Assembly: GCA_963767735.1 (NCBI GenBank)
Contig: CAVYES010000009.1
Coordinates: forward strand, 1-64,000
Origin: Candidatus Bathyarchaeota archaeon
Lineage (GTDB): Archaea > Thermoproteota > Bathyarchaeia > Bathyarchaeales > Bathycorpusculaceae
Reading direction: 5' to 3'
DNA: 64,000 nucleotides
Shown: positions 1 through 64,000 of the stretch, piece by piece
How the letters are laid out: every line of letters starts with the position of its first letter
Numbering within the stretch: position 1 is the stretch's first letter
Program-made: the position numbers and the translations under genes
The notes under the pieces: generated by a model
What the model was told of the DNA's origin: nothing
The model's database searches: none
The model's input: the letters and a program-made list of their open reading frames with translations, nothing else

Positions 1-438
1 CTCGAAACAGCTTTTGGCTTTGTACCTACTTGATAAGTTGCCTACCATAAACGAGGTAAGAACATAACCGCCAGCTTTCTGCAGTAAACCGTCTGCTTCG
101 GGTGTTAATCCAGGTCCCCCGACACCGCCAACCTGTGGATCTTCAAAGTGCTTCAAAGCGTTGGTTAACCAGTCACTTCGAGGATAAGCGTCATTATCGA
201 TGAAAGCACAGAACTGACCATTCGATCTTTTAACGCCCGTGTTACGTTTGACCCCAGGAGCTACCGGTCCAGTAGCTACAACTTTGACCCCATCAATCGC
301 TTCGGTAGAATAGTCAGGTAACAATATTATCTCAAAATTTGGATAATCCAAGTGTCCACAGTATTCAATACACTCTCTCGTATAATCGTCCACATCTTTA
401 CAAGGTATAATAATTGAAACAAGCGGTTTTTAAGACAT
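1..438 (-). CDS. GT2 family glycosyltransferase, N-terminal part (runs off the window); in-frame TAA at codon 3
   Basis: Manual translation from ATG at 438: MS*KPLVSIIIPCKDVDDYTRECIEYCGHLDYPNFEIILLPD...FIDNDA, a GT-A N-terminus with a DxD motif. Absent from the ORF track. Confidence 0.75.
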
Positions 439-1211
439 TAATGTTCACGAAGAACAAGTGAAACCAGATTTTGAAAACCGTTTTTCTCGGGAAGCTGGCG
501 CTGATACCAATGGATGATCCGAAGTCTGTACGCTATTCCAAGCAAATCAATAAACATGTGCCACATCTCTTTCGGCTTAAATTGAGCATCCAACTTGATG
601 TTTACAGGCATCTCAACAACTTTCAAACCATAAAGATTCGCGACAGCCAGCAACTCAACGTCAAAAGCATAACGCTTCACAGCCAATCTGGGGAAAACAT
701 CGATAAACGCACTCTTCCTCATTGCTTTAAGCCCAGACTGGGTATCTTTAAGAGGCACCCCAGTAAGAAGACGAACCATGCCATTGAAGACTTTGCTAAA
801 GATTATTCGAGACACTGGCACTTCCACTCGTGAATCCCTATGCCGTTTAGAAGCTATAACAATATCACCATACTTCAGAGCATCAAGATACTTCGAAATC
901 GTTCTCAAGTCGATTTCCATGTCGCCGTCCGCAAAAATCACGACGTTCCCGCTGGTATGCATAAAACCAGTCTTCACAGCATGCCCTTTCCCCACGTTCT
1001 CGCTGTAACTCACCACTTTGACATGACCGTTTTTCCCAGCGTACCTCCTTGCTTTTGCTAAAGTGTCGTCTCTGCTGCCGTCATTAACTACCACAATTTC
1101 ATATGGCAAGTTCTTGTCCTTGATAACTTCATCTATTGTTCCGAGCGTGTCTTCAATGAAGTCTTCTTCATTGTATGCTGGGATAACGAAAGATAATTCT
1201 ACTTGCTGCAT
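438..1211 (-). CDS. GT2 polyprenol-phosphate hexosyltransferase (DPM1/ALG5-like)
   Basis: SFVIPAYNEE, VVNDGSRDDT, GKGHAV, FADGD, DTQSGLK and FDVELL motifs. Confidence 0.88.
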   Translation of the reverse strand: MQQVELSFVIPAYNEEDFIEDTLGTIDEVIKDKNLPYEIVVVNDGSRDDTLAKARRYAGKNGHVKVVSYSENVGKGHAVKTGFMHTSGNVVIFADGDMEIDLRTISKYLDALKYGDIVIASKRHRDSRVEVPVSRIIFSKVFNGMVRLLTGVPLKDTQSGLKAMRKSAFIDVFPRLAVKRYAFDVELLAVANLYGLKVVEMPVNIKLDAQFKPKEMWHMFIDLLGIAYRLRIIHWYQRQLPEKNGFQNLVSLVLREH

Positions 1212-1462
1212 TAAACAGCCACCTCATCATTGATTTTTCCGCGATATTTCAGAAAGCTGGCAAGTTGGAGAATAACCCCAGCGATCAAGGCATAATACGC
1301 GTAAACGGCTACATTGTCAGCTAAGAAAGCAAAGCCTGTAGACAGGGAAACAGCGGCAGCAATCAAAAGCAGCATGAACCCCACGATAAAGGGAGAGCCC
1401 CAATTCTCCTTAACGTATCCTTTGACCTTAAGTATAATCTTGTTGAAGCCGACTTGTGTCAT
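1211..1462 (-). CDS. Small 2-TM membrane protein
   Basis: Two hydrophobic helices; stop overlaps the start of the GT2 gene (TAATG coupling). Confidence 0.65.
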   Translation of the reverse strand: MTQVGFNKIILKVKGYVKENWGSPFIVGFMLLLIAAAVSLSTGFAFLADNVAVYAYYALIAGVILQLASFLKYRGKINDEVAV

Positions 1463-1589
1463 GTTACAGAGGCACTCTCATCTTTAAGAGCGAAGCTCAG
1501 AATTTAACGTTTGCCATAATCTCGGCATACACACAAAAAAAATTCTCAAAGTTCCACCTAACAAAGAGTTATGACTCACCAATTTTGAA

Positions 1590-1985
1590 TTACCGTTTGA
1601 ATATTTTAACATTATTAACATGCATCACAGCCAAGAAGATTGCGAACGAAGAATCAAATACCCAACTAATAGCAGAAATATTTCCTAACTTCTGTGCTGC
1701 GAAACTGATTTTTTGAGCCAGAGGCAAACCAATCTCCTTTAAACGACTCGAAAAACTGCTTTTAATAGCATCCTCCAGCTTCCTTGTGAGCGCGAGTAGG
1801 CTTTTTGCTAACTTTGAACTTCGGATGGTATCTACAACTCTTATCGTTAAATCAAAGAGTACTCTATCTATTCTTTGCAATGCTTTGAACCATGCGCCAG
1901 AACGCATAGCTTTAGTTTTCAGATTCACCAATTGTTTTTTATCAAGGAAGCAGAAAACATCGCCATTTAGTGCAGCTTTAGACAT
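1590..1985 (-). CDS. Hypothetical basic protein
   Basis: 131-aa ORF co-oriented within the glycosylation cluster; no recognised motif. Confidence 0.55.
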   Translation of the reverse strand: MSKAALNGDVFCFLDKKQLVNLKTKAMRSGAWFKALQRIDRVLFDLTIRVVDTIRSSKLAKSLLALTRKLEDAIKSSFSSRLKEIGLPLAQKISFAAQKLGNISAISWVFDSSFAIFLAVMHVNNVKIFKR

Positions 1986-2041
1986 CGTTTGTTTCCTTGG
2001 TTATTATTTTAGTAAACATCCATCTTGTGGGTATTTATGAA

Positions 2042-3454
2042 TTATGCATATTTACTGAAATTTAATAGATTATTATCCAAAGTTTCAATAACTCTGAAAT
2101 CTTTTTCTAAGCAAATAGTAACGCCACCGCATTTTATTGTTAGTTCTATGTGATCACGTTTTCTGCCGCGATTTTTTTTAGAATCTCGAGTTTTCGCTAA
2201 TTGGAATAGCATAACAACGAGCAAAATGGAAAAAACGCAACCTAATATTGCGAGAGTCACAATTCTTAGGGGTTCAACAGCCCAGATAGCATGCACCATA
2301 TCCAGCAAAATATTGGTGTACCGTGGAGCTAAAGGCAAAAAGAAGAAAGGAAGTGGACAATTCAGGACAGCGTAAAGTAACGCTACTATTGAAGCAGCCC
2401 AGTAAAAAGCCTCTTTAACGCGTCCTCCCACACATAATATGACTAGGAAGGGTATTGCCCAAACAAAATACTGCTCACAAATAATTCTATATGAAAGAAA
2501 CAAGGCAAGCACAGGCAAAAGCATTACCAAAGCCAAATCATAGGCGGGTTTCTGAAAAGTCATTTTGACAGTTCTCCAGTAAACGAGCCCCAAAGCAACA
2601 GCCACAAGCACAATCGACGCCATCGATGCAAAAGAAACGAACTCAGCAGTTACAGGCAAGTTGAGTAGCCGATTTAGCTGATAAAGCGACCAGTAAGAAA
2701 GACCAAAAGCCACAGGGTTAGTAACTTGATTAGCCACAGCACTAGAGGCTGCAGGATTTGACACAAAGAAGCCAGTGAAAAAGTTTTCTATCATGCCGAA
2801 ATAGGGAAGAAAAAGCAAAACTGTAGCAGCTGTAAAGACAGAAAAAAACTTTAAGCAATTCTTCCATTTATCTCCAACAGGACTCGACTTTAAAAGATAA
2901 ATCGCAATAGGCACCAAAAACAAAGCGGGATACAATTTTGAAGCCACACCTAAGCTGAGAAAAACCGCGGAAAGTGCATATTTCTTCCTCAACAAAAAGA
3001 AGAAGGCAACCAAAGAAAAAAGCGCAGGCAAAGTATCCCACATGCCCCAACCAGCTGAAATCCAAATTACAAATGGGTTAAGGAACCAGAGAAACGCGGC
3101 TTTTTCAGCAAGCCCCTTGCTATGTGTTAATTCCTCCACTATTTTGTAAAGAAGAAAAGCTATCGCAACATCTGAAATCAAGAAGGGGATTTTAAGTACA
3201 GAATTAAAAAGCATCCCTGGAACGTATTGGACATTAAAAGAAGGATAGAAGTTCAATGCCGATGGAAGAGAAGCCATAGGAATAGCCCTTGTGGAGAAAA
3301 TGCCTGCAAGCCAATTATAACTGTAAGCGACTGGAATCATCATGTAGTTGTTAAGCGGAGGAAACATCTGAACGCTTAAAGGTCCGTTTCGTATGATGCT
3401 TATTGCAGTGATATACCAAGCGTACATGTCAAATGGGTGAGCGGAAATCGGCAT
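2042..3454 (-). CDS. GT-C fold membrane glycosyltransferase (GT87/PIG-M-like)
   Basis: HPFD near the N-terminus, LNPFVIWISAGWGMWD, LGVASKLYP, ~11 TM segments. The frame stays open ~100 bp upstream, so the true start may be near 3557. Confidence 0.8.
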   Translation of the reverse strand: MPISAHPFDMYAWYITAISIIRNGPLSVQMFPPLNNYMMIPVAYSYNWLAGIFSTRAIPMASLPSALNFYPSFNVQYVPGMLFNSVLKIPFLISDVAIAFLLYKIVEELTHSKGLAEKAAFLWFLNPFVIWISAGWGMWDTLPALFSLVAFFFLLRKKYALSAVFLSLGVASKLYPALFLVPIAIYLLKSSPVGDKWKNCLKFFSVFTAATVLLFLPYFGMIENFFTGFFVSNPAASSAVANQVTNPVAFGLSYWSLYQLNRLLNLPVTAEFVSFASMASIVLVAVALGLVYWRTVKMTFQKPAYDLALVMLLPVLALFLSYRIICEQYFVWAIPFLVILCVGGRVKEAFYWAASIVALLYAVLNCPLPFFFLPLAPRYTNILLDMVHAIWAVEPLRIVTLAILGCVFSILLVVMLFQLAKTRDSKKNRGRKRDHIELTIKCGGVTICLEKDFRVIETLDNNLLNFSKYA

Positions 3455-3560
3455 CAGAATAACTCTTATGACTACGCCAACGATGATTATGCTTGCTAAT
3501 TTATGCTTTGAAATTAACTCGCGAATTTTTGAAATTATCAGTTTTTCAACTCTGCATTAG

Positions 3561-5057
3561 TTAATTTGGAGCATAGTGGTAAATGGCGATTTCGCCGCTC
3601 TGATAGATTTCGTGAAATGCCGATGCCACGGTCGGTTGCCCTTCCCATCCTTTTCCATTTACCCACCATATAAGGTATATTTGACTATACCCTTCTTGGG
3701 CAGCTGTCGTTGCAGCATTTAAAGGATTACCGAACTCATATAGAAACACCTGATCAGGGTTAAATGTTGTGAGCGCCCAACCATAAAACACCCTGTGCGT
3801 AAGCAAAATCGAGTTTCCTGTCATGTTATCTTTAAGCCATTGAAGGGCATTTACTGTTCCTTGGCAGTCGGTTATGGATACGGTGTTTTGAAGCATCGAG
3901 GTCGGAATCGTGTAAATGTAAGGGTTCACTCCCTCCGCAAAATACGGAAAAGGATTTGCTGGAGTCATCACCATGAAACCTAAACTCAGAACCACAGTTA
4001 CAAGCATAAGATAAACTAAGCCTACGCGCAGCGAAGTTATCTTAAAACGTTTCCAGTGAACAGACTTAAGCCAGCTTAACCCTTCCGTCGCATAGAAAGC
4101 TAAGGGGTAAACAAGCAGCATTACAATGCGCAGATCGCTAGGGCTTACCATGGGAATTAAAGATGCAATAAAAACTAAAACGATAAAACTGCGCATCTGG
4201 AAGTTGCGAAAACGCTTCACACTCAAAAGTGCTAAGGGCAGTAGGGGCACGAAGCAGTACAGGAAAAACCCTGCTTCATTTGCCAACATTGCTGGATAAG
4301 AAGAGTAGCCAAACAGCGCCAGCCAGCCATCCGTTGTTGTAGGGAAACCGAAAATCAAACGGTACTCTGGCACTGCAGGACTCAAATAAAAGATGAGGAA
4401 AAAAAGCAGCACCGCCGGCAAAGAAAACATGATTAAGCGAACAGCATCAACGCGGCTTTCGCGAACCAGCTTATAAACAACAGTGAAGAGCAACACACCA
4501 AGCACAAGAACAGCCACCACTTGATTTGACAACACGACTGCGGCTAGAGCCAAAGAAAACGCCGCGTAACGCTTCCAAGAAAACTTGCCTGACTCTCCAG
4601 CTTTGGTGACAAGCAACATGAGAACTACAAAGAAAAAGATTAACGCCAGTTCTTCTCGAAACGCATCCCATGAAACCCGCAGAGCCACAAAATACAAAGT
4701 TCCAACCAGAGCAGGCACAATGCTTTTTTTAGGCGACCAGCCCAAGCCGCGCCTGGCGTAACCATACATGGCTAAACCCAAAAACCCAAGAAGCACGGAT
4801 GGAAGCACCTTAAGCACTAAAACAACTGAGCCGCCGCTTAAGACGAAACCGATAATCAAAGTGTACAGCAGCGGAGCTGTAGCAATGAAACTCGCTATGG
4901 TTACGTTGCCATGCAGCCACAGCGTTGTTGTTGAAGTGTAATATGCCATCGTGTCAAAGCCAACAACGTATGGCCCCATCAAAACTTCAGGGATAAATCT
5001 GATTAACAGGGGAACTGCAAACGCAAGCAACGGAAACAGATACTTTTTTGGAAACAA
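3561..5057 (-). CDS. Polytopic membrane protein, probable GT-C glycosyltransferase
   Basis: PYVVGFDTMAYY loop after TM1, many TMs, C-terminal soluble domain with ALQWLKDN. Confidence 0.65.
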   Translation of the reverse strand: MFPKKYLFPLLAFAVPLLIRFIPEVLMGPYVVGFDTMAYYTSTTTLWLHGNVTIASFIATAPLLYTLIIGFVLSGGSVVLVLKVLPSVLLGFLGLAMYGYARRGLGWSPKKSIVPALVGTLYFVALRVSWDAFREELALIFFFVVLMLLVTKAGESGKFSWKRYAAFSLALAAVVLSNQVVAVLVLGVLLFTVVYKLVRESRVDAVRLIMFSLPAVLLFFLIFYLSPAVPEYRLIFGFPTTTDGWLALFGYSSYPAMLANEAGFFLYCFVPLLPLALLSVKRFRNFQMRSFIVLVFIASLIPMVSPSDLRIVMLLVYPLAFYATEGLSWLKSVHWKRFKITSLRVGLVYLMLVTVVLSLGFMVMTPANPFPYFAEGVNPYIYTIPTSMLQNTVSITDCQGTVNALQWLKDNMTGNSILLTHRVFYGWALTTFNPDQVFLYEFGNPLNAATTAAQEGYSQIYLIWWVNGKGWEGQPTVASAFHEIYQSGEIAIYHYAPN

Positions 5058-5116
5058 ATCACTTACAACTCGGACTTGGAGAAGTTAAATTTTTCCCAAA
5101 ATGCCCCAAGAAAACG

Positions 5117-6396
5117 TTAATCCACAAGAAGCCAATTTTTGCTTTGTGAAGAAATCAGGGATGGATTAGGAGCAGTTACATTGTTATTTATCGCGTATAA
5201 TGCTGCTGCCAAGATTAACCCGTTAGTTTTATCAATCACGGTTGAAACCACCTGACCGTTTTCGTTAATTCCATCTTGGTACCCACTGTGTGTAAGGCAG
5301 ACAGGCGCAATTGCGTTAACCATGCTTTGCGTGTAGTTTGTGTTATAGAGTGCGTCTAAGCCAACCGCTACTTTCAAATAAACAACCGGCGTCACGGAAA
5401 TAACAGAAGTTTGATCCTTCTCGATAACCCACGTGTTTCCATTGGGCAACACTACCCATTCCCAAATGTAAGTTTCCCCACTCTCCCCTACGATGTTTCC
5501 CTCACTGAAAGCTGTGTATTTTCCCGTTGCATTATACCTCGCTTCCTCGGCAAGGTAAACTTGCCTTGACAAATTCAGCAAGCCTTGCGTCAGGTTGTTG
5601 AAAATTAAAGATGGAAAGAAGCAAAGGTTCAGACGTTATTTTAGCTTCAGGCAACGCAACACCATAAGTTTCGACTGTAGGAGCATTAACAATGTTGTTA
5701 AGGATAGTGTTTGCTTCCGCAGAAAACTGGCTAGGCCAAAAATCCGCAAAGCCGCATGCGACATAATAGTCATAGATGTCAACAGAGCCAGCTACCGCAC
5801 TAACAGCTTCACGCTCAGGTCCATAATTGGTGCGGTTATACACGATATAGTCTAATGGTGCTTGCTAAATCAGGCATGTACGCCTTCAAGTTATTTAGAG
5901 ACACAAACAAGTTGCCGGCGTCAGTGGCAACCTGAGCTGAATCATCTTCATTTTGCCCATTTGCTGTACAATACCTATCATAGGGCTGGCCATCACTTGT
6001 TAATGGTCGAGTTTCAAGAAAAGTCAATATTTTATTGATTCGCCAGTCGGCACCATAAGTCCCATTGTCGCTTATTATGCCCAGTTTATCAGCGTCAATA
6101 ATTGCTTGAATATAGACGCCTAAATCCCAATCTGTGAAATAGGGGTAACCCTGACCCGAAGCATCCAGCCCAGTTACAGAGTTTACGCCGTTTCCAACCT
6201 GAAAATACTGCCAGGCATTAGTAGCCAAACCCGTCCAATACGCAGAACCAGTGGAAACCGCAGGATTCTGAACGACTTGATTAACTGAGGCGTTTTCGGC
6301 AAGCCAAAAGCCCTGCGAAGCAACCACGACCACCATAATCACTGCAAACACCATTGATGCACGAACCTTTATGCCCTTCAGTACGATGCCTCCCAC
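5117..6396 (-). pseudogene. DUF3131-type (alpha/alpha)6 glycoside hydrolase-like protein, split by two frameshifts (ORFs 5836-6396, 5532-5843, 5117-5581)
   Basis: The three fragments align in order to paralog 8049-9737 (AWQYF, FTDWDLG.YIQA.IDA, AFSEGN, TNxLIL.AALYA). Confidence 0.75.
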
Positions 6397-6574
6397 TTAA
6401 CCAACTGAACACGAAACTCCAGACAGCTCTAACATTCCAAATTAAGCTTCGCTTATATCATTTACCTAATTCAAACATAATCCTGCAAAACAGGCATTGA
6501 TGCAACTGTAAATTCGATGAAAACATAGGGCAAAATGTGCCTAGAATAAACTGCTTCAGCTCTGTTTTAAAGAG

Positions 6575-7717
6575 TCAGCAGTGTAAAAGCGATAGGTATG
6601 CTTCTTCGTAGGCTTTTGCTACGGCGCTCCAGTTTTCCCTTTGAGCAAAATTCAGGTTTTGCTCGCTCATTTTTGCGGCAACGTCTTTGTTAAAGAGGAC
6701 CTTTAAAATTGCGTTTTTGAGGGCGTCTGCGTCGCCGGAAGGCACAAGAACTGCTGAAGCACCATCGTTAACCATTTCTCTGATTTCAGGCAGGTCAGAG
6801 GCCACGATAGGTCGCCCGTAGCCGCAGGCGAGATGGAATACGCCGCTTGTTCCTGGCGCGGCATTGTAAGGCAGAACCACCACGTCAGCTCTTCTGAAAA
6901 CGGACGTCAGCTTTTCCTGTGGGACATAACCTGTGAATTCAACGTTGGGCGTATGTACTTTATCAAATTCTTCTAAGTAATGGGGAAAGTTGGGGTGATT
7001 TGAACCAGCAACTACCAGTTTGATGTTGTTTTTTTCCTTCGTGATTTTTTCAAAGGCTTCAAACATTAAGGGGAGTCCCTTGTGGGGTCCCATGTGACCG
7101 AAAATCAAAATGACTTTTCCATCAGAATTCATCTTCGGATTTGTATCCACTGTGGCGCCGTGAGGTATGTACTGAACGCCTTTGTGGCCGTAACGTTGCT
7201 TCAAAAAATCACCATAGGAGCGAACAAGCACCACTACGGTTTGGGCAGAAAGGATAATTTTTGTTGCCAAGAGAATTCCGACTCGGTTGAGAAAACTATC
7301 TTTCAGGCCAAATTTCTCTAAATCTGCTTTTTCGCCTAGTGTGTGCACTGCGGCTAAAACGCGAAAACCGAGAAGTCGACTAAGAAGAATCAGCGATAAA
7401 CCAGTTACGTTGGTGAGTTTATTCTTGCCGAAACTTTGGAAACTCACGTTAAAATGCACGACATCGGGTCTTAGCTTCAAGATGTAGTACATTAAGCTTA
7501 GCACTGAAGGCAAATTATCGGCTTTCCAAACCCTGAAAACTTTAACCTTAGGGTCTTCCGGTAACACTTTCCCCGAAAGGCTAGTTTTGTCAACTAAAAG
7601 ATACAGGGCATCAATCGCGGGTCTGCCTGCTAGAGCAGTCACTAAATTCTGGGCATATTCGCTTAAACGTGCATGATTAGGTGGATAAGAAGAGACAAAA
7701 CAGACCCGCAACCACAC
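6575..7717 (-). CDS. GT4 family glycosyltransferase
   Basis: SSYPP, YIPHG, FGHMGPHKG, ADVVVLPY, GRPIVASD. Confidence 0.9.
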   Translation of the reverse strand: MWLRVCFVSSYPPNHARLSEYAQNLVTALAGRPAIDALYLLVDKTSLSGKVLPEDPKVKVFRVWKADNLPSVLSLMYYILKLRPDVVHFNVSFQSFGKNKLTNVTGLSLILLSRLLGFRVLAAVHTLGEKADLEKFGLKDSFLNRVGILLATKIILSAQTVVVLVRSYGDFLKQRYGHKGVQYIPHGATVDTNPKMNSDGKVILIFGHMGPHKGLPLMFEAFEKITKEKNNIKLVVAGSNHPNFPHYLEEFDKVHTPNVEFTGYVPQEKLTSVFRRADVVVLPYNAAPGTSGVFHLACGYGRPIVASDLPEIREMVNDGASAVLVPSGDADALKNAILKVLFNKDVAAKMSEQNLNFAQRENWSAVAKAYEEAYLSLLHC

Positions 7718-8048
7718 TATTCTCCTTGTCCACGAACTTTAGAAACCGAAACTTGCAAGATATCAAGTGAAATCACCGTAGTCAAGCAGAACGCATTTAT
7801 CTTTTTCTTAGCAATCATTCAACATTGTTCCTGAAACGTCTTTAAGGCGTTCGCTGGGTCCAGATTCATTCATCTTTGCCTCTTACGAGTTTGAATTTAC
7901 ATGGATTTCCCATCTTAAGAGGTTTTAGGTTCTCAAGTTATTTTAAATGCCACACTCCACAAAAATAATCGCCTCATAATCACTAGCAGACGGTGAAAAA
8001 TTGCCAAAATTTAAAGTGGGTCAACTTATTGTTTAGATTTCATGTAAT

Positions 8049-9737
8049 TTAGGCGGTGGAATTATTTTGTAGGGCGTAGAGTGCGGCGTCTAAGATTAGC
8101 TGATTCGTGTTGCTGCCAATACCCGAAATCGCAAACCCACTGTTATTGGCTCCGTCAGCGTAGCCGATTACGGGCAAAGGAAGATTTTGTTCAAGGTAAA
8201 TGATCATGTTGCGGGCATACGTCGTGTTGTAGAGAGCTAAGAAGCTAAACGCTATTTTAGTGTAAATAACGGGATCTACGCTCAAATATCCACTGACACC
8301 AAGTGTCGTTATCACCCATGTATCACCATTAGGCACAACAACCCACTCGTCGATGAAAGTGCCATTGTAGCCATTTCCTTCACTAAAAGCTGCAAAGTTC
8401 CCTGTCGCATTATAATAAGCTTCAGAAGCCAAATAAACCTCCTGGGATAAAGCCAGCAGCCTAGAATCATTATTGTTCAGCTCAAAAATAGACATAAGCA
8501 ACGGATCACCAGAAATCGAAGCATCAGGCAAGGAAACATTACCATAAGGCGAGTACGTAACATTAGCTTTCAAAATATTGGTCAATACTTCATTCGGAGC
8601 GTTGGAAAGAGCGGGGAAAAAGCTTGCGAAACCGCTGTAAACAAAATAGGAGTACAGGTCAGTTGAGGTAAGGCTATCTTGCTCGATGCCAGGCACTAAA
8701 GCGGCATAATTACATTTGTCGTATACTATGTAATCTATTTGTTGCTTGAAGCTACTGTTATAACTTTCAAGATTGTAGAGAGCAACCATCAACCTTCCCG
8801 TATCAGTAACATCAACATAGCTCTCTTGTGGCATATTGTAAACACTTCCATTTGTAGCGTCATAGAACTGGTACGGGTAGTCAGTATTGGGATTAAGGGT
8901 TCGGTTTTCTAGGAAAGTTAAAACCATATTTACTCTTTCATTAAAGCCCCATAAGTCATTGGGGCCTATTAGGGTTAAATTCTGCGCGTCGATGAGAGCT
9001 TGGATATAGCAGCCTAAGTCCCAATCGGTGAAACCCGTGAAGCTTGTGCCTAGGGCGTAAGGAAGCCCGGTGTTAGAATCTACTCCTATGCCCGGTTGAA
9101 AATAATCCCAAGCGTACGAAGCCACCTGCAACCAAATGTCGCTGGTGATGTTTGTGTCAGACTGTATTAAGCCAGGAGGGCGAACATAAGTTGATGGTGA
9201 ATCTGAACCTATTTCAGTAAAAGTGTGAGTTGAATTAATAGACACTAAGCCTTTACTTTTGCTGGGAGGTTTAGCCGTCGGCGACGGAGTTGCGGTCGAG
9301 TTGCCACTTGGCGGAATAACATTGCCTTTGGTAACGCCTTGTTTTGGCAAAAACGCAAAAACAGAAATCAGCATAACAGCTACAATCACAAACACTGTGA
9401 GAAACTTTGCTTTTCTGCCAAATCGCCAATGATTCTGCCTGAAAAATCCTTTTTTGGGCTCAGCTTCGATAGAGACCTCTAAGGAAGCAAGCCAGACTAA
9501 GAGAAGACTGCAACTTTTTCTGAAATTAACCAAAGCATTTGTCTTCGTAACTGGACTGCACCGTTTTTGATGAGTGGTTATGCCCTTCTCCATTAAACCA
9601 AACCACACGACCGTTGTAATAATCAAGGAATAGGTTAGGCTGGATTTAAAACTATGGCATAGAAATTTAAACACAGATAGAATTATTTGCCAATTAAGTT
9701 CGATTTTTTTTATGTATATGAAGCAGTTACTTTGCAA
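8049..9737 (-). CDS. Membrane-anchored DUF3131-type glycoside hydrolase-like protein; true start probably ~9480
   Basis: TM anchor, Pro/Ser/Thr linker, AWDYF..G.D..TGL, TDWDLG, DTGRL, AFSEG. The first ~85 aa of the ORF look like non-coding read-through. Confidence 0.7.
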   Translation of the reverse strand: MQSNCFIYIKKIELNWQIILSVFKFLCHSFKSSLTYSLIITTVVWFGLMEKGITTHQKRCSPVTKTNALVNFRKSCSLLLVWLASLEVSIEAEPKKGFFRQNHWRFGRKAKFLTVFVIVAVMLISVFAFLPKQGVTKGNVIPPSGNSTATPSPTAKPPSKSKGLVSINSTHTFTEIGSDSPSTYVRPPGLIQSDTNITSDIWLQVASYAWDYFQPGIGVDSNTGLPYALGTSFTGFTDWDLGCYIQALIDAQNLTLIGPNDLWGFNERVNMVLTFLENRTLNPNTDYPYQFYDATNGSVYNMPQESYVDVTDTGRLMVALYNLESYNSSFKQQIDYIVYDKCNYAALVPGIEQDSLTSTDLYSYFVYSGFASFFPALSNAPNEVLTNILKANVTYSPYGNVSLPDASISGDPLLMSIFELNNNDSRLLALSQEVYLASEAYYNATGNFAAFSEGNGYNGTFIDEWVVVPNGDTWVITTLGVSGYLSVDPVIYTKIAFSFLALYNTTYARNMIIYLEQNLPLPVIGYADGANNSGFAISGIGSNTNQLILDAALYALQNNSTA

Positions 9738-10962
9738 TGTTGGGTGTTATGAATCCTTTTTTAACTGTTTTAGTCCAAACCCTCTTGCGCCTAAATATCA
9801 ATTTCAGAAAAGCCCATCCAGCAATACACATCTGAATAAACCAGTAAACGTAAACTGCAGGAACCCACATCAGGTTTCGAAGTTTAATGGGTTTCTCAGA
9901 TGCCATCAATCCAACACCGACCGAAACTAAAGAGACAGCGGTTAAAGCGATGACTAGACCAGTGAAATTTATGACCGGGTTGCTTTCAGAAAGAAACAAC
10001 GCAAGGAAAAACCAGTTCACATAGCTTAATAGCGAAACAACCATCATGAAGGGTCCTGCAAGGGAAATTTCGGCATCCACAGTCTTCTTGTTTAAAGTGT
10101 CAAGAAGACGCCCATACTTTAAAGCCGTCTCCATGTAACCTCTATACCAACGAACCCGCTGTTTAACGAAGTCTCTTAAGCCATTAGGTGATTCCTGCCC
10201 GCAGCAAACATCTTCAGCATACTTTATCTGATGCTTCTTTTCAACCAGCCGCAAAGCCAACTCTACATCTTCCGTAAGAGAAGTCTCATCCCACCCACCT
10301 AACTCTTCCAACGTGCTGCGTCTTATGAATTGGCAACTACCGTTTAGGGGAACAAACAGCTGTAGCTTTTCCCTTCCGCTAAGCAAAGCCTGAAACCAAG
10401 CTTTCTCCTCCGCCGCGATAACCCTTGTCAAAATGTTTTTTTTCTCATTCAACGAGGTAGTTCTGCCCTGCACAGCCACTAATTGCTTATCTTCAAGATA
10501 CGACACAACTTTCCTAAGAACATCCTTGTCGGGGAGACTGTCAGCATCAAAAACGCCTACAATTTCGCCCGTTGTATAGGTCAATGCGAGGTTGAGAGCG
10601 GCGGGCTTTCCTTTAGATTCCTTTTCATTGATAACCTTAAAGGTTCCACTATACTTTGATGAAAAATCAGAGCACAACTTGCAAGTGTTGTCACTCGAAT
10701 TGCCATCCACCACTATAATTTCCAACTTGTCTTTGGGGTAATCCAAATCAAGTAAGCCATTCAAACAGCGTCCAATAACTGCCTCTTCATTCTTAGTCGG
10801 TACAATAATCGAAATCTTCGGCGTCTCATTTGAATAACTAGTACTTTGGACGCGCTTGCGCCTATTTTTTACGCCTACATAAATGATTGAGCCATTGTAC
10901 GCCGTCCAAAAAAGCAACACCGAGAGCAAAATGATAGAGGTGATATCAAAAAAAAGTATCAT
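9727..10962 (-). CDS. Processive GT2 polysaccharide synthase (cellulose synthase-like)
   Basis: KGKPAALN, FDAD, LTED and QRVRW (D,D,D,QxxRW signature) with flanking TMs. Confidence 0.9.
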   Translation of the reverse strand: MILFFDITSIILLSVLLFWTAYNGSIIYVGVKNRRKRVQSTSYSNETPKISIIVPTKNEEAVIGRCLNGLLDLDYPKDKLEIIVVDGNSSDNTCKLCSDFSSKYSGTFKVINEKESKGKPAALNLALTYTTGEIVGVFDADSLPDKDVLRKVVSYLEDKQLVAVQGRTTSLNEKKNILTRVIAAEEKAWFQALLSGREKLQLFVPLNGSCQFIRRSTLEELGGWDETSLTEDVELALRLVEKKHQIKYAEDVCCGQESPNGLRDFVKQRVRWYRGYMETALKYGRLLDTLNKKTVDAEISLAGPFMMVVSLLSYVNWFFLALFLSESNPVINFTGLVIALTAVSLVSVGVGLMASEKPIKLRNLMWVPAVYVYWFIQMCIAGWAFLKLIFRRKRVWTKTVKKGFITPNIAK

Positions 10963-11258
10963 TTACATCGCGCCTCAGTTAACGCTCTGCCGAGTATTAA
11001 AAGCATGTTTTTGAGTGATTGAGCTGCAAGATTTACCCGCAAAGCTCTAAAGCACACACAAACACCTGAAACCGCCAATTTATCCAGCATTTTTTTTCTA
11101 AGGCGAGATCGAGCCATTATGCACTACAGCCCATTATATACTATTAAGCTCTTTTAAGTTTTGTTTATCAATGCTTACTTGCTTAGCTATAAACCCATAG
11201 TTTAGAACACACCCCATAAAAAAGTATCTCAAGAAACAGTACATTATTGTTGAAGCTG

Positions 11259-11882
11259 CTAAGGCTCCTTCATGAAGACAATAAAATCTTCTAGGCTTCT
11301 GGGCTCCAACGTGTAATTAGACTTTCTTTCCTCGCCTATAGTTGACGAAGGCTTCCATCCATAATCATGCCCCGGATAAACTTCCACAGAATCATTTAGT
11401 TTCAAAAGCTTATTGAATAAACTATCATACATGCTCTTTGAGCTGCCGCCTGGAAAATCAGTTCTTCCACATTCGCCAACAAATAAAGTGTCACCCGTCA
11501 ACAGCTTCCTATTATCCACCAGCAAGCAAATACTGTCCAACGTGTGTCCCGGCGTATAAATCACCTTAATCTGAACCTCGCCGACAGTTAGCACGTCGCC
11601 ATCTTCAACTGCAACATCGTAGTTTAATTTTGAAAGTTTATGAGCAACCAGTTTCGCCCCAAAAATAGAGGTTAACTCTGTGTTCCCAGCAGTGTGGTCA
11701 GAGTGTCCATGAGTGTTTATGATGTACTTTAAACTGAAGTTTTTACTTTTTAAAACCTTGATTATTTCGCCACTGTTAAAGCTTGAATCCACAACCGCCG
11801 CTTCAAAAGCAGCTTCGTCAGCTATAATGTACGAGAAATTGTCGCTGTGCTGCTGGATTTGTTTAAAAAACATACGTCTCAA
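11259..11882 (-). CDS. MBL-fold metallo-hydrolase (glyoxalase II/ETHE1-like)
   Basis: THGHSDH, TPGHT, TGDTLF, YPGHDY. Confidence 0.9.
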   Translation of the reverse strand: MRRMFFKQIQQHSDNFSYIIADEAAFEAAVVDSSFNSGEIIKVLKSKNFSLKYIINTHGHSDHTAGNTELTSIFGAKLVAHKLSKLNYDVAVEDGDVLTVGEVQIKVIYTPGHTLDSICLLVDNRKLLTGDTLFVGECGRTDFPGGSSKSMYDSLFNKLLKLNDSVEVYPGHDYGWKPSSTIGEERKSNYTLEPRSLEDFIVFMKEP

Positions 11883-12074
11883 CCATTAAAGAGGTTATCA
11901 AGGAACAATCTTTTGTTCTTTTCGCCTCTCCACCCGCAACTTTCCGCGCAACATACCCCTCCTATTTAATCCCAGCTGAAAATTTTAGGTCTGAACTGCA
12001 CAATAAGCTTAAAACACTTGTTAGTGTGCAAACAATCCTTCCGGCAGTGCCAACTACAGTTGATCGAAAACGGG

Positions 12075-12818
12075 CTAAGACAGGAGATTTGAGAGTAAAT
12101 TTATGTCTGAAGGAGGAAAACCCGAGTAATATTTTCCGAAGTAGCCATAAATGCTCATTTGCTTGCTCAGGTAAGGCTTTATTTTGTCTGCCCACAACCG
12201 CAAGTTTTCTTGGACGTCAACTTCTATTTTGCCTAAGGTACCCTTAACTTTTGTCCGGTCGCCCTCCCAGCGGACATACAAAAAATCTGAAGTAACTTCG
12301 CTGGTAATAGGCATAAAGGGACCATCGACCCATGCTAAAGCAACATTGTTATCTCGTAGAAGCGAATAAAACCCGTCGTTGAGAAAGCGTTCATCCCGAA
12401 CCTCAACTACATAGCGATGAGTTTTAGGCAACTTGTTTAGGAAATCAGCCAAATCAGGCAGGCGCTCAACACCGAAAACAGGAGGAAACTGCAACAGCAG
12501 TGGTCCAAGTTTTTCGCCGAGAAGTTTTGTTCTTTCAAGAAAAAGGTCAGTTTCACGCTGGCAATCGTTGAGCATTTTAACATGCGTTATTGCTCCGGGG
12601 AATTTTAGCGCAAAACGAAAGCCGTCGGGCGTTTGCTCTCTCCAGTGGGTTACGGCTTGCGGGTTTGGAATCCGATAAAATGTATTGTCAACTTCAACCG
12701 TGTTGAATTTGGTTGCGTAATAAGCCAAAAAATCTTTGGAAGCAGTTTTATTTGGGTAAAAAATGCCCCTCCAAAAATTGTAGCTCCAGCCAATAGTGCC
12801 TACATGAAGGTTTTGCAT
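12075..12818 (-). CDS. DUF72 (YecE-like) protein
   Basis: GTIGWSY..W, VEVDNTFY, K.P..ITH, LGPLLLQFPP, VEVR. Confidence 0.88.
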   Translation of the reverse strand: MQNLHVGTIGWSYNFWRGIFYPNKTASKDFLAYYATKFNTVEVDNTFYRIPNPQAVTHWREQTPDGFRFALKFPGAITHVKMLNDCQRETDLFLERTKLLGEKLGPLLLQFPPVFGVERLPDLADFLNKLPKTHRYVVEVRDERFLNDGFYSLLRDNNVALAWVDGPFMPITSEVTSDFLYVRWEGDRTKVKGTLGKIEVDVQENLRLWADKIKPYLSKQMSIYGYFGKYYSGFPPSDINLLSNLLS

Positions 12819-12819
12819 G

Positions 12820-14247
12820 CTACTCGTTTCCCTTTAGCAGCAACCAGTCCTTGTCCCCAGCCCTCTTCAACCGCACGAGAATATAGCGTCCCTTGAGGCG
12901 TTGGCCGCTAAGAGTGACTTCGATTTTATCGTTCTCCCATAGCTTGGGCTCGTAGTGGCCTTTATCCCAGATTTTTACAGTGCCAGCGCCATATTGGCCC
13001 TTGGGTATTTCACCTTCAAAACTGCCATATTCGTAGGGGTGATCCTCGGTTTCCACTGCCAAACGCCGCTCACGCGTATTCTCAGGCATCCCTTTGGGAA
13101 CAGCCCAGCTTTTGAGAACACCGTCTTTTTCCAATCTTAGGTCGTAGTGGAGTGCTCGTGCATGGTGTTCCTGGATAACAAAGATCAGGTTTTCAGCCTT
13201 CTTTTCCAGAGATCCTTTGGGTTCGGGTGTTTCTTCAAAATGACGTTTTGACGCGTACTCCGTTAGCCTATCAGTGTTCGCGTCGTCCACTTTCGTGTTC
13301 TCGACAATTTGGTCAAGGATACATTCGGCGGGCGATTTGTCTTCTCTTAAATGGTGAAAACGTGCCATCCGCAACTTCGTATCATCGGTGACTACTTGAT
13401 ACGCCACTTCACAGACCAACTCGGGCTTAAGCCAGGTCACCCGGTCACCAGCCTCGGGTTGGAAAGGAGCAACATCCGTTTTTAGCTTTTCAAATTTATC
13501 AGTTAAAATTCCAAGCATCTCCTCAGTAAAGCCTGTTCCAACTTTGCCCACATAAACCGCTTTTCCATCCTTATCATAAACGCCTAGTAGCAGTGCACCG
13601 AAAGTTGTTCCTCTGGATTGTGCACCTTGAGTATACCCAAAAATTACGCAGTCGCAAGTTCGCAGTTTTTTAATTTTTAGCCAGCTGCCAGTTCGCATGC
13701 CTTCCTCGTAGCGGCTGTCTTTTCTCTTTGCCATCACGCCTTCCAAGCCTTTTTCAAGAGTTGATTCAAAGTAAGCCTCGCCTTTTTCCTCAACAAAACT
13801 CGAAACAACCACATGTTCACCTTCACGTAACGAATCCTGCAAGATTTTTTTTCTTTCCAACAAAAGAAGATTCGTTAAAGGCTCTCCATCCTTCTCTAAA
13901 ATATCAAAAACCACGTATATCACGGGTGACCGCACCGTTTGCCTTTTAATTTCAACTTCAGAAACCGCCTGACCCCTTTTCAGCAAGCTTTGAAAATCAG
14001 GCTTCCCTTCTTTCAAAACGACAATTTCGCCATCCACAACAACATTGCTGCTCAACTGCTGAAGCTCAGATAACTCGGGAAAATTTTGTTTAAGCTCTTT
14101 TCCGTTGCGGCTTTTCAAACTTAAGTCTTTGTCAACATAGGCGATAGCTCTGAAACCGTCCCATTTAACCTCGAAAATCCAGTCTTTGCCCGAAAAAGGC
14201 TTCTCAGCGACCCGCGCCAGCATCGGCGTGTAGATGTGGCGGCTCAT
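12820..14247 (-). CDS. ligD: NHEJ ATP-dependent DNA ligase with C-terminal 3'-phosphoesterase domain (LigD LIG-PE)
   Basis: EVKWDG adenylation motif, DGE, EGVMAK, WLKIK, VGKVGTG; PE domain YASKR.F..TPEP, QEHHARALHYDLRLE, SWAVPKG, EDHP.EY. Confidence 0.93.
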   Translation of the reverse strand: MSRHIYTPMLARVAEKPFSGKDWIFEVKWDGFRAIAYVDKDLSLKSRNGKELKQNFPELSELQQLSSNVVVDGEIVVLKEGKPDFQSLLKRGQAVSEVEIKRQTVRSPVIYVVFDILEKDGEPLTNLLLLERKKILQDSLREGEHVVVSSFVEEKGEAYFESTLEKGLEGVMAKRKDSRYEEGMRTGSWLKIKKLRTCDCVIFGYTQGAQSRGTTFGALLLGVYDKDGKAVYVGKVGTGFTEEMLGILTDKFEKLKTDVAPFQPEAGDRVTWLKPELVCEVAYQVVTDDTKLRMARFHHLREDKSPAECILDQIVENTKVDDANTDRLTEYASKRHFEETPEPKGSLEKKAENLIFVIQEHHARALHYDLRLEKDGVLKSWAVPKGMPENTRERRLAVETEDHPYEYGSFEGEIPKGQYGAGTVKIWDKGHYEPKLWENDKIEVTLSGQRLKGRYILVRLKRAGDKDWLLLKGNE

Positions 14248-15068
14248 TGCTTTTCCAACTGTTTAATGGTTTCTCGCAGTGAAACCAAGAGGCTTTTAGT
14301 TTCCACTTCAGGGGGCTTCTCGATGTGGATTTTTTCGCCCTTCACCTTTTGCGCTATGAGTTCTTCGAGTCTTTTCTTGTAGGAGTCCTCAAATTCAGAC
14401 ATATCAAAGTCGCCTGAGAGGTCACTTACTATTTTTATAGCCATATCCAACTCAGCTTTCACGGGCTCCTCTAGTTTTTTGACCTCTTCAAAATCTTGCG
14501 GGTCAACCACATCGTAGGCATAACGCAGGGTTGTCAAAACTAATGCCCCTCGGTAGGCATGCAGCAATGCTGGGTACTCTTTGGTTCTCAAGGTTATGCG
14601 TCCAGCACCCGCTTTGTTTTTCTTTTCAAGCGCCGTTAATAGTAAACTGTATGCTTCCTTGTTTTTTTTGGGCATAAGAGCGTAAGTCTTGTCAAAGTAG
14701 ATTGGGTCAACCGAGAAGTAATCGACAAACTTGCTGATTCTAATTCGACTGTCTGATTCGGGTCTTGCAGCATCCAGCTCCTTTTTATCAAACGTGATGA
14801 AATCGTTTTTTGATACCTCGAAGCCACGAACAACCTCGTCCCACGGCACGATTTTATCATCTTTAGTGCACATTTTAACGTATTTCAAAGGTTGACCGTC
14901 AACTTTATGCAAAAAATGAAAAGCAATTCCCTTATCATAAATCATCGAATACAAGTTAACAGGGACATTAACCAAGCCTATTGTGATACTGCCCGACCAA
15001 ATTGATCTCCTTGGAGCTTGAGCACTTACTTTCTTGCTTGAGGATTTCTCGACATTTTCTTGCGCCAT
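14244..15068 (-). CDS. ku: Ku protein (NHEJ end-binding)
   Basis: RSIWSGSITIGLVNVPV, DPIYFDK.Y, F.DSY...L..LI..K..G. Confidence 0.95.
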   Translation of the reverse strand: MAQENVEKSSSKKVSAQAPRRSIWSGSITIGLVNVPVNLYSMIYDKGIAFHFLHKVDGQPLKYVKMCTKDDKIVPWDEVVRGFEVSKNDFITFDKKELDAARPESDSRIRISKFVDYFSVDPIYFDKTYALMPKKNKEAYSLLLTALEKKNKAGAGRITLRTKEYPALLHAYRGALVLTTLRYAYDVVDPQDFEEVKKLEEPVKAELDMAIKIVSDLSGDFDMSEFEDSYKKRLEELIAQKVKGEKIHIEKPPEVETKSLLVSLRETIKQLEKQ

Positions 15069-15070
15069 AA

Positions 15071-15982
15071 CTAAATCTCCAGTTTACATTTTTTTTCAAA
15101 AATATCTTTCCACGGATTACTAGTCCGTTTAACTACACTAAAAATAGTGTAGTCGGAGGGGTTTATTCCTTTCTTTACTTCACTCCAGTCTAATGGTGCT
15201 GAAACAGTTGCTTCAGGCGTAGGCCGTAAACTGTAGGGGACCACCATCGTGCGCAACGGCGAATTCTGAAGGTAGTCAGCGAAAACCTTTCCCGGCTTCT
15301 TGGTATCCTTGAACTCTGAAACAACAATTTCGCTTTCTTTTGCCAAATCAACCCCGATTCTATGCACAAAAGCTCTAGCTTCTTCAAAAGTCTGATCGGG
15401 AACAATGGGAATAGCGACGTGAAGCCCTTTTTTGCCCGAGGTCTTAACGAAAGGCGTTAAGCCTAAGTCTAAAAGCTTATCTTTAAGCAAAAGCGCAACA
15501 TCCGCGGCATCACTTAAGGTGGCTGGCGGCTCAGGGTCAATATCGAAGAATAGCAAATCAGGCGTATCTAAAGCGTTAATCTTGGAGAAAGGCATGTGGA
15601 TTTCTAACGCCGCCAAGTTAGCAAGCCAAATAAGAGTATCTAAATCATTGCAGATAATGTAGTGCACATCGCGTTTGGATGATGGCGAGTAAATCGTTTT
15701 TGTTTTAACCCACTCGGGAGTGCCTTCAGGAGCGTTTTTTTCAAAAAAACTGAATTTATCTCCTTCAATGCCATCTGGGTACCTGGTTAAAACCAACGGT
15801 CTGTCAGCTATGATTGGCAGCATTTTCGGCGCCATTTTAACGTAATATTCAATAACTTGCGCCTTAGTCACTTTATTTTTTGGATAAAGAATTTTATCTA
15901 AATTGGATAGTTTAACTTTAGTTAATTCGCTTAACTCATCATCCGCCACAATTTTCACCAAAACCGTAGAGTTCAAAAACAA
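15071..15982 (-). CDS. ligD: Stand-alone LigD polymerase domain (Prim-Pol/PolDom)
   Basis: LSNLDKILYP, RYPDG, FFEKN, FDIDP, KTSGKKGLH, DYLQN, PYSLR. Confidence 0.93.
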   Translation of the reverse strand: MFLNSTVLVKIVADDELSELTKVKLSNLDKILYPKNKVTKAQVIEYYVKMAPKMLPIIADRPLVLTRYPDGIEGDKFSFFEKNAPEGTPEWVKTKTIYSPSSKRDVHYIICNDLDTLIWLANLAALEIHMPFSKINALDTPDLLFFDIDPEPPATLSDAADVALLLKDKLLDLGLTPFVKTSGKKGLHVAIPIVPDQTFEEARAFVHRIGVDLAKESEIVVSEFKDTKKPGKVFADYLQNSPLRTMVVPYSLRPTPEATVSAPLDWSEVKKGINPSDYTIFSVVKRTSNPWKDIFEKKCKLEI

Positions 15983-16225
15983 CTCATTTACACTTAAACA
16001 CTATAAAGTACTAGTTTTTTTCTTTTTTGGGCAAAAACGGGAGCTGAGTCTACATCAAAAAAAACAGGCAAATCACCCCGAAAAACTTGGGTTTTCCATA
16101 GCTAAACCTAAATAGTTAACAAGATATAGTTATAAAATGTTAGAATTAATCGAGAAAAAGTAAATTTTGAAACCCGTGTTTGCTTTTTTCAAGATAATTC
16201 GCTATAAAAAAAGGAGAAAAGTAGT

Positions 16226-16846
16226 ATGAAATCAAAAAAACCGTCACTAGAAGATCAACTTGCATTCATTTCAGCGCAGCATAGCGTTTATCCAACCGAA
16301 CTGTTTCAAACTTTAATTAAAGCAAAAGAACACGGCAAATCCGCATGCGAAGACTTAACGGTTGAATACCGCGGAAGCGTTAACAACGAAGCCATTTTCC
16401 TAATAACCAAAGAAGGTAAAGTAATAGCGCAGTTCCGGGTTCCCCAAGAAACTCTCTTGCAAAAGGATGTTTCATTCGATAATTGGATGGCGACCAGCAG
16501 AGTTCGAAAAGAGATCGCAAAGCAAAACCCAGCTCCCACACACACGAAGATAGAGAATTTACATGTAGGAATGAAAAAAGTCAATGTGATGGCCAAAGTT
16601 TTGGAAACATCCGAGCCGTCCAAGGTCCACACTCAATTTCGAGACAACGCTCTTGTTTCCAACGCATGGATAGGAGACGAAACAGGAAAAATCATGCTTT
16701 GCCTCTGGGACCAACAGGTAAACGCCGTTTCACTGGGTGACTCCATCGAAGTAAAGAATGCCCATGTAGCAATGTTCAAAGCCGAAAAGCAACTTCGTCT
16801 CGGAAAAAACGGAACAATCACAATATTGGAAAAAGTCCCTGCTTAA
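16226..16846 (+). CDS. OB-fold ssDNA-binding protein (SSB/RPA-like) with N-terminal extension
   Basis: C-terminal KIENL..GMKKVNV, DETGKI.L.LW, GDSIEV.NA, LRLGKNG. Confidence 0.8.
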   Translation: MKSKKPSLEDQLAFISAQHSVYPTELFQTLIKAKEHGKSACEDLTVEYRGSVNNEAIFLITKEGKVIAQFRVPQETLLQKDVSFDNWMATSRVRKEIAKQNPAPTHTKIENLHVGMKKVNVMAKVLETSEPSKVHTQFRDNALVSNAWIGDETGKIMLCLWDQQVNAVSLGDSIEVKNAHVAMFKAEKQLRLGKNGTITILEKVPA

Positions 16847-16921
16847 CGAAACGTTGTAAAATATAAAATGTAAAAAACAAAAATTAAAATTGAAAATTTC
16901 AAGATAGTTGCTGTTTATTGT

Positions 16922-17596
16922 TTAGACATATTTTTTGTCGTTGTAGCAGTACCATCTTTTGTATTGCGGAATCCATGTGAGAGGCTGATTACATGTGGGG
17001 CAGGGTCGTTGAGTTGCCTTTTTCTCATTCACTGCAACATATTTTTTGTCGGTGTAGCAATACCAACGTTTGTATTGAGGAATCCACGTGAGAGCTTGAT
17101 TGCACGTTGGGCAAAGCGGTTGAGTGGATTCTTGCTTAACTTCAGTTTGAACCGCTTGCTGCTGCTCTGCTTGATATGGCCCAAAAACTTTTTCTTCCTC
17201 ACTGAGAGAACTCGTCTGAGTAGGTTGCTGCTGCGGTTCATATGACTTAGAAATCTTTTCTGTCCCGCTCAGAGAACTGGTTAGAATAGGTTGCTGCTGT
17301 TGGCTGGCACTTTCTGCGACCGCTTTTAGAAGTACGAAGTCTGATGCTGCTTGAACGTCTTCCCATGGGATATGTTGGATTTCCCCGGTCTCATTTTCCA
17401 CGGTCAAGCAAATGCCTGTCTTTCCAACAGTGAAGGCGATATCTTTAACTTTTCCAACTAATCGTCCTTTTGCATCTATTACTTGCATTGAGATTAGTGC
17501 TTCTCTAGTTAGAGGTTTATCGGTTTTTTCCATCTTTACACCCTTCTTATCCAGAATAGGAGCATCTGGTTTAAGAGATTTTCGTTTCCTGCTCAA
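16922..17596 (-). CDS. PRC-barrel protein with Q-rich linker and tandem C-terminal zinc ribbons
   Basis: VIDAKGRLVGKVKDI...IPWEDVQAASDFVLLK, plus two CPTCNQxLTWIPQYKRWYCY.DKKY repeats. Confidence 0.8.
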   Translation of the reverse strand: MSRKRKSLKPDAPILDKKGVKMEKTDKPLTREALISMQVIDAKGRLVGKVKDIAFTVGKTGICLTVENETGEIQHIPWEDVQAASDFVLLKAVAESASQQQQPILTSSLSGTEKISKSYEPQQQPTQTSSLSEEEKVFGPYQAEQQQAVQTEVKQESTQPLCPTCNQALTWIPQYKRWYCYTDKKYVAVNEKKATQRPCPTCNQPLTWIPQYKRWYCYNDKKYV

Positions 17597-17611
17597 ATCA
17601 GGTCATCAACC

Positions 17612-18133
17612 CTATTGTTCTGGGATCTCCCAGTAGCTAATTATGTCGCCTTTCACCCATCTGCCGCCTAAACTTCGAACAACCTCGTTGATGTCTTCCC
17701 ATTCAGCCTTCAAAAATTGAGTTGGCTTAACCACCACGCAGTCGCCTTTAACAGTGAAACTGAGCAGTTTGCGCTGCTCTGGGCTGAATTCATTTTCCAT
17801 TTTAATGGCGGCTTTGGTTGGCTGAGTTAACTTCACATTTGCAGACTTGGCTTCAAGCTTGGATTCGATTTTAGCAACGGTTGTTAGTATTGGTTTAGAC
17901 GCGGTTTTAGGTTCTTTTACGTTTGTCAATTTCAATTCCGGGATAGGATAGGTTTCGGCAACATCCTCGAAGCTGTCGCTTCTTACTATTGCAAGCACTT
18001 GCTTGGAAAACAAATCAAGTTTTAAGTCTAATAGTTCAGTATCGCCGGGCAAGTTGGAAGCCAAAGAGGACGCTTTTCCCTGTAACAACTCGATTAGGCA
18101 TTCGGGAGTTAATTTTATTATTCTCATTTTCAT
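17612..18133 (-). CDS. Hypothetical protein
   Basis: 173-aa ORF co-oriented with the PRC-barrel gene; C-terminal GGRWVKG motif. Confidence 0.65.
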   Translation of the reverse strand: MKMRIIKLTPECLIELLQGKASSLASNLPGDTELLDLKLDLFSKQVLAIVRSDSFEDVAETYPIPELKLTNVKEPKTASKPILTTVAKIESKLEAKSANVKLTQPTKAAIKMENEFSPEQRKLLSFTVKGDCVVVKPTQFLKAEWEDINEVVRSLGGRWVKGDIISYWEIPEQ

Positions 18134-18275
18134 GTTCGAGCACTCAGAATGCCTTTAGGTAACCGATAACTTAAAAGCATTACCCACATTCAGCCCTAAA
18201 CATTTTGGTTTATCTGCTGCAACTTTCAGGCAAGCTATCGAACGTTGATAAAAAGGCAAAAACAGAAAGAAACGT

Positions 18276-18872
18276 TTACGATACCTTGGATTTGGCTCTG
18301 AGACTTCGCCATTCCCTAAAGTTGCCGCAGTACATGCCCCAAGTTCTCAGCTTCGGAGATATCGCCTTAATTAAAGCTGGGCAGGCAATCAACACGATTG
18401 GCAGGTTAAGCGCAAACGTCGGCAACAGAATGGCTTGTGCTTCGCTTACCGTAAAAAGTTGAGGCAAAATTGTGTATTGCCAAAGAATGTAACCTACCCC
18501 TACAAAGAGGCTGAAAGCGTAAACACCGCAAAGAGCAAACAGGCTTTTCTTCTTTCCATCTTCAGCGGCCATTTTAGGCATAAGGGTCCAGTTTATTAGG
18601 TATATTATGAGTGCTACAACTGATTCGAACACTCCGAGAAAACCTAGGCCCTCAACGAAAGCGCCGCCTATGAATGCTCCAATCATCGCTCCTGCCAGTC
18701 CGCTCCATCCGAACCATATTGGAAAAACACCCAGCAGAACAATGGGAAGATAGAGGAGCGTGAAATGTGGCAGTGTTACCGAAAATGACAGGTAGAAGAA
18801 TACGGTGTAGAGGGCTGCTGTCATAGCCATTATTGAGGCGCGTTTGGCGCTGCTTGGTTTTAGCATAGACAT
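18276..18872 (-). CDS. ECF-type S-component-like membrane protein (QueT-like)
   Basis: AMTAALY, FG..G..GAMIGAFIG, ~5-6 TMs. Confidence 0.6.
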   Translation of the reverse strand: MSMLKPSSAKRASIMAMTAALYTVFFYLSFSVTLPHFTLLYLPIVLLGVFPIWFGWSGLAGAMIGAFIGGAFVEGLGFLGVFESVVALIIYLINWTLMPKMAAEDGKKKSLFALCGVYAFSLFVGVGYILWQYTILPQLFTVSEAQAILLPTFALNLPIVLIACPALIKAISPKLRTWGMYCGNFREWRSLRAKSKVS

Positions 18873-19223
18873 TAATTTTCAATCCTATGTTCCGCGTTTT
18901 AACGCTTTGAAGGGAAGAATTGAATAAAAGTGTTTTCGTTTGTATTACAATTGTAATACATAAGAATTTGATAAAACCAGCCATTTGACAAGATTTTACG
19001 AACGCCGCCGCTAAACATTTTTTCATCACCCAAAAACCCACACATTATTGCATCCTAAATAGGCATTTGAAACCCAATCAAATCTTCAACTTAAGAGCCA
19101 ATATTTACCACCCGACTTTTTTTGACTCAACCTAAAAACGAATAGAACCCAAAATCAAAAGCAGCCCAAACGAAAGATTAGTGGCGACGCAACTGTCGTT
19201 TACGAAATACTTTTTTTGCCTCG

Positions 19224-19292
19224 CTTGTCCTTCCTTGTCCTTCCTTATACTTCCTTATACTTCCTTGTCCTTTCTTGTCCTTCTATGTCCTT
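19224..19292. repeat. 10-bp tandem repeat, ~7 units (CTTGTCCTTC / CTTATACTTC variants)
   Basis: cttgtccttc cttgtccttc cttatacttc cttatacttc cttgtccttt cttgtccttc tatgtcctt, read directly. Confidence 0.9.
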
Positions 19293-19328
19293 TTGTGTAC
19301 GCAACATGCAAACAATTCAAACCCCAAA

Positions 19329-19541
19329 CAAAAAAAGCAACCCAAAACAGCCAGAACAAAAATGGCAACATGCTGTTGTTAACTGAACTTGAGCTGGAGG
19401 GATAGCTATTATCTCTTTGAGGGTCCAGTCCGCATCCAGTACGCGATTATTTGCGATTATTCTAGATTCAACCTGCAATCGATTCAAGCTTTGCTTCAAA
19501 AAAGCAACCCAAAACAAGCCCCAAAGAAAATGGCAACACGC
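19329..19541. repeat. Imperfect ~45-bp direct repeat pair (19329-19373 and 19497-19541)
   Basis: caaaaaa(a)gcaacccaaaaca...aaaatggcaaca(t/c)gc occurs twice in an intergenic region. Confidence 0.75.
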
Positions 19542-19645
19542 AAATGTTATATTCAAACGATAACTGCATTAGAATCAGAGACTGAGATGTCTGCGAGACT
19601 TTCATAGATAAAAATGCCTACATCGACCAAAGTATAAAAGTTCCA

Positions 19646-20620
19646 ATGAGTATAAGATGCAAAAACTGCCAGCCAGAACGTTGGATAAAAATGATTAGCC
19701 AACCCCGCTTAACTAAGATTGTTTTCATTGCAGCTATCGCGTTACTTCTCGCTTTGAACTTGTACACTTTCATAGTGGCTTATCCGGAGACCTACGCCGT
19801 CAACGCAGGCATCAACGCTTCAGGCACCATATTGGCAAAAGATTTCTCAGCCTATTACATGGGTGCTTGGAGGCTGTGGAACAATCCAGCGCACATTTAC
19901 ACTTTTGGGGCTCTAAAAGACGGGGAACCACTTATACTTCCGCATCCTGAAGCCTACAAGTACCTGCCTTCTTTCTTGCTTGTTGTCTCGCCTTTTCTCT
20001 CGTTGAATTATCAGCAGGCACTTTTAGCGTTTGACATAGTTCAGTTTATGCTTCTTCCCCTAATGGCGTACATGATCTACAAGATCTTAGAAAACAAGCC
20101 ACTTGCAGTTACCTTCGCGGTGATGGTTGTTGCGTTGCTGCTGCCGTTCCCTTCTCCGCAAGGGGGTCTTTCGCTGAGCTACTATTGGCAGTGGGGCGAG
20201 GGACAAGCCAAAGTCTTCATCACCTTCCTGCTTCTGCTCAGCTTCTATTTCGCCAGCAAAGGAAAACCATACCTGTCTGGAATCACTTTTGCCTTCGGGT
20301 TTTTTGACCCAAGATTCGGACTGCTGGCTATACCGCTCTTTGTAATGTACAACCGCAAAAAAATCAAAGCAGCAACAGCAAGCGCAATCGGCGCATTGGC
20401 ATTGTCGAATCTGATGCTCCTTTATCCAGGCATGGCATCTGGCTTCACCAGCATGGTTTTCTCCTCTGCCGTTAATACGCCACTCTACTATTACTCGCTC
20501 ATACCCCTCTTCACCTTGCTATCTCTAATTGTCGTTAACTACAAAGAAATCGGTTCGGCATTCGATCCCAGAAAGAAATCTGCTTGCTTCACAAACACAA
20601 CAAAACGGCAACAACGGTAA
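19646..20620 (+). CDS. GT87 (DUF2029)-like membrane glycosyltransferase
   Basis: KDFSAYY.GA, YKYLPSF, GQ motif, multiple TMs; likely start ~19691. Confidence 0.72.
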   Translation: MSIRCKNCQPERWIKMISQPRLTKIVFIAAIALLLALNLYTFIVAYPETYAVNAGINASGTILAKDFSAYYMGAWRLWNNPAHIYTFGALKDGEPLILPHPEAYKYLPSFLLVVSPFLSLNYQQALLAFDIVQFMLLPLMAYMIYKILENKPLAVTFAVMVVALLLPFPSPQGGLSLSYYWQWGEGQAKVFITFLLLLSFYFASKGKPYLSGITFAFGFFDPRFGLLAIPLFVMYNRKKIKAATASAIGALALSNLMLLYPGMASGFTSMVFSSAVNTPLYYYSLIPLFTLLSLIVVNYKEIGSAFDPRKKSACFTNTTKRQQR

Positions 20621-20870
20621 CCCGGTGCTTCCTTTATCAGTTTACAGCCAAATTGGTTAGTTTCATCTAAAACGGTGCTTCTCCGTCTTTCTTTCACTTA
20701 GTGATTTTCAAACAACTCTAATGGAGGAAAAAGAAGTTAGTTTTAGCAGCTAAACGATTTGCTGTTTGATTCTTAAGCGTTCTGCGTCCAATATAGAATA
20801 TTGCCTTAAATGTTATAGGCTAGAAGCGCAGTAACAGATACTATCGCCTTCGCGGGTAATTAAAAGAGGA

Positions 20871-22277
20871 GTGGTGAAGAATATGGGTGCAGCTGCAAGA
20901 ACTAAAGAAAATGGTCAGGAGACCCTCTCTGGCAAGGCAAAGTTAATTTTTGTTGGTTTAGTTCTAGCCATAATTGGCTCTGTAATATCTGGTTCTTATG
21001 CGAAAGCAACATTAACGAATTATACCGGTTTTGGCATGCTGCTTACTGGAATCGCCGTTTTCGTTTTTGGCACGTGTGCAACGGCTACGGCAACGGTAGA
21101 AACTCGCTTTAGCCAAGCCAAGCCCGCAAACATCAGGGCCAACAAGCCAAAGGCGCTGTGCCTAAGCATATGGGCAATCGGCATCGGTGTGGCTCTGGGC
21201 ATTATTGGCTCTATACTAGGCGGTACTTACGCAAAAAATACTATCATAAACGAGTCAGGTTTCGGGATGCTACTGGCGGGAATATGCTTTTTTGTCTTAG
21301 GAGTATTTGGGTCATTGCTGGGGATGCTGCAGACCAACTTAAGTAAGAGCAGAAAACAAGCTGGAATCCGCGTTGATAAACCGAGGTTTCTAACTTACAG
21401 CATGTTGTCGGTCGGCATCGGAATAGTTTTTACCGTTATCGGATCAATCGTGGCTGGCTGTTACGCAAAACAAACAGTAATGAATTATGCGGGCTTTGGA
21501 ATGCTGCTGATCGGGGTAGCCATCTTAAGCATAGGCATGTCAGGAACTGTTGTAACAATCCTAAAAAGTAACTGGAGCCTAAACGGAAAAAGACGTGACA
21601 CCGAACCGAGAATCATATTGGGAAGCGTATGGGCAATCGGAATAGGCTCAATGCTCATCATTACTGGTTCATTAATCGCCAGTTCCTACGCAAAAAACAC
21701 GCTGATGAATTATTCAGGCTTCGGAATGTTACTAGCAGGCACAGGCGTTTTTGTTTATGGAATATTTGAAACTGTCCGATTTTCAACAATGGGCTATTTG
21801 AATGGCCAATGGACTGTTCACACCGAGCAAGAAGAAAAATTGTCTAATCGACTGAGAAATTCTTGGAGAAACATGGTAAAAACAAGCGCCGTCATTAACC
21901 TAGTAGGCATAATGGTTGCTACATGTTTGCTTTTCTTCAGCCTATGGCAACTCGACCTCATAGTAAGTGGACCAGTATGGTGGCAAGCTAGTCCCTATGG
22001 CACAGGATGGAGTTGGCCTGGACCAGGCGCGTACGCAAAAGATTACTTCCAATGCTTCATTTGGAAAACCACTATTGGACAGGCATACGACACACTGTTT
22101 ATGCTGGTCTTTATTTCCTTCATAGTTCTTTTTGCAAGCGCATTCTTCTGGCCACACGCAAGAATAAAAAATGATGACCTACGTTTGAACCGTCGGAATA
22201 ACTTGGGAAATTCTAAAACAAGGCCGCGAAGAAAACAATCTAAAAAACAACCTCCTGCCACACAAACCTCGCCGTAG
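20871..22277 (+). CDS. Membrane protein built of four ~75-aa two-TM repeats
   Basis: Motif GS.I.G.YAK.T..NY.GFGMLL.G repeated four times. Confidence 0.75.
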   Translation: MVKNMGAAARTKENGQETLSGKAKLIFVGLVLAIIGSVISGSYAKATLTNYTGFGMLLTGIAVFVFGTCATATATVETRFSQAKPANIRANKPKALCLSIWAIGIGVALGIIGSILGGTYAKNTIINESGFGMLLAGICFFVLGVFGSLLGMLQTNLSKSRKQAGIRVDKPRFLTYSMLSVGIGIVFTVIGSIVAGCYAKQTVMNYAGFGMLLIGVAILSIGMSGTVVTILKSNWSLNGKRRDTEPRIILGSVWAIGIGSMLIITGSLIASSYAKNTLMNYSGFGMLLAGTGVFVYGIFETVRFSTMGYLNGQWTVHTEQEEKLSNRLRNSWRNMVKTSAVINLVGIMVATCLLFFSLWQLDLIVSGPVWWQASPYGTGWSWPGPGAYAKDYFQCFIWKTTIGQAYDTLFMLVFISFIVLFASAFFWPHARIKNDDLRLNRRNNLGNSKTRPRRKQSKKQPPATQTSP

Positions 22278-22393
22278 TATCTCTGTTGATGCTTAGAAAA
22301 CGACCATAAAAAAACCAAACAAAAACAACATTTCCCCTTTTCTTTTTGACGTCTTAAAATCTTTTGAGAAAACAGGAGAGCTGAGAAGGCTTG

Positions 22394-22978
22394 TTAAATT
22401 TTCCGTCTTTTGCAGAATAATATTGCTGTTGCCGACGCAATGAGTAAGATTATGACAATAATGGCTGATGGAAACTCTGGGATTTTGGGCGTTGGTGATG
22501 GAGAGGACGATGAAGTAACGATTGGGGTTGGCGTTGGAGTGCTTCCTACACTGAAGGTTGCTTTGGCTGTTGCTAATGTTGCGCCGTTGCTGGCTTCTAC
22601 TGCCCCTACCGAAATCGTATAGGTTCCGTTCGGATCGGTTGAGCTGATTCGGAATTGTGTGCTGTATGTGTCTGCCGTTCCTGTGGCGACAATGGTACTG
22701 TATGCAAGTTTGCCGGCTGAATCATACACAAAGACAGTAACGAGATAGTTAGTACCAGCCACTCCAGTTGTTGTATCTGTCAATGTGCCGGTGATGGTCA
22801 CTTGTTCGCCCTGAACATAGGTTGCACTGTTCGGTTTAGCCGACAGAGACCAAATATCAGCGAAGGCGGGCGCAGCGGATACGATGATTGCTAAAGATAG
22901 AGCTAAAAGCAGAACTGTGCAGAACGCGGTTTTGAGTGTTCGTTGACGGTTAAAAGGCGCAGTCTGACTTGATGTCAT
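22394..22978 (-). CDS. Secreted Ig-like surface protein with PEF-CTERM-type sorting signal
   Basis: Signal peptide, Y..GE.V.I.G and GTYTI Ig-fold motifs, PT/PS linker, IPEFP + TM + basic tail (KRRKI). Confidence 0.8.
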   Translation of the reverse strand: MTSSQTAPFNRQRTLKTAFCTVLLLALSLAIIVSAAPAFADIWSLSAKPNSATYVQGEQVTITGTLTDTTTGVAGTNYLVTVFVYDSAGKLAYSTIVATGTADTYSTQFRISSTDPNGTYTISVGAVEASNGATLATAKATFSVGSTPTPTPIVTSSSSPSPTPKIPEFPSAIIVIILLIASATAILFCKRRKI

Positions 22979-23080
22979 TTGTAATCAGTATTCTGACGTG
23001 TCCTAATAGGTTTTACGTTTCCAAGGTGAAGACAAAAATTCAGCGCCAGAACAATCCCCGGTATTTCTCAACAGGGTACG

Positions 23081-23153
23081 TGACTATGGTGGGACTTGAA
23101 CCCTGGTACTCAGCTTGGGAAGCTGATGTCCTACCGAACTATACTACAACCGC
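23081..23153 (-). pseudogene. Disrupted/chimeric tRNA-Gly(CCC)
   Basis: GCGGTTG TA GTATAGTTCGGTAGGAC A TCAGC TTCCCAA GCTGA GTAC CAGGG TTCAAGT CCCAC CATAGTC A. The anticodon arm is perfect, but the outer T-stem and the acceptor 3' strand do not pair. Confidence 0.8.
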
Positions 23154-23209
23154 GCTTTGCTGTTTTGTTAGATTTGCGCTGATATATTGGTTTTGTAGTA
23201 TTTGTGATC

Positions 23210-24178
23210 TTACCTTAAAAGTCTCTCAGCATCAACCGTATAGCCGCAGTTGGTGAGTTCACGTATGAGGGCAAGCTTCCAACTGTCGCGGTCGTCTAGG
23301 GCTGTGAATTTAACGCCTTCAAAATCTATTGGAAAGGCGAAGTTTGGGCTTTCCCTATAGAAGGCAAGCACCTTATCCTTCCCAAGTTTACCTAATAGGA
23401 AGCCAAACATCAAAGTCACGTCTTGCTTTGGGATGCGTTCGCGTTTTGTAGCTTCTTCACCCTTCGGATAAACGTAAACGTCAGGCGAAAGCAACACCAA
23501 AGCAAAGCCCACATCGGTGTAGTCTGCGAAGCGGTCGACGATTTTTTTGCCCTGGCCGGGTTCTTCACTCATGACTATGGCGGCGAGGCCGAGTTTTCTC
23601 AAAGCTCCAGTGATGGTTTGCTTCATTATTTCATCTGTTCCAGAAACAACGATTATTCGCCGTGGTATGCCACTTGGAGTTAAAACTACCGGTTGAGCTT
23701 GTGGGGCTTGCGCCGATTTTTTTTGGGTCACAGCCACAAATTCCTCGGTGCATAGGTAAACGCCTTTGACTTTGCCTTTGAGGACGTTGTCGATGAGGTA
23801 TTTTTTGTCTTTAGCTGCTATGAGGCTTTCATGGTTGGGTAAATGCAGTTGGTCAGCTGTTTGGTAGGACCAAAAGATAACGATTTTGGCGACTTTGATT
23901 GGGTTGAGGAGACGTCCCATAAACCAGAAGGGTTCGCCGTTGGCAAATGGTTCTTGGATTTTCCCTATTAGTTCTGCGTGGGAAACGTTGAAGCGAAAGC
24001 CAGACTTGTCAGGCTCACTATACTCGATGTAGATGTGATATTTGGGCGTCTGCACTGTGATCAAGCGTAGTGTGCGTGGTTTAGGCACTAAAACGTTGCC
24101 CTGTGCCTTCTGCTTGTGGCAGTCTCCACAACCAGCCAACAACCCAAGACAAACGCCAAAGCCAAAACATACGTGCAC
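23210..24178 (-). CDS. Protein with C-terminal CAP12/PycTIR-type TIR-like domain, catalytic Glu apparently absent; likely start GTG ~24055
   Basis: IIVVSGTD, LGL..IV..E.PGQG..I, FALVLLSPD, PKQDVTLMFGFLLGKLG (canonical RQNV..ELG), F.G motif, WKL.L..EL...GY. Confidence 0.78.
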   Translation of the reverse strand: MHVCFGFGVCLGLLAGCGDCHKQKAQGNVLVPKPRTLRLITVQTPKYHIYIEYSEPDKSGFRFNVSHAELIGKIQEPFANGEPFWFMGRLLNPIKVAKIVIFWSYQTADQLHLPNHESLIAAKDKKYLIDNVLKGKVKGVYLCTEEFVAVTQKKSAQAPQAQPVVLTPSGIPRRIIVVSGTDEIMKQTITGALRKLGLAAIVMSEEPGQGKKIVDRFADYTDVGFALVLLSPDVYVYPKGEEATKRERIPKQDVTLMFGFLLGKLGKDKVLAFYRESPNFAFPIDFEGVKFTALDDRDSWKLALIRELTNCGYTVDAERLLR

Positions 24179-24247
24179 TCAAACACCGTTGGTTGTTGTT
24201 ATGTATAAGGGGTTTTCGGCAACAACTTCCATAGTAAAAAGGACAAG

Positions 24248-24271
24248 TGGTGCCGGGGGTGGGACTTGAAC
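24248..24271. repeat. attR: 24-bp duplicate of the tRNA-Leu 3' end
   Basis: tggtgccgggggtgggacttgaac, identical to 60107-60130. Confidence 0.95.
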
Positions 24272-24410
24272 TCCCATTTCTTGGCGATATGCACTAGCGA
24301 AGTAAAAAGTGGCGATGTACAACTCAGCTATCTCTACGCAGCTACTTCCCCTTTTTTCTTTTTAGGGGCTTCCAGTTGTTCAGGTGCAAGTTTGGCAGGA
24401 AGTGAGAAAG

Positions 24411-24602
24411 TTGACAAAAAGATGCCCTATGTGTGGCGGATTCATTTCAGACGAGCGATTCACGGGTATCCCCAAACCAAAAATAAACTGTCCAGGATGC
24501 GGCAGCATAAAAATTTGGAAAGACGGTCTACGGAACAGAAGTCAGGGCAAGATTCAGCGTTATCTTTGTCGAGATTGCGGCCTTCGGTTTTCAGAACAGT
24601 AA
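24411..24602 (+). CDS. Small zinc-ribbon protein, paralogous to the integrase N-terminal zinc ribbon
   Basis: CPGCGSIKIWKDG...IQRYLCRDCGLRFSE versus integrase CPKCGSVKVWRDG...IQRWLCRDCGLRFSD; TTG start after a purine-rich SD-like sequence. Confidence 0.75.
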   Translation: MTKRCPMCGGFISDERFTGIPKPKINCPGCGSIKIWKDGLRNRSQGKIQRYLCRDCGLRFSEQ

Positions 24603-24663
24603 ACGATATTCTTAACAGCCAACTTTGCTTTTGGCTTCGCAGCAGCCGGATGGAGGTTTCTTA

Positions 24664-24810
24664 TTGAATCAGAAAGAAATAGAAGCTGCCGCTGTTATGA
24701 TGCGTATTTTCCTTGCGGGTTTAGCCTTTAATTTTGATGCTAATTTTCATGAGCTTGAGGAAGTTACGAAGCGAGCTTTGCTTGAAATTAAAACGGAGGC
24801 TTCTTCATGA
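24664..24810 (+). CDS. Small hypothetical protein
   Basis: GGAGGT SD before TTG; stop overlaps the next start (ATGA). Confidence 0.55.
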   Translation: MNQKEIEAAAVMMRIFLAGLAFNFDANFHELEEVTKRALLEIKTEASS

Positions 24811-24965
24811 AAGGTTTAAAGGTTAACTCGTGTATCGGCTGCCGCAACTATTGTTTACGGATTGATTTGCTTTGCCGCGTTGGCTTTGACTTTGACTTGC
24901 AGTGTTGGAGAAATCAGTTTGAAGCCAAAAACTTTGCTGCTTTCTGGCTAGGAGTGGCTGTTTAA
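24807..24965 (+). CDS. Small Cys-rich protein (52 aa, below the ORF-track cutoff)
   Basis: GGAGG SD, ATGA overlap; MKGLKVNSCIGCRNYCLRIDLLCRVG... Confidence 0.5.
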   Translation: MKGLKVNSCIGCRNYCLRIDLLCRVGFDFDLQCWRNQFEAKNFAAFWLGVAV

Positions 24966-24966
24966 C

Positions 24967-25263
24967 TTGGCTGAAGATTGCAGTTTGTCTAATTATCCCT
25001 TTGAAGCCGTGAGTAGATGGCAACCTCTTTGGAAGCATAAAGACTCGCAACTTGAGGCAAAAACAAAGGTGGTTGCGGGTGCTTCGGCGCCTGCGGGTAG
25101 CTGCGAATTTATTGGCAATATAGCTTTTGTGGGGTGTGCATCTAAATTACGACTGTGCCAGATTGATGGGTGTAGTTGCACTTTTGTTTGCTACTCTGAT
25201 TCCAAAGTTTGGAGCAAGTGCTGGACTCGATTAGAAAAGTTGAAGAATAAAGGGAAAACTTAG
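24967..25263 (+). CDS. Small Cys-rich hypothetical protein
   Basis: GGAGTG SD, TTG start 1 bp after the previous stop. Confidence 0.5.
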   Translation: MAEDCSLSNYPFEAVSRWQPLWKHKDSQLEAKTKVVAGASAPAGSCEFIGNIAFVGCASKLRLCQIDGCSCTFVCYSDSKVWSKCWTRLEKLKNKGKT

Positions 25264-25278
25264 CGGAGCCTGTGCATT

Positions 25279-26196
25279 TTGACTGGAACATCTGAAGACA
25301 AGTCATCAAAGGCAGGTAACACCTGTGATAACAGTTACTGTCCCAGCTCAGGTTTCAGCGTAGAAGAGCGAGTGTTAAAATTAATCGATGAGAGCGAAAT
25401 TGAGCTTGCACCATACGAGATAGCTAAGAAAGCCCATGCTAAAAGGTCCTCTGTCAGAGTTATTTTGCGGAAATTACTTGACCGAGGCCTGATCTTGCAG
25501 CCTTATCCTGGAGCATACTGCAACAAAATCACCTACGGGATGCGGTTCGTTCCGTTATGCGTGCACAATGTTAGTTTGCGGTTTTTTGCTGGCACGGTTG
25601 CTCATTGGGAGAAGGATGAGTTTGTGGGTGGGGTGAAGATTCATGTTTGTTTTGGGCAGGAGCGGCGCAAGATTAGCGGGTATATTGCCTGCGACATTGG
25701 CGGTATGAGTCATGATGCTTGCCTTCTTGCGCTGAATCGTTGGTTTGACATCGTTGAGGGCAAGTTGGGACGGTCGGTTGTGGATTTGGAGCTCCTTACG
25801 TTTGAGTGCAATAAGGACTACTATGGCGTGCGAATCGACGGGGTCCAATGTGTCACCAAAAAAGACCTTTACGGCATGGTTGAACGGGTCTACCAGAAAG
25901 AAGAAAACTTGGTTCGCAAGGAGTGGAAGGTTTCTCAGCCGATGAGTGTTAATGCTTTTGAAGCAGCCATAAAGAAGGGCATAGGCGAGCATGATCGCGT
26001 GCAGGCATCTTTTGAGTTGAAGGAAGAGGTTAAACGTGTCTCGGAAGCGGTAAAGTTTGCTAACAGCCGGTTGTATGAATTGGAGAAGCTGAATACTGCA
26101 ATGTTTACCGCTCTTACCAAACTGGTGGATTTCACAGCTAACAATCAAGAGGTACCTAAAGGTTCTGAGAAGGGAGGCTCAGGCTATGTCTCTTAG
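25279..26196 (+). CDS. wHTH-fused putative Rep_trans-like replication initiator/relaxase
   Basis: N-terminal wHTH (EIAKK...SSVRVILRKLLDRGLI); C-terminal FECNKD, ERVYQK and VRKE resemble Rep_trans D-x-A-x-D, R-I-Y-x-K and R-x-E motifs. Confidence 0.5.
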   Translation: MTGTSEDKSSKAGNTCDNSYCPSSGFSVEERVLKLIDESEIELAPYEIAKKAHAKRSSVRVILRKLLDRGLILQPYPGAYCNKITYGMRFVPLCVHNVSLRFFAGTVAHWEKDEFVGGVKIHVCFGQERRKISGYIACDIGGMSHDACLLALNRWFDIVEGKLGRSVVDLELLTFECNKDYYGVRIDGVQCVTKKDLYGMVERVYQKEENLVRKEWKVSQPMSVNAFEAAIKKGIGEHDRVQASFELKEEVKRVSEAVKFANSRLYELEKLNTAMFTALTKLVDFTANNQEVPKGSEKGGSGYVS

Positions 26197-26676
26197 GCGG
26201 GACGTGTTAAATCGTGAGCCTAATTATGCGCGTGGTATGCATGTTAATGTCGGTTAAAACCTGTTCAAAGCAATTTTACCACGATGGTTAGGGCATGGGA
26301 AAAGTCCATGCTTTTCAGAAGTCTCTTTTCTTCGTTTGGTTAGTCCTGATTAATCACTGTTAGTTTTGCCATGTGTTGATGAAGCAGAATTCTTGGAGTG
26401 AGCACTTTGACATGGAAGAAAGCGAAAAACCCTGTTCAAAACCAGAAAAAGAAGCTCAGTTACAGCGATAAGACAGGCCGTTTGCAGTGTAACCAGCAGC
26501 TATTCAGACAAACTCTCAGAAGTTGAAGGATTCAAGCCTCATGCTCCACACAAAAGATAAACACAGTGATTAGTTGAGCTTCTAGCAAATTTTAGAAGAA
26601 TACGCCTCTTGCTTGTTAAGAAAAATCATTTTTCGACAAATCTTTATTCTAATTGCGCTATTATTAGTAACTAACG

Positions 26677-28335
26677 ATGGCGCTTTCCATGGAACCGATG
26701 TGGACACGTGAGGTTAAACTATATCATAGACGGTTAGATCCTTTGGGGCTTTCGAGAGTTTCCCAATGGTCAACAGACCAGCTTCTTCCCGGTATAACAT
26801 CAGTTACTGATGTTGCACGGAACTATTCTTTCTATTGCTGGGCTATTGGTAATTTGCTAAAAGAGAATAAGGTTACTCAGAGAAGTCAGTTTGCGTCTCA
26901 CATAACCAAACGAGAAGCGGCCTATGTTATTGCCTCAATCTTTCACGAAGAAGACAAACCTTCAAAAATGAGTCCACATGGCTACGACATAGCAATAGAT
27001 TTTATGAGAAAGGCAAAGGAAAACAAGTACCAAGTCGCCTTCGACGTTTCAGACAGCAACTCAGAAGGATTTTACGGACTTTATTATGGAACACCAATGA
27101 CCAGACTTGGCCTAACAATAAGGTCAAGACTATTTGATGATTTAACTCCACTAGGGCGCAGGCTTGCAAGTTTCTATGAAGAAAACGTCAAAACAACAGA
27201 TTATTTTAAAAATCATACTCAAGATGAGGACTTAAAAAAACAGGTATTAGTTGAATATGGAAATAGCGCATGCATTTGTCACTTGGTTAAGCCTTCAAGC
27301 GAACGGGACCTTCTCCGTGAAGTGATATTTAGCAAGAATTTTAGGTCGCCGCTGCTTGAAAAGTCAAGGAAGGAAACAATAGGTTCAGTTCTTTTCATGG
27401 TAAGGCAATGTAGTAAGTTAAGCATAGATTTTAGTGCTGAAATTTTCAGAGACGCTGTCTACTTTGGGCAGGTAACCGATGGAGAGACAGTTTTTGACTT
27501 GAACCTGAAGGGTTTTGAAGAAATAACTTCCCGCTGGCGTCTCTTTCAGTTGCATGAATACCTGACATATGCATTGGAATCGCTTCTTCATGCCTTGATT
27601 AGTCAATTAAAACGTAAAGAAGAAGGGCTTTCACTTGATGATTTCATAAAATTGATTGGAGATCCTACAGCCGCATTAGCATCAAAACTAATGGTTGATG
27701 AACCAGGCAATTTTGAGGCGTTAGTCGGCTCTGTCCTAAAAAAATTCGGTTTGGAAGAGTTAAGTCAAGAAACAAGCCTCGAATTTGCTAAGCGCTGTAA
27801 TCTACGCTCAACTTTCTCTGAAAAATCAGCCTTCATAGCTCTCAAACAGGCTAACAAAAGCAGTAATCTTCAGGAGATTATCGAAAATTCGATGGCTATT
27901 CTAACGCTAAACTACATTCGTTCTTTTTATTTGCTCAGCAGCGTTGACCCAGTTACGTTATGGTTCAATAACAGAGCGATCGTGGATTGGAGCCCGGTAT
28001 TTTTTGCTCAAGAGATTAAAAGCAAAGCTTCCAAATGGTCTATTGATAGTTTACTCAGATACTGCTTCAGAAGCATTGTAGAGAGGCATGACTTGATTGC
28101 TTACGAAAAGTTGCTAGCTGGCAATGATACTTTTCGTTTTGAGGAGAAAGCTGTACGTTTGAAGTTTAAAATGGATATTTACCCAAATTACCCAACTCAA
28201 AGAAGTTCAAGGATTGACTCAGTGATTTCAATACTTGAACAACTGGGTTTGATCGAAACGGAAACGGGGGTTAAGAGACTTACGGCTGACGGAGAAAGAT
28301 TTTTGGGAGAATGCATGAATGAAGGAAGCAATTGA
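26677..28335 (+). CDS. Uncharacterised 'DPLG...LLPGITSVT..ARNY' protein (DUF6361-like N-terminus), first gene of the Argonaute cluster
   Basis: N-terminal motif, YGLYYG.PM..LGL..LTPLG internal wHTH-like segment, C-terminal wHTH-like LEQLGLI...RLTADG; overlaps the next gene by 17 bp. Confidence 0.75.
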   Translation: MALSMEPMWTREVKLYHRRLDPLGLSRVSQWSTDQLLPGITSVTDVARNYSFYCWAIGNLLKENKVTQRSQFASHITKREAAYVIASIFHEEDKPSKMSPHGYDIAIDFMRKAKENKYQVAFDVSDSNSEGFYGLYYGTPMTRLGLTIRSRLFDDLTPLGRRLASFYEENVKTTDYFKNHTQDEDLKKQVLVEYGNSACICHLVKPSSERDLLREVIFSKNFRSPLLEKSRKETIGSVLFMVRQCSKLSIDFSAEIFRDAVYFGQVTDGETVFDLNLKGFEEITSRWRLFQLHEYLTYALESLLHALISQLKRKEEGLSLDDFIKLIGDPTAALASKLMVDEPGNFEALVGSVLKKFGLEELSQETSLEFAKRCNLRSTFSEKSAFIALKQANKSSNLQEIIENSMAILTLNYIRSFYLLSSVDPVTLWFNNRAIVDWSPVFFAQEIKSKASKWSIDSLLRYCFRSIVERHDLIAYEKLLAGNDTFRFEEKAVRLKFKMDIYPNYPTQRSSRIDSVISILEQLGLIETETGVKRLTADGERFLGECMNEGSN

Positions 28336-30430
28336 CCTTATCGAAGAAATACATAAAATTCAGCCATCGTCAAGGGTTCTATTTACTACTTACAAGTACA
28401 ATCAATCCTTTTTTGAAAAGTACGTTTTCTCACGTTTCCGTGGAAAATCGCTGCCTTTAGTTTTGATGGATTACTATGAGTACCAAAATGTCCTGAGGGA
28501 ATCTGGGAAGTCTACTCTGGCAGGTACTCGTTATTTGATAGACTCTATACGACTAGAGAATGGAACGTTCCATCCAAAGTTAGTTGTTGCTTGTTCAGAT
28601 AAAGAAATCAAGATTATCGTAGGTAGCGCCAACTTAACACATGCAGGTTTCTCCAAAAATGCAGAGATATGCGCTGTTGAAACCATTCCTTTTGACAAAC
28701 GCCGTGAATACCCCATTTTGTTTGATCTATGCAATTTCTTAAGAATTCTCGCAGATACAGTAGAGAGCAAACGATTCAAGCAAGAAATTGAAGGATTGCT
28801 GAACAAAATCGACCTCAACCAGCAATCGAGCGCTAAAAAAGATACTATTCAACTACTACATAGTTTAGAAGAACCTATACTAAACCAAGTCAGAACTAAC
28901 ATTAAAGAAAAAGTGACGAAGGTTATAGTACTGTCGCCTTTTTTCTCTCAAAATCAAACGCTCTATAACACTATTGCTGAGAGCTTTTCCGAGCAGATGG
29001 AATTTATTGTCCAAATAGGGAACAACAATTTCCCAGTTAATGCAATAGCGAAATGGAGCAGAATTAACAAGGTTCATTTTTCTTCAATTGGTTTTAAAGA
29101 CAGTCGCGACCTGCATGGCAAAGTAATTCTTTTCCATACTAACTCTGAGGTGTTTGGACTAATAGGAAGTGCAAACTTTACAGAAAGCGCCTTAATGCAT
29201 TCAAGCGAAAATGGAGGAAACGTAGAGGCATCCTTGCTTTTGAGAGCTCAACCCAAGAACTTTGATTACTTGTTCGACTCTAACATCTTATCATTAAGCA
29301 AGATTGGTCTAGATGACGTAAAGCCAGTTGCTAATCCCTTAACTGCAAAGCCTACAAGCGATTTCCGAATTATAGATGCGAACGTTGTTGGCGATAAACT
29401 TGTCATATCCATTGATTACAAGTCTTCAACTGGGGCATTTAAAGTCAAAATTAATGTTAACAATTTATCCCGAGAAATTTTGTTAGACGTAAACACAGAA
29501 AATATTTCCGTAGAACTATCACCTTCCGATTTGCAAGCCTTATCAGCAAGTTCAATTGTCTCCATGTCAATCAACGACGGACATCGAGAGCTTTCTTCAG
29601 ACCTAAGGTTAATACATAAACCTCTATATTTCCCCGACCAGTTCGCTGCGTTAAATTCGATTGCCGACGAAGACGAAAGAACTTGGCTGTTTAAAATCTT
29701 AACAAGGTATGCTGCACTGCCAAACCTTAGTTATGTTATGCCCATAATTGAGCGGTTAGAGAGTTACGGCTTCTTTGACCTGGATAGGGCGTGTAAGGAA
29801 GAGATTTTATGGTTACTCCAAGCCCAATTAATGAATATCAAACCTTATTCTGCCTCAGAACAATTCACCAGCTTAATTGACCGCTTAAAGAATAGACATA
29901 AGAGCCGAATGGAAAATGCTATGAAATCTAGAAAAATTGACGAGCTTCCAATTGTTATCAGTTCCTTTTTGATGATCAATAAACTCTGTATTTGGCTTGT
30001 AAGAAAAAGCTACCAGGATATTGAGTATCTTCGATGGGTAAGATGGTACATTGAATTCTTGCTCCTAAAACAGTTTATCAATTTAGAAGATGGCGATCAA
30101 GTGAAGATTGTCACTGAAAACAAACTTCTAGCTCACGTTGCCATGCTGTCTTACATAGTGGATTATTATCAGAGAGAATCGCCGAAGTTTCGGGGAATAG
30201 GCAGAAACTATACTAAGGAATATTTTGAAGCTACATTTGTTGATGCTATTCAGTTTTTAAGGAAAGCTGGGGAAGTTCACCTTAAGGACGATTTGCAGTC
30301 TCTTGCGCAAGAATACTCTGATGTTTCACCAGAAATAGACTACTCTCTATCGCGAATAATGGGTAGATTAAATGAAGTCATAAGAACCGTTAACCTTCAT
30401 AAATCAGCCTCTTACCCTCTATTTGCTTGA
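28319..30430 (+). CDS. PLD-superfamily nuclease with two HxK...GSAN motifs and a long C-terminal region
   Basis: FTTY, FHPKLVV...IVGSANLT..G...NAE; LSPFF; LHGKVIL...IGSANFT...NVEA. Confidence 0.88.
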   Translation: MKEAIDLIEEIHKIQPSSRVLFTTYKYNQSFFEKYVFSRFRGKSLPLVLMDYYEYQNVLRESGKSTLAGTRYLIDSIRLENGTFHPKLVVACSDKEIKIIVGSANLTHAGFSKNAEICAVETIPFDKRREYPILFDLCNFLRILADTVESKRFKQEIEGLLNKIDLNQQSSAKKDTIQLLHSLEEPILNQVRTNIKEKVTKVIVLSPFFSQNQTLYNTIAESFSEQMEFIVQIGNNNFPVNAIAKWSRINKVHFSSIGFKDSRDLHGKVILFHTNSEVFGLIGSANFTESALMHSSENGGNVEASLLLRAQPKNFDYLFDSNILSLSKIGLDDVKPVANPLTAKPTSDFRIIDANVVGDKLVISIDYKSSTGAFKVKINVNNLSREILLDVNTENISVELSPSDLQALSASSIVSMSINDGHRELSSDLRLIHKPLYFPDQFAALNSIADEDERTWLFKILTRYAALPNLSYVMPIIERLESYGFFDLDRACKEEILWLLQAQLMNIKPYSASEQFTSLIDRLKNRHKSRMENAMKSRKIDELPIVISSFLMINKLCIWLVRKSYQDIEYLRWVRWYIEFLLLKQFINLEDGDQVKIVTENKLLAHVAMLSYIVDYYQRESPKFRGIGRNYTKEYFEATFVDAIQFLRKAGEVHLKDDLQSLAQEYSDVSPEIDYSLSRIMGRLNEVIRTVNLHKSASYPLFA

Positions 30431-30525
30431 TTCAGTTATGTTTAGTGTTTGAGCGAGAAAAAATGTTCCAGACAAAAGATTTACTTGTCTGTAATTCTCT
30501 TTAGGAAATAGCAGAGGGTGTTAGT

Positions 30526-32715
30526 TTGGGGATACAGTCAAATATCTTCTTAGGCAAACGAGCCTTCAATGATCCGACTCTTAAAGTAGATATTTATCGC
30601 ATTGAAGGAATCCCAAACGATAGCGACCGTTTTAAAAACATAAGCAGAGTTAAAGATGCACTTTCTCAAAAACTAAGAACGTTAGTTGTCTTATACTCCC
30701 CTGGAGACGTAGATTATGCACTAGCATTTCAACCGTCTTCAACCACAGAAATTAAGGGAACTCTTGGCTCGGTCAAGCTTGAGAAAAAAGATATCGCATT
30801 ATTTGATTATCCGCAGCAGTTACGCGAACTTCATTACGAAGCAACAAGAAATAGCTTGGAAAAGTATGGTTTATGGAGACAAGGCTATAACATTTATTTT
30901 GAGCCTTATCCAGAAAAAACGATGGACGAATTTGAAATCTATCGCGGCATGTGGTTTAGATACGACCTTATTGGCAATAACATTGAGTTAGCTATTAACC
31001 CAATGACTAAAGTGACCAGTAGGAGCACAGTTTGGGAATTAATTTCCAAATTTGGACAAGAACAAGCTAAAAAAAGATTAACTTACCGACATGTCTTAGC
31101 CACTCAGGAAAAAGGAAAAGCAATCTATCAAATCGTTAGGTTGGACTTCAGTAAAACGGTTAATACAAAATGCATTCCAATTGGTGACAAAAACTACAGC
31201 GTCAAAGAATATTTCAAAAGGCCAGGCGGAAGACCAGAGTTAGCGAATTTAGTATCAGACGCAGAATGCGTAGTCTTTGTAAAAAGAGGCCTTGATGGCA
31301 AGGAACTGAGCATGGCTCCAAGCCTCTTAAAGCTTATCCACAAGACGGATGACTTTCCAAAAGAACGAACATTACGTCAAGAGCTGCAAAGTGAGGTTTT
31401 TCTTTCAGCTGAGAGACGTCAAATTTTAACTCAAAAGTTCTTAACTATACTAAATCCCTTATGGCTTGGCAAAATATCCAATGAATTTGAGACAGCTGAC
31501 ATATCAACAACAAAGGAAACAGGCGTACTTTCTGCACCTAAATTAATTTTTGGGGGCAAACAAGTAGTTACTCCAGATTTTGCAAGTTATGGTGCCTTTA
31601 TGAAAGGCGCCTTACGAAAGTTTGGTCCAGCCAAGAAAGCTGCTTTTTCTAGCAATGCATTGTTAATAGTTCACCCGTCAACTGTTTCCAAAGGCATAAT
31701 AAAAAACTTCTATGATGATTGTAAGGAAGTCTCAAAAGAGTTTTTCCGCACATATCTGCCTGACAAGCCTACCTCGTATAGCTATCCTGATTTTGATGTA
31801 AGAAAAGAGTACGAGTCTTTCAAGAGTAATATTGACGCTGTTTTATCAGTTATTCAGTACGAAGGAGATACTGACCGATATCTAAACTTTAAGGAGTGGT
31901 TTGATAAGCCCAATCAAGTGCTTACTTACCGAGTCATAGATGAAAGATATCGCTTACCAAGAGAACAAATGGGAAAATATCAAAATTTACTTCTTAATGT
32001 CTGTGCTGGATTGCTGGGTAAAATGGGTGGGAGACCTTGGGTGCTAGATGCAAAACTAAGCGCTGATTTTTATGTAGGGCTAGATGTTGGTGGTGACAAA
32101 AATGCAAGAGTTGCTTGTTACACTTTCTTCGATGGCTATGGCAATTATATCCGTGAAGAATGGAGACCGCAACGGGCCGAGGGGATTAATCCGCAAGAAC
32201 TCAAGAGAATTGTTGTCAATACAATTGCAGGATACGGTAATCGACTTAACCGCATTGTTTTTCATAGGGATGGACAATTTACAGATGAAGAACTAAGAGG
32301 TATAGATACCATTAATTCTGAACTAGTCTCAAATGGAACTATTTCAAATGATGCGAGATTAACATGTGTTAACATTAAGAAGAATGTACCCTTCCGACTG
32401 TATGATGCTGAAGGCAAGCAACATAGTGGATGCAAAATCGGCTCTTATCTGATTCTAGATGAACATAACGGTATAATTGCAAATTCGGGGGCGCCATTAT
32501 TAAGGCAAGGGATGGCTCGACCGATATTGGTAGAAACTGTTAAACCCTTTGATAACACCGATATAAAGACAGCCTTACAAGATATCTATTACTTATCTTT
32601 CATGCATTGGGGGTCGATAATGACTAAGATGAAGCTTCCCGCGACTTTACGCTATGCTGATGCACTCACGCCATTTGCATTAAGAAACATCCGGATTACA
32701 GGAGTGCCTCTTTAG
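30526..32715 (+). CDS. ago: Long prokaryotic Argonaute (N-PAZ-MID-PIWI), predicted catalytically active
   Basis: PAZ-like SVKEYF; MID Y-K-Q-K (YLNFK, PNQV, GKMGGRPW); PIWI tetrad GLD520V, E552, HRD582G, YAD712; LSFMHW and LPATL. Confidence 0.95.
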   Translation: MGIQSNIFLGKRAFNDPTLKVDIYRIEGIPNDSDRFKNISRVKDALSQKLRTLVVLYSPGDVDYALAFQPSSTTEIKGTLGSVKLEKKDIALFDYPQQLRELHYEATRNSLEKYGLWRQGYNIYFEPYPEKTMDEFEIYRGMWFRYDLIGNNIELAINPMTKVTSRSTVWELISKFGQEQAKKRLTYRHVLATQEKGKAIYQIVRLDFSKTVNTKCIPIGDKNYSVKEYFKRPGGRPELANLVSDAECVVFVKRGLDGKELSMAPSLLKLIHKTDDFPKERTLRQELQSEVFLSAERRQILTQKFLTILNPLWLGKISNEFETADISTTKETGVLSAPKLIFGGKQVVTPDFASYGAFMKGALRKFGPAKKAAFSSNALLIVHPSTVSKGIIKNFYDDCKEVSKEFFRTYLPDKPTSYSYPDFDVRKEYESFKSNIDAVLSVIQYEGDTDRYLNFKEWFDKPNQVLTYRVIDERYRLPREQMGKYQNLLLNVCAGLLGKMGGRPWVLDAKLSADFYVGLDVGGDKNARVACYTFFDGYGNYIREEWRPQRAEGINPQELKRIVVNTIAGYGNRLNRIVFHRDGQFTDEELRGIDTINSELVSNGTISNDARLTCVNIKKNVPFRLYDAEGKQHSGCKIGSYLILDEHNGIIANSGAPLLRQGMARPILVETVKPFDNTDIKTALQDIYYLSFMHWGSIMTKMKLPATLRYADALTPFALRNIRITGVPL

Positions 32716-33870
32716 CAACTCCTCATATATTCGCGATAGATCCAGCCCATTTTCTTCTAGGGCAAGTGCGCATATAGTAGATACTAAGTCTTGGCTTGGA
32801 ACTTCACAATTCTCAATCGCTCTTCTGGCCGCCAGAATCTCAGTCCATTTTTCGTCAATTCCCGTTGGAATTATAGTTGTGGCGATGCAATCAAGTGCTG
32901 TTTTTACAACTTCATCATCGGTGATGACCATGGAATTAGGAGTCGATACCGTATGAGCGTATGAATCCCATGTATTCTGGTAATTGCTAATATCAATGTC
33001 TGATAAGTTAAGCGCGTTTAAAGTATCAGCCATGAATTTTACTCGCAGGTTAGAGGGTGGATGAGTGGCTTCTACTCGGTTTGGCTGACTATCGAGTGCA
33101 ATTAGCATAAACTGAAGCAGGAAGGCAGGTCCAAGAGTTTTTACGGCGAAGCAGTCAGATACAAGTTCAGGTATCCAATGCTGAGCCCATATGTAGCGTG
33201 CCTGTTCAAGGATGGTTTCATCTACGTTTGGCGGTCTATTCTGCGAGAGTTTCCTTAATACTTGGGGGATAACGTTTGAACTTATTTCATATTCGTTCTT
33301 ATGGTAGAAAACATGTCCAATTTCGTGGGCTAATAACACGGTTTTACGTAAATTTTTTACTTCACTGTAACTCCCGAAAATCACGTCTTTTCTTTGTTCC
33401 CATTCGATTGGTAGGCAGGCGTAGCTTTCTCCAATTATGGTCATTACTTGACCATTTATATGGCTAAGTTGCATAACATCGCTAACAAAATTCATCAGTA
33501 GTCGATGGTGTTGTTTTGTCTCTGTTGCTGTCTCTTTGATTGTTCCAAACTGGAATTAACGGCAGAAAAGTATCGAGCCCTATCCTAATTCTCCTTTCAA
33601 TGTCTTCAAAATCTCTCAGTATGGCTGCAAGAAGGCTCCTTTGGTGACCCTCTTGAACAGGTCCGGATTGACTAAAATGTGATGATTGAGCAAATAAAGA
33701 GAATTCTTCCTTTGCTTGTTCCACTCTACTTCGAAGGGAATCTGTCCAGCTTTGCAGTGGTTCAGATAACTTCGAAGAATCGGATCTGGGGCCTTTATTT
33801 CAGTGATTACTTGTTGAGCAAACGTAATTTTTGACAGAAGATCTTCTGCCTTTTGGTCAAGCAAGTACAT
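32680..33870 (-). pseudogene. HEXXH zincin-like protein (~395 aa) split by two frameshifts (33616-33870, 33482-33724, 32680-33495)
   Basis: LLAHEIGH, ELVSDCFA...GPAF, THPP...R (M48/Lit-like architecture). The 3' end overlaps the ago 3' end by 36 bp. Confidence 0.7.
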
Positions 33871-33873
33871 TGG

Positions 33874-34356
33874 TTATCTTGCTTCTGCCGTGAAGATGTG
33901 GACTCTTGAAGTAGCTTTTGATGCTTCTTCTGAAGTGGAGTTGGCTATTATTTCCAGAAAGTCTTCGGCTTCTTCGTGGTTCACAGTTTTGCCTTTTTTG
34001 AAGTCTTGCAGTTCTGCAACTGAATCTTTGAGCATTTTTTTTAGAACTATTTGACTATTTACTTTTCTACCTTGTGAGAGGACATACAATACCGATAATG
34101 CCTCAGGTGATATAGCTTCCTGCCTTTCTTTTGCCTCAAGTGTCTGAAGCATCATGTCCAACAGTTTGATCCCATTGTCTATTTTCACTATCTGCACTTT
34201 GCCAACTGGCTGCTGCGCTTCCCTTGCAATTTCTACAAAATGAATCCCTATTAGTGCGTCGTTTGCCAATTTAGATGCATCTAAGAAAGTCTGGGCATCC
34301 CGCATTAATTGCCATTGGCGCGTCATTGCAAACGTTCCTCTTTGTAAAGAATACAC
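33874..34356 (-). CDS. Hypothetical helical protein, operonic partner of the HEXXH gene
   Basis: 160-aa ORF ending 3 bp before the HEXXH start; TTTAAA TATA-like box upstream (~34375-34381 on the minus strand). Confidence 0.65.
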   Translation of the reverse strand: MYSLQRGTFAMTRQWQLMRDAQTFLDASKLANDALIGIHFVEIAREAQQPVGKVQIVKIDNGIKLLDMMLQTLEAKERQEAISPEALSVLYVLSQGRKVNSQIVLKKMLKDSVAELQDFKKGKTVNHEEAEDFLEIIANSTSEEASKATSRVHIFTAEAR

Positions 34357-34514
34357 TTACTTTCTAAAAAGACTTTTTAAATATTTTGGATAGAATTCGA
34401 TTCACTTATCCGTTGCAGAATTAAGGAACCTATTATTCATTCGAGTTTAAACTTTTATCCAGACCTTAACTATAAGCAAACTTGAAAGGCTATGCAGAAA
34501 CCGATGTTTTCTGA

Positions 34515-37483
34515 TCATCGATCACAGAGGCAGCCGTAGTCGCAGTGGTTACATTCCCAGCTCTCTTTAGGCTCAAACTGTCCAGCCTTGATTTTAGCCG
34601 CTATATCTGCGAGTTCCGTTTTTAGTGCATCAATAGCTTGATCTTCTGGCTTAAAGAACACTTTCTCGTTGGAACGCAAAAACCAGTCGCCCACCAAAGG
34701 TTTGCTGCCATACACCTCGTTAACTGCAATCGTGTAAACCAACAGTTGCATGTCTTTTTTGAGTTCATTTAAAGACTGAGCTTTTTTGCTTGTTTTATAG
34801 TCGATAACCGTGAAATCGGAGCCTTCTTTGTCAATGCGGTCAATTCGCCCATTCACCTGCACATTATTAATTGTGGTTTTAAACCAACGCTCAATATCAA
34901 CTATCTCTGACTTGCTCTTAGCTTGCTCATCCAGAAAGACCTTGAGAATCGCTTTAGCCTCTTTAAAGTCCCTCTTTTCATCGATTCGCGATTTGTAGCC
35001 TTTAGGGTCCCAGTATTTTTGGAGCAGCTCAAAGGCGACATCTTGGTTAATGGGTTTACCCTCCTTTAAGCAGCTTAGTGAGCTGTTCTACTATATTGTG
35101 GATGGAGGCGCCAAAGTCAAAGTAGTAGCGGGGCTTCTCGGGGATTTTCATTAGGTATCGGTATTGGTAGAGTCTTGGGCATTTTTTGTAAGAGATGAAT
35201 TGTGAGACGCTAAAGAGATGATCTGCCGAGAATTGTGACTGGTTTTTCTTCGCAGACTTGCTCAAGTATGCTGTAGTTGGGTTCTTTGATTTGTGCGATT
35301 ATTTCTTTGATGTCGCGGTCTCTGTTTTGGCATTTAGCAATTAATAAAATATTTTCTACTGCCTTGCCATAGTTTTCAGATTTGACTGAAGACATGAGGT
35401 TTGTTAGTAGGGTTGTTTGGGTTTGGTTTTCTTTTGTTACACACTCCGCTGATTGCTCTCAGGGTCGGCTTGCAGGAAAGCAATATTTTCGTTTTGAGTG
35501 TAATCGATTTCGTTTAGGAATTTGGACGGTTTGGAGTCAGTTTTGTTCTCGCCGTACCTTTTAGCGTAAGTTATGAAAAGTTTGTCTTTGGCTCTGGTTA
35601 TTGCTACATAGAAGAGTCGCCGCTCCTCTTGGAGGTGCAGTTCCTTCTCGTCAAATATTGATTTTACGCCCTTAAGCAGCTCCTGGAGGGATTGGAAACT
35701 TGTCTTTCTGATGAGGTAGTTGGAAGCTTGCGTTCAACCAGGTCTGGGATTATCACGACGGGGTACTGCATTCCTTTGACTCCGTGAATAGTCGAGATGA
35801 TAATAGCTTGTTCGTCTATGTTTCTCTCTTCGATTTCAAAGTTTGAGGCATAAGACAGGTAATCTGTGAAGTCATCGATGTCATTATCAGGGTAGAGACT
35901 GTCAAATTCTTCAGCGAACGCATAGAACTGGTTTAGGAGCTGAATATTTCGGTGGTTTTGGAGCGCTATCTCGTATTTGTAGAATTCGAGCTCAAAAAGG
36001 AGGTTATGGATGAGGTCGAGTGTTCGCAGCCTCTTCTTATTTTTCAATATCTCCTTTAGAACTTGCTTCAGTGCAAGAAACTTGAATTTATCAACTTCTA
36101 ATTCGTTAAGGTGGTCAAAGGCTTCGTATAACGAGATGTCTTTGTGGCCTGCATATGAGTTGAATTTTGAGATGTCAACAGGGCTAATGTTGTAGCGGTG
36201 CAGGATCCTAACAAGTTCCGCATTGCTCTCCAGCGGGTTGCTTGCAACTTTTAGATAGGCTGTAACGTCTTTGATTATGGGTTCTTGGAAAAAGCCCGTT
36301 TCGCCTACAAAGTTGAAGGGTATGTTTTGTTTTCTTAGTGCTTTAATTATTGGTTCAGCGCTTGCTCTTCGCCTGCACAGAACAGCTATATCCTTATGGG
36401 AATGTGATTTTAATTGTTCTTTGATTGTTTCAAGGACATAGTTTGCCTGCGAATTATCCGTCGGAGTTTCAACGACCGCGACTTTTTCGCCTTGTGGATT
36501 GTTTGTGAACAGGTTCTTTATTGTCCGCTCTGGACTGCTCTCGATTAGTTTGTTGGCTACAAAGACGATGTTTTTGGTGCTTCTGTAGTTGTGTTCCAAG
36601 GCTTTTTCTGTATAAGTTGGGAACATTTGTTTGAATTCCGCTATATTAGTTAGATATGCGCCTCGGAATCGGTAGATACTTTGGTCATCATCTCCCACGA
36701 CCGTTATGTGCCCGTGGTTTTTAGCTATCAAATAAACAATCTGCAGTTGAATATAGTTAGTATCTTGGAACTCATCAACAATAACGTATTGGAACCTGTC
36801 TTGATAACGCTTTAAAATCAACGAGTTATTTTTGAGCAGGTTGTATATTGTGCAGAGCATGTCGCCAAAATCAAGCATATTATTTTTTATTTTGTAGTCT
36901 TCGTAGGACCGGTAAATCTTTAGAATATCTTTGAGGTTATTTAGCGAAATTTGCTCTTCGTCATCAAGAGATTTTTTCTCTTGCGTTGCAACCCATTTCT
37001 CCAGGTCATCAGCAGTTATAGCTTCATCTTTGCACCTAGAAATGAACTTCTTAACTTCTTCCGCTAATGTGTAGGGCTCATGATTAAACTCCAAAAATTC
37101 GATGCCAAACTTGTTAATGTTCTTGGTAAAATAAACTAGCTGAGCCGTATCAGTAATAACTCTATAGTTAGCGTTAAGTTTGGTGTTTAAGAGATTATCC
37201 TGTATAACTTGGTTACAAAACGAGTGGAAAGTCGATATACTCAAATCCTCTGAATTCCCCAGCATACTGATAACTCTTTCTTTCAGCTCTTCAGCGGCTT
37301 TCTGGTTAAAAGCTAACGCCAAAATATTTTCAGGCTTAATGTCCTTTCAATTAAATAAGCAATTTTGCTTGCCACTGTGAGAGTCTTGCCTGAGCCAGCA
37401 CCTGCAATTATAATGAGAGGCTTCTCAATTTCTCTGACTGCTTCTTGCTGCTGGGTATTCAAATTATCAAAAAGTTTAGCCAT
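34515..37483 (-). pseudogene. UvrD/PcrA-type SF1 helicase fused to a C-terminal PD-(D/E)XK nuclease with four Cys (AddB/Cas4-like), multiple frameshifts
   Basis: Manual N-terminus LNTQQQEAV...AGAGSGKT; TFHSF, VDEFQD, VGDDDQSIYRFRGA, NYRS, STIHGVKG; C-terminus S.SQ..SY..CPR, GRIDRID, IDYKT, QL..Y, C..C....LC. Confidence 0.85.
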
Positions 37484-37517
37484 CCAGTTACACCACGGAC
37501 CAGTTTTATCATCTAAA

Positions 37518-40500
37518 CTATTCCTTCTTCGATGAGGGATTTGTTACTATACCATTGTTACAAACTAGTTTTCTTTCCTTAACGAGTTTTTTGTAAGTGT
37601 TTGTAAGTATATCTCTTATGTTATCACTTGTGCGATTAATTTCAAAAACCCTTGCTGTTTCGATAATAAGTGATCCCTGGCTTATGCCTATTGCATACTG
37701 TGACACGAGTAACATTGCTTTTTCAAGCTCCTCAGGGTATATATATTCGATTTTTCGTTGAGACTCAATTAATTCAGGGATAGGATACCGAACTTGAATT
37801 TCCGTTATCCCTGTAGCCCACATAAAATCTTTTTTGGTTGTAACTTTTCCCTGCTTCATTAATTGAAAAAGAGCTTGATTAACGGCGTTGGAGCAAACTG
37901 GATTATTTCTTATTCCCCAAGCTGAAGTAAGTCTTTTCACGGCAAATTCAAAGTGAATGGGGCCTTCTTTCTTTATTAGGTTCTCAAGAAGGCTACAAAT
38001 CAATTGTTGGTTTGAGCGGAATTGGAGCTCATCTTTTCTAAAATATCGATACCCGAAGGTATTTTGGTTTTTCTTAATAAAATCATTAAGCGCTGCCGTG
38101 ATATTGAAAACATTATAAGGGATGCCTATCTTGATGTTCTTAAAATCAACTTTTTGAATATCTACCTCATCTTGCGGTTCCGAGCTCATTTTTAGAGTTG
38201 CTGATAAAGCGTGCAATATCTGGTTAGAGGTATTGGGTGCTTCCATATCCGATGTTGATGTTTGTGATTTAGCTTCTTGAAGCGCTTGTCTTAGCTTGCT
38301 AATTTCCACTTCTCTTCTTGATACCCATGAGGGAGACCATATTCTGTAAATTTTCCATCCTAATTGCTTGAGTATTTGCTCTCTTAATCGATCTCTATCT
38401 CTTGCACTATAACTAGAATGGTAAGTTGCACCGTCACATTCGATGCCTAAGATAAAACTACCGGGATTCGCAGGATCTATGACACCAAGATCTATTCTGT
38501 AACCGCTACATCCAACTTGTGGAACCACATCATAGCCTAAACGTCTTATCTCTCCAGCAACCTCTTGTTCTAATGGTGATTCAAATTCGCCTCCGTTTGC
38601 ATTTGTCAGCTGTAATGACACTGGTCCTCTTTCGGCGTAATCTAGGTAATGGTATAATGTTAATACACCTGGAGTATTTCTGATAGAATCTAGAACCATA
38701 TCTGATGCGCGTATTGAACTGACAAGAATAATCTTCTCTCTTGCACGAGTAATTGCCACGTTGAGACGTCGTTCGCCCCCTTGTTTATTTAGAGGCCCAA
38801 AGTTCATGGTTAATTGACCTCTTTCATCTCTTGCATACCCAATACTAAAGATTATAACGTCGCGCTCGTCTCCCTGGACATTTTCAAGATTTTTAACGAA
38901 AAAACCTTCAAGCCTGTCTTCCTTAAAAAACCCTTCATATTCAGGCCTTTCTTTACGTTTTAATTCTATGGCATCGTCGATTGCCTCTTTCTGGGCAATG
39001 CTGAAAGCTACTACTCCCAGGGTTTTATGAGGATAATTAGTGAAATGTTCAAAAACGAGATTAGCGACCTCTTCGGCTTCCTTCGGGTTATCTCTTCGAC
39101 CGCCTCTATAGTAAATACCGTCCCTGACACGAACAAATTTTACACCGAAGCAATCGTGTTTAGCAATAGCGGACGGAAATGTAATCAATTTATCATCGTA
39201 AAACCGGTGATTCGAAAACGCGATAAGATCCTCATGCTTACTTCGATAATGCCAACGCAAAGTGTTTTCTGGCAGCCCAATTCCTGTGCAGATATCGAGT
39301 ATGCTATCGAAACATTCCTAGGCCTTCATCGTTCAACTCATCCCACTCGTCATCATCAAAGAAAGCTTTTTGGAAGAATGAAGTGGGGGGCAATTGTTTG
39401 CTATCTCCTGCTACAACAATATATTTCCCCCTATAGATGGCGCCGATAGCGTCTTCTGGGACAATTTGCGATGCCTCGTCAAATAAAACTAAGTCAAATT
39501 TCATGGCTTCTGGTGCAAGAAATTGGCTGACGGAAATAGGGCTCATCAGTAAACATGGCTTAAGAATTTGGAGTAGGTTCGGTATTTTTTGGAGAAGCGC
39601 TCTGATAGGCATGTGTTTTTTCTTTTTTGCAGCTTCTCGTAAAACTATAGCAATTTCTGAGTCCTTAGCCCGTAGCATTGTTCCTTGAGGCTTTCGATTG
39701 TTTGCCAACTCCATTATTCTATTTGAAGAAAGATGAATTAAATCTAAGTCTAATGATCTGAATTGCTTAATGAGTTCCTCATGGTTTTCTTTGCGGAATT
39801 TGCTTAGGTTAGGATCCATATTGTAAATGCTGTTCAACCATTCCTGATAAAATGCCTTATAGAATACTTCGATCAATTCAGTCGCTTTAGGCGGGTTTAA
39901 GAGAAGTCCGTTAAGAAATCTTTGCAATGCATTTTGCTCGAGCGATTGTTTAACAGTCTTAAAGTCTATCCAAATCTGGAGATCACCAATTCGATCTCTA
40001 AGCATTAGCGCCTTGTTCAGCAATGATTCAAGTGTGTCCTTTGTTATAGGATCTCTGTCAAAGTCGAAACCGTTCTCAAAATTTGATTCTAAACTATTTT
40101 TTTGTAATATGAGCTCATCGCAAAACTCTTTTAATGCGTTATTGTCCGGAGCACTTCCTTGAGTGATTATATCTACAATTGGCTCTGGGATGCTCGGATA
40201 GCTTAACATTTTCTTAAATTCTTTGGTCCATTTCAAAACGTTAGTGATTTCATTCCAGTTAGTTTCAAACTCCACAAACCTTCGTCCAAATAAAGATTGA
40301 AGCTTTGTTTTTTCTCCTTGGAAAGCCGTTTCTTTGTCTCTAATACTTTCAGCTGTTTTCAAATCATCGATGAGTTCTAGATAGTTTTTTGGGACATTAT
40401 TTTTGCAGGCAACTAATGTTTCCTTTGTTGTCTGATCAAGATTCAGCAGCTTTTCTTTAGATTTCATCGCCCAATCTTTGAGTGCGAATAAGGGTATTTG

Positions 40501-43152
40501 TTCAAAAGAGGATATTTTTTGGTTTACCGGAACTTCATTTTCGATAACTGAGTTGAGTTGTTTGTAACTTGCATTCCATTTTTCTAGTCTATTGAGTATA
40601 TCATTTCCGAGTTGGCGGATTCTTGGCGTAGGATCAATCAAGGATGAGGCAAGTTGCACTAACTTTTCTGGAGGCGGGAATACCCAAGATAAACCAAGAA
40701 TTCTCTCAGTGCTCTCCAAGCCTTGTTTTACAGAATCAAAGTTAGTTTCAAATCCTTTGTAATAACGCCCAGTTGGTTGTAGTATTGTTTGTATATATCC
40801 CTGAATTTTGCTGTCATTGATCTTGAAGTTTCTAACAGTTGTTAGGTCGGTAATTATACTGTTGGGTACCTTCCCCAGTTTGCTTACAAGAGCTATTTTC
40901 TTATTATCACGGTAATAACTTGGGCGTAAATAACGAAAAACGCTTTTGTAGGGGCCGTTATAACTTATGATTAATTCTTCAATGTCAAGATCAAGGATCT
41001 TGTCGGTATACAACATATTTATGTCGTTTTTTAGCCTATTATGTTCTAAAAAGTCTGCCTTTGCCTTTGGTAAAATGTTTTTCAAAGCCTTAAGAACTGA
41101 GGGATTAAACCAGTCTGTCTCTGGCTTGTCTTGTGAGAAACATTCAATTGCTATTTGAGCGAGTCGTTTGACCTGGTCAATGTTTATACCATCAGTCGGA
41201 AATCCAAAATTTAGAGCAAGTTCATTAAAGTCAGATAACCATATTTCTGAACAATCAGAAGTAAATGATAAGAAATCAATTATTTCTTGTCTCTTGCTTA
41301 GTAAGTCCTCCTCTTCGGGTCTCTGAAGTTTGATTAGCGATTTAAGATCATTTAGTTGGTTTGTAAGCGTGCTGGAAGTATAGATAGATAAATTGTAGAG
41401 CGAATCTGCGTATTTATCACTAAGATAGCTTCTTTTGGTGCTTCGCCATTCGAAAAACTTCTTGTTATTCTCAGATTCGTTTATTAGAGAATCAAGGTCC
41501 GATTTTACCATCCAATCCTTTTCAGGTTTCAATGTATCAGACAACAATTGAGTTATGGAGACAAGCCATCTTACTCTGTCAATAGTTGTTGGCTCATCAA
41601 GTCCAAGTTCAGCTGAGATTTTGAAGGCTTCTTTATTTAGCTTATCCATTGTTCTAAGTAAGCCATCAAGCAGGGCTATGAGTTCCATTCTGATTTGAAG
41701 GTTGTAAACAGTGCCTTTGTATCCCTTCCACGGAAAGTTTTGCTCCTCTGCTACTTGCCAAACGTTCTTTAATTGTGTTACCAAGCCTTCTAAGTAGCTT
41801 AGTCTTTTCGGCGTTATACTTGCAACATCGCTAAGCTCTATAGGGACAAATGGGATTGTCTCAAGTTTTGACAATGAACCTAGAACTTGGTAAACACTTC
41901 TTTCAAGTCCCGTGCGGGTTTCATGAAGTGAAATAACATAGTTATTTAGGTTCTCTCGCATTGATTGCATTTTTTCGAAATCGAGGTTTGAAGGCAGATT
42001 CCGTGCGTGTTCCTGTTGTTCTAGGCAGCGTTTTAGCTCATTTACGACTTCTCGTTTGTTTGCTTTACTACTGTGCAGTTCTAAACAGAAACTTGATAAC
42101 TTTACTTGGTTTAATCGTTTGTGAACCACGTCAAGAGCGGCCATTTTATCGCTGACAAAAAGAACGGTTTTTCCTCTTGCTATGCATTCTGCGATTATAT
42201 TTGCTATAGTCTGGCTTTTTCCAGTGCCTGGAGGACCTTGCATCACGAAACTTTGTCCTCGAAGTGCATACTCGATTGATGTTCTTTGGCTACTATCCGC
42301 ATCAAGGACTTGGTACGTTTGTTGAGGTTTTTCTATCTTGTCTACTTCTTTTTCCTCAGGTAATGCGTCTAACACGAGTTGGAGGTCCTTAATTCCTGCA
42401 ATAGCTTGTATCAGTTTATGAAGTGATAATATGTTAAAATTTTCCGATAGATCTTTGTAAATTACAAGTTTATGAAATGAAAAAAGGCCTATTTCAACTG
42501 CTTGCTCAACTTTCCATCCAGAGCGCTTGAAAAATTCATGTAAAGTATCAAAGTAGCCATTTAGGCCATGATTTTCCCAATCTTCCGGTAGTGGAGGCAG
42601 CGTAATATCAAAGTCTTTTTTAAGTTTTGCCTGCAATGCTGGATTAAGAATTATTTCTTCTTCAACTGATGGAACTTTTACAGTATACGGGTCATTGATA
42701 GACTCTCTGCCAAGTTCAATTGGTACTAAAAGAAGCGGCGAATAGATTTCTTCTGCATTTCCTTTTTCTTTCCAAACTAACATGCCAAAAGAAGCATGTA
42801 ATATTCTAACGCCTCGTTCTATGTAGTCGGATTGCGATCTGGTCCGCAAGTTCTTTAAAGTTTTTTCTAGTTCCTTTCGAGGATAATTGTCGCTGACAAG
42901 TTGATTATGTTGAAAGGGCACAGTAGGTTGCTGTGAGCTGATCTTTATTTCATTTTTTTCTTCATTATCTTCCTCTTCTGGAGGTAAGTAAAATTCAAAA
43001 GTCTTAGATTTTAGGACAAGCCTGTCAAATATACTCTCTATGTCCGGATAAGAAATCGGCAATGTCCCACGTTTCGTTTGCCTAAAATATAACAGATTGT
43101 TTCGACGAGAAAGATCAATTAATTTGTTCTTCCAATCTTCAACATGACCCAT
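37518..43152 (-). pseudogene. DUF4011-SF1 helicase-Vsr/DUF559-DUF3320 protein (Hhe-like defence helicase), one frameshift near 39300
   Basis: W...LIDLSRRNNLL (DUF4011), DADSSQ, QGPPGTGKSQT, FDEASQ, GDSKQLPP, WHYRS, ENVQGDERD, RRLNVAITRAR, ESPLE..V, GIECDGATYH, GW.I.RIW. Confidence 0.88.
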
Positions 43153-43330
43153 AACTTGTTTCTTTTCCGGATCGGATAACGGACGTTGTGTGTTCGATGA
43201 CAGCGCTTGTCCCTCTTAAGTTCTAAACATATATAGCAAAGTAGATTTAACGTTTGCACTGTAAAACTTAAAACACACTTATTTTTAGAAAAAATTAGTT
43301 GAAATTAATTTTACGGTCTTGGCAAGAAAA

Positions 43331-43879
43331 TTAGCGGCATTTGGCTTGTTTTTGAATTAGGAACCAGTAAGTCAGCAATTCCTTTTCTTTTTCGTTATGA
43401 TTTGAAAATCTCTTGTTTACCAATGTCCAGAAGGCATCATTGTGTTTTCTTTCAAGATTGTGCGCGGTCTCATGATATACGATATAGTTGATTAATTCTT
43501 CTGGCAATAATTTGAGCAAGCTATTTATGGTCAGGTTATTGTTTTGGCTGTGGCTTGCCCATTTGGTTTTCATTACCCTGAAGTAGATTTTGTTGATTTT
43601 TGTGTTGAGGTCTTTTTGGGCCGAAGCCACATAATTTCTAACAAGTATTTTCAATTCCTTGTCGGTTCTCGTTTCGTCGATAGATGTTTCAGTTGACTTC
43701 TGGATTGCAGTGTTTATGGTTGCTTGTTTGCGTCTAATCCATTCGCCGTATTTCTCCAGCACCTGCTCAGGCGTCCACCCCTTTTTCGGCAGAACAATCA
43801 GCAGCGAGCCCGTTTTGAATTCGCATCTTGGATGCTTAACGTTACGGTACTCAACTGTGTATTGTGGGTTTTCAGGCAT
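43331..43879 (-). CDS. YgjP/DUF45 M48-like metalloprotease associated with type I R-M
   Basis: MKTKWAS, YIVYHETAH, HNDAFW; directly downstream of hsdR. Confidence 0.85.
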   Translation of the reverse strand: MPENPQYTVEYRNVKHPRCEFKTGSLLIVLPKKGWTPEQVLEKYGEWIRRKQATINTAIQKSTETSIDETRTDKELKILVRNYVASAQKDLNTKINKIYFRVMKTKWASHSQNNNLTINSLLKLLPEELINYIVYHETAHNLERKHNDAFWTLVNKRFSNHNEKEKELLTYWFLIQKQAKCR

Positions 43880-46800
43880 AGCTCTTCACGTTATCAATAA
43901 TCTTCTCGTATAGAGTTTCCATGTCTGCGAGCGACAGGTTATTTTGTCTTATGTATTTTCTCAGGTATCTGCGTGTTTCCCTGTTCAACTGCTTTTTTGG
44001 CGGTTTGCTGGTATTGCCAGCCCTTGAATAGATAAGGCTGCAAAAGCGTGGCGAGTTCTTGGGTGTCCTGGGTTAGGTCGCCGTGTATTGGAATGGCTTT
44101 TTCCATGTGAAGCAGGATGGCGTACTGTAGGTTTGAGAATTGGAGTTGTTTTTGTCTTGCTTGGCGTGCTTGGATTTGCTGGAAAATTTCGGCGCCTTCG
44201 TTGTAGATTTTGTCGAATTTCTTGGTTTTCTCTTTCCATAGGTTTAGTAGCCGTTCTACTTTGGCTGCTAGGCCTTCGTAGATTGGGTTACGTTGTTTAT
44301 CGATGATCACGAAGCGGTTGAGTGTGAAGAGGATGTTGGCAGCTCTTTCCTCTTTGGTTTTGAGTTTTTCTTGGAGGTTTATGAGGTAGTCTGCGTCAAA
44401 CTCGATGGTTGGGTATTGCTCGTCAATGCCTTTGACTTCAGTTGACTTGTAGACATACTTGAGGGTTTTTTGGAAGTACTTGTATGCAAGGGCGTTTTCT
44501 TTGGCGTACATCTTGTCGGGTTTCATGGAGATAGAAGTTGTAGACTTGGGTTAGCCAAGTGTAGTCTTTGAGTTTTTCAAGTTTTATCGGGTGAGGTCCG
44601 AGCAGTTCGAAGAGTTTTCTTAGGCGTTTGTAGTTTGCTTGGAATTTTTTGGTGTTCTCTTCGTTGCTGGTTATGGTTTGGAAGGCTTTGTTCATCGTTT
44701 CTCGGTCGTATTGGTCTTTGGGCACGTCTGCGAAGAGTGCGGTTGTTTCATCCAGTTTTTGGGTGAATTCTTTGACAAGGTCATCGGTGTTGATGAGTAT
44801 GCCTGATATGTCTTCTTTGGTGTAGTTTTCGAATGCCCGAGTGAATTCTTTTAGGATGCCGACGTAGTCGATGATTAGGCCTGCTTCTTTGAGGTCTTTG
44901 AAGGGGCGGTTGGTTCTGGCTATGGCTTGCAGAAGCCGATGCTCTTTCAGTGGCTTGTCCAAGATACATAGTTTGTAGAATCGGGGCATCAAAGCCCGTG
45001 AGTAGCATGTCGGTTACTATGAGGATTTTTGGGTTTTGTTCTTCTTTGAACTTGGTTACGTTTTCTTTGCGGATGTCTTCGATTTCCTTGCCATGGTTCT
45101 GTTGGATCGTTTCTCTTGGAGTAGTCTTTGATTTCTTTATTTTCTGGTCCTTTGAGCGGGTCATAGGTCATGACGACTTCTGATGTATTCTTTGGGCAGA
45201 AGCTTGTCGAGTTCCCGTTTGTAGCGTACACATGAAAGGCGGTTGACGGCGACAACCATGGCTTTGAATCTGCCATCCAAGTTCTCTTTGAAGTGAGCGG
45301 CGATGTCTTCGGCAACTTTTTTGATGCGGTCAGGGTTTTCAAGGTACACTTTGGCGATGTTTAGTTTTTGCTTGGCTTTTTCCTCAACGACTTCTTGAAG
45401 GTTTTCAGGTATTTCTTCAATGTTCACTTCGAGGAAGGCTTCCAGCATGTCCTTTTTGAGGTGAACGCCTTCTTCGTCTTCGAGGCGTGGTTGATAAGCG
45501 ATTTTTAGGGTAAAGCCATCTTCTATGCTATCAGTCATGAAATACTTGTCTAGGTACTTCTCTTCTGGCGGATAGCTGAATTGCCCATAAGTGTCATGCC
45601 CCTGTTTAGCTACTGGGGTTCCCGTGAAGGCGTAAGCTTCTGCGTTTTTGAGGATTTCATTCATTTGAGCCGCAAGCGTGCCGTATTGGGTTCGGTGGGC
45701 TTCATCTATGAAGAGGATAACGTTTTTGCGTGTTTGGATGGTTTCTCTGGTTTTGCTTAGGGTGTCGAGTTCTTTTTGGAGCTCGGATAGCTCTTCGGGG
45801 CGGAACTTGTGGATAAGGGTGATGAATATGCCTCGTTTGCCCCGGTACTCGTCGTGCTGGATGATTTTTCTTAGGGCATGTATGGAGTCTACGACTTCGG
45901 GTTTGGTTATGTCTAGGGCGTTGAATTCGTCGCTAAGTTGGGTTTCGAGTTCTTCGCGGTCAACCACAAAAAACATCGTTGGGTTCTGCAGCTCTGGGTG
46001 GCGGTAGAGTTTGTTGGCGGCGAAAATCATGGTTAAGGTTTTGCCGCTGCCCTGCCAATGCCAAATCAAGCCCTTGTTTTTGGGGTCTTTGCCTTCAATG
46101 TTGTTTAGGACTCGGCTGCTGATTTGTTCGGCTGCCCGGTACTGCATGTATCGGGTGATGACTTTGGTTGTGGCTCCCCGTTCAATGCGGATGAAAAGGT
46201 AATTGCGGATAATGTTGAGCAGCGTTTCTGGCATCAGCATTTGGATGGTTGAGTCAATCGAGTCCTTGCTGCCATCTCGCCACTCATAATACCTCGGTTC
46301 GCCGTCTTGCTGCCAAGGCGTGGTTGGGAAATATTTGGCTTTGTTATCAGATGCTACGCCAATCTGAATGTACTTGTAGAGTTCAGGAACATCTCTCTCA
46401 TAGCCAAGAATTTGCATGAAAGCATTATACCACGTTTCTGTTAGGCTGGCGGGGTTTTTGCATTCGATGTTGACAAGCGGGATGCCGTTGATGTAGAGGA
46501 TTATGTCGTTGCGGATTTGTTTGTCTCCGGCTTGATGGGTGATTTGGCGGCTGACCACAAAATCGTTGTTGCCAATGTTGTCATAGTCGAAGAGCTTGAC
46601 GTATTTGACTACTCGTTCCTTCTCAAACTTGATTGGCACGCCATCTTTGAAGTAGTTGAGGATTTTCTTTGAGTCTTCGCTGCCGCTGCCCCTAAGCTTC
46701 AGCTCGTTTAGGACCTGCTTTATCTCGTCGTCGCCTATCGCCAATGTCTTTGTTTAAGCTTTTTAGGGCACGAATAAACGCTGCAGTCAGCAACGGCTCC

Positions 46801-46919
46801 TCGACGGCTTCCCGTTCAAGCTCATCAGCACCAACAAACCGCCAACGCTTCCCACTCCGCTCCTGCAACTGCTCAACAAAATAATCCTCAATCAAAGACT
46901 TCTCATTAAACAACGGCAT
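43872..46919 (-). pseudogene. hsdR: Type I restriction endonuclease subunit R, frameshifted into several ORFs
   Basis: DIILYINGIPLVNIECK, WHWQGSGKT, VVDR.EL, DEAHR, FTGTP, MLLTGFDAP, QAIARTNR across ORFs 46692-46919, 45161-46744, 44781-45164, 44438-44992 and 43939-44526. Confidence 0.92.
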
Positions 46920-46926
46920 AACCCAA

Positions 46927-48207
46927 TCAATCCACCCTAATCCTAATTTTACCAGTAAGAAGCAAATCCATCAAAGCATACTTGACTCGCTCAAGCGTTT
47001 TCTTCTCCTCAACTTCGAGGGTCAACTTCATAGTTATTGCTGACAAAATATCGACTATTTTTAGCTGCTCAGAATAAGGAGGAAATGGAATTTGAAAGTC
47101 TTCAATTTGTTTTGAACTTATGTGAGCAATTCCTGAACTTGTGTTTACCTTATCAACATAGTTTCTGAATGATGGGCTGCCAATTAGGAAGTAGAGAAAC
47201 TCTGGATGAAGTCCATCCTTAGCTCTTAGCCTTGCCACTCTTTGAACAAGGAGAATAGGCAGGTCTCGCTCCCTTACTAGGGCATAGTTTTTGCCAACAA
47301 GAGCACCATCCATACCTATCAACACGTCGTTAGTTTGTACAAGGTACTTCTCCAAATTCTTCGCTGATTTCCAGTATTTGGTCTTGTCCCAGCGTAATCT
47401 TCCTTTAGTTACATTTATTCCCCGTACTACCTTAATGTCTGATTCGTTATTTGAGAAGAGATTACTCTCAAACGGAAAGCCTGTTAACAAGTCAACACAG
47501 TCACCAATCCTGACAATTTGCCAAACATCAGGTATTTTTCCTATTGGTGTTTCTATGTATTGTGCGTTTCCTATACCGTGTGTTAGGAGCTGCTGCATCA
47601 AACCCTTCTTGAGACGCTCAGTCTTCGCAATAAGGCAATCAGTTAACTCAATGGTAGAATCAACAACACCTAAAACCCTAACAATCGCCCTCTGCTCGGG
47701 TATTGGTGGAAGAGGCAATTTAATCTCGCCTACCTGAGAAGAATTTAGCGCTGGATATTGCCCGCCAACCATCATTCTATTGCATTGACTTATTACATTG
47801 TCTGAAAAAAGAGTATGAAGGAGAAAGCGAGGATCGACGTTCTCCTTACTTGTTAATACTGCAAACCCTGTAGAGCAGATTTCGTTATCGTACCATTTGG
47901 GAACTATTGTGAACGCTTTCAAATATGGGCGTACTGTTGACATTAACACATCATTTTCGTGGATGACTCTTCGGGCTCTTGAAGGGGCTTCTTTTCCAAG
48001 CGTTTTTTTGTTTTCCTTTATTCTCCCGGAGCCTCCGGTGACCGATTCAATATCAACATATTGAAAGGCAACATCGGGGGACTCCCTTGATGGGTCACGT
48101 GATTCCTTGTTTATTTCGGCAATATCGCTAATTTTGGCAACTTCCCAATCATTTGGAACAAGCCCTATAGGCGTTTGAATGAGGTCAGTTTCCTTGCAAA
48201 ATATCAA
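46927..48207 (-). CDS. hsdS: Type I R-M specificity subunit
   Basis: Two TRDs with conserved P..W, LPPIPEQ / PPYSEQ, GLMQQLLT and LLTGK repeats. Confidence 0.95.
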   Translation of the reverse strand: MIFCKETDLIQTPIGLVPNDWEVAKISDIAEINKESRDPSRESPDVAFQYVDIESVTGGSGRIKENKKTLGKEAPSRARRVIHENDVLMSTVRPYLKAFTIVPKWYDNEICSTGFAVLTSKENVDPRFLLHTLFSDNVISQCNRMMVGGQYPALNSSQVGEIKLPLPPIPEQRAIVRVLGVVDSTIELTDCLIAKTERLKKGLMQQLLTHGIGNAQYIETPIGKIPDVWQIVRIGDCVDLLTGFPFESNLFSNNESDIKVVRGINVTKGRLRWDKTKYWKSAKNLEKYLVQTNDVLIGMDGALVGKNYALVRERDLPILLVQRVARLRAKDGLHPEFLYFLIGSPSFRNYVDKVNTSSGIAHISSKQIEDFQIPFPPYSEQLKIVDILSAITMKLTLEVEEKKTLERVKYALMDLLLTGKIRIRVD

Positions 48208-48217
48208 GCGGGACCAC

Positions 48218-49997
48218 CTAAGGCTCGGGTCAGTTCAAGGATGTATTGCCCCAATTTGTTGGCAACCTCTTGCCTTTGCTTCTCCAATGCCTTGAGCTCT
48301 GTGTATTCTTGGGCTATGTTGATTCCTTCGTTTTCCTCGTCCTGCATCACATAGAGTGTAACGTTTAGGTTGCTGTCGTTCTGTTTCTCTATCTCTTCAA
48401 AGGGAACAACTCGAGAGAAGCCTTTTTCTTCGCTAAAGTTCCTGTAGGCATCTGCGATTTTCTTTATGTTGTCGTCTGATAGTCTGTTTAGTTTGCGTAC
48501 TTCTGGGTGTTGTTCTGCTTCTTTGGAGGCATTTATGAAGAGGACTTTGCCTTTGCGTTCTGTTGGTTTGTGTTGGTTGAAGATTATGATGGCTCCGGGT
48601 GCGCCTGTGTTGTAGAATAGTTTTTCTGGTAGGAGTATGACAGCATTCGATGAGGTCGTGTTTTTGGCTTAGGACTGCGGTGCGGATGGTTTTTTCTTTG
48701 CCGCCTCGGAATAGGCAGCCGTTGTCTATGACTATGCCGACTCTGCTGCCGTTGTCTTTGGCGGATGCAAGCATGTGTTCTATCCATGCCCAGTCTGCGC
48801 TTTGGCGGGGGACAAAACCGAACTCGAACCGTTTTTTGTAGAACTCGGCTTTCTTTAGGACCTCTTCGTCGTAGCCGTCTTGGTTCCATGGGGGATTAGC
48901 TAAAACCACATCAAACTGCTTTATCCCATCGCCTTCTTTGAACTTGGGATACAGGAAAGTGTCGCCAAACTCCAGGTGGGCGTCGCGGATGTCGTGGATG
49001 TACATGTTCATTTTCGCTAAGGCAATTGTGCGCTGGTTAACTTCTTGCCCAAACAAAAACAGCTTCTGGGCTTCCTCAAACCCACACTTTACCCTCAACA
49101 TGCTTGAAGGCTTCGATTAGCATGCCGCCAGAGCCGCAGGCAGGGTCATACACGCTTTCCATGGGCTTGGGGTCCAGAATCTCGATGAGCAGTTTGATGA
49201 CTTCTCTGGGGGTGTATATTTCGCCTTCCTTGGCTTTGGATGGGGCGAAAGTACCGCAGAATCCATTCATAAGCATCGCCGAGAACGTCGGCGGAAACGT
49301 GGTTGAGTTTCTTCTCGCTGAAAAGCTCCACGAGTTGGCGGAGGGTTTCGGCGTTTTCTCTGCTGCTTGCAAACTGGATAAAATCAACGCTATCTACGAT
49401 GTCTTTGAGCTCAGGGTTTTGCTCGGCTATGGCTTTGAGTGCTTTGGAGAATTGTTCGGTTAGTCCGCTGACGTTTTTGCGGAGGTTTTCCCAGAGGTAT
49501 TCTTCGGGGAGGTTGAAGAGGTGGTATTCGCCTCGTTTGGCTTCAGCTTTTGCGTCTTCTTCGCTTAGGCCGTCGGCTTTGGCTTCTTTGTAGGCTTCTT
49601 CAAACTCCATCTCCCACTTATCGCTGATGCGTTTCATGAAGAGCAGAATGAGGATAAACTTGTAATCCACACGAGTCCGAATCAGATCGGCAGCTCGCTT
49701 AAGCAAGGCGTCAATGTCGCCGCGTCCAAGTTTTTCAGCAATCTTGGCTTCACGGCTATGCAAACGGTAAAGTTTTTGCCGTGCATCCCGTGCATCGGAT
49801 TCAGCGGAAAGAAAACCTGCTTTTCGCAGTTGAGAAAGGAAAACTGGTACCTGCTCCTCAGTGTCTTTGTTTTTCTCTTTCAGAACCTTGGCTGCGTCTT
49901 CAAACCTGAAGGTTTTGTCGCCGAAGGCTTCCCAGAGGATGTCGTAGCGGCGGTCTATCCATTCTGCCATATCACTTTTCATGTGAAATTCAACCAA
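48218..49997 (-). pseudogene. hsdM: Type I R-M N6-adenine methyltransferase with N-terminal wHTH, frameshifted
   Basis: DVLGDAYEW, GEIYTP, YDPACGSGGML, GQE, ANPPWNQ, FRGG, N.NV..Y; stop TAG at 48218. Confidence 0.92.
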
Positions 49998-50145
49998 GCA
50001 AGCTACTACGTCTAAGCTTATAAAATTTGTGCTTATTAGATAAGTAAAAATTAATTAACTTATTTATTTGTTTGCCTGATGCAAAAACCTTTATGGCAAA
50101 AGCCACAATCAAGGAAGCAATAAACATAAGGGTTTGTGGATGAGT

Positions 50146-51031
50146 ATGAAAGCACTTTTATTGCATGTAGGAGTAGACCACACTTCAACTAGTCCCATGA
50201 CGATGGGAATTAGTGGTCCAATTTTTGACGACGGCACTTTTGAGTTTATATCCATATTGGAATTGTGGGAAGAAGATACATATTTTGTGATGAGAGGAAC
50301 CAAGAGCTTTGTTGTTTCGGGTAATGAGGAACTTGAAATGGAGCCATACACCTCTGAATCTAGAACATACACTCGGATAGCAACAAGTAATGGTGAAAAT
50401 GGAAAATGCCTTGCAGATTTTATTCCCAAAGAATATGCCGATGCCATTGTCCACTTCGACCCGGATCTTGAAGGTTTAACGTATGGCGACAGACTAGACA
50501 CTCCAAAAGGCAAACAAATCGAAAAGCTAAAACCCGGTGACTACATCTTTTTCGTTGCAAGCTTAGCCCCTTATATTAAGAGGCTTACACCCGCAAAGAA
50601 AAAGGTCTAATATGCGCCTATCAAAAAGGCAATATGGCAAAGTATGTAATTGCTTATTTTAAGGTAAGTCAAGTCCTTGCCGGTGGGAAAATCTCTGAGG
50701 ATCCGACCCTTTACTTGTTTAACCCTTCAGAAAAATCATTTGCTTTTGAAAATGCTATAAATAGCACAATAGAAGACAGGACACGGGTTAGAATCAAAAA
50801 CAATGCGCATTCTAAAAGAGACTCAGACGATTACTTTATAGTGATAGGCGACCCCATTTCTCAAAACCGCTTAAGCGGGCAGTAAGGCTTACAGAAAAGG
50901 GTTCACCCTTCAGGCCTAGGAAAATTGGAAAGGAAATCTATGGGGATGTATGTTTTCCAAGAGGCTTCAAATGGGTTTATGATGATAGCCGGATCCAAGC
51001 TCTACTAAACTATTGCAATGCGACTACTTAA
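50146..51031 (+). pseudogene. Nmad3-like (nucleotide-modification-associated domain 3) protein, frameshifted
   Basis: VGVD, GPIFDDGTFEFI.I, HFDPD...LTYGD, L..GD.IFF...L, YVIAYF.V, NAH; continues in shifted frames to TAA at 51031. Confidence 0.7.
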
Positions 51032-51171
51032 ATCGCCTCAAGTTCTCTCAAATTCTTGATTGAGATAATTCTTGTCAAAGGAGCGTCTTTCAGTTATCAA
51101 GCTGTCGCCGCATCGTCATTAGCTTTTAAGATAAATTCCTTCCAAGTAGGTTCCGCGCAGCACGCAATGAG

Positions 51172-51837
51172 TTAACTCTCTTCGGTTTTGCCTTTTTTCC
51201 TCTTTCCTTTTAAGATAGTTATTGCTAAATTAACAATTGCGAAGATTGAATAAAAAAATGTTATAGCAAACGGGGTATAAAGAGTTGAAAGCAAAAGCCC
51301 GTCAGCTAACCCGTTTCCACCAACCACACCTTTCGTGAATAAAGGCAGCGCATAGAAATCAAGCGCAATTAATCCCAAAGGGATACAACTCAAACCCAAA
51401 AGAAGCGAAGCGAAGTAATTCGCTTTTGTTTGACCGATTGGTTTCTTCTGTAAAACAATCGAGAATGGGCTAAGTACGAAAACTATCAGGAAGCTCGCAA
51501 AGAACGTGATGTTGGCTGAATTACTGACTAAACCCCTGTTACTTATGATTGCGCTACTGAAGTATGCAATAAAGAAGGTAATTGCAAAACCTAAAAAGTA
51601 AATTAGCTTTGGTAAAGCTCGCTTAAAGTAAAGTATACCGCACGTTAAAACGACAATCAGAGGGATAACAAACCCATAAACGTCAAAACCCCTGTTTGGA
51701 TTAACATTGACGTGCCAAACAACCAAGTTTCTCCCGAAGAAAGGACTATAAAACAAGGCAACAAATAACAGCCCTAACAATGAGAAAATCATCATAACAG
51801 CAAATTTCAGAAGAGCCTTTCTGTCAAGTGTACTCAT
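51172..51837 (-). CDS. Polytopic membrane protein (DUF1614-like)
   Basis: ~6 TMs, DVYGFVIPL and VVGGNGLADGLLL motifs; ATGA overlap with the upstream gene. Confidence 0.6.
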   Translation of the reverse strand: MSTLDRKALLKFAVMMIFSLLGLLFVALFYSPFFGRNLVVWHVNVNPNRGFDVYGFVIPLIVVLTCGILYFKRALPKLIYFLGFAITFFIAYFSSAIISNRGLVSNSANITFFASFLIVFVLSPFSIVLQKKPIGQTKANYFASLLLGLSCIPLGLIALDFYALPLFTKGVVGGNGLADGLLLSTLYTPFAITFFYSIFAIVNLAITILKGKRKKGKTEES

Positions 51838-52634
51838 TTGGTCTTCAGCCTATCAAGCTCCAGTCGGTCTCTAAAAACGTCTGCAATTCTCAAATCGGAG
51901 TCCGCAAGCTTGCATACCTGCTTGTCAGAGTTGAACAACGTCTTGCAACCATAAAATATCAGGACAAGCCCTCTAACATCTTTGTATGTGGTCTTCAATT
52001 TGTTAATAAATTTGAGGTCAGTTTTCACACTTTCAGCCGAAGCTGGATAAGACTTCACCTGCACAACTCCATAGATACGCTTCTTTGCCCCGTTGTAGAG
52101 AATAATGTCAGGTCTACGATTTCCTAACCCATCTTTGAAAGGTTGAGGAATAATCTCTGTAGCCAAAGCCATACTTCTACTTGACAGCTCAAAATAACCT
52201 AAATCATCAAGTGGAGAATCAGGATTAGGGGTAGAATAACAGTCGACGTTGTCATCGGTAAAATACTCCGACTTGAGAAGGTGAAGCAACAGTCTGGTAG
52301 TTAGCAGTTCCGAATAACCCATAAAGTTGGTTGAATTGGATTTGAGTTTCTTTAAGTCCCACCAGAACTTCCAATAAATAGCGGAAACATCACCGCAAGT
52401 GATTTCTTTATGGTGCTTCTTCAGGAAGCGGTCAAGAGTTTTGAAACTCATGGTGTTCCAATCTTTTTGAGCATCAGCAGGCAGGTCTTGAAGTATTGAG
52501 CTAACTTTTAGTCGTGGCTCCCACATATCAAAAGCGAACTTCTCAATACCGTCCCAACTTTTCTTTGCCTGCTTGACTTTAGAGTTGTTTTTTTCATTCA
52601 TTGATTCTTGCCTTCTTGTTACAACAAATCCCAT
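51834..52634 (-). CDS. PD-(D/E)XK restriction endonuclease-like protein
   Basis: G..E helix, RRPDIILY...VVQVKSY (PD...QxK variant). Confidence 0.62.
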   Translation of the reverse strand: MGFVVTRRQESMNEKNNSKVKQAKKSWDGIEKFAFDMWEPRLKVSSILQDLPADAQKDWNTMSFKTLDRFLKKHHKEITCGDVSAIYWKFWWDLKKLKSNSTNFMGYSELLTTRLLLHLLKSEYFTDDNVDCYSTPNPDSPLDDLGYFELSSRSMALATEIIPQPFKDGLGNRRPDIILYNGAKKRIYGVVQVKSYPASAESVKTDLKFINKLKTTYKDVRGLVLIFYGCKTLFNSDKQVCKLADSDLRIADVFRDRLELDRLKTK

Positions 52635-53416
52635 CGGTTCTGATGACTTAGCACAAGTTGAGCTAACTCATGCTCACACGGAAACCTTTGGCTCCACCAA
52701 TTTAAACTGTTACCGTATCCTTCACTGCGTTTATTAGACACAAAATCGGTTGCAAAAAGCGTTTTAATTGGTACTATGCTGACTAGTCCGCCAGAAAAAG
52801 AGTAGTCAAAGACTATGGCGTAATCGTTTTTCCATGCTTCACGCCAATAAATCAGAAGAGAACCTACCTTATTGTCTTTTGTTTGTTCAATATGCACAAC
52901 TATGTTTCCTCTAACCCACGATTTGCCTTTGATGTTCTGGTATCCAAGGGAAAGAAGCTTTGTCTCTGCGGTTCTACTCGACTTTGGTGAAGAATCAATC
53001 AACTTGGGGATAATGCTTTCACTAACTGGTTTAGCAACCGGGGTCTTGACTGACGCCGATGAGCCATTCCGATGTTTACCGTGGCATTCATTGCAGATTA
53101 CGCGGTTTCTGGTTGTCCCCTTAAAATCAACGTATTTTGAGCCTTTGTCTCCCAAACGTGGCTCATGGTGCAAGGAATATTCATTGGCTTTCAGAGAAGT
53201 GAGATCTCGTCCGCATTCTGTGCACCTGTAATTTTGTTTAGCAAGGAGGAAATTCTTGTACTTGAGATAAGGCGTTATTTGGTAAAGCAAGTTTAGGTTG
53301 TCTCCACCCATCATCAGGGGGAGAACTGTGCCGTCTTTTTCAAAAATTAGCTGGTCAGATTCTTCATCATAGTGAATTCTTAGACCGCTAACGGTTTCTC
53401 TGGTTTTCAATAGCAA
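52619..53416 (-). CDS. HNH endonuclease with additional C-terminal domain
   Basis: YRCTECG...LHHEP...NRVICNECHGKH. Confidence 0.75.
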   Translation of the reverse strand: MLLKTRETVSGLRIHYDEESDQLIFEKDGTVLPLMMGGDNLNLLYQITPYLKYKNFLLAKQNYRCTECGRDLTSLKANEYSLHHEPRLGDKGSKYVDFKGTTRNRVICNECHGKHRNGSSASVKTPVAKPVSESIIPKLIDSSPKSSRTAETKLLSLGYQNIKGKSWVRGNIVVHIEQTKDNKVGSLLIYWREAWKNDYAIVFDYSFSGGLVSIVPIKTLFATDFVSNKRSEGYGNSLNWWSQRFPCEHELAQLVLSHQNRWDLL

Positions 53417-53492
53417 GCAACCCCAAGCGCTTGTTAGCTAATGAAAGGAAGTGCCTTAATTAACTTTGTAAATCCTATTGATTCTATTCTAC

Positions 53493-54035
53493 CTAATTAT
53501 TAGGTGTAGCTTTTGCTTGTTTTCGCTTGTCAATCGCATATTGGTTGGCTTTTTGTTTTTCAATGCGTCTTTTAGCAAACCAATAAGCCCATGCTGGTGG
53601 TTGAACACAGCTTACGTTTAGCTCATTTCTTCGTGTCTCTAAGTCTTTCAACCTCTTGACAAGTTCATCATCTGTTTCCCGTAGATAATCGATGGTATAG
53701 AATACCCTGATGTTGTTTCTCAGCTCCAGATAGCTGTTTCCAGCGGTCAAATGGCATGATGCCCGTTCTTTCGGATTCAAGAAAGTTGAAATAGCCGCTA
53801 AAATGCCTGCCAACAGAGCCGAAACTCCCACAAAAATACCGTACCTATTCAAATTGGCAAGTGCTGTACCACCAGAGAGGACTGCAAGAACTGCGGTTGG
53901 CAACCCTAACCAGAAATGGGTTGTCGACCAAACGGTTGCGGCAGTCAAGTGGCTTTCCTTTGAATACTCTGCATCTTCTTCTATTCGTTTTGCTTCATCG
54001 AAAATGTTTTGTTTAAGGCTCATAGTTTGTTGCAT
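53493..54035 (-). CDS. SLATT-family 2TM CBASS effector
   Basis: H..AA..W...HFWLGLP, two TMs, TFLNP..RA..H..AG..Y..L; 6 bp downstream of the CD-NTase. Confidence 0.85.
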   Translation of the reverse strand: MQQTMSLKQNIFDEAKRIEEDAEYSKESHLTAATVWSTTHFWLGLPTAVLAVLSGGTALANLNRYGIFVGVSALLAGILAAISTFLNPKERASCHLTAGNSYLELRNNIRVFYTIDYLRETDDELVKRLKDLETRRNELNVSCVQPPAWAYWFAKRRIEKQKANQYAIDKRKQAKATPNN

Positions 54036-54041
54036 AACTCC

Positions 54042-54920
54042 TTAAGAGTAGTAGCTTGGGAATTTACCGTTGTATAGCATATTCCACCAATAGAAGGCAT
54101 CTTTGATATTGCCTGCCTCTTCCTCTGCATAAGCTTTGTCAGCACGTGACACCGCTGAAGTTAGCTTTGATAAGGCATCTTCTTTTTGGTTTGGAGTAGA
54201 ACAGGGCTGAACCAAACCCGAAACACCCATCGGGTCTTGAATGGATGCTAAACCTGTTCTCAAAAGCTGGTTTAGAAAAATCTTCATATCGATTGAATAC
54301 GCAATGCTTTCTTGTTCGGATGAATACTTTGCAACCCTAAGCTCTAAGTAAAATGAAGTAAGCGGAACATTCTGGTAATAACGCCACGCTTTGATAAACC
54401 TGATAAGCGGTTTAACTTTCTTTCCAAGCTTGTCGTCTAATTGTTTAATCCAACCCTTGTGTTTCTCAGGTGAAGACTTAGTCCAGCCATCATTCCCATC
54501 GGGTATTTCGTAAACTCGGTAACCGCCATAACTGTCCGTCGATTTTAGAAAGTTAGCAGGGACAACCTCAGTCACTTCTTCTCCACCACCGAAGAAAATT
54601 GCCACGGCTGGTGTTCTTACGCTGACATCAGTGTAGGGAAATCGGTTAGTTAATGCTTGTCTTATCAATTGAAGCGAGTAAGAGGAATGTTGGGATAAGT
54701 TTTGAGTTGGGATTTCAGCAAAATAGTCGACATCGCTGTATCCATAAATACTTGTCCCAAAACCAAAGGAACCTGTTCTAAAAAGCGTGATCATTCCATG
54801 ATTTTGTCGCAGGCAAGCCTCTATTGAAGCTCTATGTTGAGAAGCTATTGTTGATTCATTATCGCTTGGTGTTAGTCGGCTGTGGAACTCTCTGAAACCT
54901 TCTTCGATTGTCTTAACCAT
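54042..54920 (-). CDS. cGAS/DncV-like nucleotidyltransferase (CD-NTase, SMODS)
   Basis: TGSFGFGTSIYGYSDVD, EVVPA, YEIPD...W..S.P..H, LIRFIKAW, SFYLE, DP.G, W..L....FP. Confidence 0.92.
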   Translation of the reverse strand: MVKTIEEGFREFHSRLTPSDNESTIASQHRASIEACLRQNHGMITLFRTGSFGFGTSIYGYSDVDYFAEIPTQNLSQHSSYSLQLIRQALTNRFPYTDVSVRTPAVAIFFGGGEEVTEVVPANFLKSTDSYGGYRVYEIPDGNDGWTKSSPEKHKGWIKQLDDKLGKKVKPLIRFIKAWRYYQNVPLTSFYLELRVAKYSSEQESIAYSIDMKIFLNQLLRTGLASIQDPMGVSGLVQPCSTPNQKEDALSKLTSAVSRADKAYAEEEAGNIKDAFYWWNMLYNGKFPSYYS

Positions 54921-55359
54921 TCTTCCCCTCTCTTCTGGAACTATGACCTATTTGCTATTTATTTTTATGGCAAGCTTGTTATAGCCTAAAACTATTTCTT
55001 CAAGAGGATAGCATCGCGCGCTTTTCATGAAGCCTTTCATTTTCCTTCAGAGCATCTTTGATTTGAACAAGCATTTGTTCTAATGCTTCTATTTCTTGAC
55101 ATAGTGATTTTTTTTGTTAGAGCTCTTCAACTGGTTATTTGCTAGTTGGGCCTCATTCTAAGATGACCTCGAGAAAAGACTATCAGAGTATCTTAAGCTT
55201 GAAGTTTAGAGATTCTGCTTATCTTTGATCAACACAATCAAAATTTTAAAAAAGCAATAGAAGAAGAAAATTATAGACTATATAGATAGATATTCGTTGC
55301 AACTGAGACTTGTTAAACCGCCAAAGTAGGAAACTATGCAAGGGAGAAATTTCTAGAGA

Positions 55360-55545
55360 ATCGCGGCTTGCAATTTTGCACCTTTTTGCACTAAAACAGG
55401 GAGATGCACCCTCAAGTGAAAAAATCGTTACATCATTTTGGCAGCTTTTGTCATGAAACAAGGGGGATCGTCATATTAACTGAAAGAATCGTCAAAAGCA
55501 CTTTGCAATTTCTTCAAGGATAAACCGCTAAAACCAGCTGAATAT
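55360..55545. repeat. Non-coding segment sharing motifs with 57545-57725 and 58155-58490
   Basis: caattttgcacctttttgcactaaaac resembles caaattttgctactttttgcgccgaaac (~58169); aaaccgctaaaaccagctgaa at 55522-55542; aatcgttac. Confidence 0.6.
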
Positions 55546-55857
55546 GCCCTCAAAAAAACCGTTACATATTTTCTTCTACGTGGAAAACAATCAAGCAAAG
55601 ATCGCGGCAGGTCATTAACGGCATAAAACAATACCTATCAGGCGAGAAAGATGAACAGGCTCTTGCTCCATTTGTCTCCCTTTTAAACTAATCAAATCTT
55701 CGCTGTAACAGCGTTTTAAATTCAAGCAGAGCTATAGATTGAGATTCCAACAATCAACATAGCGGCAACATGCCAAAACAATGTACAATTATTTGGACAA
55801 ATCGGAATTCTTAACTCTGCGAATTGTCCACGACTCGATCGCCATTATCGAACAACT

Positions 55858-56739
55858 TTAAGAAAAGCGCACTTTCTTCATCAAACTTTTTGATCCTAGC
55901 CCTCCTTCTCTTCTTTTCTTTTTCAAAATAAGAAGAAGCAAATTCAAAAAAACCTTGTTCTCAGCAGTAAATATCTCAATTCGGATGTCTTTAATTTCCT
56001 TCGTGACTGTCAATAACCCATTAAAAAAAGCTCTCAAGAATAGACTTTGCATTTTCCTAGTTAGAGACTCACTATATTCAGGCAAGAAGTTTTCCTTCAA
56101 AAATGCTAATCTTTCTTTTAAACTAAAGTTAGCCCATTCATTGACAAAACGAACGGCGAACCAGGATTCAAACCAAGGTCCTGATGAATGATAATCCAAA
56201 AAACTTGGTGAATTGTCTTTGAGCTTTTCACTTATCAAATTCGCTTTTTCAAGTGGTCTAAACTTATCGTTGCAAACGGCAAGTGCATTGCGTAGAGCAT
56301 CGTAGAGTCCTGGAATTGCTTCATCGCGAAAATCGAATATTCCCTCTAAGAATTCCCACTCAGAGAAGAACTTAATCTGAGGATAAAAATCCCGCTGGGT
56401 CAAAATAACTGCTCTAACATTTTTCATGCTGAACGAATCTGTTTTAGGAGACTCACCTTGAGTTATATTTTTTTCAGGAGAAGCTGAAAAGAAAAAATTC
56501 AAAACAGTCAAGAACCCTGCGAATGTCAATCTGAAGTAACGCTTTGGCAGAGGTCCTTGGCCTCTCTTAGTTCTTACCTCCTCAATCAAAGCTGCTAATA
56601 ATAATCGTTCGATAGCTTCATGTACGGGAGCGTAAGTTAAACCAACTTTTTTGGTGATCTCATACTGCGTAACCTCTTTGCAGTTTGCAACCTCACACAG
56701 TATTTTCTCATATGTTTCTTCGTTTATGTTTTTCACCAA
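55858..56739 (-). CDS. Winged-helix transcriptional regulator (putative element repressor)
   Basis: TQYEITKKVGLTYAPVHEAIERL...KRYFRLTFAG; divergent from the AbrB/ZnF/integrase genes. Confidence 0.72.
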   Translation of the reverse strand: MVKNINEETYEKILCEVANCKEVTQYEITKKVGLTYAPVHEAIERLLLAALIEEVRTKRGQGPLPKRYFRLTFAGFLTVLNFFFSASPEKNITQGESPKTDSFSMKNVRAVILTQRDFYPQIKFFSEWEFLEGIFDFRDEAIPGLYDALRNALAVCNDKFRPLEKANLISEKLKDNSPSFLDYHSSGPWFESWFAVRFVNEWANFSLKERLAFLKENFLPEYSESLTRKMQSLFLRAFFNGLLTVTKEIKDIRIEIFTAENKVFLNLLLLILKKKRREGGLGSKSLMKKVRFS

Positions 56740-56749
56740 TAGCTATATC

Positions 56750-56779
56750 GAAATATATTTTGAAACTTCATTATATTTC
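56750..56779. promoter_or_regulatory. Imperfect palindrome in the divergent promoter region (candidate operator)
   Basis: GAAATATA-ttt-TGAA-ac-TTCA-t-TATATTTC, next to a TATA-like TTTAAAT at ~56794. Confidence 0.55.
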
Positions 56780-56836
56780 AGAAATAAACCATATTTAAAT
56801 GTTATTTGAATAGAGAGTTGACAGGAGAGTATTCCA

Positions 56837-57031
56837 ACGCCAATAAGACGTAAAATTTGTAGAATTGGAACGGGCTTAGCTGTTTTCTTACCGAAAAGCT
56901 GGGTTCAGATGCTCGAAGAAAAACATGGACAAATGGAGGCTGTAGCAATCGAAGTCGATAACGCACTTATAATAACGCCAATTTTCAAAAAGGAAACGAT
57001 GCCACAAAATAGCAATCCAAAAGAGGTCTGA
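56837..57031 (+). CDS. AbrB/MazE/SpoVT-type DNA-binding protein with non-canonical (ACG or ATT) start
   Basis: Manual translation (T/M)PIRRKICRIGTGLAVFLPKSWV...VAIEVDNALIITP; SD CAGGAG upstream; in-frame TGA at 56819; absent from the ORF track. Confidence 0.75.
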   Translation, partial: TPIRRKICRIGTGLAVFLPKSWVQMLEEKHGQMEAVAIEVDNALIITPIFKKETMPQNSNPKEV

Positions 57032-57038
57032 TGACGGT

Positions 57039-57281
57039 ATGGCGGAACCTACAGAAACTCGGGGACAACAAAGCTTAGGGTTTAAAAGCGAAAAGACAAG
57101 AAGCAATTCAATCCAAAAGTATATGCTCTCTGCAGTTTACGTTCGGTATAAGGATCATGTTCTCTTCAAACACACCCAACAACCTGTAGCTGAAGCAGTT
57201 GAACGTGAAAGCATCGGTTGGCTCGCAAAGCAAAATGGCTGGACTCACAAATCCTGGCAAAGTGAAGGAGGCCTGGAATGA
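57039..57281 (+). CDS. Small hypothetical protein
   Basis: GAGGT SD; ATGA overlap with the next gene. Confidence 0.5.
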   Translation: MAEPTETRGQQSLGFKSEKTRSNSIQKYMLSAVYVRYKDHVLFKHTQQPVAEAVERESIGWLAKQNGWTHKSWQSEGGLE

Positions 57282-57517
57282 ATAAACAGAAGCAATGCTG
57301 CTATTGCGGTCAGGTCTTTACTCCTAAAAACAGCAAAGCCCGTTTCTGCAGCACCCGCCACAGAGTAGCCTACTTCAAGCGCAAGAAAAGACGCCTGCAA
57401 ATAGAGGAGATCAGACGTCGTTTAGGACTACCTGCTTTGCTATCCGAAAGCGAGGAGGCGGTCAAGTTTAATCAAATTCTTGATAGAATTTCCAATTCAC
57501 AGGGGGATCCCAGATAA
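57278..57517 (+). CDS. Small CxxC...C-x3-H zinc-finger protein
   Basis: CCYCGQVFTPKNSKARFCSTRHRVAYFKRKKRR; GGAGG SD. Confidence 0.7.
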   Translation: MNKQKQCCYCGQVFTPKNSKARFCSTRHRVAYFKRKKRRLQIEEIRRRLGLPALLSESEEAVKFNQILDRISNSQGDPR

Positions 57518-57826
57518 ATGAAAGAAAGCGGAAGTTGCCTTTTGGAATCGTTAGGTAGAAATCCGCTAAAACCCGCTGAATTTCAGGTTTTGGATAACCC
57601 TAATTTTGATTGGCATCCTGTTTACCGTTTCTGGATAATACCGTTTGGAAATCGTTACCCATGTTCCGACAAGGCTGTCGGTTTTGAGGGAACGACGCTT
57701 GAGGTTCTTGTAAATCGTAACCAGCCTGTGGGGCAGTGTTGTGAGGAGAAGCGGAGCCAGTTGAAGCAAACGGTTGTTATGGCCGACTTCGAGGATAAGT
57801 GTCAACCGCCAGGAGAGGGCTTCTTA

Positions 57827-58144
57827 ATGGCGAAGGAAAAGATTTGCTTGTATTGCGGTAAAACTTTCACGCCTAAAAACCCTAAGGGCTATTTCTGCAA
57901 GACAAGCCATCGAGTAGCATTCTACAATCGCAAGAAACGACGCCAGAGAAAACAAGAAACTAAATTGTGGTTAGAGCAGCAGCGCGAAAAAATGTCTGAC
58001 TCCATCGAGGTCATGCTTGAACGACAAATAGCAGAGCGCAGAGAACAGGAATGGCAAGAGCGAATTCGGAAAATCATGCAGCAAGCGGAAGAAAATGAAC
58101 GCCGACTGCTTGAAAAATGCCGCGACTCGGAAGGAGTGGTATAG
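57827..58144 (+). CDS. Paralogous zinc-finger protein with coiled-coil tail
   Basis: CLYCGKTFTPKNPKGYFCKTSHRVAFYNRKKRR; AGGAG SD before ATG 57827 (the ORF track extends it to 57518). Confidence 0.7.
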   Translation: MAKEKICLYCGKTFTPKNPKGYFCKTSHRVAFYNRKKRRQRKQETKLWLEQQREKMSDSIEVMLERQIAERREQEWQERIRKIMQQAEENERRLLEKCRDSEGVV

Positions 58145-58557
58145 GAATGCGTTTTGAAATCGTAAACTCAAATTTTGCTACTTTTTGCGCCGAAACGGCA
58201 CCTTTGCAGGTTAGAGAGAAGAATCGTAAACCCGAAAATCCGCTGAATAATAGGAAAAAAGTGGAAAATCAGCTGAACCCCGCTGAAGAACCATCTAAAC
58301 AAGGGGGAAGAACCGTTACAGCTTATTACGATGCTCTGAGGAAATTTGCGAGATTTTGCGAGAAAAGGGGTACCCTGCAAATTGCAATCGTAACAGAAAA
58401 AAGCCCAGAAACGCCTCAATCAGTCTGCGCAGCGGGTAAATGGGGATATACTCAGTTGCTTGTTACGATTCTCTTGTTACGATTCTTAAAGAACCATCAC
58501 ATTTTGCATTTTTTGCTGGGGTTGCCGTGTGTTGACTTGCAGGAGGTACTTTAGTTA

Positions 58558-59874
58558 ATGGTTGAGGTTGAGGGGGGAAAAGCGCTTGCCTCTTCGGGCA
58601 TGCTTGGCGGTCTCAGCGTTGGAGCTGGCCACCTCCACTCCGGCGTTAAGGAGCCCTCTGATGAGCCTCAACTAGACGTTACTACGACCATAAAGCCTTC
58701 TTGTCCCAAATGCGGCAGCGTGAAAGTCTGGCGAGACGGGACACGTTTGCCAATGTTTGGCGACCCAATCCAACGATGGCTCTGCCGAGACTGCGGACTG
58801 CGATTCTCAGACCCAAATGACGTTTTGAAGGCTAAAGAAGCGGTTGAAACAATTGAAATGATTGAAACGAAGTCATTAAAAACCCAAAGCAACATAGTAG
58901 TTAACTGCCAAATATGCGTCGAGGAGACGAAAAACTTGGTAGCAGAACAACAGAAAACTGAAGTTCTGCGTAGAGAAACAACTGACGTCAAAGGAAAACT
59001 AGTAGAATTTGCTTGGTGGATGAAAAAAGAAGGCTACAGAGACGCAACAATTCTAGGCAGATCCAAACTACTACGCATTCTTGCCAGACGAGAAGCAGAC
59101 CTCTATGAACCGGAATCCGTAAAAAAAGTAATCGCAAATCAGCCATGGTGCGAAGGAAGAAAAGCTAACGCGGTCGACGCCTACTCAAGCTTCCTAAAGA
59201 TGGTTGGTGGAACATGGGCTCCTCCGAAATACACAGGCATCGCTAAACTTCCATTTGTCCCAAAAGAAACCGAGATAGACCAGTTAATCGCAGCATGCAG
59301 CCACAGAATAGGAACCTTTCTTCAAATGCTTAAGGAAACAGGGATAAGATGCGGCGAGGCATGGCGGATTCAATGGGATGACTTTGACTTTGAAACCAAT
59401 ACAGTGCGAATTACTCCCGAGAAGAACAGTAACCCACGCATCTTCCATGTAAGCTACAAACTCATAGGCATGCTCCAGCGTTTGCCTAGAAACTACGGTA
59501 AATACGTTTTCTCAAAACCAACAATGCCGCTTGACAATTTCAGAGACAACTACGCTGAACAAAGAGACCGCATCGCAGAAAAAGTCCAAAACCCGCGATT
59601 AAGCAAAATCATGTTTAAGACATTGCGAACCTGGAAAGGAACCATGGAGTACCATCGGACAAAAGACGTTCTTTACGTCATGCAGGTGCTAGGCCACAAA
59701 AACATCAAGAATACATTGGTTTACATACAGCTCGAAGAGGCACTTTTCAACGACCAGACAGACTTCGTTTCAAAAGTAGCTAAGACGGAAAAAGAAGCCT
59801 GCGCATTAATCGACGCAGGATTTGATTTCGTCTGCGATTTCGATGGACATAAACTATTTAGAAAGAGGAAGTAA
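58558..59874 (+). CDS. int: Tyrosine recombinase/integrase with N-terminal zinc ribbon
   Basis: TGIRCGEA (R), TPEK (K), FKTLR (K replaces H of HxxR), LGHK (H), NTLVY (Y); adjacent to the target tRNA. Confidence 0.93.
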   Translation: MVEVEGGKALASSGMLGGLSVGAGHLHSGVKEPSDEPQLDVTTTIKPSCPKCGSVKVWRDGTRLPMFGDPIQRWLCRDCGLRFSDPNDVLKAKEAVETIEMIETKSLKTQSNIVVNCQICVEETKNLVAEQQKTEVLRRETTDVKGKLVEFAWWMKKEGYRDATILGRSKLLRILARREADLYEPESVKKVIANQPWCEGRKANAVDAYSSFLKMVGGTWAPPKYTGIAKLPFVPKETEIDQLIAACSHRIGTFLQMLKETGIRCGEAWRIQWDDFDFETNTVRITPEKNSNPRIFHVSYKLIGMLQRLPRNYGKYVFSKPTMPLDNFRDNYAEQRDRIAEKVQNPRLSKIMFKTLRTWKGTMEYHRTKDVLYVMQVLGHKNIKNTLVYIQLEEALFNDQTDFVSKVAKTEKEACALIDAGFDFVCDFDGHKLFRKRK

Positions 59875-60106
59875 ACGTGATAAAAAACCAAGAGCTGAAA
59901 CAGAAAGCAATAGACCAATACCTAAAAACAGGCGATATTCTTCAACTGCAGAGAGGACTAGGACACAGAAGAATCCAATCAACCTTTGCGTTTATTCAAC
60001 GCAATAACCTGCTGATAAAACGTTTCGACGGAGCATTTTCATGCTGAGCAAACCCGAATTACTAGAGAACATCGCCAGGACAAACCCCCGGTATTTTCAC
60101 TTATAT

Positions 60107-60130
60107 TGGTGCCGGGGGTGGGACTTGAAC
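60107..60130. repeat. attL within the tRNA-Leu 3' end
   Basis: Identical to 24248-24271. Confidence 0.95.
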
Positions 60131-60229
60131 CCACGAAGGCCTGCGCCAGAGGATCTTAAGTCCTCCTCCATATCTTAGGCAATCAATTTTTTCTGGCCGC
60201 CTATTTAGACCTGGCTCGGATACCCCGGC
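60107..60229 (-). tRNA. tRNA-Leu(TAA) with encoded CCA and a 35-nt D-arm intron (60170-60204, position 22/23)
   Basis: GCCGGGG/CCCCGGC acceptor, GAGGA-CTTAAGA-TCCTC anticodon arm, long variable arm, GTGGG-TTCAAGT-CCCAC T arm; BHB-like GTCT/AGAT helix with AAA and ATG bulges. Confidence 0.93.
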
Positions 60230-60314
60230 ACCAGCACCGATACACATAACATATGTATTGTTTAAGTTTTTTGCATGCAGTTTGAATGTGCAAATTTCTT
60301 TTTTGTAGCATGGG

Positions 60315-60539
60315 AGGCGCCAACATAACGTTATATTCTGTTATGAGAACATTGTTGTTTGCCAGTTGAGGAACACGCTCTACGATAGCATCGTACGGCT
60401 TCTTAAGAGGCTGCGAGGCGTTGTCTGAGATAACATCAAAGAGGTGCTTGTGCAAGTGCTTATGACAAGGCGGTGATTATTGTGGGGTTTAGGCTCAACT
60501 GGCACTTTGCTCATTTTTAAGATAAGAAGTTGGGTGCCT
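60315..60539 (+). ncRNA. Candidate structured non-coding RNA (~225 nt)
   Basis: Nested helices aggcgccaac/gttgggtgcct and perfect tgccagttgag/ctcaactggca enclose four hairpins; G-U pairs favour the + strand. Confidence 0.5.
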
Positions 60540-60644
60540 GTTTAAGAGGCGCCGTTTAGCTATTTGTGGTGTTTTTGTTTAAAGTTATGTTATGCTTATA
60601 TCTTCCGATTGTGGTATTTTGTTTTTAAGGAGGCTAAAATTAGG

Positions 60645-60923
60645 ATGCCCGCTATAGAAGTTGGCAGAATATGCGTGAAACAAGTCGGTCGAGAGAACGG
60701 CAAAAAATGCGTCGTTATAGATGTAATGGATAAAAGCTTCGTTTTAGTGACAGGCCCAAAAAAGGTTACCGGCGTCAAGCGGAGACGAGTTAACATAAAC
60801 CATGTTATGCCTCTTCAAGATAAAATTGAGGTTAAACGTGGCGCGTCAGACGATGAAGTGGCTCAAGTTTTGGATGCTGCAGGCAAACTGCAAGAAATGA
60901 CTCAAGCAGTTAAAACAGAATAG
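60645..60923 (+). CDS. rpl14e: 50S ribosomal protein L14e
   Basis: MPAIEVGRICVK..GRE.GKKCVVIDV.D..FVLVTGPK..TGVKRRRVN; GGAGG SD. Confidence 0.95.
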   Translation: MPAIEVGRICVKQVGRENGKKCVVIDVMDKSFVLVTGPKKVTGVKRRRVNINHVMPLQDKIEVKRGASDDEVAQVLDAAGKLQEMTQAVKTE

Positions 60924-60985
60924 TTTAAGCTTTAATTATCTCTTACCTATTTTTCTTACAACCAGTCAGGAGAAAAACAGTCAAT

Positions 60986-62011
60986 ATGCCTAGAACAACC
61001 CCTCCGTGGGAAACCAAACGTGAACTGTTGACAAGGGCAGAGGACACGACGAACCCAAAATATGGACATTTACCCTCGCAGAGACCAGCCAAAGAGTACA
61101 TTCAATACGGCACAATAAATCTCGATAAGCCAGCTGGACCAACAAGCCACGAAGTTGCTGCATGGGTTAAAAAAATCATGCACCTCTCCTGTATCGGACA
61201 TGGAGGCACGTTAGATCCTAAAGTCACAGGCGTTTTACCAATCACATTGGAGGACGCGACGAAGGTGGTTCAGGCGTTTCTCTACAGCGGCAAAGAATAT
61301 GTTTGCGTGATGAAGCTTCACGGTAACGCTGCTGAGGAGCAGATTAAGCCGGTTTTGTTGGAGTTTGAAGATGAGATTTATCAGCGTCCGCCGCTGCGTT
61401 CTTCTGTTAAGCGGCAGCTTAGAACCCGGCGCATCTACTACATTGACTATTTGGAGACGGATGGGCGCAACGTTCTGTTTAAAGTCGGCTGCGAAGCTGG
61501 AACCTACATTCGCAAGCTCTGCTTTGACATAGGCGAAATCCTGGGCGTGGGCGCTCACATGCAGGAGCTGCGCAGAACGCGTTCGGGAGGCTTTACTGAA
61601 AACAGCGCTTCGAAGGTTACTTTGCATGATGTTGCGTACTGGTTTGGGGAGTGGGAGACGAAAAAAGATGAGGCGATTCTTCACAAGTTTATTGTGCCCA
61701 TGGAGGAAGCTTTGTCTTTGTTGCCGAAAATTGTGGTTCGAGATTCAGCTGTTGACGCGCTTTGTCATGGCGCAAACTTGACTGCTCCTGGCGTGTTGCA
61801 GGTTACAGGCGGCATCCATAAGGGCTCTATTTTAGCTGTTTTCACGTTGAAAGGTGAAGCAGTTGCATTAGCGAAAGCGGCTGTTTCAGCGGAGGAAATG
61901 GTGGATTTGAAGCATGGTACGGTTGCTTCGCTGGAGAGAGTGTTGATGCCAAGAGGCACTTACCCGAAGGTTTGGAAAAGCGGTAGCGAGCATGAATCAG
62001 CCCAACAATAG
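60986..62011 (+). CDS. cbf5: H/ACA RNP pseudouridine synthase Cbf5
   Basis: LDKPAGPTSHEV, GHGGTLDP, KEYV, GTYIRKLC, HMQELRRTRSG, C-terminal PUA domain. Confidence 0.96.
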   Translation: MPRTTPPWETKRELLTRAEDTTNPKYGHLPSQRPAKEYIQYGTINLDKPAGPTSHEVAAWVKKIMHLSCIGHGGTLDPKVTGVLPITLEDATKVVQAFLYSGKEYVCVMKLHGNAAEEQIKPVLLEFEDEIYQRPPLRSSVKRQLRTRRIYYIDYLETDGRNVLFKVGCEAGTYIRKLCFDIGEILGVGAHMQELRRTRSGGFTENSASKVTLHDVAYWFGEWETKKDEAILHKFIVPMEEALSLLPKIVVRDSAVDALCHGANLTAPGVLQVTGGIHKGSILAVFTLKGEAVALAKAAVSAEEMVDLKHGTVASLERVLMPRGTYPKVWKSGSEHESAQQ

Positions 62012-62615
62012 CACAGACCACTATTTTAGTGCTGAGCCCAAGTCAAAGGAGAGGTTCGGTTTAGTTCGAACAGCCCTTTGCGGGAGAAGCTTCGAGTTTT
62101 TGACTGCTTCAAGCGTTTTTTCGAAGCGGCGAGTTGATCCCGGCACGAGGCTTTTAATTGAATCGATGGTTCTGCCCAAATGCGGCTGCGTTCTTGACAT
62201 CGGCTGCGGTTACGGTGCTGTTGGCATTGTTGCAGCTGCTCTTAACCCCAAGCTCAAAGTGGTTATGTCAGATGTGAACGTAAGAGCTGTACGTTTAGCT
62301 AAGAAAAATGTTGAGTTAAACAAGATAGTCAACGCTGAGGTGCACTACGGTTACATGTATGAGCCCACACAAGCCTTAATTTTTAATTGCGTGCTGTCGA
62401 ATCCGCCTGTTAGCGCAGGGATGGAAACAGTGAAAGCCATAGTGAGTGAAGCGCCCAAAGTGATGGCTGACAAAGCCACATTCCAGATGGTTATCCGCTC
62501 TAAAATCGGCGCTAAAACGCTGCCGTCCCTTTTCAACGAGACTTTTGGGAACTGTACGGTTCTTGCAAGAGAAAGCGGGTTTAGGGTGCTTATCGGGCAG
62601 CATTTAGCTGTATAG
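61992..62615 (+). CDS. Class I SAM-dependent methyltransferase (RsmC/MTS-like)
   Basis: VFS...D.GT.LL, LDIGCGYG, SNPP. Confidence 0.88.
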   Translation: MNQPNNSTDHYFSAEPKSKERFGLVRTALCGRSFEFLTASSVFSKRRVDPGTRLLIESMVLPKCGCVLDIGCGYGAVGIVAAALNPKLKVVMSDVNVRAVRLAKKNVELNKIVNAEVHYGYMYEPTQALIFNCVLSNPPVSAGMETVKAIVSEAPKVMADKATFQMVIRSKIGAKTLPSLFNETFGNCTVLARESGFRVLIGQHLAV

Positions 62616-62891
62616 GCTGAATTATTAGTTATAAATGTCAAGAAAATACGCTTTGTTTTGTGGGGCAAGACTCTCTGCTTGCAGTTAAGATGGATGTTAA
62701 AAATCTATTTTTTTAAGTGTTTGTGGAAATAAATAAGAAGTGGTCCTGTTTGGACAAGTTTTAATCATCCCGTTGAGGACGCCAACCGTTTCTGGCAGAC
62801 AAAAAGTAAACGTTTATCTGACAAGGATTTTTACGGCAGTCTTCTTGCACCTAAGGAATTGAAGTTAAATAAGCGTTTAAACGGTGACAGT

Positions 62892-63119
62892 TTGGTGTCT
62901 GACAACAACAAAAGAGAACGCATTACTATTCGTCTTACGAAAAGGTATCTTGATTTGTTAAACATGTTAATCGAAAAAGGCGTGTACAACAGCCCCAATG
63001 AAGCCATCCGAGACGCGCTGCGAATCATGTATGAGTACCACGGGTTGAAAGGTTCTCCGAGAAGAAACATGTGCTTAACGCAAAAGCAGATGAAGATCCC
63101 AAAGAGCAAGATTGATTGA
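62892..63119 (+). CDS. Ribbon-helix-helix (CopG/Arc/MetJ) regulator
   Basis: ERITIRL....LDLLNMLIEKGVYNSPNEAIRDALR. Confidence 0.82.
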   Translation: MVSDNNKRERITIRLTKRYLDLLNMLIEKGVYNSPNEAIRDALRIMYEYHGLKGSPRRNMCLTQKQMKIPKSKID

Positions 63120-63331
63120 TTTTCACATGCCAAAAAAACGGTTGTTCGGCAGTAGCTAAACTTAAAACCAAGCTCTAAGCTGTAGTGCAACCGTCCAGTT
63201 GCCGATTTATTCTCTACAGGGAAACCAACGATTCCTGCAATATTTCTTTTTCAGCATATTCTAAGGAGTGCAACATTGCTTTTATTTCCTGTTTCCCCAG
63301 TTACACAAAGTCTGAAGGAGAAGGAAAGGAA

Positions 63332-63469
63332 ATGATGAGGCAAAAATTTTCTGAAAATCACGATAGTGAAATGGCTGAAAAATGTCGAAGGGCGCTTGAA
63401 AAATCTTACGGTATGGATATTCCTATGCCAAAATGCATCGTTAAAAAAGTAAACCAGCCAAAGGCTTAA
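63332..63469 (+). CDS. Small hypothetical protein
   Basis: Purine-rich SD-like stretch before MMRQKFSEN...; C-terminal half of ORF 63185-63469. Confidence 0.35.
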   Translation: MMRQKFSENHDSEMAEKCRRALEKSYGMDIPMPKCIVKKVNQPKA

Positions 63470-63487
63470 ATTTTTTGAGGCGGAAAA

Positions 63488-63700
63488 ATGTTCAAGAACA
63501 GATTACTGGAAACGCTCAAACGTTCTAAAAATGGGGATAAGCCGGATGTTAAGACGCTGCGAGCGATGACAAAAATTCGAAAGCACGAAAGACTCTCCAG
63601 CCAAGAATTCGTAAAGGTTTACGACGCAATCTGGCAGGAAGGCCCCAAAACTGAATATAAAAACCCAGACAGCTGGAGAAGCAGCAGAGACTCCTCGTAA
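63488..63700 (+). CDS. Small hypothetical protein
   Basis: GAGG SD; 70-aa ORF. Confidence 0.45.
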   Translation: MFKNRLLETLKRSKNGDKPDVKTLRAMTKIRKHERLSSQEFVKVYDAIWQEGPKTEYKNPDSWRSSRDSS

Positions 63701-64000
63701 CTGGCTTGAATTGCTTCAATCTCAGGCATATTCAGCGCCCGAAATAGCCTTTAAATTTTAATTTAAAACTGTAAGTATTGGACGCATCTGATTATACGAG
63801 GTGGAGAAGATGGCTGAGAATAGTTCTGCAAAGATTGGGCTTGGAATGTTTGGTGTTTTTGCAGTCTTGGGGTTTTTGCTTTGGCTGTTAATTTAAAGGT
63901 TGAAGCGGGATATTATGGAATCTGATATATTCTTTACTTGAAGGTTGGCTTATATTGGAAGCTCTGGTTTCTGAAAGCAGGGAGAAGAATCAAATGACAC

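Follow-up and report, generated by a model that had tools for sequence, protein, structure and literature searches.

A probable integrative element with a replaceable, defence-filled middle at a tRNA-Leu(UAA) gene in Bathyarchaeia

Defence islands of bacteria and archaea, borne by integrative elements that occupy tRNA hot spots, are a general concept, and long pAgo systems fall into long-A and long-B types, the latter with nuclease, SIR2 or membrane partners. Among archaea, cryptic integrated elements have been catalogued in Thaumarchaeota, where 39 of 68 lie in tRNA genes (10 of those intron-bearing) and the att repeats have a median length of 17 bp (Krupovic et al. 2019, PMC6563490). SSV-type integrases carry attP within their own ORF, which is split on integration (PMC7253208). 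In Bathyarchaeia, pAgos have been reported (PMC13477220), and the paper on the closed Bathy-6 genome describes a provirus in GR-1 and places other regions in its Supplementary Text S6 (PMC11697101). These four papers are cited here from the portions of their text available to us.

Our analysis of the window (the whole stretch of 64,000 nt) suggests, with a probability of roughly 85%, that positions 24248-60130 are a single integrative element, of the type called "cryptic integrated element / genomic island", with a replaceable middle filled with defence genes. The window contains exactly two copies of the 24-nt direct repeat TGGTGCCGGGGGTGGGACTTGAAC (24248-24271 and 60107-60130), which enclose 35.9 kb, and none of 100 shuffled controls held two or more matches to it. 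The whole 3.04-Mb genome has these two exact copies and one copy with two mismatches on another contig. The features of the element ends and their surroundings are as follows, with the strand in brackets.

22278-24247 (-): variable segment outside the att-bounded element, with an MG2-like ORF, a chimeric pseudo-tRNA and a TIR gene
24248-24271 (+): att copy at the distal end, matching the last 24 bp of the tRNA gene exactly
24384-24602 (+): 72-aa Zn-ribbon ORF, the integrase Zn ribbon duplicated (63% identity over 40 aa)
25279-26196 (+): 305-aa core protein of the element, winged helix at its N-terminus (weak MarR match in Pfam, PHROG regulator match)
26244-26553 (+): conserved leader of ~200 nt with a hairpin, then a truncated wHTH gene (13-copy alignment)
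55858-56739 (-): 293-aa protein, winged helix at its N-terminus (profile searches)
57278-58554 (+): integrase-proximal core, with 79-aa, 208-aa and 145-aa proteins (ORF list)
58558-59874 (+): tyrosine integrase, an open 438-aa frame not split by integration (Pfam, NCBIfam)
60107-60229 (-): tRNA-Leu(UAA) gene with a non-canonical intron of ~35 nt in the D-arm region

The right, integrase-side att copy is the last 24 nt of the tRNA-Leu(UAA) gene, encoded CCA included. ARAGORN called no tRNA in the window and Rfam gave no match there at gathering scores; run permissively, Rfam recognised the acceptor and T arms at 60107-60229 (E 1.8e-4). When aligned with two tRNA-Leu genes of this genome that lack introns, the sequence shows 35 extra nt in the D-arm region and a UAA anticodon loop, and in silico deletion of 33-38 nt led ARAGORN to call tRNA-Leu(taa). 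The gene was thus overlooked by default tRNA finders because of its 35-nt non-canonical intron. The integrase has an N-terminal Zn ribbon and a Phage_integrase domain (E 2e-13, profile positions 5-169 of 172), retains R, R, H and Y when aligned with XerA, and belongs to a family of 1628 proteins at E<=1e-20, with matches in 72 of 81 genus genomes (E<=1e-10). The perfect repeats, the insertion in a tRNA-Leu gene and the intact integrase that an earlier note had described therefore all hold. Its placing of backbone genes at both ends needs correction on the left, where the TIR gene (23210-24178, a PADLOC PDC-S35 match) and the chimeric pseudo-tRNA beside it (23082-23153), both left of the element, are not syntenic; this variable segment of ~2 kb is absent at the locus in the genomes G003, G004 and G018.

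Some nine ORFs, divided between the two ends, form the conserved core of the element, which totals only about 5 kb. The 79-aa and 208-aa proteins have a Cys-rich basic motif in common, and DNA related to the 305-aa gene occurs in further genomes of the genus. The 72-aa Zn-ribbon ORF was considered as the N-terminal piece of a split integrase and rejected, as it has the wrong orientation and reads away from the distal att. The wHTH gene is cut to its first ~40 codons (a paralogous copy on contig C5 has the full 149-aa ORF), and the cargo starts directly after it. Given this truncation, and as no excisionase was recognised in the element, it may no longer be mobile. Integration would have been catalysed by the tyrosine recombinase, acting between attP and the tRNA-Leu(UAA) 3' end. 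The element would bring a replacement 3' end, so that the tRNA remains whole, and leave the 24-bp duplicate at its far end. Of the conserved ends, one is the integrase module and the other a distal module (Zn-ribbon ORF, wHTH protein, leader); between them is a replaceable middle of ~30 kb, here occupied by the defence modules.

The cargo, identified with Pfam, PADLOC and NCBIfam, spans 26.7-54.9 kb and comprises at least eight defence modules.

26677-30430 (+): 552-aa unknown protein and 703-aa double-PLD nuclease (PADLOC ZacB / PDC-M27B-like)
30526-32715 (+): long pAgo, 729 aa (Pfam, PADLOC)
32680-33870 (-): 396-aa HExGH metallopeptidase-like gene (homologues 396-397 aa)
33874-34356 (-): 160-aa protein, always upstream of the HExGH gene in related loci
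34515-37485 (-): UvrD-type helicase fused to a Cas4-like PD-(D/E)XK nuclease (Pfam, PADLOC; five frameshifts)
37518-43152 (-): Hhe / PDC-S37 helicase with Vsr-type nuclease (Pfam, PADLOC; one frameshift)
43331-49997 (-): type I R-M with a YgjP-like peptidase (Pfam, PADLOC), made up of ygjP (43331-43879), hsdR (43939-46744, four shifts), hsdS (46927-48207, intact) and hsdM (48433-49997, three shifts), all (-)
50134-50885 (+): Nmad3-domain gene (Pfam; one or two frameshifts)
51172-53416 (-): three unannotated ORFs of 221, 266 and 265 aa, the 265-aa ORF with a weak HNH-endonuclease match
53493-54920 (-): CBASS, a 292-aa CD-NTase and a 180-aa SLATT/2TM effector (PADLOC, NCBIfam)

PADLOC matched the PLD nuclease, UvrD-nuclease, Hhe/PDC-S37, R-M, CBASS (cyclase E 2.5e-111, effector E 3.2e-50) and pAgo, and the CBASS effector scores 129.7 bits as SLATT_4 against a 55-bit cut-off in NCBIfam. 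The Hhe domain order is DUF4011-AAA_11/AAA_12-MTES_1575-DUF3320. The defence systems proposed in the earlier note are thus present, though the assembly breaks six of the genes (UvrD-nuclease, hsdR, hsdM, Hhe, Nmad3 and that of the HExGH protein) into multiple ORFs. Within the genus the cargo is rare: of 81 genomes, the present one included, two have pAgo and one has the CBASS cyclase.

The pAgo gene and its neighbours are the best lead from the island. In every related locus examined, pAgo is strictly linked to the 396-aa HExGH and 160-aa proteins, and in 16 of 16 related loci this trio occurs without the remaining island cargo; the PLD nuclease pair is unlinked to pAgo there. The HExGH gene is convergent with pAgo, with a 36-nt overlap, and is read as three ORFs through two frameshifts. 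Across its homologues H182, E183, G185 and H186 are invariant, and the predicted structure (AF2 pLDDT 90.5) gives a weak M48-like fold match. The pAgo retains both Asp residues mutated in the VbAgo double mutant. Our literature search found no paper on the pairing of pAgo with the HExGH and 160-aa proteins.

In same-genus genomes the same flanking genes enclose 2-3 kb or smaller related elements, which identifies tRNA-Leu(UAA) as an integration hot spot where elements and remnants accumulate. In G004, 17 bp separate the 468-aa gene of the left flank from 86 nt that duplicate the 3' part of the tRNA, and from there it is 2.15 kb to the tRNA and cbf5; in the one-contig genome G003 the same flanks are 3.1 kb apart, and in G013 an att copy lies 2.3 kb from the tRNA. 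Remnants occupy the same tRNA in G001 (~5.5 kb) and, in tandem, in G018. A 25.2-kb sister element sits at this tRNA in G063, with an integrase 81% identical in DNA and the same distal module, and with different cargo: surface proteins, regulators, a transporter, an IS and PQQ-domain-rich proteins, with one PADLOC match among 28 ORFs. None of the eight relatives' loci compared has a match to positions 26553-59151, so relatives do not share the region as stable synteny and the earlier reading of an integrated defence island is supported. Its suggestion that every unannotated gene inside is a defence candidate is weakened, since core ORFs lie at the ends and the sister carries non-defence cargo. 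Positions 57309-60276 (island to 60130, then tRNA) share 97% identity with G062:C5, whereas the flanking backbone reaches 78-83%, and the integrase copy in G062 is 98% identical; R-M copies in G001:C7 (91-93%, with hsdM an intact 542-aa ORF) and the UvrD-nuclease copy in G063:C6 (91%) compare with 73-75% for the cbf5 region. Such between-species identities (91-97% against 73-83%) suggest that modules and element ends have been exchanged horizontally within the genus. Neither an excised circle nor an empty site of the same population was seen, and only two metagenomes, both of low share, contain fragments.

The frameshifts are central to whether the island is instead a fixed, decaying one, integrated once, its mobility lost and its defence systems inactivated in a defence-gene graveyard, a reading that we consider possible but doubtful. 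At least 16 (16-17) shifts were counted across seven cargo genes (hsdR 4, hsdM 3, UvrD-nuclease 5, Hhe 1, Nmad3 1-2, HExGH gene 2), the Hhe shift near 39300 leaving ORFs of 1282 and 580 aa; among the shifts are single-base insertions at 48645, 49087, 49251 and ~33515. In hsdR, hsdM and UvrD-nuclease, 12 fall within 7.4 kb, against a genome-wide background of 0.093 per kb; random assembly error fails to account for this roughly 17-fold higher density (Poisson p ~1e-11). The truncated core wHTH gene fits decay, and the hsdR copy of G001 and the UvrD copy of G063 are broken too; one hsdR break may be shared with a relative. However, dN/dS is 0.06 for hsdM, 0.04 for hsdR and 0.08 for UvrD-nuclease, with no premature in-frame stop in their ~2,400 codons, a poor fit to neutral decay with three to five indels, and nine of 87 conserved backbone ORFs of >=300 aa are split by the assembly genome-wide. 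Individual shifts are absent from 93-98%-identical sequences of other data sets (P0001, G001 and two metagenomes), as with the HExGH-gene shift near 33515 in P0001 (98% identical), and the att repeats are perfect and the integrase intact. The low dN/dS and the split conserved genes favour assembly error over decay, and most of the cargo shifts are probably of that origin, in which case the defence systems are probably functional in the cell.

Another tentative alternative, rather unlikely in our view, is that the repeats bound a small old element whose 30-kb middle came from later separate insertions and recombination, so that the 36 kb never moved whole. Single modules at other loci in other species (the R-M and UvrD-nuclease copies above), the solitary pAgo trio, the exact coincidence of the cargo start with the core-gene truncation and the tandem remnants of G018 are in its favour. 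Yet there are no internal att copies with <=7 mismatches within the island and no transposase among the ORFs tested with Pfam, and in the G063 sister a 22-kb middle lies between the same ends, which argues that large middles travel with them; taken as the way in which the cargo came together, such assembly in place is also compatible with a single integrative element. A provirus or integrated plasmid with structural or transfer genes too divergent to recognise is very unlikely: about 15 ORFs have no family match and archaeal virus proteins often escape recognition, but recognisable defence genes fill most of the length, the conserved core is small, and searches of 46 ORFs against Pfam, 25 against NCBIfam and 20 against PHROGs recovered no capsid, portal, terminase, VirB4/TraG-type, conjugation or replication family, as the earlier note had said of capsid and conjugation genes. 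With none of these recognised, transfer of the integrative element from cell to cell would need other means. The metagenome-type assembly with its many indel errors, and the repeated tRNA ends, might suggest two contigs misjoined at a tRNA end; this is extremely improbable, as the same right end adjoins tRNA-Leu and cbf5 in G062, the same left end lies ~380 bp from the 468-aa flank gene in G018, both ends surround one element on a single contig in G063, and the island's GC content is near that of its flanks.

As one integrative element, the island is a well-bounded example of an already known kind. Like defence islands at tRNA hot spots, it holds unrelated defence systems between an integrase and att repeats, and cargo varies among relatives; it differs in its archaeal host, its non-canonical tRNA intron and the absence of a satellite or phage signature or conjugation genes. 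Long pAgo systems likewise combine a full-length PIWI protein, a mobile defence island and a fixed gene neighbourhood, whereas the fixed partners here are the 396-aa HExGH and 160-aa proteins, convergent and with overlapping 3' ends. In the portions of the cited papers available to us, the Thaumarchaeota elements (PMC6563490) agree with it in site-specific insertion in the 3'-distal portion of tRNA genes with and without introns, short att repeats, an integrase, no virus or conjugation genes, R-M in the cargo, and tandem or nested integration. In contrast, the present host class is probably Bathyarchaeia, its att measures 24 bp rather than a median of 17 bp, its integrase has an IS1-like Zn ribbon, and its cargo is nearly all defence, including pAgo and CBASS; "Argonaute" does not occur in the available text of that paper. 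SSV-type integrases (PMC7253208) are likewise archaeal tyrosine recombinases that target a tRNA gene, but the present 438-aa ORF is whole, with att 232 bp past its stop; as the gene is unsplit, the SSV mode of integration was rejected. The Bathy-6 genome (PMC11697101), as far as its available text goes, resembles our case in the large variable regions of ~3-Mb Bathyarchaeia genomes and in PQQ-domain-rich proteins, as in the G063 sister, and the present element family may overlap with its regions.

The att-bounded stretch of 35.9 kb at 24248–60130 is a tRNA-targeting cryptic integrated element with a tyrosine recombinase. This reading draws on an att end that lies in a tRNA gene, an integrase beside it, the absence of the stretch from this locus in relatives, and a gene content in which no virion, conjugation or replication genes are recognised. 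In its middle part, several unrelated defence systems lie side by side, so that the element is a defence island, and its most original content is a trio formed by a prokaryotic Argonaute (pAgo), a peptidase-like protein and a small protein.

Features of the element and its borders (window coordinates)
Within 22278–24247: MG2-like ORF
23082–23153, minus strand: pseudo-tRNA (27.2 bits with the Rfam tRNA model, whose gathering score is 29; acceptor pairs mismatched)
23210–24178, minus strand: TIR-domain gene (CAP12/Pycsar TIR, Pfam E 5.7e-14; PADLOC PDC-S35, E 2.5e-40)
24384–24602, plus strand: 72-aa ORF, a copy of the integrase zinc ribbon (63% identity over 40 aa)
Left end: 305-aa protein with a winged helix
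26244–26553, left end: repeat of ~310 bp, with several copies per genome
Cargo: 552-aa unknown protein and 703-aa double-PLD nuclease (ZacB/PDC-M27B-like)
Cargo, 30526–32715, plus strand: pAgo, 729 aa
Cargo, 32680–33870, minus strand: 396-aa HExGH protein
Cargo, 33874–34356, minus strand: 160-aa protein
Cargo: UvrD helicase fused to a Cas4-like PD-(D/E)XK nuclease
Cargo: Hhe/PDC-S37 helicase-nuclease
Cargo: type I restriction-modification (R-M) system with YgjP-like peptidase; hsdR, hsdM and hsdS together (Pfam, PADLOC)
Cargo: Nmad3 gene
Cargo: three ORFs without annotation, of which the last gives a weak HNH match
Cargo: CBASS pair (PADLOC cyclase, E 2.5e-111 over positions 1–287 of 287; 2TM effector, E 3.2e-50)
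57309–60130, right end: 79-aa and 208-aa proteins with a common Cys-rich basic motif, a 145-aa protein, and the integrase
58558–59874, plus strand: tyrosine integrase, open 438-aa frame (Phage_integrase, Pfam E 2e-13, profile positions 5–169 of 172)
60107–60229, minus strand: tRNA-Leu(UAA); the right att is its last 24 nt, encoded CCA included

The 24-nt att, TGGTGCCGGGGGTGGGACTTGAAC, has exactly two copies in the window (24248–24271 and 60107–60130), and two matches were reached in none of 100 dinucleotide-preserving shuffles of the window. Across the whole source genome (G000; 3.04 Mb, 10 contigs, 94.9% complete), in which the window is C9:1-64000, these are the only exact copies, and one further copy with two mismatches is found on contig C7. 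This Leu-like 3′ end (C7:169968–169991) has an integrase homologue ~5 kb off (C7:175083–176291). The tRNA itself is easily missed: with default settings ARAGORN called no tRNA anywhere in the window, and Rfam at gathering scores reported nothing there. A permissive Rfam scan paired the acceptor stem and T arm of the gene at 60107–60229 (E 1.8e-4), and when this gene was aligned with two tRNA-Leu genes of the source genome that lack introns, 35 inserted nt in the D-arm region and a UAA anticodon loop came to light. After in-silico removal of 33–38 nt, ARAGORN called tRNA-Leu(taa), the predicted intron borders being approximate. With its intron search on, the same program found 42 tRNA genes in the genome, many of them intron-bearing, and missed tRNA-Leu(UAA). 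The tRNA-Leu(TAA) identity proposed in the earlier note is right, and its perfect 24-bp repeats are borne out, one of them being the tRNA gene's 3′ end. Tools that rely on tRNA calls would overlook this site, and hence the island too.

The integrase, which the same note had described as intact, is indeed a whole 438-aa ORF beside att. Its N-terminus is an IS1-type zinc ribbon (Pfam, NCBIfam), and alignment of its active site to archaeal XerA shows R, R, H and Y kept, with Lys in place of the first His of box II. Matches occur in 72 of 81 genomes of the genus at E ≤ 1e-10, many of them multi-copy, and the family counts 1628 proteins at E ≤ 1e-20 in a large protein collection; the named relatives are Bathyarchaeota, Bathyarchaeia or Nitrososphaerota, with one exception, Candidatus Acidoferrales bacterium. 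The 72-aa zinc-ribbon ORF at the far end raised the idea of an SSV-type split integrase, which is ruled out by the orientation of that ORF and by the wholeness of the integrase ORF. In the SSV mode, as described in the part of PMC7253208 available to us, the recombination site lies within the integrase ORF and integration splits the gene. Here the ORF is whole and att lies outside it, 232 bp beyond its stop, so the SSV mode does not apply. Between that stop and att, a weak stretch resembling an integrase C-terminus is seen at 59904–60014 on the plus strand (35% over 37 aa, E 0.01). This stretch and the 72-aa ORF are probably traces of earlier integrase genes.

Each flank of the element was searched in 40 relatives, and eight loci were fetched and compared to the window. 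In the same-genus genome G004, only 17 bp separate the end of a 468-aa left-flank gene (window 20871–22277) from an 86-nt stretch that copies the 3′ part of the tRNA, and the tRNA and cbf5 follow 2.15 kb beyond that copy. In G003, a one-contig genome, synteny to window 14599–22155 is followed by 3.1 kb, an 88-bp remnant of an integrase 3′ end, the tRNA and cbf5. G013 has an att copy 2.3 kb from its tRNA, and in G018 two contig ends carry three or more att copies as well as bits of this element's left end (window 24246–24288 and 24657–24761). G001 keeps a remnant of ~5.5 kb with the 3′ half of the integrase (79% nucleotide identity), a match to window 26240–26452 and an att copy. None of the eight loci gave a blastn match to window 26553–59151. 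Stable synteny of the whole region in close relatives, which the earlier note had named as a finding that would speak against its reading, is thus not what is seen: the flanks lie 2.15–3.1 kb apart in G003, G004 and G013, the content of the locus varies from relative to relative, and the cargo is absent from all eight loci. tRNA-Leu(UAA) is a hot spot that gathers elements and their remnants.

The left boundary is less simple than the right one. It had been proposed that backbone genes adjoin the element at both ends, and this is correct on the right (tRNA, cbf5, methyltransferase) but not on the left, where the 2 kb next to the element (22278–24247) are also missing from the locus in G003, G004 and G018. 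The pseudo-tRNA in this segment resembles tRNA-Gly(CCC) over its 5′ two-thirds, and its T-arm region is identical across 16 nt, of which 14 belong to the att core, to that of tRNA-Leu, and not to that of the real tRNA-Gly(CCC) on contig C8. Homologues of the neighbouring TIR gene adjoin tRNA-Gly-like sequence elsewhere in at least six other genomes of the genus. We read the segment as a probable remnant of an older hot-spot event. In G019, a TIR gene with 92% nucleotide identity lies near att-like sequence. Further rearrangement at the locus is seen in G062 (L086, G062:C5:1-12000), where cbf5 and the methyltransferase of the right flank run on into the window's left flank in inverted order, 22273 to 17325. 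The G062 species is set apart from that of the window by an inversion that has one of its ends at the hot spot.

Bacterial-type end-joining sets are rare in archaea, and the archaeal backbone to the left of the element carries one at 12820–15982 on the minus strand (Ku, LigD ligase/phosphoesterase and LigD primase-polymerase), in a region that is syntenic in G003 from 14599 on. The left backbone is also a glycosylation region (19646–20620, 2042–3454) with GT2, GT4, GT87/PIG-U-like and DUF3131 genes.

Sister elements, which occupy the same tRNA in other genomes of the genus, share the ends of the element but not its middle. Identity between the right end and the start of a G062 contig is 97%, against just 78–83% for the adjoining G062 backbone. 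At the left end, 13 copies of the repeat were aligned and show a strongly conserved leader of ~200 nt with a hairpin (GCATGG..CCATGC), after which a gene begins. This gene encodes a 149-aa wHTH protein in a paralogous copy of the repeat on contig C5 (G000:C5:98200-98820); the window copy stops after ~40 codons, precisely at the start of the cargo. The leader may act as an operator or an origin, or as an RNA. Further copies of the leader or repeat lie in the source genome at C3:2256-2565 and C9:66244-66343, and across the genus the leader repeat has several copies per genome, always alongside DNA of this element family. In G063, an element of 25.2 kb sits at that genome's tRNA-Leu beside cbf5, with the exact att core, integrase DNA of 81% identity and both left-end pieces. 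Its cargo consists of PQQ/Ig-domain surface proteins, AsnC-type regulators, an MFS transporter, GNAT and a DDE transposase, and just one of its 28 ORFs has a PADLOC match at E ≤ 1e-8. The proposal that every unannotated gene inside the island is a defence candidate by association therefore reaches too far, given the conserved end genes and the non-defence cargo of G063.

The cargo spans 28.2 kb (26677–54920; Pfam, PADLOC, NCBIfam). The ~28 kb of contiguous defence genes described by the earlier note are present, and PADLOC matches pAgo, ZacB/PDC-M27B, Hhe/PDC-S37, REase_I/MTase_I/Specificity_I, and Cyclase with a 2TM effector. Its statement that no capsid or conjugation genes were recognised agrees with the family searches, in which Pfam (46 ORFs), NCBIfam (25 ORFs) and PHROGs (20 ORFs) gave no capsid, terminase, conjugation or replication family. 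For the CBASS pair, the effector is above the NCBIfam cut-off for SLATT_4, and the cyclase scores 109 bits against CBASS_cyclase_b, under the 200-bit equivalog cut-off; a CD-NTase with an adjacent effector is, judged by gene content, CBASS. The Hhe domains (DUF4011, AAA_11/AAA_12, MTES_1575, DUF3320) are all present and in order over two ORFs with one frameshift between them, and the two ORFs cover PDC-S37 profile positions 10–601 and 1016–1545. Gabija was considered for the UvrD-nuclease, the ORF of which matches GajB models, but GajA (an OLD-family ATPase/TOPRIM) was matched by none of 41 ORFs in PADLOC, so this is not Gabija. The ORFs at 51172–52634 and the 160-aa, 145-aa and 552-aa proteins had no match in Pfam (E ≤ 1), NCBIfam or PHROGs. 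In a protein atlas, the 552-aa protein and a fragment of the peptidase fell into unnamed bacterial clusters only, the nearest named family being a weak Peptidase_U49 (score 0.80).

Parts of this cargo are rare in the genus: counting the source genome, pAgo is found in 2 of 81 genomes and the CBASS cyclase in 1 of 81. Other modules are shared, as the R-M system is 91–93% identical in G001:C7 and the UvrD-nuclease 91% identical in G063:C6, far above the backbone of the cbf5 region (73% in G001, 75% in G063). This is the pattern expected of horizontal module exchange.

The trio lies at 30526–34356. The pAgo aligns with VbAgo over residues 111–713 and retains the two Asp residues that the deposited VbAgo double mutant lacks, so that it looks like a catalytic-type long pAgo as judged on two Asp of the DEDX tetrad. 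Its closest relatives (three records) are named as Bathyarchaeota or Bathyarchaeia, which, with the names of the integrase relatives, makes a host within Bathyarchaeia probable; an archaeal amoA profile (PF12942) matched neither this genome nor the control genomes. The 160-aa and 396-aa genes form a pair convergent to it, and the 3′ end of the 396-aa gene overlaps that of pAgo by 36 nt. Both partner genes are present in all three genomic loci found with pAgo (L090–L092). A search with the 396-aa protein gave 13 metagenomic loci (identity from 100% to 43%; L105–L117). In 12 of them pAgo lies beside the 396-aa gene, three of these 12 being cut by a contig end or by the end of the fetched locus; the thirteenth has just the last 28 codons of pAgo, despite 5 kb of flank. 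The 160-aa gene is in 12 of the 13, and the remaining locus begins inside the peptidase gene. As some of these loci are near-duplicates, the independent sequences number about nine or ten. Two other candidates for pAgo partners, the PLD nuclease and the 552-aa protein, were conserved in none of 16 related loci.

Across 33 aligned sequences of the 396-aa family, H182, E183, G185 and H186 are invariant. The AF2 model of the protein is confident (pLDDT 90.5) and shows a bundle of three helices at the N-terminus, besides a helical domain that includes a small sheet. Foldseek against the PDB gave no match at E ≤ 0.001, and its weak rows were mostly zinc peptidases (Ste24p, E 0.03). The VIA wide fold search was dominated by matches to the N-terminal helical bundle, and BepA (M48) reached Z 8.0 over 164 residues, a value within the noise range for helical models. 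We call the protein metallopeptidase-like and place it outside any named family. pAgos in Bathyarchaeia MAGs as such have been reported (PMC13477220, in the part available). Our literature search found no paper on a pairing of pAgo with an HExGH protein and a 160-aa protein, nor the PADLOC model name "PprPIWI". Taken together, we give a probability of about 0.3 to the reading that this is an undescribed Argonaute system in which the peptidase would be an effector or switch of pAgo immunity, with zinc-ribbon integrase elements as a main vehicle of such modules between Bathyarchaeia species by way of the tRNA-Leu(UAA) hot spot. As a candidate for a new accessory mechanism of Argonaute, the fixed association of pAgo, peptidase and small protein is concrete and open to testing.

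The cargo is not intact in this assembly, which corrects the picture given by the earlier note. Three-frame reading and comparison with homologues, by which frameshifts were counted, show several of its genes to be cut: hsdR has four shifts, hsdM three, the UvrD-nuclease five, Hhe one, Nmad3 one or two, and the HExGH gene two. These interruptions, those of the R-M genes included, are probably an assembly artefact, and a real, very recent inactivation is the less probable explanation. The latter draws on the density of shifts, as the 12 in 7.4 kb of hsdR, hsdM and UvrD-nuclease are ~17 times the background (Poisson p ~1e-11), and on the G001 copy of hsdR and the G063 copy of UvrD, which are broken too. 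The background comes from 87 ORFs of at least 300 aa, taken from 400 kb of G003, with a likely orthologue in the source genome. Nine of the 87 are split over reading frames there, with 12 shifts, or 0.093 per kb; the assembly thus appears to carry ~0.1 indel per kb. A backbone DUF3131 gene in the window (5117–6396) is likewise split in three, beside an intact paralogue at 8049–9737.

Against inactivation, in addition to the error-prone assembly, stands the constraint on these genes. Comparison with the relatives' copies gives dN/dS of 0.06 for hsdM, 0.04 for hsdR and 0.08 for the UvrD-nuclease, with no premature in-frame stops in ~2,400 codons of the three, whereas drift long enough for three to five indels should bring relaxed constraint and nonsense codons. 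Individual shifts are also missing from close relatives. All three in hsdM are single extra bases with respect to the intact 542-aa gene of G001, the one at 48645 is missing in contigs of two metagenomes as well, and the extra A near 33515 in the HExGH gene is missing in a 98%-identical protein from another data set. An assembly artefact is therefore our preferred reading, and our guess is that the excess of shifts stems from poor polishing of DNA with several near-identical copies in the community. A "graveyard of defence genes" was first favoured and then downgraded on the dN/dS values and the genome-wide rate of split genes. On such assemblies, broken defence genes are not readable as decay without accurate reads.

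Whether the element moves today can be argued both ways. The perfect att repeats, the intact integrase and the 97%-identical end in another species are in favour; one truncated core gene is against, as is the fact that no excisionase was recognised. In two metagenomes of different studies (one labelled peat), a run search recovered 0.09 and 0.08 of the sampled words. Their contigs are short and low-depth, some of them identical to the island (as at 51220–51606, 52166–52394, 55016–55253 and 59582–59812) and ~92–95% identical in other parts; loose contig ends at 60107 come from contigs that have nothing but the tRNA in common, and neither an excised circle nor an empty site was seen in these data. 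These sequence matches indicate that the element or a near twin is present at low abundance elsewhere.

Bathyarchaeia are abundant, mostly uncultured archaea of sediments and soils. Our literature search turned up no account of this integrase-element family, the tRNA-Leu(UAA) hot spot or non-viral integrative elements of Bathyarchaeia. The island has exact ends and a tRNA that is a hot spot, its integrase family counts over 1,600 relatives, and two sister elements bear different cargo; together these provide a workable template for island finding in MAGs. As far as the available part of PMC10848311 goes, the defence inventory of Bathyarchaeia comprises 39 types in 367 MAGs, with CBASS in 16, and their viruses have been surveyed as well. 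Large variable regions have been noted in a closed Bathy-6 genome (PMC11697101, available in part), and these may overlap with the present element family. In kind, the island is like the cryptic integrated elements of Thaumarchaeota (Krupovic et al., PMC6563490), which, in the portion of that paper available, target tRNA genes in their 3′-distal part, also where these genes contain introns; their att sites are short, and R-M systems are among their cargo.
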